Source: Trichoplax adhaerens (lineage: Eukaryota > Animalia > Placozoa). From it: DNA of 64,000 bases. The DNA lies in contig NW_002060953.1 of the NCBI RefSeq assembly GCF_000150275.1, positions 903,693 to 967,692 of the forward strand. Reading direction: 5' to 3'. Positions 1 through 64,000 of the stretch are shown here, piece by piece (position 1 is the first letter of the stretch; every line of letters begins with the position of its first letter). The notes below the pieces were generated by a model, which saw only the letters and a list, made by a program, of their open reading frames with translations, did not search any database and was not told where the DNA came from. Made by a program: the position numbers and the translations under genes.

Positions 1-982
1 AACAACTTTTTACTGCTCGTCTTCTGAATCTGTTTAACCATCGAAGATGATGGCTGCCACAAAACAGTCATAACAATACACGTGCAAGCAGTTTCTGTGA
101 CTAGGTAGATTACCCTGAAGAGTCTGAACTAGAACGATGCACCAAAAAAATCATCTCAGTTACCGATTAAGAAGCTGCATTTACAATTCCTCATCTGGTG
201 AGCGCGGTCTACTGCTGTTATCGACATTACACGACATACAGCAGTAGATAGGCTTGTATTATAGCCATTGCTGTAAGTTACTCCGCTGTGCGTATCTTTA
301 TGTAGATTATTCATATCATGCTCCTACACTTTAATTTTAAATTATAAGTTGCAATGGCGACAACATAAAACTACGTACACATACTGGTATATAACTCAAT
401 AATGAATATAAATACTACCAAAGGCTTGAACCCTGTCTACTTTTATTCCCTTTCCATTGCGGATGCATCTACTGCAAAGCGCAATATTCTAACCAATATA
501 CTGTGGGCCTTTGCAACCATTTTTCATCTTGCCATGTAGAACCATGCATGAAGTTGAAGCTATGATAAGATGCAATACCTCGACGAGTAGGCACAACCTG
601 AATAAGGGCAAGTTAGTATTATTTCTTGTCAACTTTTCATAAGGTATTTGAAACGTTCATTACTTTAGATTAGTAGCAATCAATGATTAATATTCCAACT
701 GTAAGGGCCATTAGCGAAGAGGCTTACAGATAATATTACTCAAATATAGATTAGATTAGAGGTTAATTTAGTTGATTGGCTACTTACAAAGTAACCAAGT
801 CCATAGTGCTACTCCTAGTCTACTTATCTAATATCCAAATCACAACAGCAACTCCTTAATCCAAACAATTATTCAAGACCAGGACCATGAGCAGCAATCA
901 TTGCAAGTTGTAACCTGAGCGATCTGTCTCTCCCATTACATTATTTTTTTTGTTTTAGAATCTATAGATTGTCACCATAGAC
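1..982. repeat. ~1-kb dispersed direct repeat, copy 1 (copy 2 at 8387-9366)
   Basis: Colinear match to 8387-9366, e.g. 'gaagatga..ctgccacaaaacagtcataacaatacacgtgcaagcag' through 'gattgtcaccatagac'. This copy is cut by the window start and by a gap. Confidence 0.95.
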
Positions 983-2148
983 NNNNNNNNNNNNNNNNNN
1001 NNNNNNNNNNNNNNNNNNNNNNNNNNNNNNNNATTCTAATCTATGCTCGTAACAGGATAAATAACATTTCATATTAAAATGAGATGCTACTTCAGCCAGC
1101 TGTAAGCATTCTTGATAGAATAGAAATGTGCTTGGAAGGCTGTAGCATAATCCAGGATCTACCGTTGCAATATAAGCTAACTTTGTACCCTAGGAGCATC
1201 TCGACTCATATTCCGTAAAATTGTTTACTATCATCTCAATGGAATACAGCTTGAGCGTGTCACAAACTTATACTATCCTTGCTATTGGTTGTCGCGTTAG
1301 GAAACTCTAGTACCTACATGATTACTTTATATCTTTTTATAATGCAAGCAATTTATCGTTAAGTTGTAATCGGACTTTACACACCCTGATCTCATCATTA
1401 TCGTCAAAGACTTGTATCTGTAACAATGCGTACTATAACTATCTTATCCGCTGACAGCCTGAGTAATTATCAGTAACTACCCTGCTAATAAAAGTCCTTG
1501 CTTCATCCTCAATCTGTCTCTACAATCTATGTGAATTAAGACATAATATCAAGGTATCAAACATTGTTATACAACAATTGCAATTTATCGCTGCTTGTGG
1601 TAATGTATCTTAAATCAGAAATAATCAAATTTGATAGCTTAAAATGTTTTGCTTATCACATAAATTACTTCTTCAACTAAGAACAAGACTAAATAACTCT
1701 TGGAGAAGAGATCTCGTGCTTCTATACACTATAATGATTCAACTACATCTAGATCGGTAATCTCTAATTTATCTTTATCAAGTTATTCTCATAGTCTCTG
1801 ATGTCCAACTACCTACTGTAAATAGGACATTCCTATCCAAGGTACAATATTTACTATAACTATTTAGCACGGATATGTATCAATCTTACGTATTTACATA
1901 TCACCTAGCAATTTCATATAATCTGTCAAGGTATTTCAAGGACTGCAATACATTGCTTTAACGAACTGTAAACTTGTATGATAGATTACGAATGTCCTTA
2001 ATTAAAGGTTGTAGCTTACAACTTCTTGTATTAACAGAGGCTAAATCGTAGCATTACAAACTCTCGTAAATGATGGTATTGTTAATGTTTTCCCTTTATT
2101 AATGCACTTTTGGTTAACATGATTGTGTTATTATTATTATCCCATTAG

Positions 2149-5050
2149 GTACCTAGTCCTTCAACATAGTGGCCTTTGGGGCATTTACCTATTCTTTTCA
2201 GAGAACTACCAGGCGATCCCTTCATCGTGTTCGTATTTACTGTACGTATTTGTATATGTACATCAACGTCAAACATGTTATATTTCTGTGATATCATATA
2301 TTACCTACTTTAGACTATGCAATACACTGGAGCTATATCGAAGCATAATAACAATTCGTCAAAGTTCATAAAATGATAGTCTTTATTGATCATTTTAACA
2401 TGTTATAGCTGTTATTAAAATCAAAATTTAGTTGATGGATGAATTCTATCATGGGAACATTGTATTAGCCGATTTTTATTTTCTCAAAGTATTGAACAAA
2501 ATCCTCTTGCCTAAGTCCAGATTTTCTAATTTCAGATGGAGTCAACAATACGGAGGAATCATCCATTTATGTTTCCCTTTCTATAGCCAACGAATTGCTG
2601 TAACTGATCCAGAATATATTAAGCATGTCTTATTTACACGTATTGATAATTACCGTAAGCCTACACTGATGAAAAGGTAATTAAAAAGTATGGATACTGA
2701 TAAAATTTCGTGTTATTTTCAAGATAAAAAATTGGCAAATTTTTGATGCTGGGATTTAACACTGAATTTGCTTTCATACTAGCTTCGTAGTAAATATTCT
2801 TGGCGAAGGACTTATCTTATTAGACGGTGAAAAGCATACTTCTGCTCGTAAAGTTATAAATCCAGCATTTAAATATAACAAAATTAAAAGTAAAAGAGGT
2901 TGTCTTAAAGCTATCTAGTTAATGGTAAAAAATTTACTAATAAATATTGCTTTGATACTTTCTCAGTAGTTATCTAAGATCTTATACCTTTAAAGTTCTC
3001 ATATAATTTCAAAGCTGTAGTATCACTAAATAAAATATGTAAACATTAGACTTGAACATCTTGCAAATAAATATGTCATACAATAACATAATTTCGGTTT
3101 CGTGACCGGGAAAAGATCTTGAACTATATTCTTTCTGTTCGATGCTAGAGTTGGTACCCATTTTTCAAAATATTGCTCAAGATTTGATAAATTACTGGCA
3201 AAATATAATTAACGAACATGGCGGTCAGAGAGCTACATTGGATGTTCATAACGATCTACCGCGAACGACGCTAGATATTATATGCAAAATGTGCGTTTGA
3301 TAATCCCTGTAATTCATTAACAGATGAGACCAATGAGGTTGCAGTTGCATTTGTGAAGGTTTCAGGTGGTTTAACTGTGGGGTAAGTTTAGGATACGTAT
3401 CTTCTAGAAATTTAGATCGCATCAAGGTCTTATCGTGATTCTAATCTTTTAAAATATGATATGATACGATTTTACATATTCATAAAGTTTTTGCAATGAT
3501 ATTTGAGTTACCGCTCATATCTTCCCAACACTGATGCATGTATGCATAATAAAGTTCCTAATAGCTTATTATAGTATGTACTANATTAACTTATTTGGCA
3601 ACTTATAGCTTAATAAGTTTTATGCGGGTTCAAAATATCTGCCCCAAATAAAATGGAGGCAAATCGCATTCTTGTTTATTTGCCATACTGCTGTCAAAAA
3701 AGTAATAGACGAAAAATTAGAGAAGACTGTTATAGATACTAAAATACAAATTCTTACCTTAAATGTACATATTAACGTACACTGCATTAAATAGATCTAC
3801 TGAATGCTTGTAACGTGAAGGCTTATATCTATAAACTCGCATCGAAATTTTCTATAGGAGAAGGAAAATGCTTATTAGATATTCTATTATCTATAAAAGA
3901 CGAAGAAGGCAACGATAGTTTCACGCCTAAAGAGCTACAATATCATGTTATGACCTTTCTGATCGCAGGCCATGAGGTTAGGACAAATGTATAATTAGAT
4001 AACTGACCTACATAATAATAGCAATAATAGTAAATGAGTATACGAGCCATTTAGTAACATTAATTTCTTAGCAATTTAAATACGATAATTGCATCCTGGT
4101 GTTAAGACTGCAAGTTCAGCTATGGCTTGGACATTACATGCACTGGCTAATAACCTTGACGTCCAAGAAAGGCTGCGTCAAAAAATTGGTAAGATTGTAC
4201 GGCCAAATGATAACAAACATGGAACACTTTTGATGAATTGCCATACCTTGATAACGTTATTAAAGAGTCGCTTAGATATGTAATAATCTATAAAAATATT
4301 AAAGTGATTATTATGCGGCTTGCAAGAGTTGCATGTTTGACAAGAAAGCATTTTGAGTTTATTGTAATTCATCGGCAGACTTACATAATCTCTGTATTTT
4401 ATCTTTTTTCAACCTACAGACTTTATCCACCAGTTCCATTTACTCTACGATAGACAATACATGACGTTGAGATAGGGGGATATTTTGTTCCCAAAGGAAC
4501 CGTTATTACGATTATACCACCCTATAGGTACTATGAGTACTGATGCACTTGTCAGCAATAAAATACGTTTTATATAGATGGAAAATATCATGTACTGTAG
4601 CATTTCATTTATTATCATTATTAGAATTTACACCTTACCACAGTATATATCTATAGTATGTCGCTAACTTTAAGTATGCAAAGTTTTGATTTTTAGTTAC
4701 TACTTATAGTTAATTCGTTAGCTTTTGTACGTTGCATGTATAAATATTTTACATTCTTAAAATTTTGTAGGAATTCAAGGTACTTACAAGATCCTTTAAA
4801 ATTTGATCCGGATAGATGGGACAACTCAGCTAAGAATATCAGTCCATATATTAATTTATCATTCCTTAGAGGTCCTCGAACTTGTATTGGCTCGAAGTTT
4901 GCAGAAACTGAACTTAAATGCGTTCTATCTTTACTATTAAGTCATTTCTCTTTCCGTGCTGTTCCAAACTTGCCCGTTAAAAGAAAGTTACGGATATCAA
5001 TGAGACCAGATCCAACTTTGAAACTTATCGTTCAACCTGTGTCATCTTAG
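2149..5050 (+). pseudogene. Cytochrome P450 (CYP4-clan-like), multi-exon, disabled
   Basis: Spliced exons give PSP..WPLGHL, NILGEGLILLDGEKHTSARKVINPAF, I-helix TFLIAGHE/TASS, K-helix ESLR, FDPDRW and heme motif FLRGPRTCIG. Lesions: TAG at 2167-2169, frameshift near 3288 (ICK/CAFD), frameshift near 4215, TAG at 4451-4453. The first (membrane-anchor) exon was not located. Confidence 0.85.
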
Positions 5051-5139
5051 TAATAGTTCAATCCTTACTATTCATTATCCTTAAATTTAGAAATTCTGAT
5101 TTAGTGGAATTTGCTCCATATGCAAGCTATACGAGCGAT

Positions 5140-5379
5140 CGCACATTAATATTGCCCCTCCTATCTAAACATTCAGCCATGTTTAATTCGCTTGGTAGTT
5201 TTTTGGCCAATTTTTCTGCTTCTTGAATTGTAATATCGACATTTGTCCATTCACCCGGTTCTGTATTACTGTCTTCCATGTCTGCATGAATATTCAATTG
5301 AAGTTGATAAAGTTCATCTTAATCATTCGGTGCTAATTCAATTTTTGCTAGGGCTTGTTGATAACAATAGAACGCTTGT
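5140..5379 (-). pseudogene. Remnant of the N-terminal TPR region of a TPR-ROCO family gene
   Basis: The reverse strand reads QAFYCYQQALAKIELAPND*DELYQLQLNIHAD...EAEKLAKKLPSELNMAECLDRRGNI. This parallels EGLSCYTQAIDEIE...LANGLQDEVRIAECLYRQSEI of the intact paralogs. It has an internal stop and abuts a gap. Confidence 0.65.
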
Positions 5380-7079
5380 NNNNNNNNNNNNNNNNNNNNN
5401 NNNNNNNNNNNNNNNNNNNNNNNNNNNNNNNNNNNNNNNNNNNNNNNNNNNNNNNNNNNNNNNNNNNNNNNNNNNNNNNNNNNNNNNNNNNNNNNNNNNN
5501 NNNNNNNNNNNNNNNNNNNNNNNNNNNNNNNNNNNNNNNNNNNNNNNNNNNNNNNNNNNNNNNNNNNNNNNNNNNNNNNNNNNNNNNNNNNNNNNNNNTG
5601 TCAATAGTGATTATGATCAGCTACAAGTCTATCAATTGGTTTTAGCATCATGTCAGTAATAACTTGACTTAAAATAAACATAAGAAGAAAATCGGTACGA
5701 TACATTACAACTACAGTAGTATCTAATTATCATAAGGAATAAACTATCATTATAATTTTCTCTATGATATAAACTTGACCATCTATTAAGTCTAATGAAG
5801 ATGACCCTTTTGCACCAATGTATAGCTGAAGTTATAACCACCTGTTTAAACTTGTGCCAACGATTAATTTACTGAAATCCAGTGGATCATACAGTTGGTC
5901 GTTTCAATTTTACTTGTATATTACCACCAACGTTATCAGAAGGTGTCAACAGCCGAATTTTCGCTCTTTTCCAATCTTTTGTCAGAATGAGTCAGTAACT
6001 CAACGATTCTAGCTTGTAATTTATTAATTAGAGATAGATGGCCAATTGAGGAATGAGTTCGCAGCGAACGGTAATGTTCCTCGATGCTAAACATCAAAAA
6101 CCTGGATATTGATGCCAAGTTAATATGAACTATAAAAATGATTGCACTGTCTATGCATATAATGAGGCTGCAGTTGAACCTAAATGCTAAACTAATCTAC
6201 ATATAGGTTTAATCATCGACCAATTCAAACTAAACTCTGTTGCAACTTGTAAGTGCATGATTTAAATACCGTATATCAGTACAGTATAGGTTCCAAGAAT
6301 AGTCGATCACTACTGACTGCTGTATCCCTCAAATTTTCCTGAAATTTAACTCGTCGTAAGTCAGAGTATCGTCTATGGTATGCAATGTACATTGCACTCG
6401 TATTAGGGAAGTCATGAACTACAGTGCATCTAGTAGTCTATGATATAGTACACACAGACAGTAGAACTCTATATGGGGTATATGGCATAGCGTGACTTTC
6501 TATATTTATTTTAATACTTATTTAGTAGCTCATAACCATAGACTGCCGTGAGAGATTCTATGCTAGAGTACAGAAAACTATATACAGTGGGGTGTTGAGT
6601 TACTGTTAAGGTTAGAGGTAAAAATAGAACTATAATTTACATATTAGAATACGACAAATTCATGGTATTCTGATCAGTAGTAATAATGTTTACATAAATA
6701 CTATAGTAGTTTCTATATTGGATTAATGATGGTCCGCTGTGAAATGTTGTTATTAATAATAATCTAGAGAAGTGTACAATATGGTAGAATGTTACTATAC
6801 TGATTGTAGCTACGAATGCTGCGAAAAGTATAGCATATGATTGTTAATGTAACATAAGTACTTTACAACTTAAGATGCATGCGGTACAATACTTCTCTAA
6901 TATACTTAAATTCATGATTGGATGTACCGTGTATACTCGTACAAGGAAGTTCCATTTAAATAGTAAGTTAATTAGATTCGTGTAAGGTCCGACCGAACCT
7001 GAATGTATTACCGTTTACTACTAATACACAACAGAAAGCATATAAGCTAACAACTTAGATTATTCTAGTAGTTCTTTTT

Positions 7080-8390
7080 AGAAGTATTTGGTAATTGTGT
7101 TCGGATAGAGTAGAACTGCGTATATACATCATCGTTGCATAAGATCTAATAAAGTTCTAATTTTTTACAAAATTTGGATCTTCGTGATTGATTATATCTC
7201 ATTCCTGCATTTACATATACTAGCATGAAGTAAATTAATAGAGATTAATCAATCGACGTCAGTTATAATAATTCCTTTACAGCCTAAATTATCAGAGTAA
7301 ATCACTTCTCCTAAATCTTCCAGATATATTAACATTGATTTTATTTTATGGTCACTTTTGTATAATCCATTATCTTGGGCCAAACTTACCATTTCTTGCA
7401 TTGTCGTAATATTATGCACTCGTACCCTTCTAATTTGATTCATGATGGAAAATATCGCTTCATTATCTTCATCATGGATAGATTTGCTTAATTTGGTAGC
7501 CATATTATACCATCAAATAGGAACAGGTTTACGAATAAATAGTAGCAATTGTTCAAATATCTTAAGAACATGATGTAAACGAAGACAACATTGCTGATGC
7601 AGATCTGAAGCTAATGAACTGGCAGATCAGGACTGCAATCAATAATAATGCCAGAAGAGTAGAGATTGATCGTATAAGAAGGCATAGAAAATATTAATTC
7701 ACAGACAAACTTATTGAATTGACAATCTTTTTCTTCTACTTTTGAAATGCAATCACCATCGTAAGCTACTAGAATAATGATAGGTAACGAACATTGTGCA
7801 TTATTTCTATCAACATTAACATTAATTTTGCTTTGGCTACTAATTTGGCTAGATAATAATTAGGTGTTGATGAGTAAGCTATCAAATTCTGCAAATCACT
7901 TTATAAATGAGTAGTAGTTAATTCTGCATTGGGCTTATGACATCGACAAATACCCGAACATGTAAAGCAGCAACGACACTGTTGCTATAAATTGCTATGT
8001 TGACAATAAACAAGTTAGTTTCGCTACTTCGCTAGAACATGTCTTTAACGTGAAGCAACAGTTTTGTGCACTATAACTCAACAGTCTTAAATAGTTTGTC
8101 AGATAATGTGAAGTAAGGAAAGAAGGCTCCAGTAATACGAACCTTCCACTGTTGTTAAATGTATCAGCTATTACGGTTAACAATTTACGCTCAGTTACAG
8201 TCGTATCTCTAGCAGTATTCGATATATTTGCATAATTATGATACTAATTTTATCTTATGAGTTATTAATATATGATTACATCGTCTAGAATTTTTAATTC
8301 AATTTCATCACTTAATTAATCAACATTCTATTAGATTCAAATAATTATGTAATATACTATGCTGGTAAGACTGAATGATTTAGCGTAACA
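7080..8390 (-). pseudogene. Roc-COR remnant of a ROCO gene
   Basis: Fragments ILDDV, SLPIIILVAYDGDCI, MPSY...YSSGIIIDC, LRLHHVLK and MLIYLEDLGEVIYSD...GIIITDVD* match the intact paralogs. It has several stops and frameshifts, and no P-loop is recognisable. Confidence 0.85.
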
Positions 8391-9366
8391 ATTTTAATGC
8401 TCATCTTCCGAATCTGTCTAACCATCGAAGATGATGACTGCCACAAAACAGTCATAACAATACACGTGCAAGCAGTTTCTGTGACTAGGTAGATTACCCT
8501 GAAGAGTCTGAACTAGAACGATGCACCAAAAAAATCATCTCAGTTACCGATTAATAAGCTGCATTTACAATTCTTCTACTGGTGAGCGCGGTTTACTGCT
8601 GTTATCGACATTACACAATATACAGCAGTAGCTAGGCTTGTATTATAGCCATTACTGTAATTTACTCCGCTGTGTGCATCTTTATGCAGATTATGCATAT
8701 CATGCTCGTACACTTTAATTTTAAATTATTAGCTGCAATGGCGACAACATAAAACTACGTGCACATACTGGTATATAACTCAATAATGAATATAAATACT
8801 ATCAAAGGCTTGAACCTTGTCTACATTTATTCCCTTTCCATTGCGGATGCATCTACTGTAAAGCGCAATATTCTAACCAATATACTGTGGGCCTTTGCAA
8901 CCATTTTTCATCTTGCCATGTAGAACCATGCATGAAGTTGAAGCTATGATAAGATGCAATACCTCGACGAGTAGGCACAACCTGAATAAGGACAAGTTAG
9001 TATTATTTCTTGTCAACTTTTCATAAGGTATTTGAAACGTTCATTTCTTTAGATTAGTAGCAATCAATGATTAATATTCCAACTGTAAGGGCCATTAGCG
9101 AAGAGGCTTACAGATAATATTACTCAAATATAGATTAGATTAGAGGTTAATTTAGTTGATTGGCTACTTACAAAGTAACCAAGTCCATAGTGCTACTCCT
9201 AGTCTACTTATCTAATATCCAAATCACAACAGCAACCCCTTAATCCAAACAATTATTCAAGACCAGGACCATGAGCAGCAATCATTGCAAGTTGTAACCT
9301 GAGCGATCTGTCTCTCCCATTACATTATTTTTTTTGTTTTAGAATCTATAGATTGTCACCATAGAC
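8387..9366. repeat. ~1-kb dispersed direct repeat, copy 2 (copy 1 at 1-982)
   Basis: High-identity match to 1-982. It starts about where the Roc remnant ends. Confidence 0.95.
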
Positions 9367-10408
9367 TTCGTTTAGAAGTCCTTGCTTTGGTTAAAGACTT
9401 TGCGCCAAGATTTTGTATTGCTTGATGTCCGCCTCTGTTGCATTTTATATCTTGTCGCCAAGTACAATAACTAATATTGATATCTACGATACATATTACT
9501 ATGTATTAAAATATAAGGAAGAGATACCGTAGTTGTAATTAAGTGAATTATTAGTTTACTAGGCATAGTTTATACTCTCTTTTTACTGTACTCTAGCCCC
9601 CAAAAATTGGTAATCGCAATGAAATATCTTGTATTCAAACTGCAACGTGATAATTCATATCTTCCATATTGACCACTAAGGTGGAAGTAGCCAATAGCTA
9701 AATCAGTACAGCACTGCATAACAGTAAATTATTCTTCGTAAACTATCTCCGTTTTTGGTAAGATGAGTAACTATTCTTCTAAGTGTTAAAAGTGCCAGTT
9801 TGAAAAGAAAATCATCGGCGTAAAAGTATATAACTTTTTAACTTCTAAGAACGTTACTGAGTTACTGTATTTGCCTTTGAATACCTTCATTTGATTTCTC
9901 TTTTTTTTCTAATAGCAATAATCGCATCTTCTGCAGGAGATTGCACGCGTGTAATGCAATTACGTTTTGCCCTTCAACGATGATTGGCTAAAGCGGATGC
10001 AATGGTGTTACTTTAACAGTTCTTACATTATCTGAGCTACCTGAGCTTGGATTATCACTACTTTTATAAAGTTAACACTTTACTGTTATTAGATTAAGAT
10101 AAAAAGTAAGGAGTAAATCATGCGTTATACGGGTAGTCTCATTAATTGAAATCCTTGATGATGATAATAAAACTTTGATTTTATTCCTTAATTCAACTGC
10201 ATTCAGTACACCGATTTGTTAACGATTTAACATCAAGAATACAAGAAGTAGTTGCATCAATGGAAGAGCTAAGTCATGAATATTGCTAACAAAATAGACT
10301 CACTTGTTCTAAACTACGTATACTATCAAGTAAAGTAATATCATTTAGGATATATATGAGTTTGTTCCATTCCTTTTAACCAATTTTTTAGACGTTTTAG
10401 CAACTAAG

Positions 10409-12082
10409 TTACTGAGAATTGATCCAGCTTCTTGTTGCAGCGACTTTGGCGTAAACACCGGGGTATCGGCTATCAGCACATCCTAAAAATTTCAATACAT
10501 GCTCATTAGTTTATGCCCACTACGATCTAGTCATGATTGACAAGTTATTCGTACGAAATTGAACTGGTTTACTAGCTTATTAAAATAGGGGAGTAAGATA
10601 AAAATAAGTATGTCAGTTATTAAAGCAATTGCCAATAGCATGTGTATAAATTAAGAATGCTTACCATAGCCCCAGCTGACAACACCAACTTGAGTGCTAG
10701 TACCAGCGCGAACCAATGGGCCGCCGCTGTCTCCTTGGCAAGAATCTTTACCGCCTGAACTAGCGCAAAGCATAGTGTAATCATCAATTATACCACTGTA
10801 GTCACTGTTGCAGCTGCTATAACTGTCAACATAGACATCTACTTTTTGGAGCTTGCTAGGAGAAGAGCCACCTGAGCTAAGAGTACCCCAGCCGGCAACA
10901 GTAACTCTAGTGCCACTGCTTGGGTTTGAGGAAGATAAAGTTACGGTTTTAACGTAGCTGTTGAATTTAAAAGCAGATGACAATCTTACGACTGCTACAT
11001 CATATCGATAAGTGTTGGAGTTGTAGCCCCAATGTTCGGACCTGTAATATAAAATTGACGACAGTAATTAAGTTTTGTGATATCGATACATTCTCGATTC
11101 AAAAAATGTCAATGAAAAGTATTCCACTGCAGTCTAGATTTTAAAAAATTATCATAAGATAGTATTTTAATAATAATGTCACGATTTCATTGAACGTGTT
11201 GTGCTGGACAATGCTCAATTAGCGTCAAGTGTGATAGACTAAAAATAAATTCATTATTAACAGGGAATAATTTCGGAAGAATAAAATCCTGACTTACATG
11301 CTAGAAGCAGATTTGCTTTGACCGGTGCTTTCACTGGTGCGGACGTTATGTCTACCAGCGTTAGCTGTAATTTGCCAGTAGGAAACAGCTCTAGTACAAT
11401 GAGCAGCAGTTAAGACTTTGGTGCTTGAAACGATACTACCACCACAGAAGTGAGAACCATATCTTTGTAGGGAAATAATGAATGGGAATTCATGCTTTTT
11501 AGCTTCGTATCCACCGACGATCTTGTCATCTTCATCATTTTCGAACCTAGGTTCCTCTATTTTTTGACATATGAAAATAATCAATTTGGTCAGTTCCGGT
11601 TATCTAGTACAGTAAGTTATGAAGAATTGCAATGACAGATATTATAAAATAATTTCAATCTTACGTGGTACTTGTTTGTACGCAGGTGGAACTGGATATT
11701 TTCATATAGAATAGAGAATAAATCAGAAATAACAAACGATAGTATTTTGAACATATAGTAGAAACTATCTGTCCAAGCTATAAGTTAACCGGTAACAAAT
11801 TACAAACTTGTATGCGTGTATTGTATCAGGATTGATTGATAATATCATGCTAGTATATTATATTATTTGCTTGTACTATTATTTTATGATGCAGTATAGC
11901 AAATTTTACTATGCTGTACATTACTACTACAGTATAGAAAAAGACGGATGCTGTCTAAAATTAAATGGAAGGTATTCGATTCTGTATCGACAAAGGGTTA
12001 AAAATAGTGATAAGCCATAACTCTACTTACGCCTGAATGCGGTAGCGCAAGCGAAAAGAGCAATAACAACCAAGATCTTCAT
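10409..12082 (-). CDS. Secreted trypsin-like serine protease (family S1A zymogen), 5 exons, ~262 aa
   Basis: Exons 12082-12031, 11691-11665, 11556-11298, 11041-10665 and 10482-10409 are all GT-AG bounded and total 789 nt in frame. Signal peptide MKILVVIALFACATA; activation site DEDDK|IVGG; catalytic triad TAAHC, YDVAVVRL, GDSGGP; S1 Asp in GKDSCQ; C-terminal YPGVYAKV. Confidence 0.95.
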
Positions 12083-15000
12083 GATAGCTTGAAAAATGCA
12101 AATAAAAAATGAAAATTAGTACCGTATCAATATACGTGCATCTTTAAAATTAATTATAAATAATCGAGTTAGCACAAGTAGTGCGGCTACAAAAAAATCG
12201 TTATACAGATTCAAAGGTTATCATGAGAAATTCTAAGCGTATATTAACTACTACAAATGGCCAGATAGGTATTTGGTCATCGTCGTATTGGTCTAGATCT
12301 TATAGTATGATAAGGATCAGAGATAATATGAACGGGAAAAAGTTCACTGTACGAACCACCGTGAATGAACTAAATTTCATGAACTGTTATGACTAATACA
12401 TGATAGCAGCTGCCGAAAGGTATTTGAGGTTGTCTGATACTTGAATAAAAGAAAAGTTCTATAGTCGTTTAACGTAGGAGCAAAGGCGATTAAATTCTAA
12501 TGAGATAGTTAAGGGAAACTAAATCCTGGAAACTATAGTAATTTAGAGATTTGTTTTACGTTATCTTTTCTACGAAGCTGGTTTGTGATAGAAAAAAATC
12601 TATTAAATTTATTACTTCTAGATAAGAAAATAATATCATAATTGCTAATGATCCTTACCAGATGAATAGTTATCAGTCCTAACCAAGAAGTGATAAAAGT
12701 CAGCAGGCGATAAGCACCAATATTTATAGCTTTTGGAACAATGAAGGAATGACTCGTCAATTAACTTAGATGGGATAGATTTCATAAACCAATATTGATC
12801 AATGATTTGTTTATTTGTTATTTATTTCCGTTCTATGCCAGCAAACCAACTAAGCAATACTAAGTACGCTTTAATTTCCATCGATTTTAAAAGAGTTATT
12901 TATCTATGCAAATGTGCGCAAAGGTCGTATGCCATAAGTAGTAATTATTTATTGGTTAAGCGAATTTTACATTGTTAGCGGAATCTAATGGCGGAATAAA
13001 TTATATTGTTAATCAATCCCGACAACGCTTAAATCTACATTATGAACACGCACCATAATTTTCGTTCGTTAGAAAAATATCAGAGTATAGTAAACAATTT
13101 CTACCGTAGTTAGTGGGAGTAGAAAAAAGGTGTCGGAAATAACCTCATCTAAATTGTGCCAAGTTAGTTTTGCAATAAGGAAATTAGTTATTAAATAGAT
13201 GAGATGATATGAAAAGCAGGCTTGAAGTAGTAAATCAGACCGTAAGATAAATAGTATAAGTTCAAAAGCTCACACAGTCTAAGAAGGTTAGATTAAAATT
13301 TTTTCCTGTGGGGAAATTAGGAATTAAATTGAAAGAATGATAGAAAAACAAATAAATATCATTTCCGCGTATAGATAAGTTAATATCTATTCTGAATATA
13401 TTGCATAGATAACGAATTGTATGAAAGCAAAATATAAGGTAATGACTAGGAGTAATTTAAAAATACGTTTAAAAAAGTGATATTGATTAAGGAAATGTAT
13501 AAAAGAAGATTTCCAACTCAAGAATCGGAACCGTTGAACGATAAAAAGTTTGATTTATAAGCGTTGCTTAATCTCAAAATGAATTTAAAGATATCTGATA
13601 TTCAAATCATCAACCAGTCAAGACTATGTCCTCTAATTTATTATGTGGCCGCCCATGCCTTTATGAAAGGAAGTGTAAATAAGGTAAAAGATTATGATTC
13701 CGGATATAAATTAAGTAAACACATTAACGGATATTGAATAATATCAAGTCAATCAGAAGAAAGACTAATGATAAAACTTATTACCATCGGACTTAAGATG
13801 ATATAAATATTAACATAATCATTAATCATCATGAAGAGCTATCTAGGACTAAAATTATACTAAGTATCATTTCTGAATTATAGGCTACAATTTGCAATTC
13901 ATGAAGTGCACATGAATTGTAAATAGTATGCTTAAGGTTAGGCAACGTTTTTTTACATAATTTTTAAATTAAAATAATAATTATCGATGCGACTGTATGA
14001 TAAGGTATATTACGTTATTATGGTAAATAAAACATGCGATTTATATGATTTACTATTAATGCAACGTACAGTAATTTTGTAGCTAAATCACTTTAACCAT
14101 CTGATTCCATCACAGCGATAAAGATTACCAAGTGAAGCTAATAAGTACTTCCATATTTCTTCTTATTACTGACTTTATAGTAATATCGTCCAGATATCTA
14201 ATTAATAATATGATTTCCGGGCAATCATGAAAAATTTCTATATCTATCTTATGATATAATGCACTGGTCTACTAAGTTGATTGGCGTTGTACAACCTATT
14301 CTAATTCAAATCATGAACTTGCATAATTATTTCCGATAACTTTCTGGCAGGAAAGTTCGTAGAAAAAAATGCAACCATCATCATAATTAAATAAGAATAT
14401 ATAATATTGACAATACGATTAAGGCTTGCACTTAAATCAACTTTAAAACGAGATACAATCAAGTTCAGTATCGATAAACTTTTATCATGATAATTTAGTC
14501 AAATCTTCAAACTTTGGACCTTACAATGCCAGCATTCATCGAAAGTAAAGTTCACTTGCAATCATTTCAAACGTCATATGGACCTTTACTTACTTTATTA
14601 ATTACCCTACCGAGAGAAAGGAGCACGTGATTTAGGTGTTTTAATAATCTGTAATTCTAAAATGTCAAATCAGCAAATAACCTTCATTAATTTCTTTTAT
14701 ATGCTAATGGAAACGTATCCGATGGCCTGCTTTCCTGCTAACACTCTCTGAAAATATTTGACATACTGCATTCCAAAAATGTTTATGTTACGTTTTCTAA
14801 ACGAATTACTTAGTACCTTAAATTTATATTGACCATTTATTTGCGTTACTAACCAATTCACTTTATTTATTTTGTAAATTAACCCTACACATCAGATTTT
14901 ATTTAACAAATGTATCAAACGAGTGTATATGTGTATAATGTAGTATTCTTTATATATTTATTTTTACATAACATATGTATCTCGTTAATTTAATGCTATA

Positions 15001-18000
15001 TTGGATTACAGACTAACGACTGACGATTTGCAACTGTAATTAATATAGTCCCGGTATATAATAAAGAATTATAATTAATGAATAATTAAAGTAGTGTATT
15101 TAGGACCATTTAAGCTAGAATAAAGGTTCATAATGTATTTAAAATTTTGAAAATTTCTATCGTATAAGCACTAGTATAAGATAATACTTGTATTCGTTGA
15201 TACTAAAATACTTTCTGAATTTATAATGGACTTAAACCTTAAATTTGTTTCTAAGTATTATCACATATCTACAGTATTAAGTGCCCTTTAAAGACAAATT
15301 CAGTGCAATAATCAGTTCTTAACCCTGCTTCATGATAATTATCTTCTAGAATTGTTTACTAACTTTTGTAGCGAATTAAATCCATCCTTTTTGATATCAT
15401 TCGCGTGCTATTATATTGTTATGCTTGAACTCATAAAGCTCGTTCATTAAGTAACGAGTATTTCCTTAACTTATTACATCACCTTTAAATGCAATTATAG
15501 CCTATTATAATCGACCTTCGAAGTTTATTCACATTTAACATATTGCGTTATGGAGTTGCTACTGTTTCGAGTTCTTCTAACAATCTGTAACTACAAGCCG
15601 TACTCCTTTATACTGATAAAGGTTAGCAAGGTAACTGCAAAAGTATATTACCCAAATTTAAGGTTTGTAACTTGTGCGAACAGAGGTTACTTTATACATA
15701 CTTTTAGACTTATCTGCAGAACCTTGTTTACAAGCAGATAGGGTCTTGCTTAAATAAAAGCTAAAGACAATGCGTATGGCTCTATGTAAGAAAAAGCCAG
15801 AAGTTTTCTATCGGACTTATTATTTGTTCTTCAAATCATTGCTACTATTGAAGATTTAAGTAAACAAAGATTTTATTATCCACTTATTTATTAGCAACCT
15901 TAACTACGAAAATGATGATCATCTCTAGGCAATTGCGGTACTTATTCTGCAGAACCAATTATGATATGAAGAGTGCTGGAATCCAATTGTATTCATAAGA
16001 ATTTATTCTAAAAGATTCATCAGAAGAAGCAGATATTATCACTTCTGTATCTGAATCAGATAATAGTTCTAATCAGTTTATTATTGCCACAACTGTATTT
16101 TCTGTATAGTGCAGTACACGAAGGTCAATTCAAATTTTTCAGTAACTAGGTAGAATAAGATAAATAAAAGTGACTCTGTCAACAATGCAATGCATGCAAT
16201 TTCTAAATTAGATTTAATTTTAGAGTTAAACATTACACTAATGAACTTTACATACCGATTATGAGACAATTCGATTATAGTAAATAAGCTTATGTCCTCG
16301 GGACAAAAACATTTGCACGTGTACAACCCCGATCTTCGATACATGATGAATTAACGAGAAAATTTGTCTTGACGACCTACTAATGGACTATTCTATTGTT
16401 TTTATGAAAGTGAAGGGTGGAAGCAATAAAATCAATCCGTTCTATAAATAAACCTAACAATCTTAGTTAATGTTATATTCTAAGAAAATAGTCTTCTAGC
16501 AGGCATTAGTTTAATACTACGACCTGGTGGATAATTATACAAGAACCGCTCTCTTTTGATAAGGTGATAAAAAGGGGTAACTAATTCGGATTGACTTTGT
16601 TGATATCGTAAAATGACAAAAGATTCATTGGTGTGGGTGGTTATGCTAATCTTATTTATATTTGACTACGTTCACAGGGTAAACATCCATGCTTAAATTA
16701 AACATTATACTAGGATTATCTTATTTAATTATAGTATTAGCATTTGTATAATTGATAATGTACACAGGATCAGCATTCATCAAAATGTTATTTTACAAAG
16801 ATTTAACGAATTTCGAAATCTGTGGCCTTTCAAGCGCAATTTTTAATCCCTTTTTATTTCATCCCTGGACCGTTTAAGTGTTCTAGGAAGTAAAGCATAA
16901 ACTGCATTTTGCTCTGCGGCTGCAAATTAACTGCTAGCGTGTAATAGTTTCTTCAAAGTTCTAACTGTACGAGTGGGTTAACATAATTCTAGGTAAATAA
17001 TTCATATATATCGAGACTACTTTGAAGTAATTCTCGAGTACTGTAGTATTAGACAGGTTAGACTCGAGATCCTCGTGTACAGTTCGTAAGGGCTTCATTC
17101 AGATTATTAGACGCTTGCAGAGAAAATTGGACTGAAGCTAGCTAATTAAATAATTTCATCATTCAGTGAAGCATGGATAAATCTTTAGTATTGTATCGTG
17201 AGTTATTATAGTTTGTATCGCTGTTTCATGAATTTACGACGGCTCCAAGATCAAGCAACAATTTAATCCTGTTTTTCGTTAAATTATGTATAAATATAGT
17301 AATATATTTATATACATACCTAAGGCCTCCGTTCTGGATCAACCACTAAACTATTGTCCTTAACTCTTATTTCACTTCTAGCATTTGATTTGACCATTAC
17401 TTATAAGTTGTATGTATACATTGATTCTCAGCATAGTTAAGGTATACTTGTTAGAGTATCAAAGTAAGCGTCCATAAATCTGGTAAGATCTTCCAGTACC
17501 GTATCCTTTAACTCCAATTACAAGGAGGATAGAACATATTATAGAATCGGGTAATATGACGCGAAAAATTGAACGTAAACCTTATGCTACATAATTATTC
17601 TTTATCTGCATTCCCTAAAAGCTTTTCAATCCTTGCCGTGAGTTTTTAGTCTCATATACAAAATTAGATACGATAGCATTATTTCATAATTCCTATACTC
17701 CAAATGCCCCTTATTCCGTGGAATTCAGCCAAAATGGCACTGCCTAAAGTTGAAAGATAAAATACATACAAAATCTTTGTTCTTATATGAATTAATGATG
17801 GATCTAGCAAAAAACGGATTGTTAGCCATGCATCATCAGAACTAGTAGATTAATCGAATTTAAAGGCTTATAATCCATGAAAACAAGATAGCTTCAAAGG
17901 GTATTTTAATTAGTCTACAGATCCTGGTGCACATTCCAATAGGTTCTTGCCTAATTTACCGGCATTAGACACCTGTAAAGTACATTAGTCTACAACATCT

Positions 18001-20798
18001 CAATTATATAATTCTAAAAGCAATTTTTGATAGAAGCACATGTTGTTTACGCAAGTAAGTTTGCTTTTTAAGTTAACTAGCTATTTTTGCATCATCTGAC
18101 ATTGAATAAGAAGCACACTGGTCATAAAAATCCCCTTTTTACTTGCAACAAGGCGATCAATGACGAGGAATTCTTTTCGTTATGGAGTTGGTAAGATATT
18201 ACTTTTCATGCCTATTTTATTTCTAGTGTTGTAACTAGTTTGAAGTAAATTAGCCATCATTGCATCACTCATTGTGCAAAACAGGATCTACTGAACATCC
18301 GTTTGAGTATATTGATTAACTACATAGCTAAGAATAGGAAGCACATTCTGATAAATGACTAAAATTCATTTGCTTTTCACTTGCCCTAACTTGATCAGCT
18401 ATGGTACTGATTTTCATTCACTTTTCAACCTACGGCCATGTTGGCTACATAGTTGGATCAATCTTTAAGTCTGCGCGTGAAAAAAGTAGTTATGTGCAAT
18501 ATAGTACTGTTACGGCTCTACGTTACCTAAATAATAGTTTAAGAAAGATTATTGGTGACAGTGTTTCTGCATTATAGTATAATAATTTAGGGTTGTTATT
18601 ACTAAATTGCACTATGATAGGGACACTTTGAAACAAGGCGGAGATTAAGGGATAACACCGATTTATTTATTATATTTTATCTATCAAGCCAATCACAGTA
18701 ATCAGTGAGTCTTGCAAACAAGTATAACATTATACTGGTTGACACAATCCATCCACCACCACTAAACTAATTTAGATTTATTTACGAGCTGTGACATTAA
18801 AATCTTAAATTACGTTACCGTTCATCATTAAATCTACCGAATGAAAGAAAATACTCTATGAAGGAGAATACTAAATATTAATGTTCATTATAATAGTATA
18901 CTAGTTGAGAACCTTTTGGAATGGTAGTTCTTAGGAGTTATAGTAGCAGTACTATATTCTGACTAGATCTTTCGACAGATTAGGGGAGTAATTTGTAGAG
19001 GTAACTCAAAGTAAGTTCTTTACATTAGACTAGTGAACTTGCCTGAAGTAGTCTGTGACAGCACATACTTACATTTATCAGCTATTGTAACCACTAAATT
19101 AACCTTCAACTTACCTTATATAGGATTACTTCAGTAGCTTATAACTCGGTAGGTTACGTAGATAATATTATTAAACGGAGATATGTTTTATAAAGGTAGG
19201 TAGGAAAGTTTTGAATTCAATCAACTGTCTTTATAGAACATTTATAGCATAATGTCAAATCATTTTCAACATCAAGTGGACATCATCGATTAACGCTGAA
19301 TTGGAAGCACATTATGCAGCCCATGGACTCAAGTTCTCCTTCTTTTATCACTTGCTTTTAATTTATTAATACGATAGATTAGATAGACTGTAACGATGTT
19401 ATGATGATGCCAATGAGATTTTACTTTGAAGTCGATTTCATTCGCAGCACTACTAGACGCATGCAATGAAAAATGAAATTGTCTATTGCCAGATTAAGCT
19501 AAATAATCAAGGCAATAACAGATGTTTATCATACACATTAGCAAATTTCTTAGTATTAACCAACTTAAATACCATAGTACAACTGACATTAAAGCTATTT
19601 TTGCATGCTTATCATTGCAAGCTAAATCTTTGCTGTGAAAAGACTCATAAGATCAAAATTACTTAAAGTACAATATGTGCGATCCGTTAACTGTGCCATA
19701 AATGCAGCCTCATAGGACCACCTGCTAGAATAATTTCATAGTTATCAAGTTTTCGCTTTCTATAGCAAGATCGTAAGCTGCTCGATATGAAATTCACAAT
19801 ACCGAGGTATAATTTAAGACTCCAAATGTACTAAAGTTATAAACTTCATTTTTCGTTAAGCTATTGCAGTTCCATGATGTTTTAATGACAGATGAGCTTC
19901 GTCATTCTACTAATTAATTAGTCTAAAGCTAAATTCGAACAAGGTGGTAAGTTGGCTCCATCATTGCTATAGCATTTGCTTCATATCGATATTGACAAGC
20001 ATTCTTAGTCATGTCTTATGCATGATTTTTTTTTAAGTAGATCATATCAATCAACTTATCCTGCTTGTAAATATATCATTGTTACAGCCATATTTATATT
20101 CCATTATTTATTTATCTACTGATTAAATTCGTCAATTTATCAAAATTATACTTGGCTACTTCGCAGTATTACACAAAGTTATTTTATTTAATTTACTGTA
20201 CTATGAATTGAATGCATTACCCAATCGTTTCGCAATTAAGGCTACATTAATGTCAGCTCCTGATACTCAATAAACGGTATAAACCTGGATAAATTATTTG
20301 TTATGCTTCTTATTAGTCACTAATCTACTGTAAAATACTTGATGATATTCAATTACATTCGTTATGTTTATTATTGTTTAGTAATTAATCTAACATTGAG
20401 ATTTTTATAATATTAAATTACATGATAGAGTAGTCAAGATACAACATCGAAAACTGCTCCGGTTAAGCTATACAATTTAGAATCAATGCGATAAACTGCG
20501 TGAGATAAATTGTAAAAATTATCCAAATTCGACTTAAACACCTGCAACACTGGTTAATTCAAAACTACATTCCGCTATAGCGATTAAGTTTAAAACATCG
20601 GTACTACTTGATTACCTGTGCCTCTTATTCGTTATTGTTAGAGTCATGCAAAGTTTAATTACTATATATTACAATAGTAGATGATTCCTTCGTCAAGAGC
20701 TAATTCTGAGCTCTTATATTGTAGAATAGCAACATGTCTCCATGAAAAACTGTAGGAAAAAGGTGTATAATCAATTATACTGGGATAACTCATAACCA

Positions 20799-21081
20799 TT
20801 ACAAGCTTCTCTTCCATTCGGCTATTTTTCTTCGACTTGGTCAGCTATAGCATTGATTTTCATCTTACGTAAAGCTGCAACTACTACGGAAATATCAGCA
20901 TCTTGCCCGACGTTATTTTTCCACAATATCAGAACTTTGTACACTTTATTGTAACGGTTATGCTCTCTACTTGAAATATCTTCAATTTCTACTTGTGGCG
21001 AATGAAACGAGATTCACAAACGAAATAAATTGTCTATATTGAGTCGGTTTGCTATTATATCGAAGCACCTTATATCCATTC
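20799..21081 (-). pseudogene. Orphan death-domain terminal exon (type A) with premature stop
   Basis: MDIRCFDIIANRLNIDNLFRL*...REHNRYNKVYKVLILWKNNVGQDADISVVVAALRKMKINAIADQVEEK is homologous to 50102-50379 and 33504-33787. The flanking intron and 3' sequence are homologous too. Confidence 0.85.
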
Positions 21082-22884
21082 TTGTATTAAAAATAAAATT
21101 GAAAACATGAACTAGTCTTCAAGTCGTCAAGGTTGCATCTGATCTAGCACGCACGTTTAGCAATAATATTGGGCAATTTTTTTCGTAACTACTGCAATTT
21201 TAAAACCTATGATATGTTATAAAATATAAACTACTACAAATACTGCTTCTTAGGATTTTTAATCGTCACTTTTGCGTTGAATCAATTTGAGCATTATGAA
21301 TTCTTATAGAAAGTCTGCTAGATAATCAATCTTAGAACTAATTAAAATCTGAATTAACTCATAAAAAATTGCCTATTATGAACGTATTTTACTGGTAGTT
21401 AGCTAACCTTATAAAGTTTATTGAATAAACAATCCTAAAATAAATTATGGTCGTAAATTTAATTCATAAATAATTGTTTAGTCAGTAAATTAGTTTACTG
21501 GTAGCTAGAATATTCTAAATACGGATCCTCAAATTCGTTGATGATATCATTAGCTAACAAAACTGTACGCGATCATATCATCAGTGACAAAAATAACTGA
21601 AAGCGTTACTTCAATTTAAGTCTAGTTGAGTGCCTCATTACAATTTGCTAACTTTTGCCTTAATTTCACTCATAACGTGTTACAATTTTAAAGTATACTG
21701 TATTCATATTATCTACTCTTATAAAATTTAATTTATATCATCAGTATAACTATAAGTCCGGGTATCAAAAAAATACTCAAAGCTTATCCCATAATCTCTC
21801 TAGTTAACGTTATGATTAAGGCCCCGAAATAGTTTCATGGCTAATGAACAGCAATCATCATTATGATTCTTTTCTAAACAGATTTGAAACTTTATATCGA
21901 CTGTAAGCTATACTGTAGTTCCATTTAACAGCACTATAACAATGAATGCAAAGTCTTACTCATTTAATTTTCATTTTATGGCGGAGCCTAGTTACGTAAT
22001 AGTGTCCTGAAGTTTTTAATTACCATGTAACACCTTGACATATAACAATTTAAATTTTCGTGCATGCCGCTTTGGTCAACTTAAATGAGATTGCTAGTGA
22101 GCGTACTTAAAACATGAATTCAGATTAAGTTTGTGATCTAATTAGGAGCGATAAAACTAGATATGATGTTAAGTACTACAGAGGTGTGATATATACCAAT
22201 CACGAAATTCCAAATTTTAGAAAAATAAGGGCTTTTATTGAATCTTATACAAAGATTAACTACACAGCTCTACTCTAGCCGAATACTACTTCTAAAGACT
22301 TCTTGAACGAACTAACAGGATAATCTAAAGTTGCATGCTTTTATACTTTCCGTAGCATTCGCAGCTACAATCCGCATGGCAACCTTTTACCTTATTTTAC
22401 ACATAGTTAAATTATTCTTAGTAAGACTATTCTACTGCGGACCATCATTAATCCAATATGGATACGACTACAGTACTTACGTAGACATTATTCACACCAG
22501 CCAAAGTACAATGAATTAACCATATCCTAATATATGATTTACAGTTCTATTTTTACCTATAGCCATATTAGTAACTCAACAGCTTACTGTATATAGTCAT
22601 CTGTACTCTAGCATAGAGTCTCTACCACTACAGTCTATAGTTACAGCTACCAAATATCTCTTAGGATAAATATCTACCGTACATTATACTACACATGGTT
22701 AACAGTCTACAATCACAATACTAAGTTACATTACAAGAGGCTATGGTTGCAGATTGAAAACATGATTACAGATCTGTACTGATTATTAAATATTAAGTGA
22801 GCAAAAGAAATGCGCGATTAATAAAAGTGTAGTAACAGTCTAATCCGATACGTATATAATAAATTAAATGATTTCGATGATAAA

Positions 22885-23565
22885 ATGTTACCGCACAACG
22901 TATTTTCTAATCAAATTTGAAAGCTGGATTTAGTCTTGACTGCTACTTTTGCAATTACTGCTGTTATTTTGCTGCCACTAATTGAACAAGTGGATAAGAT
23001 TCAACACATAATTTTATTTTACCTGTAGTGTAATAGGAAAGTATATTCGAGCTATTAATCATAAGTAGTAAAAGCAGTGACAAGTTGTTACAAGTCTAGC
23101 CAATAAATTCATGACTTATAGTAACCTGGAGAGACATGATGCATTCTTAATTTACGTTCAGGTTGACAATGCTTAGGCCGAAGCCAAGTTATTACTTTTA
23201 TTGAGCCAAGATAGAAGCACAACAAACGCTCTATTAATAAAAGTGCTATACTAATCTAATTCAATACCTGTATAATAGAGTACGCGTAGGTATTTCGATA
23301 AAACTACCGTATAGCGTATCCTAATCAAATTTGAAAGCAGGTTTTAGCCTTGTCTGCTAACGTTGCTAATGAGCCAACAAGTGGGTAATAATACAAGCAA
23401 TATTATTGCCAACAAATAATACTATTGTTCCTTTAGCTTAAGGGGAAAGTATTTTCAGATTATAAACTATAAGATGTAGACGTAATCCCAAGTCATCAGA
23501 AGTCCAATGAAAAAAATCAAGGCGTTATGATATCCTGGAGATACATGATGCATTCCTAATCCAAT
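22885..23565. repeat. Degenerate two-copy tandem duplication, period ~410 bp
   Basis: 'ctaatcaaatttgaaagc.gg.tttag.cttg.ctgcta' occurs at ~22907 and ~23321. 'cctggaga.acatgatgcattc.taat' occurs at ~23125 and ~23534. Confidence 0.75.
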
Positions 23566-24603
23566 GTATCCATCGACATCAAGTAGTTATCTGACACTTT
23601 GACGTGCATACGAGTCGTATTGCAAGTTGACTCAATTCAATCAGACAGTGAACTGCAGTAGTATAGAGTATTTCCCGAAGTCAAGTTTATAATTGGGTAA
23701 ATATCAAGTTACAACTCAAATGTCAAGTTAAGGTTTAACACGTTGGATTGTAAGAGCTATTATATATTTACTAGCTATGACAGCCTAAATCGATAGATCA
23801 ATGTATACTTTTACACGTTACTGCGCTTACGTTGCTGACACAACTGCATACAAGGACGCTAATGCTAGACTATCCAATATTCAAGTTTAACGATACACTT
23901 CAAAATTAAACAAATACTACTACAGTAAAGAGTACATCGAAGCACCATGACTTCTATTAATTTGTTATTACGCAGAAATTACGGACATAAGGCAAATGAA
24001 TCATATTTTTAAATTACAATAGCTGTTTCTGCTTCATAGTTAGCGGCTTTATACAATACTATGCCATTCTTGTTATAAAAAATCAAATGAAGTTAAATTT
24101 CGATCTATTTATACATCATGTAATACTTCAATATTTCACGTCTAATGGCGATAAAACTACAACATAGAAAATATAGCCATTGTAGTTTATTGATAATTGT
24201 AAGCAAGCCAACAAGAAATTAAATTAGGACTATCGATAAATTAAAAATTTTTTAATTTTTAGTATTTAATTGACATTTTTAATACTATAGTATAACGCTG
24301 TGTAAAACTGACAACCATCTATAAAATTAAGAATGTTAATCCAAATTACTATTAGTTTGCTGGGAAGTTTAAAGTTTACTTGTAAAATCATCGTAAGCTG
24401 AAAAGTAACTAAGCTTGTATTGTATTCCCTGTTTTTGAAGGGTTATCTGTTAGGATAGTTAAATTAATTTAGAAGAGTAATTTAAGAAGGTAAAGGCATT
24501 CTATAATAATTTTGTCTTGGCGCATATTTTATAAGTTCAATTTAAATGTACGATAAATTATAAGCTGTATTGAAGATGGCTTTGAGGATAGGCTGTTTGC
24601 ACT

Positions 24604-26733
24604 CTAGAAATTTTGTTCGTTGTTCTTTGACAGAATGATGTCATTCCTACCAATAGTTTGCAAAGCCCGCTGCAATCGGCTAATGCTAACATTGGGATGT
24701 GCCTTTTTGTACCAGTAATTGAGCAATTCCATTGCCTGGTTAAAGACATGGTCGCGATTTTGTTCCATTATAACCTTAACACAAATCGTTGGATCTAGGA
24801 TGGCCGCTAACTGTGGCCAGTCTGTGCCAATAGAGCTTGCAATAGGGTGAAAATACTTCCTAGGATCTATATAGTACAAGTAGAAACTTTACTATGAAGT
24901 ACTATACGAGTATGTTGTAACAATTTCAATTGCAAATAAATTACTTGATTTTACATGATATAAAGTACAATATTTACATAATGAGCTCTTATGTCGCAAT
25001 TAGAGTTGAATAATCATCTGGTTCGCTATAATTATTTATGTAATGGTAATAATGGCATTAGCGATAGCACAGGTGGAACTGTACTTCTATTGTAAGACTA
25101 ATAGAAATAAATGGCTCTAATTCGAATTTGAATAACTCTGTAAACGAACTACTTACTGGACAAACAATGTACAAATAAATTAAGATTGAATATTTTTTAA
25201 TTCATAAATCATTATTTATTATGTTCAGTAGCTTACTAGTAGCTAGAATATTCTAATGACGATCTTAAAAATTCGTCAGTGATATCATTATCTAGTAAAA
25301 CTGTATGCGATCATATCATCAGTGGCAAACGTAGCTTAAAGAATTACATCCATTGACGAGGTAAGGTATTCCTATGTTAGAATTTACACGGAGTAATTGC
25401 TCTTAAGCATATTTGAATCGATCTACAATTGGATTACTAAATGCAATTGAGAATGATTGATAGATATCAATTCAATAGAGGTTTACCTTTATCTTTGGTA
25501 TCTTTCCTTTGGTCTAAAGTAGTGGAATAAAAATAGCCACAATCGATTAGTAGTTGTATCGTTTAAGTAATCAATACAGTAAATTAGTGCCCATAATGTT
25601 TGATAATAATCAACTATTGTTTACGCTATTACAAAATCACCTTGTATTAAATAGTAAAATAGCTATGATAGAGTACATTTATGCCTCTTTGCTTGCTCTA
25701 GCGTATGACTTTAGTTTATTATATCATGAAAAGTGATAATATAAGAATGAAGCTGCTGTTTATTCTCACATGCTTACCTATCCAGAAATTTTCATTATAA
25801 ATCATCCAATCGTTCAAAGATTGACTGGCAAATTCCATCTTACAATGCTTACATTGAATCCAATTTTGATCTCCTTCCTTGTATTCTTCGGTTATACTTG
25901 TTGGTGTATTATATTCACTACATTTGACGAAATATCGACAAGCAGCCCCTTTAAACTTGACCATCCTTTCATTGACAGTGGAGATGAGTTTGTTCTTGAC
26001 AATTTCGTGTGGCCGTTTGACAAATATAGAATTTGTAACTTTATCGATAATCGATTGACTAGAGCCCAATATCATGATGACTGTGACCAAGAAGTAATAA
26101 TCGAATCTTGAGTGGCTTGTTATATGTAGAAAGAGCCAAATTATACTCGCCTCGTTTCTCATAGACAACTCCAATATTGTTATATAACATCGGGATGATT
26201 GTGACCAAGAACTAATAATCCAACTTTAAGGGATTTGTCATACTTAGAAAGCGCCTTTGTAGACTTGCCCTGATGACTGTAGATGCGCCCAATCTGCGGA
26301 TAACTATCAGCAAGGCGTGGATCATTTTTAATGGAAACATTTTAATTTCAAGTTCAGCTATTTATAACAGCCTTCCAGTGTTTCTTTCCAATCCCATTAC
26401 CATCCCTTAATCTTACTTTGTCTGTCTAACTATTCAGCCATTTTCACTTTATCTTGCAGTTAAGTAGGCAGAGATGTCCCTTTTCTTTCCATTCTTTGCT
26501 TTCTTCCGTTCTTTTTGTAAAATATAAATATCGCACATATCAAGACATATATCGCATCGAAGTCGATTAATCTTGACACAAGGATTGCAAAACACTTGAA
26601 TCTCATCTAGAGCTTGCGTAGAATAAGATAATCCTTGGGTTCAATTGTAGGTAGTCTTGTACTTTTCACCATTTTCATACAATGATTGTATATGAGGAGG
26701 AATTATAGAGTGGATGGATTTATTATCGGCCAT
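24604..26733 (-). pseudogene. Internally deleted/chimeric TPR-ROCO gene: decayed TPRs joined to the COR C-terminus, micro-exon and death domain (type B)
   Basis: From 26733, MADNKSIHSIIPPHIQSLYENG... continues with stops and frameshifts. At ~26060 the TPR sequence joins directly to SQSIIDKVTNS..., so Roc is absent. Donor after 25778; 27-nt exon 25513-25487 (DQRKDTKDK); death-domain exon 24866-24604 (DPRKYFHPIASSIGTDWPQLAAIL...ALQTIGRNDI). Confidence 0.85.
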
Positions 26734-28599
26734 CTTTTCTTTGACTATTTTTAGAAAGAATCGATCAATGGAAAATGTTGAGTCGATTTGATAACTTCAA
26801 TTTAAAAAAACGACAAGTTAGTGCCAATTCGAATAAAGTCTTGTTGCAATAATCGATTACGGTACTTGTCAGCGAATTGATATTATGCTTATGTAATTAA
26901 TGGAATAGTAGGGCGATGCCGGGTACAAATTTATATGCATACGATTCGTATTCCAACACAGAAATACAAACAATTCGGTTATTTAAAAGGTTGAACAATA
27001 ATTCAAGATGCTCCTACAAACTCATATATAAATGTAACTAGAAATTTATCTTGAAAATGCAACCATCCATGTTGCAAAGACCGAGGCTGGACTGTCACTG
27101 AATAATGAAATCTAATTGTACAGTAGATGATAACTTTAGACACAGCGCTAGTGAAGAATCTTTTGCATCAATTTATGAAAAATTAATGTTAATGACATTT
27201 ATAATTGAATAAGATTCTTAAGATAGCATGTACAGTAAGATGGCTTTTGTCCACGTCTTTTGGAAACCTTCAATTTCTATTTTTAGTTCAAAAGTAAGGA
27301 ATAATGTGATAGAAATTCAAGCAAATGTCAAACTTACCAATTTAATTTTTTCATTACTGGCTAATGATAGTTTGATGTTATTTTGGGGCCGAAATGTAGG
27401 TATAATTCTATCAATTGCACTGTATGCTGCTTATTCTAACGATGAGCAAAGTCAGCAAATAGAACCAAATAGAATTGAAGATGGCATACGAGTAAACTTC
27501 TACCCACTAAAAATCCTATTACATTAGGCAAAAAATGTTCCCTACAACGTAGCCAGTTCAAAGGTAATCGATTTTCAACCTTCAATATGCGCGTACAAAT
27601 ATAATGGTAATGAAATGATATTCTGCCATGTGCATGTTGTTGGATATGTCCAAATTCATGATTCTTCAAGGTGCCATTTTCAGCCCAAGTGTCCTATGAG
27701 ATACTATTGAAACTATGCAGCAATGGCTGTGCCAGGCTTGTACGGGTTCAGAGCAAATGTCATTTCTTCGCTTGCCTTCAAGGCTTCGTTGTGGTTAAAG
27801 TTGGGCAATTGGTTATTTTGTTGACCGTAGTTTGTTATTTCAGGGCGCAGCAGGCACGACTGTTGACCGATGGCCCATAATCTACAGCATTAACTTTACT
27901 TCATCATCCAGTTCAAAAACTTTATATACTGTACTCTACTCGATACAAGTAGCAAGAACTACTAAATTTGAAGAGAGAGGACATATCATAATGTCCAACA
28001 AAATGGTCAATATGATACTGTTAAAGGCGTAGTCAATATTTGCCATTGAAATCATCCTTTATTAAAAGCATTTTATTGAGTAACAACACCGCACTCAATA
28101 GTGTTAGGTAGGGCATACCAAGTAACCAAATATAATCATCACTTCTTTGGATTGTGTAGCCATTTTTTGATCGTCATTGTAGACAACTTTATAGACGAGC
28201 AGATTTCCAATTGTAAAGTATTTGCTGACACAGCTCTAAACTAGCTATCCAATCAAGTCACCATCAGTCAGTCATATTGGTCATTAACGAATTTACAAGA
28301 GAACTGATTCTATGTTGCATAAGAATGCATTTCACAACTTTCATCAAGGTACATTTCTACATGCAGTGAGGAATCCTTTCAACTGGTAGATGGCCATAGC
28401 CATTTTCAACGATTTACTATTAGATGGTCATTAACATTGAATTCACTGCTGTTTATATACCAAAGACACAAAGTTTGCAATCTACTTTGAAAAACCAATG
28501 GATAAAATAGTCATAGAGTTATCGGTGATGGTGGCATGATTTAGTACGGCGATTTAGTCATCAGACTCCTTCCACATCGATGATGATTGCACCAACACG

Positions 28600-28850
28600 A
28601 CGACTGCAAAATATTCAAGTCGAGGCTGATATCAGAAGGGATTAACACTAGTTTTATAGCCAAGAAATGCGTGGAGGAGTTTGCAGTACGCTGCAGGACT
28701 CGCTTTCACTCACCATTACCTCTAAACATGCTGAAAATTACGGAATCGACTACAGAATTGGAACGGTCTCCATGCTGGCATATGCCATTCAATACCTTAC
28801 TGGATAAAACTTCTTAAACTGTTTCTACATCAACTTGAGGCCAATTGCGT
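28600..28850. repeat. Diverged dispersed repeat shared with ~42050-42285
   Basis: 'ctctaaacatgctg...gaattggaacggtctccatgctg...aaacttcttaaactgtttctacatcaacttga' matches 'ctctaaaaatgctg...gaatttggacagtctccacgctg...aagcttcctaaactgtttctacatgaagttga'. Confidence 0.6.
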
Positions 28851-30989
28851 TGGCTTGCCATTGCACGCGTAGACCATAGCGTGGACAACTGGGCATGCAA
28901 AAATGGAGACGAGGAGGCATTAATAAGTACACTGCCATTAAGGGATTCAATATATTATATACTGCGCTATAAGCGATTCAAACTAGGATTTAGGGCATTA
29001 TGCTAACTCTGCTGTCTGCTTACTCGATATTTTACAAGAGTCTAATTTGATCACAAAGATTAAGTTAGAATATGGACTACTACATGAATTTATCATCTAT
29101 AGATGACTGTGCAATGGTGAATTTGGACACACTACTATACTGTAGTAGCAAGATACACTAATTCTGCATTAAAAACTGCACTGAGTAATCATGCACATCC
29201 ATAGCTGCAAATTGCAATTCCTGTCTGTTAGGATTACGATTGATTTGTTGGCATTCCATGGGCTAAAACTTGATTCTATCCAGTTTTCCTTCTACTGTAG
29301 TGAGCTACAAATACTTTCTGCCAGTCTTGGCTAACCTTGTCTTGATCGAAACGATAGAATGCGGTGAAATTGGGCAGAAAACCTGACTGAATGATCAAAT
29401 ACACCAGTTGCAATAGATGCCAATACCATGTCCATACTGTAATTTTCCAAGCTATGGCTACACAAACGAAATGGCTACATTGTTGGTTATAAGGTTGGAT
29501 CAGTCTTTTAACCATAGAGGTATTTTTTCACTTGTATCGTTTTAACTGATTTTAACGTTGGCTCATGGACGAAATTGTTTCCAACGCCTTTTCTACTCAT
29601 GCAAGTTCTCAATCTATCGTAACTTGCAGTATATTGGCTGTGAAACTGGCGAAAAATAGCGACTTCTATGGCTGTTGATACTATGGCGGGACCTACTAAT
29701 GTAAGAACTGTGTAGAAAGTATGAGACTTGATCATTGCAGATCTACAAATACTCCTATTGCAAAGAAAGCGGTAAAGCTAAGCCAATTTACCTCACTTAC
29801 ATTACTATTACTTGCCTAGCGATTGTGCCTTCCACAGTCCTCGTATCTTAATAGAACTCATTTTTAGCATGGAAAAGAAAACATGGAATGCGTGACTGGG
29901 TGTTTTACTACGTTAGTCAACAGTGCCTTTATTCATCGATCGAATGGTTAGATTGCCTAACGATGCTTACTAACTACTCAAGAGAAATCCGATTCAACTT
30001 AATGAAGAGAGAGAAATCTTGACTAACCATGATTGGTCCAATGAAACTTGACGCTTTCTTCCTTCCTTCCTTCTTCAAGCCATGTGGTGAAATTCCATTG
30101 ACTTGCTGAATTGTAAGTAAATTACTTTATCGAATGAATATGAATCAGAAGCAAGACTAACTGAGTTGATATCTCGATCAATTTATCTTACAGATTCTTG
30201 GATTTAATTCGCTGAAAGATTCTTTTGAAAATACTAACTAACATCGTCGTAAATGTTAGCATAACAAGCCAGGAGGAAGATTATGGCGACATGTTAGTAA
30301 TGAAGCTTTAGGGGTAAACTACCACTCACTAAAGGAACTTCTGAAAGGCAAAGTATCCCTTTTCAATAGGTAAGTGTTTATTTAAATATCACATCAGTAG
30401 CTAGCAGTGTGGAGAGAGTAGACATTTCTGTTAATACGGTACTATCATCATCATTGACACAGTAGAAAATTCCCTCATGGAATGATTGACACAGGTCCAT
30501 TCGTTTAAAGTAAGTAAGACAAGTTTGAACTTGATAGTCAATCTACTGTCTTGGCATCATCTTGCAGTGTAATGCAAGATGATTTTCGACATCATTCACA
30601 GTACAGTACATCTGTCTACAGTTAACTAAGACCTCATTAAGCCATTAATCAATTATAATTCGTCTCCATATTGACCAATAGCAACATAATCAATGACAAG
30701 CAATGATTGCTTTCATGGATGATGCCTATGCGATTTCACTTTTAAGTTAATTGCGTTGGTAACTTTGTTTCACGGTTCAACTGGAAAATGAATTTACCTA
30801 CGTTCAAGTATGTTATAAGCCAGCTGATGAATGGCCAAGATTTGCGCCAAGCATAATTTACAGGCTTAATTGGGTTAAATATACAGTATACACATCATAA
30901 GGTAAATGCAAGTTAACAAATGGATGTACAATTTTAAATTGATCAACTATGCAATTGACAAGTGTACATATAAAACGTTTGCCATGCAA

Positions 30990-32450
30990 TGTCTAATGGT
31001 TGAAATATTACCTACGAGCTCATGCGATCCTTCAGCCGATGAACGATGATAATATAATAAATTATCGACATAGACGAATAGCTTTAACTGATGAAAAGAA
31101 CTTTGGTAGCAATGTTGTAAGCGACTCTAAGTTACTGTTGATTGAAATGTCATTGGCGGCTTCGTGCTTGGAATGTAGATACACGATTTTTATGTTTCAA
31201 TAGTCATATATTTTAACTGTCATCAATCACAGACATTGCTTTGAGTTATAATAACATACAGGTTTCGTTATTCTACTGTAGTAAACTGGAATAATGTGGC
31301 AAGATGGCTGTAAACTATTTTAAAAGTTTAATTTACTACAATACAATTAACAATTAGAACATGTTTGCTGTGCAATGACTCATTTGTGGAAAATAAAACT
31401 GACAGGATATACAATCCTTTAGCTGATGAATCACATTGGCAGAACAGTACGAAGACATATGGATATTTTTTACGCATTAAAAGAGACTTCTCCACAAACT
31501 AGTAAGCCTTTAAGTGACTATTTTGTGCATGATTACTGGCTGCCTGATACTCGTATTCCAATTTTATGTTTTATTAGTTATGGATTTCAAGTGTTTTATC
31601 TCATAGACATTGCATTGTACGTGTTATAATACTATACAGATTTCGTTTATCCTACTGTGCTAACTGCGAATAATGTTGCCAAAAAAGGTAAAAGTTTAAT
31701 TTATGAACAATACAATTTGCAAGTAGAACAACCTTGGCTGTGCAATGGCCAACATAAAAAAATAAGGAAAACTGACAAGATCCACGTACAAACCTTTAGC
31801 GGATAAATCAAGCATGCCTGACACAGATGGATAGTTTTAACTACTGCAATCGAATGAGACTTCTTCAACAAACTTGTAAGCCAATAAGTTATTGTTGTTT
31901 GTAAGATCGTTAGCTGCCTTATGCTCGAAATGCTGACGTATGATTCTATGTAGATAGTTTTTATGTATGAGTAGTCCATTTGTTATAATTGATCGATATT
32001 GCATAGACGTATTATAATGAGAGACAGGTTTCGTTATCCTACTATGCCAAAGTAGAATAAAGTTACAAATAATTAAAGTTTAATTTATTCTGATCCTTTC
32101 GCTGATGAATCGTATTTGCAAAATAGGACTAACACGAATGGATAGTGTTAACGACCCAAAAGAGATTCCTACAACAAACTTGTAAGCTACTAGCAGAGAA
32201 TTTCTGGTAAAAATCCCTGCTACTAAGTTTTTACTTTTTGTGAGGTCGTTGGCTGCTCGTACTTGGAATATCAATTTATGATATTTAATTTTAAAAGTTG
32301 TGTATTTTACTTGCAATAAGTAGTGGATATTATGAATACTGTATATAATAGCATACTGGTTTCAATATATTACTACTATACTAAATTCGAATAATGTGAG
32401 ATGGCTGGAAAATACTTAAAAATTCAAATTTAATTATTCATTTATTATTA
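30990..32450. repeat. Degenerate tandem array, about 4 units of 330-390 bp
   Basis: 'ggtttcgttat.ctact...gaataatgt'-like motifs recur at ~31261, 31641, 32028 and 32357. 'atcctttagctgatgaatc'-like motifs recur at ~31026, 31412, 31791 and 32092. 'gagacttc..caacaaact.gtaagc'-like motifs recur at ~31482, 31855 and 32162. Confidence 0.75.
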
Positions 32451-33503
32451 TTCGTAAACGCTTGCAAACCTGTGCTTTGTAATAACTAATGCGGGAAAAT
32501 ACGACTTATCGATGTGCTATTATGAATTTACGACACTGCTCAATCATTTTACTACTAAGCTTACATTGCTGTTAGGCTTGATTAACTACATTATGATGTT
32601 TATAAACACTAATAAATACTTGTATAATATGTTATTACACTACTTGCGAGTTACTGCACTATATGTAATCTTTACTGAAGTCTATCATCATCCGACTGAT
32701 CCTCGTATATCGTAGCCATTATGAATACAAGCACAGAAAATATGTTATTGCCGATTTCTTTATGCAACGTAGGAATTTCCGACATTCTGCATGGGTGTAA
32801 GATAGATCTGATTTGCAACAGATTAATACATATTTCATTATAAAAGTAATATTAGTAAGGCAAGACAACGTAGCTGCAGCAAAACTATGAAACAGAAATT
32901 GTGGATCACTTTATAAGTTAATAAACCTAGAAAGTGAGATTATATAATAGCATGTATACATTTTTAATACTATAGGACAATGTATAACGCTGTGTAAACT
33001 GGCGACAATTTATGAAATCAAGAATTTTAGTTCAAATCAGTATTAACTAGAAATGACAGTCTAATATCCACTTGCAAAATTATCATAGGTCGATAGGCAA
33101 CAAAGCCTTTATTCCTTTTTTAGAGCTATTAGTTAAGTTAAGCAATGCAAATTCGGACTATAAATTACCTGAGATCAATTAGACGTATTATTCAAATGCG
33201 ACTTAAAACAACTGCTGTTCTAGTTACTTCGAAACTACATTCCACAATAGCTATAAAGTTTAAAATATCGATGCTACTTCATTACCAAAAGTAATCTTAT
33301 TCGTTAATATTAGAGTCATGCAAAATTTATTTTACTGTATATTAAAATATTAGACGATTTATTTATCATGAGCTAAGATGTACAATGTTGTACGTGAACT
33401 ATAACGAGCGAGGGATCTACTAGTATCTTAGTATAACATGTCTCCACAAAAAAATTGAAGAAGAAATGTCCATTACTAATTCTGCTTGAATCACTTATAG
33501 CCA

Positions 33504-36500
33504 TCATATGCTTCTCTTCCGTTCGGCTATTTTTTCTTCAAGTTGGTTCGCTATGGAAGTCTTTTCCATCTTACGTAAAGCTGCAACCACGACAAAAATA
33601 TCAGCATTTTGCCCGGCCTTATTTTCCCACGATTTTAGAACTTTGTACACTTTATCGTAGCGGCTATGTTCTCTTAATTTAATTTCGTCAATTTCTGTCG
33701 CTGACAAACGCAACAAGTTCCCCAAACGTAATAAATCGCCTATATCGAGTTTCTCTGCTATTATATCGAAGAACTCTGTATCCATTTCTATATTAAAAAT
33801 AAAATGGAGAACATGAACTATTGTTCAAGTCGCCAAGGTTGTATCTGATCTGAAGCATGATTAGCAAGAATAGCAAATCTNNNNNNNNNNNNNNNNNNNN
33901 NNNNNNNNNNNNNNNNNNNNNNNNNNNNNNNNNNNNNNNNNNNNNNNNNNNNNNNNNNNNNNNNNNNNNNNNNNNNNNNNNNNNNNNNNNNNNNNNNNNN
34001 NNNNNNNNNNNNNNNNNNNNNNNNNNNNNNNNNNNNNNNNNNNNNNNNNNNTTTCTTTTGCTTCCACAACTCTAGTACTCGATATTTTTTTTCGTAATCA
34101 CTATCAATTTTAGTGCTTGATACAATTTCATTTATCTCATTATATGTTAAATGTAATGAAATTCCCAATTGAAATAATTTACTTATAGGAAGTTTCGTAG
34201 CGATCATGTCGAAGTACGTCCTAAAAAGTTCTTCTATATTAAAACACAGTTGATAGTATTAGTAAATTAGATCCATTTGATTCTCCCAGCTTATAATTAG
34301 GTCTAAATAGTATCATTGATAGTCATTATCTTCAACAATTTCACCTCATCACAACCGTGCATCAAACTGGTATGCTAGTTTATAAAGCAAACTGTTACTA
34401 ATACTACCTGTTAACAAACGCTAATGTCAGTATGAAAATAAATTTACATACAATGAGCCATTATAATAAATCATTGGAAGTGTACATTAAAAGCTATTGC
34501 ATACTGTATCATAAAATATTTATTTCTTGATAATGACAAAGTTTTACATTTCTCATACTATTATAATAATTATAAAATTGTTGAGAGATGAAATAAAGAC
34601 TGTGAATTTTTTTTAAAATATCAAGTAAGTATACGCGTGTTACCTTGTCTACTCGAGGTTATTGGTATTTGATGTTTCTGTTGGACTTGTTGCGGTTGAT
34701 CTAGATAATATAGTTTCGTTACATTAGATCTTTTAAAACCGAAGATTGTAATTTTCCGTAACCAATTAACGGACGATCAAAATTTTGATTAGATAAATAC
34801 AATCACTTCTTATTCATACAATAAATTATTATAGTTCAATAAATGGTGAGGTTTATTCAGTAAACGTAGAGTAAGTTATAAGCCTTGTCCTACAAAAAAG
34901 CCCTTTACTACATGATCTATCAATCAAAATTACTAAAATATCTGACATATACAGTTCTGGGTGATTTTAAAGCGCTCAAACTAGATAAGCTTTACTAAAA
35001 TTGTAACGCTGTATGTGGTCGGAGTTATCCTAATATTAAAAATCTATTTAAGACCTAATATTAAAAATCTATTTAAGACCACAACAATGATGAATAAAGC
35101 GCTTTTAGTGGTTTAGTGGTTTCTCCAAGTTCTTCGTGTGTTACACTGACTACTATAGTTGGTTAGGGATCGCTAAAGAAAGCGTCGTTCCTTTTTTAGT
35201 AGATTGCCTAGTGCCTTTACTCTAGATTGGTTCTAGTCTTTATTACTGGCGTAACGATATAGCAGTACTAGTGATAAGAGAGAAAATATCTCTTCTCACT
35301 GTGGTATTATACTTAGTGAAATTTNNNNNNNNNNNNNNNNNNNNNNNNNNNNNNNNNNNNNNNNNNNNNNNNNNTTACATTGAATCCAATTTTGATCTCC
35401 TTCCTTGTATTCTTCGGTTATACTTGGGGGTGTATTACATTCACTACATTTGACGAAATATCGACAAGCAGCCCCTTTAAACTTGACCATCCTTTCATTG
35501 ACAGTGGAGATGAGTTTGTTCTTGACAATTTCGTGTGGCCGTTTGACAAATATAGAATTTGTAACCTTATCGATAATCGATTGACTCCTCTTGGGCTCAT
35601 TTATTTTCTGATAGCAATATTGTAAACCGATATGAGATTCCTCTTTCTTAACTACAAGGTAATGATTGTCATTTGCTAAATAATATTTGGCACATTGATA
35701 GTATAATTCTACGTCCGTATTATTCCATTCCTTTAAACAAGAAGATAACAAGCAATAATAAATTCCATCTGGAAGATATGCAATATCTGTACGCTCGTAT
35801 CCGATGTAGAGCCAATCTGATTGATGATATTTTGGTAAATCAAATGGCTTAACATCATCTCGTAACAAATATGGAACAAAGTATTGACATTCTTCGCCGT
35901 TGTCGTTCTTCTCATTTGTAATTGAACATAGAATGTCATAAGCATGCATGAGTGCCAATATAGTTTGCTTACTATTGTCATCTAAATTAAATTTATAAAT
36001 AGCATGATCAATGTAGGATCTTGATAATTTTCCAGTTTTGCTGGCTATCTCATAGTCGCGTTGTATCTGTGCACCTCCTTGTACAAAATCTTGTAATTGA
36101 ATANNNNNNNNNNNNNNNNNNNNNNNNNNNNNNNNNNNNNNNNNNNNNNNNNNTTGCACTTGAGAATATCTAATTTGATTGATAATAGAAGATGCGGGTT
36201 GATTGTTACTGTTAGTAGGGAGCGATTTATTTAATATTCTAGCCATGATATACCATCGAATAGGTATAGGATTCGTAATAAATGGCAGCGATTGTACAAA
36301 TGCCTTAATGATACCATGTAAACGAAGACAACATTGTCGACGCTGCTGCAGTGTCGACGGAGTACTATCAAGAGGATTGCAATCAAAAATAATACCAGAA
36401 GAATAGATATGACTGGCATAAGAAGGCATGTGAGACGTCAATGTAGACACAAATTGATTAAATCGAGTACGTCCATCTTCTTCATTGGTAATACAATCGC

Positions 36501-39179
36501 CATGAGAAGCTACTAAAATAATAATAGGTAATGAATGCTGTGAAGGTGGTAAATCCTGTCCGTCTTCACTTTTAATGCTCACATCGACGGTACTTTGGCT
36601 TGTATGGCCAGCTATGATTGATGTAAGCCATTCTTGCATAGCTTGTAAATACGTCGTTTTGAGTGATTGGTTGTTCCTTGTTGTTACCTTGTCGTTAATG
36701 TCTTGCTTAATATTAAATACTAAAATATAAATACTATTGACGGAGATAAAGGGATAATGAGTAAGATGATAGACGGCATGACCTGCGAAATCCCATATTT
36801 TAACATACTGATTTTTATCGTCTTTTTCTGTATTTTGATTTTCCATGGACGAACAGTAATATTGATCTAAGTCTCGTTTAGACTGTGGTTCTATTGCAAT
36901 CTCTGTCCTTGCTATCGCTGCATCTTGCGTAACGATATTCGTTGCAGAAGAATCGACACTGTGTTGTTGCCCATTTGACACAGATGGATTATTGGTTATA
37001 ATGGGTTGATCTATTGGATCCATGTCGGTTACTTGCTGAATGATGTTATCTCGACTATCGATACTTGTTAGGGCTATGTCTTGTATGACTGTCGTGACTG
37101 TATCGTCTAGTATTTCAGTCCAATCACAACCCTCTAAGTTCATAATATTATAATATTCAGTCTCTACCATAATATCCGAATTCTCAGCCACTTGTGTTGG
37201 AGATGGACTGTTGAGTGGTTGCTTGGTAAATATTTTTCGAACAGAAGTTTTGCCCACATTGCGAGGGCCAATAAACATGCCTCGTATTAAACGATTAAAG
37301 CAATGGCCATGTTTTAATGCTTTGCTATATGCATTGTAATATTTCTTTTCTTGCAAAGCTGTAGAACAACAAAATACAGAATAGGGTTACGGTTATCCAT
37401 CGCTCTCTTGTCTACTACCGTATTAAAACTCCACTTACCTTTCTCTTGTACGTCTTGATTGTTGTGACTGCCGTCGATAGTATTTGCTGGCGCTGTAACG
37501 TTGTTGGTTTGATTCGGTTGAAATAGTTCAACGATACTTTTGATCCAATTTCTCGCTATTGATGTCGGCGATTTCTGCTGCCGGAGAGCGATTTCGATAT
37601 TCTTTTTGGTCATTGTAACTAGGCCATCATTTCCGCTTAAGGTTGCGATATACAGTGACTTGTTAAAGTTATCCAGAGCCTGATCGATCTTGCCTTGGTC
37701 ATGATAGACACATCCTATGTTGTGATATGAGTGCGCAACATGGGGATGATTGTGACCAAGGACTGACAATCCAATTTGCAGTGACTTGTTATGCATCTCC
37801 ATAGCCTGATCGTACTTGCGTTGGTCATGATAGACACATCCTATGCTGTGATATGACCACGCAACATGGGGATGATTGTGACCAAGGACTGCCAATCCAA
37901 TTTGCAGTGACTTGTGCAACATATCCACAGCCTGATCGTACTTGCCTTGGTGATAATAGACACATCCTATGCTGTTATATGACTGCGCAACATGGGGATG
38001 ATTGTGACCAAGGACTGCCAATCGAATTTGCAGTGACTTGTTATGCATCTCCATAGCCTGATCGTACTTGCGTTGGTCATGATAGACACATCCTATGTTG
38101 TAATATGAGTTGGCAACATGGGGATGATTGTGACCAAGGACTGCCAATCGAATTTGCAGTGACTTGTTATGCATCTCCATAGCCTGATCGTACTTGCGTT
38201 GGTCATGATAGACACATCCTATGTTGTAATATGAGTTGGCAACATGGGGATGATTGTGACCAAGGACTGCCAATCCAATTTGCAGTGACTTGTTATGCAT
38301 ATCCACAGCCTGATCGTACTTGCCTTGGTGACGATAGATAACTCCTATGTTGTTATATGAATTGGCAACATGGGGATGATTGTGACCAAGAACTGCCAAT
38401 CGAATTTGCAGCGACTTGTCATACATATCCACAGCCTGATCGATCTTGCCTTGGCGATGATAGACAACTCCTATGTTATTGTATGACCACGCAACATCAG
38501 GATGATTGTGACCAAGGACTGCCAATCGAATTTGCAGTGACTTGTTATGCATCTCCACAGCCTGATCGATCTTGCCTTGGCGATGATAGACAACTCCTAT
38601 GTTATTGTATGACCACGCAACATGGGGATGATTGTGACCAAGGACTGCCAATCGAATTTGCAGTGACTTGTTATGCATATCCATAGCCTGATCGTACTTG
38701 CACAAGTCCCCGTAGAGGCGCCCAATTTGATGATAACTATCGGCAAGACGAGCATCCTTTTCGTTTAACCATTTTAATTTCATTTCCAACGATTTCTTAC
38801 CGTCTTGCAGTGCTCCGTTGAAATCTTCTTGGCATCTCTTAATCTCGCTTTCTCTTTGTAAACATTGAGCCATGCTCACTTCATCTTGCAGTTTAGTAGC
38901 CACAGTTTGTCCCTTTTCACTCCATTCAACAGCTTCCTTGAATTGATATTGTAAAGTGTAAATGTCACAAAGACCAAGATAAATATCGCATGCAAGTCGA
39001 TCAATATCCGCACTAGGATTCGACAACGAAGCAATCGCATCGACAGCTTGTGTATAACAAGATAGTCCGTCCACCAACTGGAAGGCAGCCTTGCACGAGT
39101 TGCCCTTTTCGTACAGTGATTGTATACGGGTATGGTGAGGAAGCACACTCGTGGAAGAGACAGATTCATCATCAGCCAT
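33504..39179 (-). CDS. TPR-Roc-COR-zinc ribbon protein with two death domains (ROCO family), copy B
   Basis: Exon 39179-37439 encodes the TPRs. A phase-1 intron leads to an exon from 37358 with G1 GPRNVGKT, switch-I SPT, G3 WDFAGH, G4 ASHGD, COR with YFVPYLL, and KCSEC..IQC. Then a 57-nt exon 34700-34644, death-domain exon 1 from 34233 (EELFRTYFDMIATKL..., runs into a gap) and death-domain exon 2 at 33787-33504. Three gaps interrupt the model. Confidence 0.85.
37625..38755 (-). repeat. Coding tandem array of nine 126-bp (42-aa, kinesin-light-chain-type) TPR units
   Basis: Consensus HPHVAxSYxxIGxVYxxQxKYDQAxxMHNKSLQIRLAVLGHN. Units 38011-38136 and 38137-38262 are identical at DNA level. Confidence 0.97.
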
Positions 39180-42100
39180 CTTTTCCTTCACTCAATTCAA
39201 AAGTATGTTAGTGAAAGACTTGAACGACAGGTTAGAGACAAATAAGATTGAAATCAAGCTTCGTTGCAACCATGAATGACTAATCATCGGATCGATATTA
39301 TCTCTGCGTATTCATGAGGTTATGTCGGAATGGTTGTACTTGCGTGCTAGTCGTAGTTCAACAGAACAACATCAATTATTCCATTATACACAATTTTCAA
39401 GCATCAACAAATCAACTTCTACAATATCGTCTATCAATTTCGCATGGAAGATTATCCGAAAATCATTCAATCAATCTCTGTCAATGATTACTGAAGACAA
39501 CGCTATCGGACATTCGTGTGCTGACATCAATCAATACCAAACAAAGTCCAAGGAGTAGACTAATTGACGTGTACATTAACAAAATGCACTCCATCTTACA
39601 AACAGATTATACTCGTAATCATAATAACCATCCAACAGCAATCGTTTTATTCTAATAGACAATAGCAAATGAATGCTAGCCACATCAATGATAGTGCAAA
39701 ATAAGAAAGGATGCTTGTAATATAGTTTCGTTGGAGTCGTTTACCTATCTATAATTTCTATTTTTACTTGAAATACAATGTACTGTATAATGATGGATAC
39801 CCAAACGGAATAGGTCACTTACCAATAGATGTTTTAAAAATCGGCTAATAACAACTTGATGATTTTGCTGGGACGTCGATTTAATCCTATCAATCCGACT
39901 GCGCGTTGCTTATTGCAAACAGGAGCAAGTGGATAAAAAGAGAATCGACAGGTGACATAAAACTCTACTCGGCTAAACAGCTCTATCCAACTGCATATAC
40001 ACTAAATACACGCTTTGATCAGCGATTACAGACTACTAACTCATTGGTTATTTCGTACCTATAAGTAGTCCTTGCAAAGTCCTGCATGAGGAAGGGCACT
40101 ACTGATAACCATGAAGCTTGCTTGGCTACAAATCCCAGTTGAACCTGCGGCCATGCCGCGCTTTTACTCTTTAGTCTCATGTGGATGATGTAATAGCTGA
40201 CGGATAAAGGTTGCTATAGTAACTGCACCATTAAATTAGGGTTTTATTAATTAACTTATGCTTTGCTAGGTCCTCTATATTATATTGCTGTACCGCGTAC
40301 AGGTACTCCTCTCTTTAGTATATAGTTTATATCGCTATATTATGATCTAATGGCGACGCCTAAATTAAACTACTTAATTCAATCTATTGACGAAAAATTG
40401 AATGTATACTCAAAGCTCTCGAGGCTGACCATTGACTGAACTACTGACCTTTAAATTTCTACATTATCCATGATAGACACTTGTTGATTACTTAAATATG
40501 TGGGCTCTCTCTGCATAAGCTAGATGCACCGTAAGCGTCCACCAAAATGGGTAATAGCCTTAAATATCGTTTAATTGTAATTCTGAATTATTAATATATA
40601 CGTTAAAATATCTATACAGAACAGAGAAAAGATACTAAAGTTCATATACAATCATCTTAGTAGGATTCTATAAAATGCTTTTTAGTAGGTGTATTTGTAT
40701 AAGGCTTGTTATGAGCTGCGGCTCTCGTTTGCAAAAATTAATTTAAGGACATATTTCTACGATCGTATTTTGTTGATAAGAAATATTCCTCATTCCGTTC
40801 TATTCAGTCTTGGTAACCCTAATCGAAAACTAAATATCCATACCAAATAATTATTGCAATACCGCTACTTTATGCAGCGCATGAGTATAATGCACTTTAT
40901 TCCTATACGATTTTTTTAGTGGGTTACTTCTCATTCTACCTTCGACACGAATCATGTTCCAAAATGTACAGTGGGACAACTAAATATTGGTAAAGGGCTA
41001 CAATTAGCGGCAAATTTATGTTATTTTTAAATAAAATTAGGTTTCTTTGCAATGACTTGTGCATAGTCATAAGACCTTATGAAATTAAAACAGCTCTAAT
41101 TTGTATTAGTTTTATTAAATACGAGTTTAAGATTAACCTACGAGTATCTTCCCTACTAAATTTCTATGTCTTGTTAGCTTAGTAAGCCGTCAATCATGTT
41201 ATTTGCAAAAGTTCATTGGCATCATGCCAATGAACTATTGCATGGGTAGATACAAGTTACCAACAAAATATCGTTCTCTCTAAGTAAGGATAGTTGACAT
41301 ATAATCCTTATCCATTTTCTTCTATTACAGGCATTGCAGTACAACAGGGCACTATCCTCTCAGCACTTACGCTCGCTGCATTCTCGCGCCAAAGAAGATT
41401 CTTAGTCAACAAGTTCAGCTTTGATCTATGCTCACAGAACTCATTCTCAAGGATAGGTAATCATTTCTACGAGCATACCTTAATAGCTTTCAACAAACAA
41501 GAGAAGTATTTTATGATCGAAGTAGAGTAAAGTAAGATCAAATTAAAATCTGACAGGATTGGCGTGAGTACTGTTTGGCCTGATTGCAAATTGCATGCTA
41601 TCGATACAAGATGCAATCCTTCATACATACTGGAAGTACTGCAAATCCATAGCAATCCTACATGATTACTACCTTAATTTTATTCAATAATTAACAATCA
41701 ATGAGTTGTTAATATACGCCGTTTAAAGAAAATATTTAGTATACTTTTATAAACTGTTTGACAAATGACAGTAAAAAATCAACGGAATACAGTAGCGCAC
41801 GATGAAGATGATATCAAGCGATTCAGCAAGATGGCTTAGTTATTGGACTCATCGTCGATGATGATCGCCAATTAAACAGTGGCCAACAGTAATTTCTGCT
41901 ATCGGAAGAACAATCTTCATATTAATTCAAGGAGGCTAAAAGATGTAACATAAAAAGAATCATCTACGCTTACTTCTCGTATGCACTAATTTGCACTACT
42001 TTAACATAGATGTCGAAGGCACGCTAATGTTGGCTTCAGACGATAGAGCTAAAATGGACATGGTTAGTACTTTCATCAACTACATGGAGGAGAATTGCCA

Positions 42101-43476
42101 AGTCTATGCTATACATGCATGCTTACAAATTATTTCTAGTCAAAATAATATACCAATCTCAGCTCTAAAAATGCTGCACAGTGCAAAATGGAACAGAGAA
42201 TTTGGACAGTCTCCACGCTGTACTATGTAATTTTAAGTAAACTACTTCTTAAAGCTTCCTAAACTGTTTCTACATGAAGTTGATACCAATGCAATAAGTT
42301 CAAAACCAATATTGAGCAGTTAACTGGTAATATCAGGGTAACTTGCTCAACTCTGGTTAAAACAGGTGATGACATTTTACAGGTGCACTAGCTGTACTAC
42401 CATCTTGTACCAAGTACTAACTCGTCTAAAATAATCAAGACAGGAGCATTCTCGTGGAAGCTGATATGCTATCGAAACTGCGATTTGATGCAGTACACTA
42501 ATGTATTTTAGCTTATAAACTGTCCGTTTACTGTACAAGACTAATCAATTTCTCCATGAGGAGTACTAGAGTAGCTTGTCAAACTTGGGTAATAGCAACA
42601 AAGGTTGTACCCACTCCATGAGCAGTGGCGCTCGACGATTACAGGAAAGGTGCCAATGGTGCAATTTTAAACGAACCATAAACGGATTCTACTTGATTTT
42701 ATTCATTTGATCTTCCATTTACTCAAATTATTCAAGAGTCTTTTGCTCGTTTTAGCTCATACTGTCTTGATGAAATGTCGTACAAATTGGCAGGACAAGC
42801 CTGGAGTGAGATGGAAAGTTCAAATACAGTAAAGCAATTTCGTCTTAATTTCGTACTTCGTAGCAATCATGACTAGAAGCTATTCACAGTCGATAACTGG
42901 CAATTAACTAGCTCTTCTTACAATTCATTATAGCAAACGATTTCTTTATTGTCAGGATCTTTATGACTTTCATAAAAGTAGGTTAATTTTACCGTCTGAA
43001 ACAACGCCACTTTGCATAAAATAGTACAGCATGAACAAGTTTAACTCACGATTAGTACAAGCAAAAATGAATAGAAACCGTAATTAAGATACAATTTAGA
43101 ATACTTTACAATTATAAATGTTTATCCTTCACCAGCAATTTGTGAGTGCTTCATAAGTATTTAAAGTAAATTTATGATGCTTATAATGTCGTCATTTCGT
43201 TGTGCACAGGAATAAAATGTTAAAAACTTAATTTTTACATCAGCAGATTCTTACACAAAACGTGATTGTGATGGCAAAGCTGAAAGATTGAAATCAATCA
43301 CATTAAGCATTGCTAATATTGTCCATTAAATTGTTGGTTTATTTCAATCAAGGCGAAATAAAACATTATTTTCTTATAACGCTAATTATTTTGATCTTGA
43401 AAAAATGCAAATAAGCACAAATAGACCATCAATAAATTAGAATCTACACTATAGTAGACGAAAGAAGATTAGTCCT

Positions 43477-46400
43477 CTAGGAATTTTGTTCTTTTGGGAT
43501 AATAATATCATTTCTGTCAATCGTTTCCAAAGCGTTCCGCAATAGATTAAGAGTAGCATTTGGGTATTTCCTTCTGTACCACTGATTAAGCGATTGGATG
43601 GCACTGTTATAGGTATGACCACGATGTTTTGCTTCGATAACCTCAGTATCAATTGTTGGATCTAGGACTGTAGCTAATTTTGTCCAGTCTATACCAACAC
43701 AACTAGCGATCGAGTGAAAATAGTTTCTAGGATCTATAAGGCACGAATGAATATATTACCACATACGTCATCTTAAAATTACTAATTGAAATTATCTTAT
43801 CATGGACTAGCCGAACCCGCATACCCAGCTGTGTGCTATCAATATGACTCAATAATATAAGGAAGTACCACATGATTTAAATGTGGATACATTTGTTTTA
43901 ATTTAACCTAATTCATTTCACGTATTGTTGGATACTCGCAAGTAAAGTAGTGGAGTAGTAGTTTATATGTTCTAATTATAATCTGAAATATTCGTTGGCA
44001 TTCTAATTAGCTAGCAGAACTTTGTGCGATAATATCATACATAATAATCACTTCTAGTCACTATTATAATTAAATGGGCAAATTAATTACTATAATTATG
44101 AATAGAAAACGGTTTAATTGACACTTACCGTCATCTCTCACATCTATCCATCGCTCTAAAGGAATGAAATAAAGAATAGGAATAATAAATTGGCAGTTCT
44201 ATGGTAGTTGAATTGAAGCAAATAGTAAAAGTGATGCACAGTAAAATGAAATGTACACCTAGAAACGGTTTACAGAGAATGCTCTCTTCCTCTTTCTCTA
44301 TTTATGCGCTCTAAAACCTCTATATATGCGTGTCCTATAAAGCTATGGAACTGATTAGCTACGATCTAAAATTAAGAACATTCTCATACTTCTGATGGTA
44401 ATGAATACTTTTGATGTTACAAAGCAATTGCGGAAAAAATTCAATGAGTTCTATATTGCCAAGTAAACAGACTATAATAGATGAACTGGCTATACCGAAA
44501 GATTGCTATCTATTTATTATTAATAAGAAATATATATAAATTATAATTAGTAAATACTACCACTTCATCAACTATTATAGATTGTACAATAATTATTGCA
44601 ACTTGAGAACTAAATTAAGATGGAGATCATTGCCACTCTACTTAATCTCGGATGTGATTGAGCTCGATTGCATTAGTGTTTTGCTACAGATTAAGCAAAG
44701 GTGATGTTGTAATAATCTTATTGTAGTGTGTAGGAAACGTTTTAACCATCGAACACTTGATATTACGAATAACTTAGGCTAGCGCTCTTGTCAGATACAT
44801 GACGGTAAAAAAAGACGTGGCAATAACAAAGCTACTGGCTGATTTTATATCCTTACCTATCGATAACTCTTTATTATAAATCATCCAATCGTGGAGAGAT
44901 TGACTAGCAAATTGCTGAGTACAATACTCGCATCGAATCCAATTGCTGTCTTCTTCTCTATATTCTTCGGCTATACTTATTTCTTCATTACACTCGTTAC
45001 ATTTAACGTAAAATCGGCAACGAGCCCCTTGAAATTTTATCATCCTTTTATCCACAATGGAGATAAGCTTATTCTTGACAATATCGTGCGGCCGCTTGTT
45101 AAATATAGAATTCTTAACTTTGTCGATCACCAATTTACCAATGTCCAGCTGATTGATTTTCTGATAGCAATATTGTAAACCAATGTAAGGCCCTTCTTTC
45201 TTAATTATCAGGTAATGATCATCATTTGCTAAATAATATTTAGCGCATTGATAATATAATTCTACAACCTTGTTATTCCATTGTATTAAACAAGATGATA
45301 GCAGGCTGTGATAAATTCCATATGGAATATCTCCTTTCTCGTATCCGATGTAAAGCCAATCTGAGGCATGATATTTACGCAAATCAAAGGGCTTAACATT
45401 ACGTGGTAACAAGTATGGAACAAAATATTGCCACTCTTCTGTAGTATCATCCAGTTCATTTCTAATACAAAATAGGATATCATAAGATTCCATGAGTTGC
45501 AATATAATTTCCTTACTATTTTCATCTAAATTAAATCGATTAAGGGCGTTATCAACGTATCTTCTTGATAATTTTCCTGTTTTATAGGCTATATTATAAT
45601 CTTGCTTTGCTTGTAGACTTCCTTGTCGATGATCTTTTAATTGAATAATGGCACGAAATATATTTAATAACCAGTCGACATTAGTTATAACCATCCCGTT
45701 ATCGCCTATTTTATCACAGTAGATTACCTCTCCTAATTCGTGTAGATACATTAGCACTGCTCTCAATTCATCATAACTGTCATATAATCCACATTCTTGT
45801 GATAAGGTTACTATTTGTTGCATAGTCATAATATTACGTACTTGAGTGTCTTGAATTTGGTTAATAATAGAAGACATGCCTTGATTATGATGACTACGGA
45901 TACATTTATTCAGTATTGTAGCCATAATATATCGTCGAAAAGGAAATGGTTCATGAATAAATTGTAATGAAAACGAAAATGTCTTAATAATATGATGTAA
46001 ACGATTGCAACATTCTCGGCGCTGATCTACTGCTGATGGACTGCTATCATTAAGATTGCAATTGAAAATAATATTAGAAGAGTAGATGCTGCTCGTATAA
46101 GACGGCATAGAAGAGATCAATTCATCGACATACTCATCATATCGACGATTTCGTTCTTCACTTCTGTTGTACAATCACTGTGAGAAGCTACCAGAATAAT
46201 GATAGGTAAGGAAAATTCTGCATCCCTGTCATCAATATTAACGTAAACTTGGTTTCGACTGCTGTGGTAACATATTATTGATACCAGCAATTCTTGAATA
46301 GCTTGCGAATAGGTCATATTGAGTAATTGCCCTTCTCTTGTCTTAACTAGATCTTTGACACCTTGCTCAATACTAAATACAAGAAAATAAATACTATTGG

Positions 46401-48629
46401 AAGACCTAAATAGATATTGACAAACGTGGTAAATAGCTGGATCACTGAAATCCCATACTTTCACATATTGATTATCTTCAAATTTGTCTTTATTTTCGTT
46501 TATTCTAGGCGCATAAGATTCTGCAAAACTAAATTTAGACTCAGTCTTATTAGAAGCATCTGCTATATTATCACTACTCATAGAAGACTGCTTATCGTCA
46601 TCCTTTACAATGGTTAAAGATAGATTATCTGCCATTGTTAGCTGATCTTGTTGACTTTTATTTGATTTTTGCATGTCGTTATTTTGTTGACTTTCTAGCT
46701 CTGCTACGGAAAATTCTCTTATAGCGGTCTTGATTTTATCATCTAACACCTCAGTAAAATTATATGTCTTTGAATTTTGAAGACAATAAAATTGATTGAA
46801 TTCAGTTTTCAATATGCCATCAGAATGATTAACAACTTTATCTGGAGGTTTATTCTTGTTTGATTCTTGTTGAGTAAACACTTTCGCAATAGATGATTTG
46901 CCAATACTAGGTGGGCCAATAAACTTACCATGTATCAAATCATTAAAGCAGTAGCAATTATTCAAGGCTTTATTGTATAGATTATAATATTTCTTTTCTC
47001 CTAAAACTGTAAATTGAAACGGAAGTTAGAAGAATGATACACAGATTAGACAGTATTTATTTATATTGGCTATGTAAATTAACATACTAAAAAATCAACT
47101 ACAAGTTTACCTTCATCTTCTGTGTGTCGAATAATATCACTATCAGGATTGCTACCGTTACTATTCCTATTTGTTAACGTTGTAAGATTGTTAGCATCGG
47201 TGCCTGTAAACACTCCAAACCATCTAACCAAATCGTCGAAATATCTTTCAGCTAGTGTTGTACTTTGATAATAATGTGCTTGTTGCTGCTGACGAGTTGT
47301 TGCGACATGATTTCTAGTCATCTTAACGTAGGGATGATTCTCGCCTAAAGCCGGTAGGATAGCTTTAATTGTCTTGTGAAACATAGAAAGTGCCTCATCG
47401 TACTTGCCCTGTTCCTTATAGATAACCCCTTGGCCGTTATATAATTCAGCAATAAAGCTATAATCGAAATCGACGGCTGACGGTCGAATTTGCATGGATT
47501 TATTATATATCGAAAGAGCGTCTTCATACCTGTTTAGATCTATATATATTTTTGCTATACCAAATAATGTCTTTGCAATTTCGGGATGATCGCGATTAAG
47601 CGTTGATAGTTGCATTTGAAGTGATTTCTCAAGGATACCACTGGCAAGATTGTATTGGCCTTGTTTGACATAGACATTTCCAAATTTGCGATATGCTCGA
47701 GCAATAGCAAAATGATTTTTTTGGGGAAAGATTGTATGTCTCATATCTAGTGACAAGTTATATTTAGAAATAGCCTGTTGATAGTCCCCATTATTGCTAC
47801 CAACATCCCCCATATGCTCATAAGTGTCCGCAATATGGGCATGATTTTTAGAAAGGAGTGCTAATCGAATGTATAATACATTATTTAGCATCGTAAAAGC
47901 CACTTTATGCTGGCCAAGATATGAGCGACAAACTGCCATTATCTGAAGTGAATTCGCTATAAGAAGATGACGATTACCGAATAAGCGCAATCGAATTTTG
48001 TGAGCAATATTTAGCATAGAAAGTGCCTTTTTAAAATTGCCTTGCCGCACATAAAAAATTCCTTCCGTATGATAGGAGTATGCGATATCGGGATGGTTTT
48101 CATCCAATACCTTCAATCGGATTTCTCGTGCTTTTCGAATCATAGCCAGCGATTCTTGATATTTGCCGCCATCGTCGTAAATACGTGCAAGTTGATGATA
48201 GGAATGAGCAACATCTGTATGGAGGTATGTACCTAGGTAGTTTATTTTTATATCCAGAGATTTGCCACAGCATTCGAGCGCTTTATCGAAATCACCTTGC
48301 CATCTTAAAATTAAAGCTTGCTTATCTAAATAATGGGCTATTCTGATTTTATCTTGCAGTTTGTCAGCTAGATATTTCCCTATATCGTAGTATGATTTAG
48401 CTGTTTCCCATTGATTTTTTAACGTGTAAATATAACAAATATGAAGATAGATATCACATCGAAGTCGATCAATATTATCGCAAGGAGTAGATATCGATTC
48501 AATATGATCTAAGGCTTGTCTATAGTGAACTAGAGCTTCCTCTAGATTATAAAAAGTAACATATTCTTGGCCCTTTTCGCAAAGTGATTGTATATCATTC
48601 GGAAACTGTGTTAATAGATCTTCATCCAT
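43477..48629 (-). pseudogene. TPR-Roc-COR-zinc ribbon-death domain gene, copy C, with a single frameshift and degenerate G motifs
   Basis: Exons 48629-47111 (7 diverged 42-aa TPRs), 47006-44857 (2150 nt, one base short; frame break near 46160), 44155-44129 (ERWIDVRDD) and 43733-43477 (type-B death domain DPRNYFHSIASCVGIDWTKLATVLDP...). G1 GPPSIGKSS, G3 WDFSDP. Confidence 0.8.
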
Positions 48630-50101
48630 CTGTTTCAATTTGATGTGAAGAAAAAGCAATCAATAGGTATATTAAAAGAGATTAGCTACTCTAGCTTATA
48701 ATATCAAAACTGAATCGATTCTAGACTCTAAGGAAAGTTAGAAGAACGATAATTAAATTAGACTTAGTTGTATTGCAATGCACACCAAATTATATCGTAC
48801 TTCACAACAATTGCCAGACTATAATATCATTTTATTTTCGATCTAATTTTATGCTAATATATATACGTAACATATATATATTAATAATGGTCAGCATCTA
48901 TTCTATAATTAATAATGGTCAGCATCTATTCTATTACCTCTATTGTCAATATCAGTGAAAGAGTAGGTAGTAATGATTGACGAGTAAAGATTACCATAGT
49001 AACTTGAACGACAGATAATTGTTAAACAAAATCATTGGTGAGTATTTAAATCTAGAGCTCCTCCTATATAGGAGAAAATCAATGATGGTTCATGCTTCTA
49101 CTAAAAGTCTTCTACTTAATTGGGTCTTTGGTAATTTATTCAATAATTACTTTTTACGAATTCATCGTTATCTTGTAAGGGCGCTCGGATCTATCTATAA
49201 TATTTTATTTACATATTTTTAATCAAATTTGAGTTTTTATTCATGGTCTCTGTTGTTATTACTTTGGATCAAAGTTTAAGCATTGGGCTATCGACAGCAA
49301 AACTTACATAAGTCATTCTAAATGCGTATACTTTAGTCATCAGCTGTTGTTACACAGAAAGTTTTCAATTTACCTTCAATAAGATTTTGCTTCAGTAACA
49401 TACTGCAAAACCAAGTAGGATACGTTAAAAATTTATTGCACGCAAGTACGCTCTATAAAAGTATGTAGAACAGGTTTAAAGTCAATCCGCTGTCTTTATA
49501 ACACTTGCCCTGTAGCATAAGATCATTTTATCATCTAGTGAACTACATCCAGGATTGATAATAAATTGACAGTATATCATGCCGTTAATATTCTAAAGTT
49601 TTTCTACTTTTCATAGACATGGATAAACTACTTGTCCTGTAACGATTTTTTTTATGATTATCATAAGATTTTACCCACAGTCAATTTGGTTATAAGCTCA
49701 CTGTTGTACGCGTGAACTGAAAATAAAATTACGTGCTATCTAAATTAGCTGAATAATAATTGCAATATTAAACGACAAATGAACGAGCTAACTAGCCACT
49801 ACTGATGTAGTTAATTCTACATATGAGTACATACATCTAAAACTTGACTTCAAATACCTGTTATATCAATTATTGCAAAGTTAATAAATTTTAAAATACC
49901 AGTAGCTATGAAAATAACAAACGTAGATATTACTTGATTATGAATTTCTATTTTATTCGTTAACATTTGAAGCATTCGAAAGTGTACTTTACAGCATATC
50001 AAATATCAGAGTTTTACATTGACAAGATCTAATTCTGAGCTCTATTATTTTGCAATTACAAATGTGTCTCGGTTAGTAAACCGCAAGAGAAGTTTGTATA
50101 T

Positions 50102-53100
50102 TTAGCAATTTTCGACCATTTTTTCTTCGACTTGGTTAGCTATAGTATTGATTTTCATCTTACGTAAAGCTGCAATAACTACAGAGATATCTGCATTTTG
50201 ACCAGCGCTATTTTTCCACAATATTAGAACTTTATACACCTTATCGTAGCGACTATGTTCCCGATTTAATTTAATTTCATCAATTTCTATGCTGGATAAA
50301 TGCAGCAAGACTCCTAAACGAAATAAATCATTTATATGGAGTTGCTTAGCTATGATGTCGAAGTACACAGTATCCATTTCTATATTGAAATAAAATTTAA
50401 AATATTAGTCACACTTCAAGTCTTCAGGGTTGTATCTGATCTGTGATGTAAAGCTAATACTAATCTTGAGCAATTCTTTTTCAGAACAACTGTAATTTTA
50501 ATACTACTTATGCAGGGTTTATCAAAATAAAACTGGAACTAATACTACTTGCTAGTATAGTCTTTTTAATAATCAATATTGGGTTAATTCAATTTTATTA
50601 TTATCATGAATTCTTACAAAAGTTTGTCCAAAAAATTCTTAAAGTAAATTAAATCAAAGAAATTATTCATGGTTGACTGACTATTTTACAGAGTAGATCA
50701 CTAATAGTTTGAATATTTTACTTGCAATTCTCTAAAATTAGTTTGTGTTATCGTTAACTAGCAGAACTTTATGCAATGATGTCAAAGACTAGATGAAAGA
50801 GTTTTATTTACTTAAGGTAGAATTCTTATAGAGAATATGCTCTCAATATTACTTCAATAATTCCAAAATTAATCACTGTAAACAATTTTGAAAGAATTAA
50901 ATGATAATAATTTAGTAGAAGCTTACCATTATCTTTTACATCTTTCCATCGCTCTAAACAAGTAAAATAAAACAAGAACAATCGATTAATAGTTTTGTAG
51001 TTGCTTTGATAGAAAGAGATTGTAAAATCATAAACATGTCAATGAAATGTATCACGTATATTTAGAAATAATTTATAAAAAGCTCTCTCTCTTTCTCTGC
51101 AGGTACCTATACATGCAGATATGCTATAGTAAGTTTTATATCCTGTACAAAGCTGAGGAATGAATTGGCTGTCATTTAATTTTAAACGGTGTTCTCATTT
51201 ACTAACATAGAAGAATATAATATGCTCCAAAGTAATGATGGATAAAATCTAGCCATTAGTATTTAACACATAAATGAATACAGCAGGATTAAGTTCTCAC
51301 CTCGAAATAGTACAAAATTATAATACGTTTTTAGTCACATGAAATATACATAAATTAGAAAATTTTTATAATTAATCCAGTGCAGCACACAAAGCGATAA
51401 TTAAGGTAATCTTCTAAATTACCTACATGATAGCATACATTTCCTTTGCTTTAATTACTTCAGCACATAATTCTGCTTATTTATATCAATGTTTTTATAT
51501 ATAAATAAGATAATCAAAAATAGAGTCATGATAATCACGATGTAAAAATAAATGTGCTAATTATTAAGAACACAGTAAAAGGAATGCGTAATGGAAGAGC
51601 TCTTGCTTATAGTACATTGCAATCGTAATAATGATAATAAAAAGAATATAAAAGCTATAAATTGTGTTCACATCCTTACCTATCCATAATTTTTCATTAT
51701 AAATCATCCAGTCGAGAAGAGATTGACTAGAAAACTGCATACTGCAATATTCACATCGAATCCAATTTATATCTTTTTCGTTATATTTATCGGCGATACT
51801 TGTCTCTTCACCACATTCACTACATTTAATGTAAAATCGACAACAAGCTCCTTTAAGCCTTACCATCCTACCATCCACAATCGAGATTAGTTTATTCTTA
51901 ACAATATCTTGTGGTCTGTTATGAAATATAGAATTCTTAACTTTGTCAATAACCGATTTGCCGATTTGTGGATGATTTATTTTCTGATAGCAATATTGTA
52001 AAGCGATGTGAGATTTCTCTTTCTTAACTATAAGATAGTAATCATCATCTACTAAATAATATTTGGCACATTGATAGTATAATTGTACTTTTGTGTTATT
52101 CCACTCTTTTAAACAAGAGGATAACAGACAATAATAAATTCCATCAGGAAGATATGGAAGATCGATATGTGCGTATCCAATGTACAGCCAATCTGATACA
52201 TGATATTTTGATAAATCAAATGGCTTTACATCATAATGCAACAGGTATGGAACAAAATATTGGCAATCCTCTCCATTATTACCCTTTTCATTTCTAACAG
52301 AGCAAAGAATATCATAAGCTTCCATCACTTTTAATATGGTTTCTTTACTAGTTTCATCTAAATTAAATTTTTTAATAGCATAATCGATGTATATTCTTGA
52401 TAATTTTCCTGTTTGGCTGGCTATCTCATATTCACGTTTTATCTGTAGACTTCCTTCTTGACGATCTTGTAATTGAATAACTGAACGAAATATATTTAAT
52501 AACCAATCGACGTTAGTTATAATAATTCCGTTATCGCCTACTTTATCACAGTATATTACTTCTCCTAAATCATGCAGATATATTAGCATTGCTTTTAATT
52601 CGTCATCACTTTCATATAATCCACATTCCTGAGACAAAGTTACTATTTGTTGCATTGTCATAATATCATGTACTCGAGAAGCTCGAATTTGATTCATAAC
52701 AACCGAGATCGCATGATTATGATGGTAACGGATAGATTTGTTTAATATTGTAGCCATAATGTACCATCGAATAGGAATAGGATTACGAATAAATGGCAAT
52801 GATTGTACAAATGTCTTGATAATATAATGCAAGCGAAGGCAACATTGTCGACGCTGTTCTTGTGTCGATGGACTAATATCATCAGGTTCGCAATCAAAAA
52901 TAATGCCAGAAGAGTAGATATTATTCTTATAGGAAGGCATAGATAGTAATAATGTTTTAACGAATTGATTAAATCGAGTTTGTCGATCTTCTTCGCTTGC
53001 AATACAATCACCATGAGAAGCTACTAGAATAATAATAGGCAATGAATATTCAGTATCTTCGTCATTGATGTTTACACTGATTGTACTTTGGCTTGTATGA

Positions 53101-54952
53101 CTAGCTACGATTGATGTAAGCCATTCTTGCATAGCCTGTAAATAGGTCATATTCAGTGATTCGTTCTCTCTCGTTCTTACTTTATCATTAATATCTTGAT
53201 TAATATTGAACACAAGAATATAAATACTGTTAGCAGAGATAAATGGATAATAGGTAACATGATAAATAGCATGGCCACCAAAATCCCATATTTTAACATA
53301 TTGATTAAAATTATTATCACGCCTATCAATATTTTGATTGATAATAGACGAACAGTAGTATTGATGTAAGCTAAGCTTAGACTCTGATTCGATTTCAATT
53401 TCTTTGGATGGTATGGCTGTTTCTTCTGTATGAAATTGATTTGCAGAAGCATCGTCTTCTTGTAAATTTTGTTCAGATAGATTATCTGGTATAACAAGTT
53501 GATCAATCCCATCTATGTTGACTATTTGCTGATTGATAGTAGCTTGACTATCGATGCTTGTTTCGGCTAGCTCTTGTATCACTGTTTTCACATTATCGTC
53601 TAATATCTCAGTCCAATCATAAATCTCTAAATTATGAATACAGTATGATTCAGTCTCCACCATAATATCAGAATTCTCAGCCACTTGTGTCGGAGATTGA
53701 TTGTTGACTAATACTTGTTGAGTAAATACTTTTCTAATGGAAGATTTACCCACATTGCGTGGGCCAATAAACATGCCTCGTATTAAGTTATTATAGCAAT
53801 GACCTTGATTTAATGCCTTGTTATATGCATTGTAATATATTTTTTTTTGTAAATCTGTAGATATAAAATATAGAATATTGTTATGCTAAGACATTTTTTA
53901 TCCTGATCTATCCTACTACTATATTGAAACTCGATTATAAATTTACCTTCATCTTGGACGTGTTGAAAAATATCAAGATTAGGATTCTTGCCGGTGCCAT
54001 TATTGCTTGCTGTCGTCGCAGCGTTGTTAGTTTGATTTGGCGTAAATAGTTTAGCGATACTATCGACAAATTTTTTCGTCATTGATGTAGACTGATTATA
54101 CTGTATTTGCTGCTTGTGACGAGTCCTAGTAATATTATTTCTTGTTCTTCTAACATTAGGATGATTCTCACCGAAGACTGGTAGGGCAATATAAAGTGAT
54201 TTATTGTACATAGAAAGGGCCTCATCGTACTTGCCTTGCAAATCATAAATAACTCCAATGTTGTTATATATTAGCGCAACATCTGGATGATGGTAGCCAA
54301 GGACTGATAATCGAATCTGGAGCGACTTGTCATGAACAGAAAGAGCCAAATCATACTTGCCTTGCTTCTTATAGACAATTCCTATGCCGTGATATGAGTC
54401 AGCAACATGGAGATGATTATGACCAAGGACTAATAATCGAATTTGGAGCGATTTATCATGCATGGAAAGAGCCACATCGCACATGTTCTGACCACAGTAG
54501 ATACGCCCAAGTTGATGATAACTATCAGCAAGACGAACATCATTTTCGTCTAGGCATTTTAATTTCATTTCCAATGCTTTTGTGCAGTCTTCTAGTGCTC
54601 CATTGAAATTCCATAGCCTTATTTTAATCTCGCTTTGTCTATATAAACATTCAGCTATTCTCACTTCATCTTGCAGTCCATTAGCCAGAGATAGTCCTTT
54701 TTTCTTCCATTCATTAGCTTTCTTCCATTTATATTGGAAAGTGTAAATGTCACATATATCGAGATAAATATCGCACCGAAGGCGATGAATGCCAATACTA
54801 GGATTTGGTAATGATTCAATTTCATCTATAGCTTGTGTATAACAGGATAGTCCTTCCGCCAAATTGTAGGCAATCTTACATTTTTGACCCTTTTCATATA
54901 GAGACCGTACATGATGAAGAACCATAGAATGATCAGATTGATCATCGGTCAT
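50102..54952 (-). CDS. TPR-Roc-COR-zinc ribbon-death domain protein (ROCO family), copy D, ~1161 aa, intact
   Basis: Exons 54952-53947, 53854-51680, 50953-50927 and 50379-50102 total 3486 nt in frame, with all introns phase 1 and GT-AG. G1 GPRNVGKS, SPTQ, WDFGGH, ASHGD; COR YLHDLGEVIY...VDWLLNIFR and YFVPYLL; CSEC..CEYC; type-A death domain. Confidence 0.92.
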
Positions 54953-56609
54953 ATTTTCCTTTTCAAAATTTAATAACAGTTAGTGAATGAAAGTGTGGCG
55001 CTGATTCGATAATATCAAAATATCGAAACGATGTTAGTCCTTGATACCAACGATAAGTTAAGACAAATAAAATTCAAATTTAAGGTTTCTTGCAATGATC
55101 GATTACTTATAAGCAAATGGATGTTATGTTTATGCTGTTAGTCGTATGCTTTGTTGGTACAACTCTACTTGCATACGTGTCGTTTTCAAACACAGGAATA
55201 AAACGATTACTGAGAAAATTTAATAATAAATAAACCTTCTCCTAACATTTCATCTATGAATGCTAATAAAAATATTATTCTTCAATCTATAAACGATAGT
55301 AGATTCTAGCTTAAGATATGGCGCTAGCGAAGAACCGTTTACATCAATTAATATCAAATTAGGCCAAAATAGATGACTAATTTTATTTTACAAATACACT
55401 CCGACTAACACAAATACTATACCAATAGCGATGATAAGTATTAAACCTTTATATTTTATTTAACTAGATAACAGCAAGTTAATGCTAACGCCAATAATAA
55501 TTAGCAAAAAAATTGTATGTATTGTAAGAAGGCTTTCGCTCACGTTATTTGGACTGATATCTTCAGTTGAAATGCAACTTATAATGTCATAAACATCAAA
55601 GACAGATGGATCATTTACCAATTTATGGATTAGTTATTGGCTAATAAGGAATCGATGGTTTGTCGAGATGTAGGTCTACTGCGATCGATTTGGCTTTACG
55701 CCATCAATTCCAAAGAGTACGAAAGAGCCAACGAGTTAGTAGTGTGTTTTATTGATTTAAGCCTCAAATAAAAATAATATTGTGCATGAATGTAGGTTGC
55801 TCCATGTAGTATCATAGTATTGTTGCAGCAAAAGACGATCGAAGGAAAAACATGGTTACTATAGTAACTACACCAATAATTTAGGGTTTGTAACATATGT
55901 TAATAGAAGTAGCTTTGAAGAGGCATTTCAGAAGGTTATGGATACTCGCTTACAGTTAAGGATGACCTCGCCCAAATTATACATACGTATGCCAGTATAA
56001 AGGAAATTAGATAACTGTTTGGATTATACTACACGCAGTACTATTTTTGTAGGTTTTCTGTACTAGATTGCTGCATGCTGCTAGCTATCCTTATGATAAA
56101 TATTGACAATATGGAAAGAAATCTCTATCAGATCATGCAGACATACAAATATGAATGTAGTCTATTTTAATATCCATAATTGATAGTATCCGATCAATTT
56201 AATCTACTGTTGCTCAAAGAACTGTTTCATGAATTAAGTAAAGATTTTGCTAGTAAGAAATATTTTCATTTTACACTAATTCAGCAAATGCAATGACATC
56301 AACATAACATAAATGCATCATAACGCGATATTGGCCCTCGGCTGACCAATGCTAATTGTATAAAATTACATGCACTTATCATCATATCCAATCACGAAGC
56401 AAAAAATGTTTACTAAAGGCATGATTTATCCATAGATTATTTGAATTCCCGAGTATACGCATACAGTCCAAACGAGATGATGCTCTTACGGGCAAGTAGA
56501 TCAATATTTAAAAGCTCTTGTATTATCACGACGTGATTTTTGACACAAGTGTGGTATGGGATCATGTAGAAACTATGCAGTAACTGCCATTTTATAGATG
56601 TAAAATGCT
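54707..56609. repeat. ~2-kb near-identical duplication, copy 1 (5' end and upstream region of ROCO copy D)
   Basis: Matches 57323-59340 apart from scattered substitutions and one 115-bp indel. Confidence 0.95.
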
Positions 56610-57322
56610 ACTTTAGGAATATCATTTAAAATTAAAAATGGTTGATTTATCACAGCATACCCTTGCATTCCGGAGTAGTAATTATTAGTCAGTAGTGTTC
56701 GTCATTTCTTGATACAGAAAAGTTCTGGGACTATTATAGTTGAATTACCGTAATAAATTAATATTATGAGTGTACATTTTAAAAGTCTATTTTTACCTTT
56801 TGGCCTACTTACAGAAGCGGAAAATTATCCCATTAGTTGCTGAGTATCTTATAACGTTAAATGAAAAGCTCTTTATGTAAAGCCAATAATAATTAAGTTA
56901 ATAGCTACATTTTATTTATAATACTGTTAGCGATAACGATAGCGTCTGATTTTTGGTATGCTCTCAGTCAACTGAAGCGTGATCGGCAGCTAAGCTTCCA
57001 CGTGAATATCTACCTTTATTCTGATTTCTTACCACCTTATATACAATACAACCGATATGAATACAATACAAGAAATCATATAATTAGATACAGAGACGCT
57101 AGTAAATCCGTAATTAATACCGATAAAATTTTGCTTAATTTAATTTCAGTTGGCAAACACTGTTCCACGCTATCGCAAATCTAAATTTGCCACAGTAAAA
57201 AGTAGAACGGAAAACCAAAATTACGATTCTACTGTCAGGTTTGTCCTCCCTGACAGTAAATTTGCAGTTTGANNNNNNNNNNNNNNNNNNNNNNNNNNNN
57301 NNNNNNNNNNNNNNNNNNNNNN

Positions 57323-57568
57323 CCATTCATTAGCTTTCTTCCATTTATATTGGAAAGTGTAAATGTCACATATATCGAGATAAATATCGCACCGAAGGCG
57401 ATGAATGCCGATACTAGGATTTGGTAATGATTCAATTTCATCTATAGCTTGTGTATAACAGGATAGTCCTTCCGCCAAATTGTAGGCAATCTTACATTTT
57501 TGACCCTTTTCATATAGAGACCGTACATGATGAAGAACCATAGAATGATCAGATTGATCATCGGTCAT
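57323..57568 (-). CDS. 5' fragment identical in protein to ROCO copy D (MTDDQSDHSMVL...KKANEW), cut by an assembly gap
   Basis: The first ~82 aa match the 54952 ORF. Sequence beyond the gap is not TPR-coding, so this may be an allelic or assembly duplicate. Confidence 0.6.
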
Positions 57569-59340
57569 ATTTTCCTTTTCAAAATTTAATAACAGTTAGT
57601 GAATGAAAGTGTGGCGCTGATTCGATAATATCAAAATATCGAAACGATGTTAGTCCTTGATACCAACGATAAGTTAAGACAAATAAAATTCAAATTTAAG
57701 GTTTCTTGCAATGATCGATTACTTATAAGCAAATTGATGTTATGTTTATGCTGTTAGTCGTATGCTTTGTTGGTACAACTCTACTTGCATACGTGTCGTT
57801 TTCAAACACAGGAATAAAACGATTACTGAGAAAATTTAATAATAAATAAACCTTCTCCTAACATTTCATCTATGAATGCTAATAAAAATATTATTCTTCA
57901 ATCTATAAACGATAGTAGATTCTAGCTTAAGATATGGCGCTAGCGAAGAACCGTTTACATCAATTAATATCAAATTAGGCCAAAATAGATGACTAATTTT
58001 ATTTTACAAATACACTCCGACTAACACAAATACTATACCAATAGCGATGATAAGTATTAAACCTTTATATTTTATTTAACTAGATAACAGCAAGTTAATG
58101 CTAACGCCAATAATAATTAGCAAAAAAATTGTATGTATTGTAAGAAGGCTTTCGCTCACGTTATTTGGACTGATATCTTCAGTTGAAATGCAACTTATAA
58201 TGTCCTAAACATCAAAGACAGATGGATCATTTACCAATTTATGGATTAGTTATTGGCTAATAAGGAATCGATGGTTTGTCGAGATGTAGGTCTACTGCGA
58301 TCGATTTGGCTTTACGCCATCAATTCCAAAGATGGGCAAAAATGAACAAAAGAGAATTAGAAATGAATACACCTCTACCCGACTAACTTTATCTAGCTGT
58401 ATATGAATACACTCACTTAAGTAGTACTTAGCAAGTAGTACTATAAAGTACGAAAGAGCCAACGAGTTAGTAGTGTGTTTTATTGATTTAAGCCTCAAAT
58501 AAAAATAATATTGTGCATGAATGTAGGTTGCTCCATGTAGTATCATAGTATTGTTGCAGCAAAAGACGATCGAAGGAAAAACATGGTTACTATAGTAACT
58601 ACACCAATAATTTAGGGTTTGTAACATATGTTAATAGAAGTAGCTTTGAAGAGGCATTTCAGAAGGTTATGGATACTCGCTTACAGTTAAGGATGACCTC
58701 GCCCAAATTATACGTACGTATGCCAGTATAAAGGAAATTAGATAACTGTTTGGATTATACTACACGCAGTACTATTTTTGTAGGTTTTCTGTACTAGATT
58801 GCTGCATGCTGCTAGCTATCCTTATGATAAATATTGACAATATGGAAAGAAATCTCTATCAGATCATGTAGACATACAAATATGAATGTAGTCTATTTTA
58901 ATATCCATAATTGATAGTATCCGATCAATTTAATCTACTGTTGCTCAAAGAACTGTTTCATGAATTAAGTAAAGATTTTGCTAGTAAGAAATATTTTCAT
59001 TTTACACTAAGTCAGCAAATGCAATGACATCAATATAACATAAATGCATCATAACGCGATATTGGCCCTCGGCTGACCAATGCTAATTGTATAAAATTAC
59101 ATGCACTTATCATCATATCAAATCACGAAGCAAAAAATGTTTACTAAAGGCATGATTTATCCATAGATGATTTGAATTCCCGAGTATACGCATACAGTCC
59201 AAATGAGATGATGCTCTTATGGGCAAGTAGATCAATATTTAAAAGCTCTTGTATTATCACGACGTGATTTTTGGCACAAGTGTGGTATGGGATCATGTAG
59301 AAACTATGCAGTAACTGCCATTTTATAGATGTAAAATGCT
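57323..59340. repeat. ~2-kb near-identical duplication, copy 2
   Basis: Matches 54707-56609 and carries an extra 58333-58447. The two copies diverge abruptly after 'gatgtaaaatgct'. Confidence 0.95.
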
Positions 59341-60603
59341 TTAATGAGTAAGTAAGAGATCTATAGACAGAGATCGCCATAATCTCTTTCATCATGAATC
59401 ATGTTGAACATCATATTGCGGTGGTGGACTAAGGATCATTTTAGACTTCAATCCTTCCACCGATTTCGATCGATGTCTAGCCATCATTTGCGTAAACTAT
59501 CAATGGAGACAATGTTAGTATAGCTATGAAGAAAGGCCTTATGACAGTGTCTAGGAAATGAGTTGAAGGCGTAGGATAAGATCCATTTTAGACGAAATGG
59601 TCAACATGGAGAAAATGTAGATATCAAGTCGTAGCGTCAGAGCGNNNNNNNNNNNNNNNNNNNNNNNNNNNNNNNNNNNNNNNNNNNNNNNNNNNNNNNN
59701 NNNNNNNNNNNNNNNNNNNNNNNNNNNNNNNNNNNNNNNNNNNNNNNNNNNNNNNNNNNNNNNNNNNNNNNNNNNNNNNNNNNNNNNNNNNNNNNNNNNN
59801 NNNNNNNNNNNNNNNNNNNNNNNNNNNNNNNNNNNNNNNNNNNNNNNNNNNNNNNNNNNNNNNNNNNNNNNNNNNNNNNNNNNNNNNNNNNNNNNNNNNN
59901 NNNNNNNNNNNNNNNNNNNNNNNNNNNNNNNNNNNNNNNNNNNNNNNNNNNNNNNNNNNNNNNNNNNNNNNNNNNNNNNNNNNNNNNNNNNNNNNNNNNN
60001 NNNNNNNNNNNNNNNNNNNNNNNNNNNNNNNNNNNNNNNNNNNNNNNNNNNNNNNNNNNNNNNNNNNNNNNNNNNNNNNNNNNNNNNNNNNNNNNNNNNN
60101 NNNNNNNNNNNNNNNNNNNNNNNNNNNNNNNNNNNNNNNNNNNNNNNNNNNNNNNNNNNNNNNNNNNNNNNNNNNNNNNNNNNNNNNNNNNNNNNNNNNN
60201 NNNNNNNNNNNNNNNNNNNNNNNNNNNNNNNNNNNNNNNNNNNNNNNNNNNNNNNNNNNNNNNNNNNNNNNNNNNNNNNNNNNNNNNNNNNNNNNNNNNN
60301 NNNNNNNNNNNNNNNNNNNNNNNNTACTGGACAACAATCTTGAACTAATTTAAATCGGAAAATGAACTCATAAAATGATTATCTACTATCCAGATATTTC
60401 ACAGGTGGTTAGCTAATCTTATAAAGCTAACATTAACTTAACTTTAACAACATTAACTTTTTTAAAACAGATGATAGAGTTGCAAGCATGCAAGTGAAAT
60501 GTATGATTCTCTTTTATATTATCAGTGGCAAACGTAGCTGAAAGTAATATATCACATAATTCTTGATAATAATCAACTATTGTTTACGCTATTACAAAAT
60601 TAC

Positions 60604-61468
60604 CATCTGATAATGCTGAATCATCTTTAGTGGGTAGAACAGGCAGCTTTTCTGAATCAGACCGCTTTGATGGGTTGGGCTGCCAAACATGACAAACTTT
60701 ACTTAGTAAATTAAACAGAGTCTATATACTTCACAACTTGAAGATTGATTATAGATGTTGTTCATTTACCTTGTTGGAATTTGATCTCAACAAGAAGCAA
60801 ATCTTTGCCTTGGTGTCTCGCTTCGGGTCTTCAAGCTTTAGAGAGATTTGAGCTATATTAGTAGCTGCTTTTTTGATAACCTTGCAAGCGTAATCGATAG
60901 CATGATAGCTATACTCATTCCAATTGATAGTAATTATCCGATTATTTAAATCAGCATTCGGACAATCTAAACCGTCTTCCTTAAATTTAGCTTCGTAATC
61001 ACCATTTTCTAGAATAGTATTTTCAAGTCCAGTCGTAACTAAACGTATCCTAATAACTTCCTGATGAAAATCTGACAAGATAGCAGTTTCATCTTCATCT
61101 TTTTTAGCTAAGATTAATTTCATATGGACAGTATCATCACTTGTGTCTATTTCGGATAGGAAAGCTAACGTTTTAATTCGTTGCTGCCAAGATGGAAAGA
61201 TATACTTGTAGGCTGAATAAAAGGAAGGTTTGACGCTGGAAATGACGGCATAGTCAGAGAAATGGCTTACCGCAAAAGTAAGGCAATAATATCCATTTTT
61301 ATCGCGGCTATATTCATACTCTACATCTTGCTGTTCCCACTTCTCACATCCGTAGCTTCGACAAATGATCTTTATTGGGATATTAAAGTTGTTGTTTTTC
61401 TTAAGTGANACTATCTGGTTGATATATGGAACGGGGACTTGAAGTAAAGCTTTCCTTGTGCTATTAGG
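60604..61468 (-). CDS. ZU5-UPA protein fragment (PIDD1/UNC5CL-like) with HFS motif; both ends lie in gaps
   Basis: Open frame ALLQVPVP...IKIICRS...WEQ...TFAVSHFSDYAVI resembles the C-terminal part of ZU5 and is followed by a ~140-aa beta-rich UPA-like segment. Donor after 60770; 76-nt exon 60679-60604 ends in phase 1. Confidence 0.7.
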
Positions 61469-61670
61469 NNNNNNNNNNNNNNNNNNNNNNNNNNNNNNNN
61501 NNNNNNNNNNNNNNNNNNNNNNNNNNNNNNNNNNNNNNNNNNNNNNNNNNNNNNNNNNNNNNNNNNNNNNNNNNNNNNNNNNNNNNNNNNNNNNNNNNNN
61601 NNNNNNNNNNNNNNNNNNNNNNNNNNNNNNNNNNNNNNNNNNNNNNNNNNNNNNNNNNNNNNNNNNNNNN

Positions 61671-62678
61671 TCCTCATATTCCAGATGGAATTTATTATTG
61701 TTTACTGTCGTCGTGCTTAAGAGAATGGAATAATACAAAGGTAGAAATATGTTATCAATGCGCTAAATTTTATCTGAAAGAAGATCACTACTACCTTATC
61801 GTTAAAAAAGAGCAATCGTACATAGGCTTACGATATTGTTATCAAAAAATGGCCGACGCTAAAACTGACCAAATGTTTAAGAGCAAAATCAGAGACTGTA
61901 TACGCGAAAAGCATCCTCACGATATTGTACTGAAGAAATTGTCGTCTATAGTTGCTAAAAGAATGCCCAAGTTTTACAATGCGACATGTTATTTTCACGT
62001 TCGATGTCCAGAATGTCATAAGTTAACTAAAACAACGAGTAAATGTAATCTAGAAGGTAATAAGATGACTGAATGTGAACATTGTAAAGAATTATTTTCA
62101 AGTCAATCTGCAAAGGATTGGAAAATTGATGAGGAGGAGCCAGAAATATGTAAGTTATACCTGAAATTTGATTTGCTAGTGTAATTCTAATTGGATCTTA
62201 ACTAGAATAGCGATCATTATACAATTCACAGTACAATATATTAGTATCTTTTATCAAAGTAATATCGATGTTGAGATATAGTACATGATTATTTTACAAA
62301 TTATTAATGCAGAAGTATCAATTTTCAAGTAATTCAATTTTATATCACTAATTAATTACATCTATTTTCAAATTAGCCGTTTCGAAAGAAGTAGATCCTA
62401 AAGAAGTAGATATCAGGTATCAATTCTTTTGTATTGCAAATTTAATCGAAACGGACTGGAAAAAGTTAGCAGCTATATTAGATCCGACAATTAGTACTGA
62501 AGTTATCCAAAAACAAAATCGAAACGATGTATTTGGCCAAGCGATAGAACTACTAAATAAATGGTACAATAAATATCCAAATGTTGGTATTTGTCGTCTA
62601 GAAGGCGCTTTGAGACGCATAGGAAGAAGCGATATTGTTACTCGTATTAATCAAATTAATCAAGAATTAAATATATAA
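61671..62678 (+). CDS. 3' part of a ROCO paralog (COR C-terminus, zinc ribbon, type-B death domain), copy E, opposite orientation
   Basis: PHIPDGIYYCLLSSCLREWNNTKVEICYQCAKFYL...RCPECHK...ECEHCK runs to a donor after 62149. Phase-1 exon 62377-62678 reads FFCIANLIETDWKKLAAILDPTI...ALRRIGRSDIV. The contig is bounded by gaps. Confidence 0.88.
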
Positions 62679-62818
62679 ATATAAATTTTGTAATAATTTT
62701 ACCATTATTTGCTTCTAAAACGAGCTAAATAGTGAAAAATGCATAAAAATTAACTAGGATATCAGAGNNNNNNNNNNNNNNNNNNNNNNNNNNNNNNNNN
62801 NNNNNNNNNNNNNNNNNC

Positions 62819-63868
62819 TTAGACACATACATGATCTTCAGCTACAGAGCGCAGCCCGNCTTTTAAAGAGTGCTTCAACTAATGCTCTCTTTGTGTAACT
62901 CCGACCTTTCCTACTCGCATACATACTCAACATTTGCGCACATTGATCGTCAACTGATCCATTATTTTCAGCTATAATTTTGTCGATGTCGCGTTGATCA
63001 ATTCCAAATTCTCTTGCCAAAGTTTTCCGCTCCGTTCCAATATCTTTTGCGATTTTGCTGTTATACTCCTTGGCAGCTACAATAATTTTATTTTATTTGC
63101 AAAAATAGGATCAGCGGCTACTTACGGTACATCATATGAAACAGTTAATAGAAAATTGAATGTAGCAAGAATGAACGATTCTCTCTACACTAAATCAAGA
63201 ATATTCCTCTTTCTAAGTTGCAATTGTTGAAAGCGCTTGCTATACAAACCAATTAAATGACTCCATCTTACAAATCAGGTAAGTCGCTGCTATTGTAGTA
63301 TGCGATAGATTTTACTGTATTGTCACTTAAAATAGTAAAAAAATGTTAGCCACAGTACAACTTACAAGAATTGGGTTCGTCCATTTCTATCTCAACAGTT
63401 TTATTAGAATCGACAGAGACTTCAAATCGAATTCCGGGTGCACAACTAGCATTGAGTTTCTCAGTTTCGTCTGATTCTTGTTCTAGAGTTGAATCGACAT
63501 TACAAAGATACAGTATCATCAGCCATTAAAGAAACAAAGTATAATCTCATTCGCTACTATGCATGCAAGCGCTCAACATTTTTATAAAGTATTATAACAT
63601 CGTTAAACGTTAAAAGTACGTACTCTTTTGGCTTAAATGATTGTAATATAGTGTGATTTACTTAACTCAATGTTGTTATACTAACTGCAAGCTATTCTCT
63701 TTAAAAATACAGAGTGTGAGAACTTATTGAAAAATATACTTTAATTCAAAGAAGACTATTACAAAACACATTTTACTGAACAGAATTTGGCTTTTTACGC
63801 TTTGGTAGTACTTGTGTGATATCAATTCAGTGGAGGCTCACCTTTATCTTCTCTATATATCTTTTTCT
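62819..63868 (-). CDS. 3' exons of a further death-domain gene (type-C, FADD-like DD) starting beyond the window
   Basis: A 27-nt micro-exon 63868-63842 (EKKIYREDK) corresponds in size and phase to the ROCO micro-exons. It is followed by a 117-nt exon 63482-63366 and a DD exon 63076-62819 (KIAKDIGTERKTLAREFGIDQRDIDKI...ALVEALFK). The frame closes if the single n at 62859 is spurious. Confidence 0.7.
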
Positions 63869-64000
63869 CTAAAGAAATGAGGTGAAAATAGGAATAATCA
63901 ATTAGTAGCCCTATCGTAATTATTTTAAAATAGATGATAGATTTGCAGCCATGCAAGTGAAATATATGACATGTTTCTCTAAAGAGTTTACGAAGATAGT

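What the first reader, a model, noticed from the sequence alone, without database searches (positions are those of the whole stretch)
20799..63868. NLR-like receptor cluster built on a Roc-COR GTPase: TPR sensor - Roc-COR - zinc ribbon - death domain
Seen: a tandem family with the same exon plan (TPR exon, Roc-COR exon, micro-exon, DD exon; introns phase 1). About ten copies or remnants occur across the window, in states from intact to decayed. Established: NLR/STAND immune receptors use a repeat sensor + NTPase switch + death-fold effector layout and evolve by birth and death; Roc-COR is a dimerising GTPase module (LRRK2, DAPK1, MFHAS1). Inference: these kinase-less ROCOs are intracellular pattern or allorecognition receptors in which ligand-driven Roc-COR dimerisation clusters death domains. 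ROCO expansions in placozoans are known in outline, so any novelty lies in the mechanism and diversification rather than the family itself.
Basis: partly seen in the sequence, partly recalled or inferred. Interest (0 to 1): 0.9.

Follow-up and report, generated by a model that had tools for sequence, protein, structure and literature searches.

The report
Placozoan TPR-Roco-death-domain gene cluster
This stretch of the Trichoplax adhaerens genome holds a real tandem cluster of kinase-less Roco GTPase genes (TPR repeats, Roc-COR, zinc ribbon, death domain); the family was already known in outline, and its role as an immune receptor is plausible but untested.

Summary
Pfam finds TPR_12/TPR_10, Roc, COR-A and Death on minus-strand exons. 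An AlphaFold model of the big exon matches LRRK1, LRRK2 and bacterial Roco structures. A CxxC..CxxC zinc ribbon ends the Roc-COR exon and is conserved in 30 relatives.

The window is T. adhaerens. It holds three full-length copies:
- C is intact, and its spliced form appears in contigs of two runs.
- A has open frames but is cut by three gaps.
- B is frameshifted and degenerate.

A fourth copy, E, straddles the window's end. Six to seven fragments complete the cluster.

For C, the spliced contigs show the plan TPR exon, Roc-COR exon, 27-nt micro-exon, DD exon, with all introns GT..AG and phase 1.

The gaps matter. A's 3' end, the 57.3-kb 'copy' and the plus-strand fragment cannot be judged across them.

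Genome-wide I count at least 33 long open Roc-COR exons. About half have a Death exon downstream. The published count was 'at least 17' (Civiero 2014).

TPR variation concentrates on the concave-face positions 2, 5, 9, 12 and 13, which fits a binding surface under diversification.

The 'NLR-like' reading is an analogy, because these proteins are not STAND ATPases. The same logic was already proposed for brown-algal and bacterial Roc-COR proteins. No test here shows an immune function or ligand-driven dimerisation. This is a new member of a known kind, of moderate interest.

The parts
53947..54958 (-). Copy C, exon with the start codon (ATG at 54952) and the TPR region. It has three full 42-aa KLC/NPHP3-type units plus an N-terminal helical part.
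   Evidence: Pfam TPR_12 E 1.4e-51. Donor joint at 53947 seen in contigs of runs X4 and X6. 98.5% identical to H2 protein P0026.
55619..55756 (-). Copy C, 5' non-coding exon. Its upstream end is not defined. It is spliced to 54958/54959 over a 660-nt CT..AC intron.
   Evidence: A loose end of 137 letters behind 54959 matches 55620 onward. Dinucleotides checked.
51680..53854 (-). Copy C, Roc-COR-zinc-ribbon exon: 725 residues, phase 1 at both ends. P-loop GPRNVGKS at 53742-53765, G3 motif DFGG, G4-like SHGD. An insert of about 110 residues lies between G1 and G3.
   Evidence: Pfam Roc 2.8e-9 and COR-A 6.4e-11. Joints. Model pLDDT 79.5, pTM 0.81. Foldseek top hits are LRRK1, LRRK2, C. tepidum Roco and M. 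barkeri Roco2, E 5e-16 to 2e-9. Motif conservation.
51726..51842 (-). Copy C, C4 zinc-ribbon-like module at the end of the Roc-COR exon (residues about 672-710; CSEC ... CEYC).
   Evidence: C678 and C681 are invariant; C701 and C704 are kept in at least 90% of 30 sequences. Four strands in the model. Copy E gives a sub-threshold Zn_ribbon_CSL hit, E 0.006.
50927..50953 (-). Copy C, 27-nt micro-exon, phase 1-1, encoding (E)RWKDVKDN. It is a linker and holds no cysteines.
   Evidence: Both joints seen in contigs of X4, and one also in X6. Homologous micro-exons with AG/GT flanks occur in B, R2, L013, L018 and L019.
50102..50379 (-). Copy C, death-domain exon (type 1) with its stop codon. The acceptor is at 50379, so the whole DD is encoded. 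The H2 gene model P0004 uses a later acceptor and truncates helix 1.
   Evidence: Pfam Death 1.1e-10. Joint 50379|50927. The closest solved sequence is the FADD DD, E 1.5e-6.
37439..39179 (-). Copy A, TPR exon. Eight near-identical 126-nt (42-aa) units lie at 37653-38701.
   Evidence: Pfam TPR_12 2e-137. TRF gives period 126, 8.3 copies, 91% matches. Donor and phase. Face-position variability.
35375..37358 (-). Copy A, Roc-COR exon. It is interrupted by gap 36104-36153 (about 63 residues of COR-A missing) and cut by gap 35325-35374 inside the second CxxC.
   Evidence: tblastn. Pfam Roc 5.2e-10. Tail sequence. 98% identical to H2 protein P0018 over 242 residues.
33507..33824 (-). DD exon (type 1) downstream of copy A. 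Its linkage to A is not established.
   Evidence: Pfam Death 1.9e-11. The H2 protein nearest to A's COR carries a different DD: 96% identical to C1375:204606-204872 but only 48% to this one.
34052..34258 (-). Second, partial DD-like open frame that abuts gap 33881-34051.
   Evidence: Pfam Death E 0.0015, 19.1 bits, below the cut-off. tblastn.
47111..48629 (-). Copy B, TPR exon (part of gene model TRIADDRAFT_59496).
   Evidence: 100% identical to P0028 residues 1-506. Pfam TPR_12 3.9e-59. Donor and phase.
44777..47009 (-). Copy B, Roc-COR exon with a frame change near 46160-46170. The Roc frame runs 46120-47009 and the COR frame 44777-46174. The G3 motif reads DFSD (glycine lost). On the tree B has a long branch.
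   Evidence: tblastn frames. Alignment. Roc 25.8 bits is below the cut-off; COR-A 2.2e-13. End branch 0.53, against about 0.01-0.02 for its closest relatives.
44129..44155 (-). Copy B, 27-nt micro-exon (RWIDVRDD).
43480..43755 (-). Copy B, DD exon (type 2).
   Evidence: Pfam Death 2.2e-7. The closest solved sequence is the ankyrin DD, E 3e-4.
24607..26796 (-). Remnant R2. It has a TPR part with many stops (26062-26796) and a COR-B/zinc-ribbon tail (25722-26060) that is 98% identical in DNA to copy A's tail, with one Cys changed to Tyr. It also has a micro-exon at 25487-25513 and an open type-2 DD at 24607-24888.
20825..21118 (-). Remnant R1: a lone type-1 DD exon with an in-frame stop.
   Evidence: Genome search gives Death at E 1.7e-4.
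57323..59340 (-). R3: a 99-99.7% duplicate of 54707-56609, which covers copy C's first 91 codons, its 5' exon and its upstream region. R3 starts at gap 57273-57322. It is either a very recent duplication or an assembly artefact.
61672..62675 (+). R4, on the plus strand: a COR-B/zinc-ribbon tail (61672-62181) and a type-2 DD (62352-62675), with no micro-exon. It begins exactly at gap 61469-61670. Its H2 ortholog P0013 (97%) has a full Roc-COR.
62862..63092 (-). Third-type DD open frame between R4 and copy E. Which gene it belongs to is unknown.
   Evidence: Pfam Death 6.2e-9. Genome search.
63843..63911 (-). Copy E, small exon of 23 codons. The rest of E lies beyond the window, in window-equivalent coordinates: Roc-COR at 64552-66780 and TPR at 66720-67991, both in locus L001.
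   Evidence: 96% identical to the tail of H2 protein P0003. Roc-COR 99.9% and TPR 96% identical to P0003. Pfam on L001. tblastn.
7195..7859 (-). Remnant R0, outside the finding's range: an internal Roc/COR-A fragment with in-frame stops.

Best explanation
SHOWN. The region is a tandem, partly decayed cluster of kinase-less Roco genes of Trichoplax adhaerens. Each full gene encodes, from N to C terminus:
- a helical N-terminal part and a variable number of 42-residue TPR units;
- one Roc G domain, split by an insert of about 110 residues;
- COR-A and COR-B;
- a conserved four-cysteine ribbon;
- a 9-residue linker, present in one subfamily and encoded by its own 27-nt exon;
- a death domain.
The domains sit on phase-1 exons. 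At least one copy (C) is transcribed and spliced.

INFERRED. These proteins work as cytosolic sensor-switch-adaptor proteins.
- The concave face of the TPR array binds a ligand, most likely a protein or peptide.
- Binding changes the nucleotide state or conformation of the Roc-COR module. In other Roco proteins this module couples GTP/GDP to dimer contacts through COR-B.
- That change frees the C-terminal death domain to recruit other death-domain proteins.
The most likely setting is cell-death or innate-defence signalling. The logic is analogous to NLRs, but the NTPase is unrelated.
For: - Domain calls.
- Roc-COR fold: model pTM 0.81, with top matches to LRRK1, LRRK2, CtRoco and MbRoco2. The profile also hits CtRoco at E 2e-19.
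- Conservation across 30 relatives down to 21% identity: G1 (G31, G36, K37), G3 (D191, G194), G4-like D283 and the four ribbon cysteines. This argues for a working nucleotide switch and a structural metal site.
- Spliced contigs for copy C in two runs from different studies; a third run carries the unspliced form.
- Family size: 49 COR-A matches. 33 loci have an open Roc-COR frame of at least 560 aa. 16 of them have a Death exon within 4 kb downstream.
- Lineage-specific clades on the tree.
- Pseudogenes and fragments inside the cluster.
- TPR unit number varies from 3 to 8 full units. Among 42 pooled units, the four most variable positions are TPR 12, 2, 13 and 9. At the pre-chosen face positions (2, 5, 9, 12, 13) uncorrected pN/pS is 1.04-2.3 in 7 of 8 genes, against 0.34-0.99 for the other positions. 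PMC1261162 identifies these as the concave ligand-binding positions.
- The DD subtypes resemble the FADD and ankyrin DDs.
- Precedents for the sensor-Roc-COR-effector logic: PMC8195603 (bacterial AP-GTPase-COR proteins with LRR sensors and variable effectors) and PMC11378527 (brown algae).
Against: - No functional or induction data exist for these genes.
- The immune survey of placozoans (PMC6321704) does not mention them.
- TPR positions 2, 5, 9, 12 and 13 are the most variable in TPRs in general. My pN/pS values are uncorrected, use non-independent repeat pairs, and could partly reflect relaxed constraint.
- H1 and H2 copies are 1:1 orthologs at about 99% identity. No turnover between these strains is seen.
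- The homodimer prediction for COR-ZnR gave no answer.
- A dimer alone would not nucleate a helical death-domain assembly. This rests on established knowledge of the PIDDosome, the Myddosome and Fas-FADD.
- KLC/NPHP3-type TPRs also serve ordinary cargo and scaffold roles.
Confidence: 0.55

Rival explanations
1. The proteins are ordinary intracellular signalling or trafficking scaffolds, comparable to the Roc-COR-DD half of DAPK1 or to LRRK proteins. Their TPRs bind endogenous cargo, and the death domain ties them to housekeeping apoptosis, autophagy or cytoskeletal control. On this reading the expansion reflects cell-type specialisation and not recognition of non-self.
For: - Human DAPK1 has the same Roc-COR-DD order (PMC4104024, PMC4917528).
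- The TPR units are of the kinesin-light-chain/nephrocystin-3 type. Pfam TPR_NPHP3 hits appear, and the H2 annotations read 'Kinesin light chain' and 'Nephrocystin-3'.
- Orthologs in strains H1 and H2 are 1:1 and nearly identical.
- Civiero et al. link the expansion to chemotaxis and phagocytosis.
Against: - Copy number is very high, copies sit in tandem clusters, and there are many dead copies.
- Repeat number changes between copies, and variation concentrates on the TPR binding face with pN/pS above 1.
- Closely related backbones carry different death-domain subtypes.
These patterns are typical of recognition families and unusual for housekeeping scaffolds.
Confidence: 0.3
2. Most of the cluster is non-functional: a neutral pile of segmental duplicates and pseudogenes, with perhaps one or two working genes, so no shared function exists to explain.
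For: - B has a frame change, has lost the G3 glycine and sits on a long branch.
- R0, R1 and the TPR part of R2 carry stops.
- A cannot be shown to be whole.
- pN/pS is near 1 over all of copy A's repeat units.
Against: - C is intact, spliced and about 99% conserved in H2.
- E has open frames and a 99.9% identical Roc-COR in H2.
- 33 long open Roc-COR exons exist genome-wide.
- Structural TPR positions show synonymous differences but no replacements.
- G motifs and ribbon cysteines are conserved down to 21% identity.
Confidence: 0.1
3. Part of the apparent copy number and of the 'states of decay' comes from the gapped draft assembly: allelic contigs placed in tandem, and contigs misjoined at gaps.
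For: - R3 is 99-99.7% identical to C's 5' region and starts at a gap.
- R4 starts at a gap, while its H2 ortholog is complete.
- The block 60325-61468 between two gaps is an unrelated gene on the other strand.
- The sequence beyond gap 35325-35374 is not collinear with the 98% identical R2 tail.
- Contig C1360 gives the same Death score and the same open frame as A's DD.
Against: A, B, C and E differ by 30-50% in protein sequence. R0, R1 and R2 carry their own stops. The core of the cluster is therefore not an assembly artefact.
Confidence: 0.05

Closest known systems
Trichoplax adhaerens ROCO expansion (Civiero et al. 2014, PMC4104024)
   Same: This is the same gene family in the same species. 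[quoted passage not shown] Copy B is the 2008 gene model TRIADDRAFT_59496.
   Different: - I count at least 33 long open Roc-COR exons and 49 COR-A matches.
- The conserved zinc ribbon, the 27-nt micro-exon, the phase-1 exon plan, the G-domain insert and the TPR face variability are not in that paper's text.
- The paper describes TRIADDRAFT_62498 as having a Ras-like domain N-terminal of Roc. That protein has one P-loop and one DxxG, so it has one split G domain.
Human DAPK1 (kinase-ankyrin-Roc-COR-death domain)
   Same: It is the only human Roco with a death domain, and the domain follows Roc-COR as it does here.
   Different: There is no kinase, calmodulin-binding or ankyrin part here; TPR units stand in their place. 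A zinc ribbon follows COR-B. I could not test orthology, because no DAPK1 Roc-COR sequence or structure came up in the searches.
Bacterial and archaeal Roco proteins (C. tepidum Roco, M. barkeri Roco2) and the 'AP-GTPase-COR' conflict systems of Kaur et al. 2021 (PMC8195603)
   Same: These give the best sequence-profile matches (E 2e-19 to 1e-16) and strong fold matches. The layout is the same: a repeat sensor, then Roc-COR, then a variable C-terminal effector or adaptor.
   Different: The sensor there is LRR, here TPR. The effectors there are enzymes or bacterial death-like domains, here a metazoan death domain. The defence role is only predicted there as well.
Brown-algal LRR-ROCO candidate immune receptors (PMC11378527; Zambounis 2012 as cited there)
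   Same: Both are expanded kinase-less Roco families with exon-modular repeat sensors, and both have been proposed as immune receptors.
   Different: The algal proteins use LRRs built from 72-bp exons and have no death domain. Here the TPR array is one exon, and it varies in the number of internal units.
NLR / STAND receptors, including the placozoan NACHT/NB-ARC-TPR/WD40 proteins of PMC6321704
   Same: Both have a repeat sensor, an NTPase switch and a death-fold adaptor. Both occur as multigene clusters with pseudogenes. TPR sensors also occur in placozoan NLRs.
   Different: The NTPase here is a Ras-like TRAFAC GTPase with COR, not a STAND AAA+ ATPase. The order is sensor-switch-adaptor from N to C, the reverse of animal NLRs. 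Wheel-like oligomerisation is not known for Roco proteins.
Roc-COR proteins with TIR or death domains in molluscs, sea anemones and sponges (PMC9334734, PMC5094078; ESM Atlas clusters)
   Same: These are kinase-less or mixed Roc-COR proteins fused to immune adaptor domains. Atlas clusters with Roc + COR-A + Death (Mollusca) and Roc + COR-A + CARD (Porifera) are the nearest by language-model features.
   Different: The atlas hits are leads without alignments. I did not check there for the TPR N-terminus or the zinc ribbon.

Membership tests
ROCO (Roc-COR) proteins | A Ras-like Roc G domain with G1, G3 and G4 motifs | tested here: met
   Pfam Roc is above the cut-off in A, C and E; B scores 25.8 bits against a cut-off of 27. 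The motifs GxxxxGKS, DxxG and SHGD are conserved in 30 relatives. B has lost the G3 glycine.
ROCO (Roc-COR) proteins | A COR domain (COR-A plus COR-B) directly after Roc in the same polypeptide | tested here: met
   Pfam COR-A scores 2e-13 to 6e-11. There is no Pfam COR-B hit. The 725-residue model aligns over about 740 columns to LRRK1, LRRK2 and CtRoco Roc-COR, E 5e-16 to 2e-12.
ROCO (Roc-COR) proteins | Nucleotide-dependent dimerisation through COR-B | tested here: inconclusive
   Complex prediction on residues 330-725, two copies, gave no answer. This needs biochemistry.
NLR / STAND receptors | A central NACHT or NB-ARC STAND ATPase | tested here: not met
   No NACHT, NB-ARC or AAA hit appears on any exon. 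The NTPase is Roc. This is an analogy in layout only.
Death-domain superfamily (Death, PF00531) | A six-helix death domain recognised by the Pfam Death profile above its cut-off | tested here: met
   Seven exons in the window score 31-44 bits against a cut-off of 22.6. Type 1 matches the FADD DD at E 1.5e-6 and type 2 the ankyrin DD at 3e-4. I did not predict the fold.
TPR proteins (TPR_12/TPR_10, KLC/NPHP3 type) | Tandem helix-turn-helix units with the TPR consensus | tested here: met
   TPR_12 scores E 2e-137 to 1e-51. The 42-residue units are listed.
Zinc ribbon | Two CxxC knuckles on short beta hairpins that bind one zinc ion | tested here: inconclusive
   The four cysteines are conserved and the model predicts four strands. 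The only Pfam hit is sub-threshold: Zn_ribbon_CSL, E 0.006. Metal binding cannot be tested with these tools.
DAPK1 orthologs | An N-terminal Ca/calmodulin-regulated kinase and ankyrin repeats before Roc-COR-DD | tested here: not met
   No kinase or ankyrin hit appears on any exon. TPR stands in that place.

The most novel reading that the evidence does not exclude
Placozoans use a large, diversifying family of TPR-Roc-COR-zinc-ribbon-death-domain proteins as true cytosolic innate receptors. This would be a GTPase-based counterpart of NLRs that arose independently. The TPR binding faces would evolve under diversifying selection, and phase-1 exon modules would let death-domain subtypes be swapped between backbones. 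On this reading the Roco module is an ancient immune switch shared with bacterial conflict systems.
Probability: 0.3. Interest if true: 0.75.

Novelty: new member of a known kind. Interest (0 to 1): 0.42.

Why it matters
- Placozoans lack LRR-bearing NLRs, RIG-I-like receptors and cGAS-STING (PMC6321704). How they sense intracellular danger is therefore an open question.
- A family of more than 30 Roco genes with variable TPR faces and death-domain outputs is an overlooked candidate. That immune survey does not mention it.
- If confirmed, it would link the Roc-COR module of LRRK2 and DAPK1 to an ancestral sensing role, and it would tie animal proteins to the predicted bacterial AP-GTPase defence systems.
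- As it stands, the finding mainly refines a known family. It gives a higher count, an exon plan validated by spliced contigs, a conserved zinc ribbon and a single split G domain. It also corrects one H2 gene model.

Tried and rejected
- I first looked for a zinc ribbon in the micro-exon. A regex over the COR-to-DD intervals found no CxxC pair. The micro-exon encodes (E)RWKDVKDN and has no cysteine. The ribbon is at the end of the Roc-COR exon.
- Complex prediction, homodimer of COR-A/COR-B/ribbon (residues 330-725, two copies): verdict 'no answer', score 0.00, and my alignment was not used. This is not evidence either way.
I could fetch no H2 DNA, so I could compute neither between-strain dN/dS nor synteny.
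The N-terminal domains of about half the family were therefore not classified.
- Amino-acid differences between H1 and H2 in TPR versus Roc-COR exons were inconclusive. After removing read-through tails at the splice donors, C has 5 differences in 326 residues and E has 4 in 383. Two pairs, C1381/P0001 and C1375a/P0009, look mosaic; that could be gene conversion or chimeric gene models.
- Pfam found nothing for the ORF at 60752-61408.
- Literature searches for the locus tags returned only Civiero 2014.
All searches were made exon by exon, by reference. In the tree script the pieces of A and B were joined only with X at the breaks.

Full report
ORGANISM AND PLACE. The window is contig C1404:903693-967692 of a 105.6-Mb assembly in 1414 contigs. 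The gene model TRIADDRAFT_59496 of Trichoplax adhaerens (P0028) matches it at 100% over 802 residues. Proteins of Trichoplax sp. H2 match at 97-100%. All full-length genes described here lie on the minus strand.

WHAT IS THERE. Stop-to-stop frames and Pfam show a unit that repeats:
- a large exon with TPR_12/TPR_10 units (E 2e-137 to 1e-51);
- a 2.2-kb exon with Roc and COR-A;
- a small exon with a Death domain.

tblastn with copy C as query maps these units:
- three full-length units: A (33507-39191), B (43480-48659) and C (50102-54958);
- a fourth, E, which has only a 23-codon exon (63843-63911) inside the window. The rest of E lies just beyond the window's end (L001).

The fragments are:
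- R0 (7195-7859; stops; outside the finding);
- R1 (a DD with a stop);
- R2 (a decayed TPR part, a near-pristine COR tail, a micro-exon and an open DD);
- a weak second DD beside A;
- R3 (57323-59340);
- R4 (plus strand; COR tail plus DD);
- a third-type DD at 62862-63092.

'About ten copies or remnants' is therefore right.

EXON PLAN. For copy C, contigs of two runs from different studies (X4, X6) carry three joints, all CT..AC on the plus strand. A third run (X1) has the unspliced form. The joints are:
- 53854|53947;
- 50953|51680;
- 50379|50927.

They define a 92-nt intron between the TPR and Roc-COR exons, a 27-nt micro-exon (50927-50953) and a DD exon that starts at 50379. By arithmetic the coding lengths are 1006, 2175, 27 and 275 nt, so every intron is phase 1 and the total is 1161 codons. 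I did not build or search the joined protein; every search was made exon by exon, by reference.

The H2 model P0004 uses a later acceptor and loses helix 1 of the DD. A further joint shows a 5' non-coding exon near 55619-55756. A and B have the same phase-1 TPR|Roc junction with GT/AG sites. The micro-exon, flanked by AG and GT, recurs in B, in R2 and in paralogs on three other scaffolds. I did not find it in A (gaps), E or R4. R4-type genes join COR to DD directly, as P0016 shows.

ZINC RIBBON AND G DOMAIN. The ribbon is not in the micro-exon, which encodes (E)RWKDVKDN. It is the CxxC-x19-CxxC motif at the end of the Roc-COR exon.

In an alignment of 30 relatives down to 21% identity:
- C678 and C681 are invariant, and C701 and C704 are kept in at least 90%;
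- G31, G36 and K37 (P-loop), D191 and G194 (DxxG) and D283 are likewise conserved.

The AlphaFold model of the 725-residue exon has mean pLDDT 79.5 and pTM 0.81. It shows one G domain with a poorly ordered insert (residues about 81-183) and four short strands at 672-709. Foldseek ranks LRRK1, LRRK2, C. tepidum Roco and M. barkeri Roco2 first, E 5e-16 to 2e-9, over about 740 columns. The sequence profile hits CtRoco at 2e-19.

The insert makes Pfam report 'Ras' on the P-loop part and 'Roc' on the rest. TRIADDRAFT_62498 has been described as carrying a Ras-like domain before Roc (PMC4104024). It has one P-loop and one WDFGG, so it has one split G domain.

THE GAPS.
- 36104-36153 lies in A's COR-A. 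Copy C and the H2 relatives have about 63 residues there, against 17 codons of N.
- 35325-35374 cuts A inside the second CxxC. R2's tail is 98% identical to A up to that point (25849-26060 = 35375-35586), but nothing beyond the gap is collinear with R2.
- The H2 protein closest to A's COR (P0018, 98%) carries a DD that is 96% identical to C1375:204606-204872 and only 48% to the DDs below A. A's linkage to the DD exons at 33507-34258 is therefore not established.
- 33881-34051 separates those two DD-like frames.
- 57273-57322 precedes R3. R3 is a 99-99.7% copy of C's first 91 codons, its 5' exon and its upstream DNA. It is either a very recent duplication or a redundantly assembled allele.
- 59645-60324 and 61469-61670 bracket an unrelated minus-strand ORF. 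R4 begins exactly at the second gap, while its H2 ortholog P0013 is longer.

No reading frame across a gap is evidence of anything.

STATE OF THE COPIES.
- C is intact, spliced and 98.5-100% identical to the H2 proteins.
- E has open TPR and Roc-COR frames and a 99.9% identical Roc-COR in H2. The DD of its H2 ortholog is not found in this assembly.
- A has open frames but is incomplete.
- B has a frame change near 46160-46170, reads DFSD instead of DxxG, and has a long branch. It is probably a pseudogene, although its first half is annotated.

THE FAMILY.
- The genome has 49 COR-A matches, 40 of them above the cut-off, and 118 Death matches.
- 33 COR-A loci sit in open frames of at least 560 aa. 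16 of these have a Death exon within 4 kb downstream on the same strand, and 7 have one upstream.
- Of the 21 loci I could fetch, six have the TPR exon.
- On a tree of 48 Roc-COR sequences, A, B, C and E fall in one well-supported clade of 13. In that clade, all but B, and likewise R4 in its own clade, pair with an H2 sequence on very short branches. Unnamed ENA sequences form their own clade.
- Published work reports 'at least 17' ROCO genes with TPR, LRR, CARD and death domains (PMC4104024).

THE SENSOR.
- Copy A's TPR exon holds eight 126-nt units that are 91% alike.
- Nonsynonymous differences concentrate at TPR positions 2, 5, 9, 12 and 13. There pN is 0.395, against 0.076 elsewhere. Structural positions show only synonymous differences.
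- Across eight genes, the pre-chosen face positions give uncorrected pN/pS of 1.04-2.3 in seven. The other positions give 0.34-0.99.
- Among 42 pooled units, the four most variable positions are 12, 2, 13 and 9.
- Magliery and Regan identify exactly these as the concave, ligand-contacting and generally most variable TPR positions (PMC1261162).
- This fits a binding face that differs between units and paralogs. It is not a rigorous test of positive selection.

THE OUTPUT. Three DD subtypes occur. Type 1 (A-side, C, R1) is nearest to the FADD DD (E 1.5e-6). Type 2 (B, R2, R4) is nearest to the ankyrin DD (3e-4). Closely related backbones carry different subtypes: R2's tail is 98% identical to A's but carries a type-2 DD. 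With symmetric phase-1 exons, this fits exon-level swapping of the adaptor.

MECHANISM.
- Shown: the architecture, conserved nucleotide-binding motifs and ribbon cysteines, a spliced transcript for C, the size and decay pattern of the family, and face-biased TPR variation.
- Inferred from established Roco biology: Roc-COR acts as a nucleotide-dependent conformational and dimerisation switch.
- Inferred from death-fold biology: the DD recruits homotypic partners.
- Speculative: that a ligand on the TPR face drives the switch, and that the context is immunity.

The homodimer prediction gave no answer.

COMPARISON WITH WHAT IS KNOWN. These are true Roco proteins. They are not NLR/STAND proteins and not DAPK1 orthologs. 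The same sensor-switch-effector logic on Roc-COR has been proposed for bacterial AP-GTPase-COR proteins (PMC8195603) and for brown-algal LRR-ROCOs (PMC11378527). Roc-COR fusions to TIR or DD are noted in Aplysia and sea anemones. ESM Atlas features point to Roc-COR-Death clusters in molluscs and Roc-COR-CARD clusters in sponges (a lead only).

VERDICT. The feature is real, was read correctly, and is a new member of a known kind. The functional claim is a reasonable hypothesis with precedents and without direct evidence.

Noticed in passing
window 49145-49174 joined to 51103-51292 (+ strand): One contig of run X6 joins 49174 to 51103 with GT..AG on the plus strand. This is a spliced plus-strand transcript antisense to copy C. 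Its intron contains C's death-domain exon and micro-exon. It is a single contig at low depth.
   Followed up: partly
window 60752-61408 (-), between gaps 59645-60324 and 61469-61670: This open frame has no Pfam match even at E 10. Its nearest ESM Atlas clusters by features are UPA/ZU5 (UNC5/PIDD-like) families, score 0.91. A death-fold platform gene may sit inside the Roco cluster.
   Followed up: partly
window 1-982 and 8387-9366: A direct repeat of 982 bases, 96.7% identical. The first copy ends at gap 983-1032. A Roco fragment like R0 also lies just before the window, at C1404:902543-902806.
   Followed up: no
window 10654-11599 (-): Exons of a trypsin-like serine protease (Pfam Trypsin, E 1e-32), upstream of the cluster.
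   Followed up: no
P0027 = TRIADDRAFT_62498 (another scaffold): The literature describes this protein as having a Ras-like domain N-terminal of Roc. It has a single P-loop (aa 310) and a single WDFGG (aa 413). The 'two GTPase domains' are most simply one Roc domain split by the family's insert.
   Followed up: partly
window 54350, 54412, 54729 (copy C, TPR exon): Contigs of three runs leave the window's sequence at the same three places and run on for 255 or more unlike letters. Those letters are not found in the window or in the 21 fetched loci. They are probably assembly-graph branches into paralogous TPR exons.
   Followed up: partly
G000 contigs C1375 (about 186-212 kb) and C1381 (about 423-445 kb): These paralogous clusters hold genes 90-95% identical to copy A's COR, with matching death-domain exons. 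C1375 carries the DD that the H2 ortholog of copy A has. This points to segmental duplication or gene conversion between scaffolds.
   Followed up: partly
H2 gene model P0004 against window 50290-50420: The H2 annotation joins the micro-exon to a downstream acceptor and drops the first helix of the death domain. The spliced contigs use the acceptor at 50379.
   Followed up: yes

Follow-up and report, generated by a model that had tools for sequence, protein, structure and literature searches.

A TPR array with a diversified predicted binding groove in a Roc-COR-Death gene of Trichoplax adhaerens

Introduction

On the minus strand of the window analysed here, a 64,000-nucleotide stretch of the Trichoplax adhaerens genome, lies a tandem array of near-identical TPR units in which a few codons are hypervariable. 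The locus raises the question of what kind of protein the array belongs to, and whether its variable codons were diversified by selection on a binding surface or drifted there for want of constraint. A first-pass annotation, made from the sequence alone, had proposed a combinatorial recognition code under active concerted evolution. The reading that we prefer, with a probability of roughly 0.7, is that the array is the predicted ligand-recognition domain of an intracellular placozoan TPR-Roc-COR-Death protein, the groove of which was diversified by selection.

Gene architecture

The array spans positions 37620-38753 of the minus strand and comprises nine TPR units of 126 bp or 42 residues within an open reading frame at 37314-39191. 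It appears to form exon 1 of a gene of the TPR-Roc-COR-Death (ROCO) type, of which the following further parts were delimited:

38754..39179, minus strand: the 142 N-terminal residues, starting at the ATG (MADDES...), predicted as three divergent TPR-like helix pairs (AF2 H14-31/H35-50, H57-76/H80-97, H100-116/H120-137)
37439..37619, minus strand: C-terminal cap helix (AF2 H518-529) and low-complexity linker to the splice donor; the exon ends ...GAGAAAG, followed by GT, at 37439
37359..37438, minus strand: predicted phase 1 intron of 80 nt (GT 37438-37437, AG 37360-37359), placed by reading the minus strand and by comparison to H2 protein models
36154..37358, minus strand: first part of exon 2, Roc GTPase (Pfam Roc PF08477; P-loop GPRNVGKT, switch II DFAG)
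35377..36102, minus strand: exon 2 beyond the gap, putative COR region (COR-A 17 bits, cut-off 35.3)
33504..33785, minus strand: C-terminal Death domain (Pfam Death PF00531, 1.3e-11, 44.9 bits, cut-off 22.6)

The repeats are matched by the Pfam profiles TPR_12 (2e-137, 448 bits, cut-off 30.1) and TPR_10 (2.3e-100, 326 bits, cut-off 27.5), each in 9 stretches. The N-terminal part of 142 residues is 91-94% identical to paralogues and to proteins of Trichoplax sp. H2 with the same start methionine, and the predicted junction of exons 1 and 2 fits the H2 protein models (...QEK followed by ALQEKK). The Roc profile PF08477 scores 6e-10 (39.8 bits, cut-off 27), and both the P-loop GPRNVGKT and the DFAG (DxxG) motif are seen in the translation of exon 2. 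The first part of this exon stops at a 50-N assembly gap, which removes the start of COR-A and accounts for the low score of that domain; in paralogues of 91-96% identity (scaffolds C1381, C1375, C1295 and C1239) COR-A reaches 44-46 bits, over the cut-off. The Death domain has a homologue at the C-terminal end of H2 protein P0124, and judging from this protein it would be encoded in the same transcript as the TPR array. Full-length H2 homologues of 1246-1477 amino acids carry TPR, Roc, COR and Death within one protein. Similarly, human DAPK1 couples Roc-COR to a Death domain, with a kinase and ankyrin repeats where the Trichoplax gene has the TPR array. Profile searches found neither NACHT nor NB-ARC in any exon scanned. 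By its predicted domains the gene could act like an NLR but is none, the nucleotide switch being Roc-COR.

The repeat array

Compared with itself at a lag of 126 nt, the array has an identity of 0.86-0.98, whereas the flanks give about 0.25 and the TPR domain of the neighbouring paralogue 0.34-0.52; the periodicity is far above chance. Tandem Repeats Finder reports 37653-38701 with a period of 126 bp, 8.3 copies, 91% matches and a score of 1566. The array consists of one diverged first unit (0), seven regular units (1-7) and one capping unit (8):

38628..38753, minus strand: TPR unit 0, diverged (27-38 of 126 nt differ from units 1-7)
37746..38627, minus strand: TPR units 1-7, regular 126-bp units (82.5-100% nucleotide identity, 26 of 42 columns invariant)
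37998..38249, minus strand: TPR units 4 (38249-38124) and 5 (38123-37998), identical in DNA (0 differences in 126 nt)
37620..37745, minus strand: TPR unit 8, capping unit (helix A regular, tail of the cap type common to the last units of the paralogues)

The first-pass annotation had described nine units on an almost invariant scaffold. This applies to the seven regular units; unit 8 is half regular, turning into a C-terminal cap after codon 31, and unit 0 has diverged. Its other statements about the letters themselves agree with our reading: two units are identical in DNA (4 and 5), the residue strings given for positions 5, 8-9, 12, 15-16 and 18 match the translation exactly, and the first variable site does change by whole codons, since unit position 5 reads W/W/N/N/N/Q/W/H in eight units in order, encoded by TGG TGG AAT AAC AAC CAG TGG CAC. 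Both mosaic units are also present. Unit 7 has GCG-TGG at codons 4-5 as in units 1-2 and is identical to units 4/5 over codons 12-33, and unit 8 has the helix A string C-V-Y-H-D, as do units 4/5/7, together with K-I-D-Q-A as in units 1-2. Mean identity among units 1-7 is 89% for nucleotides and 80% for amino acids (amino acid range 69-100%); the lower value at the protein level means that most of the differences are non-synonymous. The pair of units 4 and 5 looks like a recent tandem duplication of a single unit.

Position of the variable residues

A structural model was built by AF2 with an alignment of 60 sequences and used for helix assignment. It has a pLDDT of 95.2, a pTM of 0.90 and 12 helix pairs, three of them divergent and followed by nine 42-residue TPRs of the kinesin-light-chain type; in this model the twelve pairs form a TPR superhelix. 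A single-sequence AF2 model was beta-rich with a pLDDT of 39.6; it was meaningless and was discarded. Foldseek matched the model built with the alignment to APPBP2, OGT, KLC1/2 and consensus TPR (CTPR), with a TM score of 0.78, normalised to the target, for the KLC1 TPR.

The Pfam TPR_1 match and an alignment to consensus TPR set the register, in which the unit position equals the TPR position plus 3, and helix A covers unit positions 1-16 in the AF2 model. The variable codons at unit positions 5, 8, 9, 12, 15 and 16 accordingly lie in helix A at canonical TPR positions 2, 5, 6, 9, 12 and 13, which touch the ligand in solved TPR-peptide complexes; the concave or ligand-contact positions published for TPRs are 2, 5, 6, 9, 12, 13, 33 and 34 (PMC1261162). 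Variability lies on a single side of helix A, with a moment of 0.59-0.68 (p about 0.001). The variable positions are predicted to lie on the concave, ligand-binding face, an assignment by homology numbering and not by measured coordinates; it agrees with the groove-lining location that the annotation had given them.

The regime is not peculiar to this gene. Unit positions 5, 12, 15 and 16, together with 8 and 34, also rank as the most variable in seven further arrays of the genome, and none of Roc, COR or Death was found in the fetched flanks of six other large arrays, so that the diversification is not tied to ROCO genes.

Probable selection on the predicted groove codons

In the array of the window, dN at the concave codons is 4.64 times the dS of the unit (bootstrap 1.97-14.4), in line with the hypervariable binding face proposed beforehand, and the ratio is 2.1-4.4 in four paralogous arrays. 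NG86 estimates of dN/dS at the six codons chosen a priori run from 1.8 (the window's array) to 3.5 across the arrays compared; the remaining codons give 0.23-0.75 in the other arrays, except for the array on scaffold C449 (1.44) and a single pair at C1381b (0.98). Tree-based counts pooled over the six codons yield an omega of 2.5 (p=0.0055 by a binomial test) and differ from the remaining codons with p=6e-7 by a Fisher test; positions 5, 12 and 15 retain significance under Bonferroni correction.

The data were weighed against relaxed constraint, according to which a young tandem duplication keeps its scaffold under purifying selection and the exposed helix-A positions drift as the least constrained ones. 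A tree-free minimum count of changes at the six codons gives N:S 32:5, which is near the neutral site ratio (omega about 1.1), so that an omega above 1 depends on counting recurrent change. The omega of the whole unit is also only about 0.7-1.1, variability among TPRs in general is highest at these very positions (PMC1261162), and two arrays with clear orthologues are the same in the H1-like genome and in H2. Drift, however, cannot lift dN over dS, and in five arrays the dN of the six codons is 2.1- to 4.6-fold the dS of the unit, with a lower bootstrap limit of 1.97 in the window's array and three sites above the neutral expectation after correction. Moreover, whole-codon replacements adjoin scaffold that differs by just 0-4 of 87 nt. 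We regard relaxed constraint as improbable. As far as codon comparisons can show, and with the caveat that recombination applies, the groove codons of helix A change faster than silent sites while the scaffold is nearly fixed.

Paralogues and comparison with Trichoplax sp. H2

The gene belongs to a clustered family. Six recently duplicated paralogues have 4, 5, 8, 8, 9 and 12 units, which means that units have been gained and lost; together with the identical pair in the window's array this bears out the unit turnover implied by the annotation. The flanks of the paralogues are 93-97% identical and the arrays 84-90%, and paralogue C1295b contains period-2 expansions. The family is young and arose by segmental duplication; units have been duplicated and lost in it, and short tracts exchanged between them.

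Exchange between units, suggested earlier from the mosaics, is detectable by codon-level PHI across the family (p=0.001). Within the window's array alone, allowing for linkage inside codons leaves a weak signal (p 0.04-0.25), and the nucleotide-level PHI for this array (p about 0.001-0.0025) was not relied upon, since multi-nucleotide codon differences create adjacent compatible sites. For concerted evolution, as originally proposed, there is no support in the strict sense of the term. Units 0, 3, 6 and 8 have their closest relative in another gene, and identity inside the window's array does not exceed that between paralogues. The nearest relatives of unit 0 are the units 0 of C1381a (7 nt) and C1295b (8 nt), which amounts to positional orthology, and each of units 0-4 has its counterpart in the unit of the same number in the paralogue of scaffold C1295. 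That this scaffold is the other haplotype of the locus was considered and rejected, as it is not collinear and C1295 has a distinct H2 orthologue. In positional-orthologue units of two paralogues both dS and dN are about 2.4- to 3.3-fold above the N-terminal domain, which indicates conversion as much as point substitution.

Two clear orthologue pairs with H2 have equal unit number and order and differ at the protein level by 2/564 and 0/396 residues. The adjective 'active' in the earlier description does not fit these pairs, and no repeat-number polymorphism against H2 was seen in them, a comparison of low power because the lineages are very close. Protein searches found no H2 orthologue of the window's own gene; H2 protein P0124 is closest to paralogue C1381a and not to the window's gene.

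The same comparison bears on the possibility that the unit number, the order or the identical pair results from mis-assembly of near-identical repeats in a draft genome. The assembly is indeed gapped, the window containing 12 runs of N of which three interrupt the ROCO gene, and several paralogues lie on tiny scaffolds. The array itself, however, is free of N and has a single open frame across 625 codons, all units other than 4 and 5 can be told apart by at least 7 nt, and independently assembled H2 proteins reproduce a 12-unit and an 8-unit paralogue array (562/564 and 396/396 residues identical), from which it follows that this assembly resolves such arrays correctly. An artefact is therefore a quite unlikely explanation.

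Relation to known systems

The closest parallel is found in the fungal NLRs with TPRs of high internal conservation (HIC), for example the NB-ARC/NACHT-TPR proteins of Podospora anserina (Dyrka et al. 2014, PMC4986451). These also have near-identical 42-residue TPR units of the kinesin-light-chain type, a variable number of repeats, positively selected and polymorphic sites on the concave face, and exchange between units and between family members. Unlike the fungal proteins, in which the switch is NACHT/NB-ARC and the TPR domain is C-terminal, the Trichoplax gene has Roc-COR as the switch, an N-terminal TPR array and a Death domain as the effector, and its host is an animal. In Podospora the repeat number is polymorphic among isolates, whereas the two orthologous Trichoplax arrays are invariant between H1 and H2. 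Dyrka et al. defined HIC by repeats that share more than 85% identity across 100 residues or more (PMC4986451); the mean amino acid identity of units 1-7, 80%, is under this value, as compared to 89% for nucleotides, and at the protein level only the pairs 1-2 (90%) and 4-5 (100%) exceed it. Diversifying selection at predicted binding-surface positions, a further HIC feature, is found in the Trichoplax arrays, subject to the recombination caveat.

Similar to the Trichoplax gene, candidate immune receptors of the brown algae Ectocarpus and Saccharina (LRR-ROCO and NB-ARC-TPR; PMC3341825, PMC11378527) have a ROCO GTPase whose repeat sensor is hypervariable, with diversifying selection acting at its concave face, are encoded by clustered genes with rapid birth and death, and include NB-ARC-TPR genes with 126-nt, 42-residue TPR units. 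The sensor of the algal ROCO proteins, however, is an LRR domain in which every repeat has its own exon and exons are shuffled, and these proteins are without a Death domain; the nine TPR units of the Trichoplax gene lie in one exon and change by in-frame duplication, loss and conversion. For T. adhaerens itself, Civiero et al. (2014, PMC4104024) catalogued at least 17 ROCO genes, with TPR, CARD and Death domains among them. The catalogue gives architectures only, without repeat conservation, hypervariable positions or changes in unit number.

The best sequence and fold matches are the kinesin light chain TPR, consensus TPR and 42PR (PDB 3NF1, 6FUZ, 8BU0, 4Y6C), with peptide cargo in a concave groove lined by A helices; KLC1/2 are the best sequence matches among solved structures. 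This, and the database names 'Nephrocystin-3' and 'Kinesin light chain' carried by relatives, would agree with a housekeeping scaffold, that is, a kinesin-light-chain or nephrocystin-3-like adaptor with one conserved partner, for which the variation is irrelevant to specificity. These names are automatic, though, and the structures are six-repeat conserved adaptors or designed proteins without Roc-COR-Death and without paralogue-specific groove variation. The gene lacks the kinesin-binding heptad region and has Roc-COR-Death instead, and a clustered family of recent duplicates, in which the repeat number varies and the groove is accelerated, is the opposite of a conserved adaptor; we consider this explanation very improbable. 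Diversification by rearrangement of the array within the lifetime of the animal or within a clone, for which nothing speaks but an analogy to the variable lymphocyte receptors of lampreys and a speculation for brown algae (PMC3341825), is barely credible, as the germline arrays of two paralogues are the same in two separately cultured and assembled lineages and neither donor cassettes nor a dedicated recombinase were seen; nothing points to a somatic process.

Proposed function and implications

Diversification of the groove by selection, the reading favoured here, suggests the following mechanism. Duplication and loss of units and gene conversion in the germline, together with diversifying selection, would give paralogues with differing binding grooves. 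A ligand in the groove may then alter the nucleotide or oligomer state of Roc-COR, upon which the C-terminal Death domain could recruit a death-fold partner and lead to a cell-death or immune-type output; the product of a PIDD-like gene in the window would be a candidate partner. By analogy, the logic may be that of an NLR in which a Roc-COR switch replaces the NOD and diversification takes place over evolutionary time. The array may, as the first-pass annotation proposed, hold a combinatorial recognition code.

A broader proposal, which is tentative and in our judgement rather less likely to be right than wrong, is that the germline of placozoans encodes a repertoire of intracellular receptors, ROCO-Death proteins and others, with TPR grooves diversified under selection through duplication, loss and conversion of units. 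Such a repertoire would be an animal counterpart of the fungal HIC-NLRs, sensing non-self, for example pathogens, conspecifics or the bacteria that live within Trichoplax cells, and its repeat number and order would be polymorphic in the wild. In the literature we found the pattern for fungal immune receptors but described for no animal. A survey of placozoan immunity held the receptors that it covered, NLRs with TPR or WD40 repeats, to be unlikely sensors of pathogens because they are without LRRs, and nowhere mentions Roc (PMC6321704).

A groove that changes faster than silent sites, a young clustered family, a variable repeat number and a death-fold output together make up the signature by which recognition receptors are nominated elsewhere. 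If this holds, near-identical repeats with a hypervariable groove, a strategy of fungi, bacteria and algae, would also occur in an early-branching animal, the NOD switch would be replaceable by a Roc-COR GTPase, and there would be concrete, testable candidates for the recognition of endosymbionts or other non-self by Trichoplax.

Structure of the TPR array

Tandem Repeats Finder detected a single large tandem array within the window, at 37653-38701, with a period of 126 bp, 8.3 copies, 91% matches and a score of 1566. The array lies in an open reading frame of 625 codons (37314-39191, minus strand) that matches the Pfam families TPR_12 (2e-137) and TPR_10. Division in a 42-codon register gave units 0-8:

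38753-38628, minus strand: TPR unit 0, diverged
38627-37746, minus strand: TPR units 1-7, regular
37745-37620, minus strand: TPR unit 8, first 31 codons regular, remainder a cap

The first-pass annotation had described nine near-identical TPR units with variable codons. The near-identity was confirmed: comparison of the array with itself at a 126-nt shift gave an identity of 0.86-0.98, as compared to 0.34-0.52 in the TPR domain of a neighbouring paralogue (47079-48659), and 26 of 42 columns are invariant among units 1-7. Of the nine units, seven are regular, unit 0 is diverged and unit 8 is regular through 31 codons only. Mean identity among units 1-7 is 89% for DNA and 80% for protein, and the 29 scaffold codons differ from unit to unit at 0-4 of 87 nucleotides. 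Units 4 and 5 are the pair said to be identical in DNA, and indeed agree at 126/126 nucleotides. The reported residue strings match the translation exactly, and at the first variable site the codon series is TGG TGG AAT AAC AAC CAG TGG CAC, also as reported.

Gene architecture

The array belongs to the first exon of a predicted gene with the following features:

39179, minus strand: start ATG of the TPR exon, from sequence
37438-37437, minus strand: GT splice donor ending the TPR exon, from sequence
37360-37359, minus strand: AG acceptor of an 80-nt intron, from sequence
36154-37358, minus strand: Roc GTPase in the following exon (PF08477, 39.8 bits)
33504-33785, minus strand: Death domain (PF00531, 1.3e-11)

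The COR region shares an exon with Roc, and its match is weak in this gene because of a 50-N gap in that exon. Trichoplax sp. H2 and T. adhaerens supplied the best protein matches; full-length H2 relatives (1246 and 1477 residues) share this exon junction and carry TPR, Roc, COR and Death, in that order, on a single protein. Pfam profiles found neither NACHT nor NB-ARC in the scanned exons of the gene, which therefore is not an NLR. In the Roc domain, a low-complexity insertion of about 150 residues separates the P-loop GPRNVGKT from switch II DFAG, and SHGD occupies the expected place of the N/TKxD guanine-specificity motif, likewise in the H2 and T. adhaerens relatives. Immediately upstream of the Death domain recognised by Pfam lies a second Death-like ORF (33818-34207, minus strand), broken by a 171-N gap (33881-34051); given this gap, the gene may have one death fold or two.

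Location of the variable positions

In the Pfam TPR_1 profile, position 1 pairs with unit position 4, and alignment to a consensus TPR structure agrees with this register; unit positions thus equal canonical TPR positions + 3. In a set of 39 units drawn from this gene and six paralogues, variability is highest at unit positions 15, 5, 16, 12, 28 and 8, corresponding to canonical positions 12, 2, 13, 9, 25 and 5. Magliery and Regan listed positions 2, 5, 9, 12, 13, 33 and 34 as hypervariable on the concave face, with ligand contacts in HOP complexes at 2, 5, 6, 9, 12 and 13 (PMC1261162).

An AlphaFold2 model based on a 60-sequence alignment (pLDDT 95.2, pTM 0.90) is an all-helical TPR superhelix with twelve pairs of helices, in which unit positions 1-16 form helix A and 20-38 form helix B; proteins of similar fold are APPBP2, OGT, KLC1/2 and consensus TPR. 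Variability in helix A falls on a single face of the helix (moment 0.59-0.68; p ~0.001 by permutation), while the same permutation test found no one-face pattern in helix B. By homology numbering, the variable codons are predicted to lie on the concave face of helix A. Without an alignment, AlphaFold2 rendered the array protein mostly as beta strands (pLDDT 39.6); single-sequence models of near-perfect repeat arrays should not be trusted.

Probable selection on the variable codons

Six codons were fixed in advance on the basis of published work, namely those at unit positions 5, 8, 9, 12, 15 and 16. Their NG86 dN/dS is 1.8 in this array, 1.9-3.5 in arrays with at least three pairs and 2.6 for all units pooled. 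The other 36 codons gave 0.72 in this array, 0.23-0.75 in four arrays, 1.44 in the paralogue on scaffold C449 and 0.98 for the single pair of C1381b, one of two paralogues on scaffold C1381. The ratio of dN in the six codons to dS in the whole unit is 4.64 in this array (bootstrap 1.97-14.4), and 2.1-4.4 in four other arrays. A tree-based substitution count on 38 unique units, of a kind inflated by recombination, placed positions 5, 12 and 15 above neutral expectation after Bonferroni correction, with a pooled omega of 2.5 for the six codons (binomial p=0.0055) and a clear difference from the remainder (Fisher p=6e-7). A tree-free minimum count for the six codons (N:S 32:5) is near neutral.

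Between this gene and C1295b, the intact paralogue on scaffold C1295, units that are positional orthologues show dS 0.113 and dN 0.079, as compared to 0.068 and 0.040 outside the repeats, in the N-terminal domain of the same paralogues. Since both values are raised in the array, conversion contributes alongside point substitution.

Family dynamics and exchange between units

Close paralogues occur on scaffolds C1295, C1381 (two genes), C1375, C1239 and C449, and derive from segmental duplications. Their flanks, including non-coding DNA, are 93-97% identical, the arrays 84-90%. Unit numbers in the family are 4, 5, 8, 8, 9 (this gene) and 12, with the C449 array truncated by the scaffold end; in C1295b one unit type has expanded with period 2. 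A partial TPR-exon copy upstream of C1295b (C1295:2378-3301, plus strand) is probably a decaying paralogue, because it has an internal stop (one TAA) and a two-residue deletion in one unit.

Codon-level PHI supports exchange between units family-wide (p=0.001), but weakly for this array alone (p 0.04-0.25); the nucleotide-level value for this array (~0.001) is inflated by within-codon linkage. The clearest case is unit 7, in which four consecutive nucleotides in codons 4-5 are unlike units 4/5 and the same as in units 1-2. No strict concerted evolution was observed: for units 0, 3, 6 and 8 the closest relative belongs to another gene, and units 0-4 correspond one-to-one to those numbered 0-4 in C1295b.

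Comparison with Trichoplax sp. H2

Table. H2 proteins and their T. adhaerens counterparts (identical residues or per cent identity).
P0121 vs C1295b: N-terminal domain 142/142; array + linker 562/564; Roc-COR 613/615
P0001 vs C1375: N-terminal domain 140/142; array + linker 396/396; Roc-COR 484/512 (94.5%)
P0124 vs C1381a (closest): N-terminal domain 94%; array + linker 82.6%, unit number same; Roc-COR 96%

The two clear pairs, P0121 and P0001, show that such arrays are correctly assembled and, on a short time scale, not unstable; lineages this close reveal little about longer times. Protein searches found no H2 orthologue of this gene. For P0001, the perfect match of array and linker next to a diverged Roc-COR suggests either a chimeric gene model or that one lineage underwent conversion from a paralogue. 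The orthology of P0124 and C1381a (C1381:426112-431313) is uncertain; with its five-unit array of unchanged length, this is either an orthologue pair with a strongly diverged array or a paralogue without counterpart, and the most promising locus for detecting array turnover between the lineages.

Genome-wide extent

At least three further genes of TPR-Roc-COR-Death architecture lie in the window. Genome-wide, about 40 COR-A matches exceed the Pfam cut-off, several of them clustered (scaffolds C1404, C1392, C1372 and C1389), well above the at least 17 T. adhaerens ROCO genes already catalogued, including those with TPR and death domains (PMC4104024). Neighbouring TPR-Roc-COR genes of the cluster (47079-48659 and ~53.4-55.2 kb, both minus strand) have old diverged TPR units or four units only; high internal conservation is a trait of this subfamily and not of every ROCO gene here.

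Many other arrays of the 42-residue TPR unit exist in the genome. The one on scaffold C1413 (6715000-6724999, minus strand 3583-7575 of the segment) is a single open frame of 1331 codons with 28 in-register units of 87% mean nucleotide identity, some identical, and hypervariable positions as in this array. In seven such arrays, variability again peaks at positions 5, 12, 15 and 16, together with 8 and 34. The flanks examined of these other large TPR arrays (C1413: 3.5 kb downstream) contained no Roc, COR or Death. On scaffold C1333 (10000-16999, minus strand), a five-unit block is repeated at the protein level (units 1-5 equal 6-10, unit 11 equals unit 1), which is either a tandem duplication of 630 bp spanning several units or an artefact in the assembly of the 18-kb scaffold; the C1333 arrays end in a long E/K/Q-rich tail.

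Relation to known repeat-based sensors

The array is real, and its predicted binding face diversifies over evolutionary time. Its regime resembles that of the highly internally conserved (HIC) TPRs of fungal NLRs, which were modelled on KLC2: units are nearly identical, repeat number varies, and sites under selection lie on the predicted concave face (PMC4986451). The mean protein identity of 80% between units here is under the 85% criterion of that study, and the differences in repeat number are among paralogues. In brown algae, candidate immune receptors include ROCO proteins whose repeat sensors are hypervariable (PMC3341825, PMC11378527); there the sensor is an LRR whose repeats are shuffled as exons, whereas the Trichoplax gene has a predicted TPR sensor. 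A survey of placozoan immunity thought non-LRR NLRs unlikely to be sensors (PMC6321704), and no description of near-identical TPR units with a variable face in placozoans was found in the literature searched. The array is predicted to be the sensor part of a ROCO-Death gene, a member of a family that is young and clustered.
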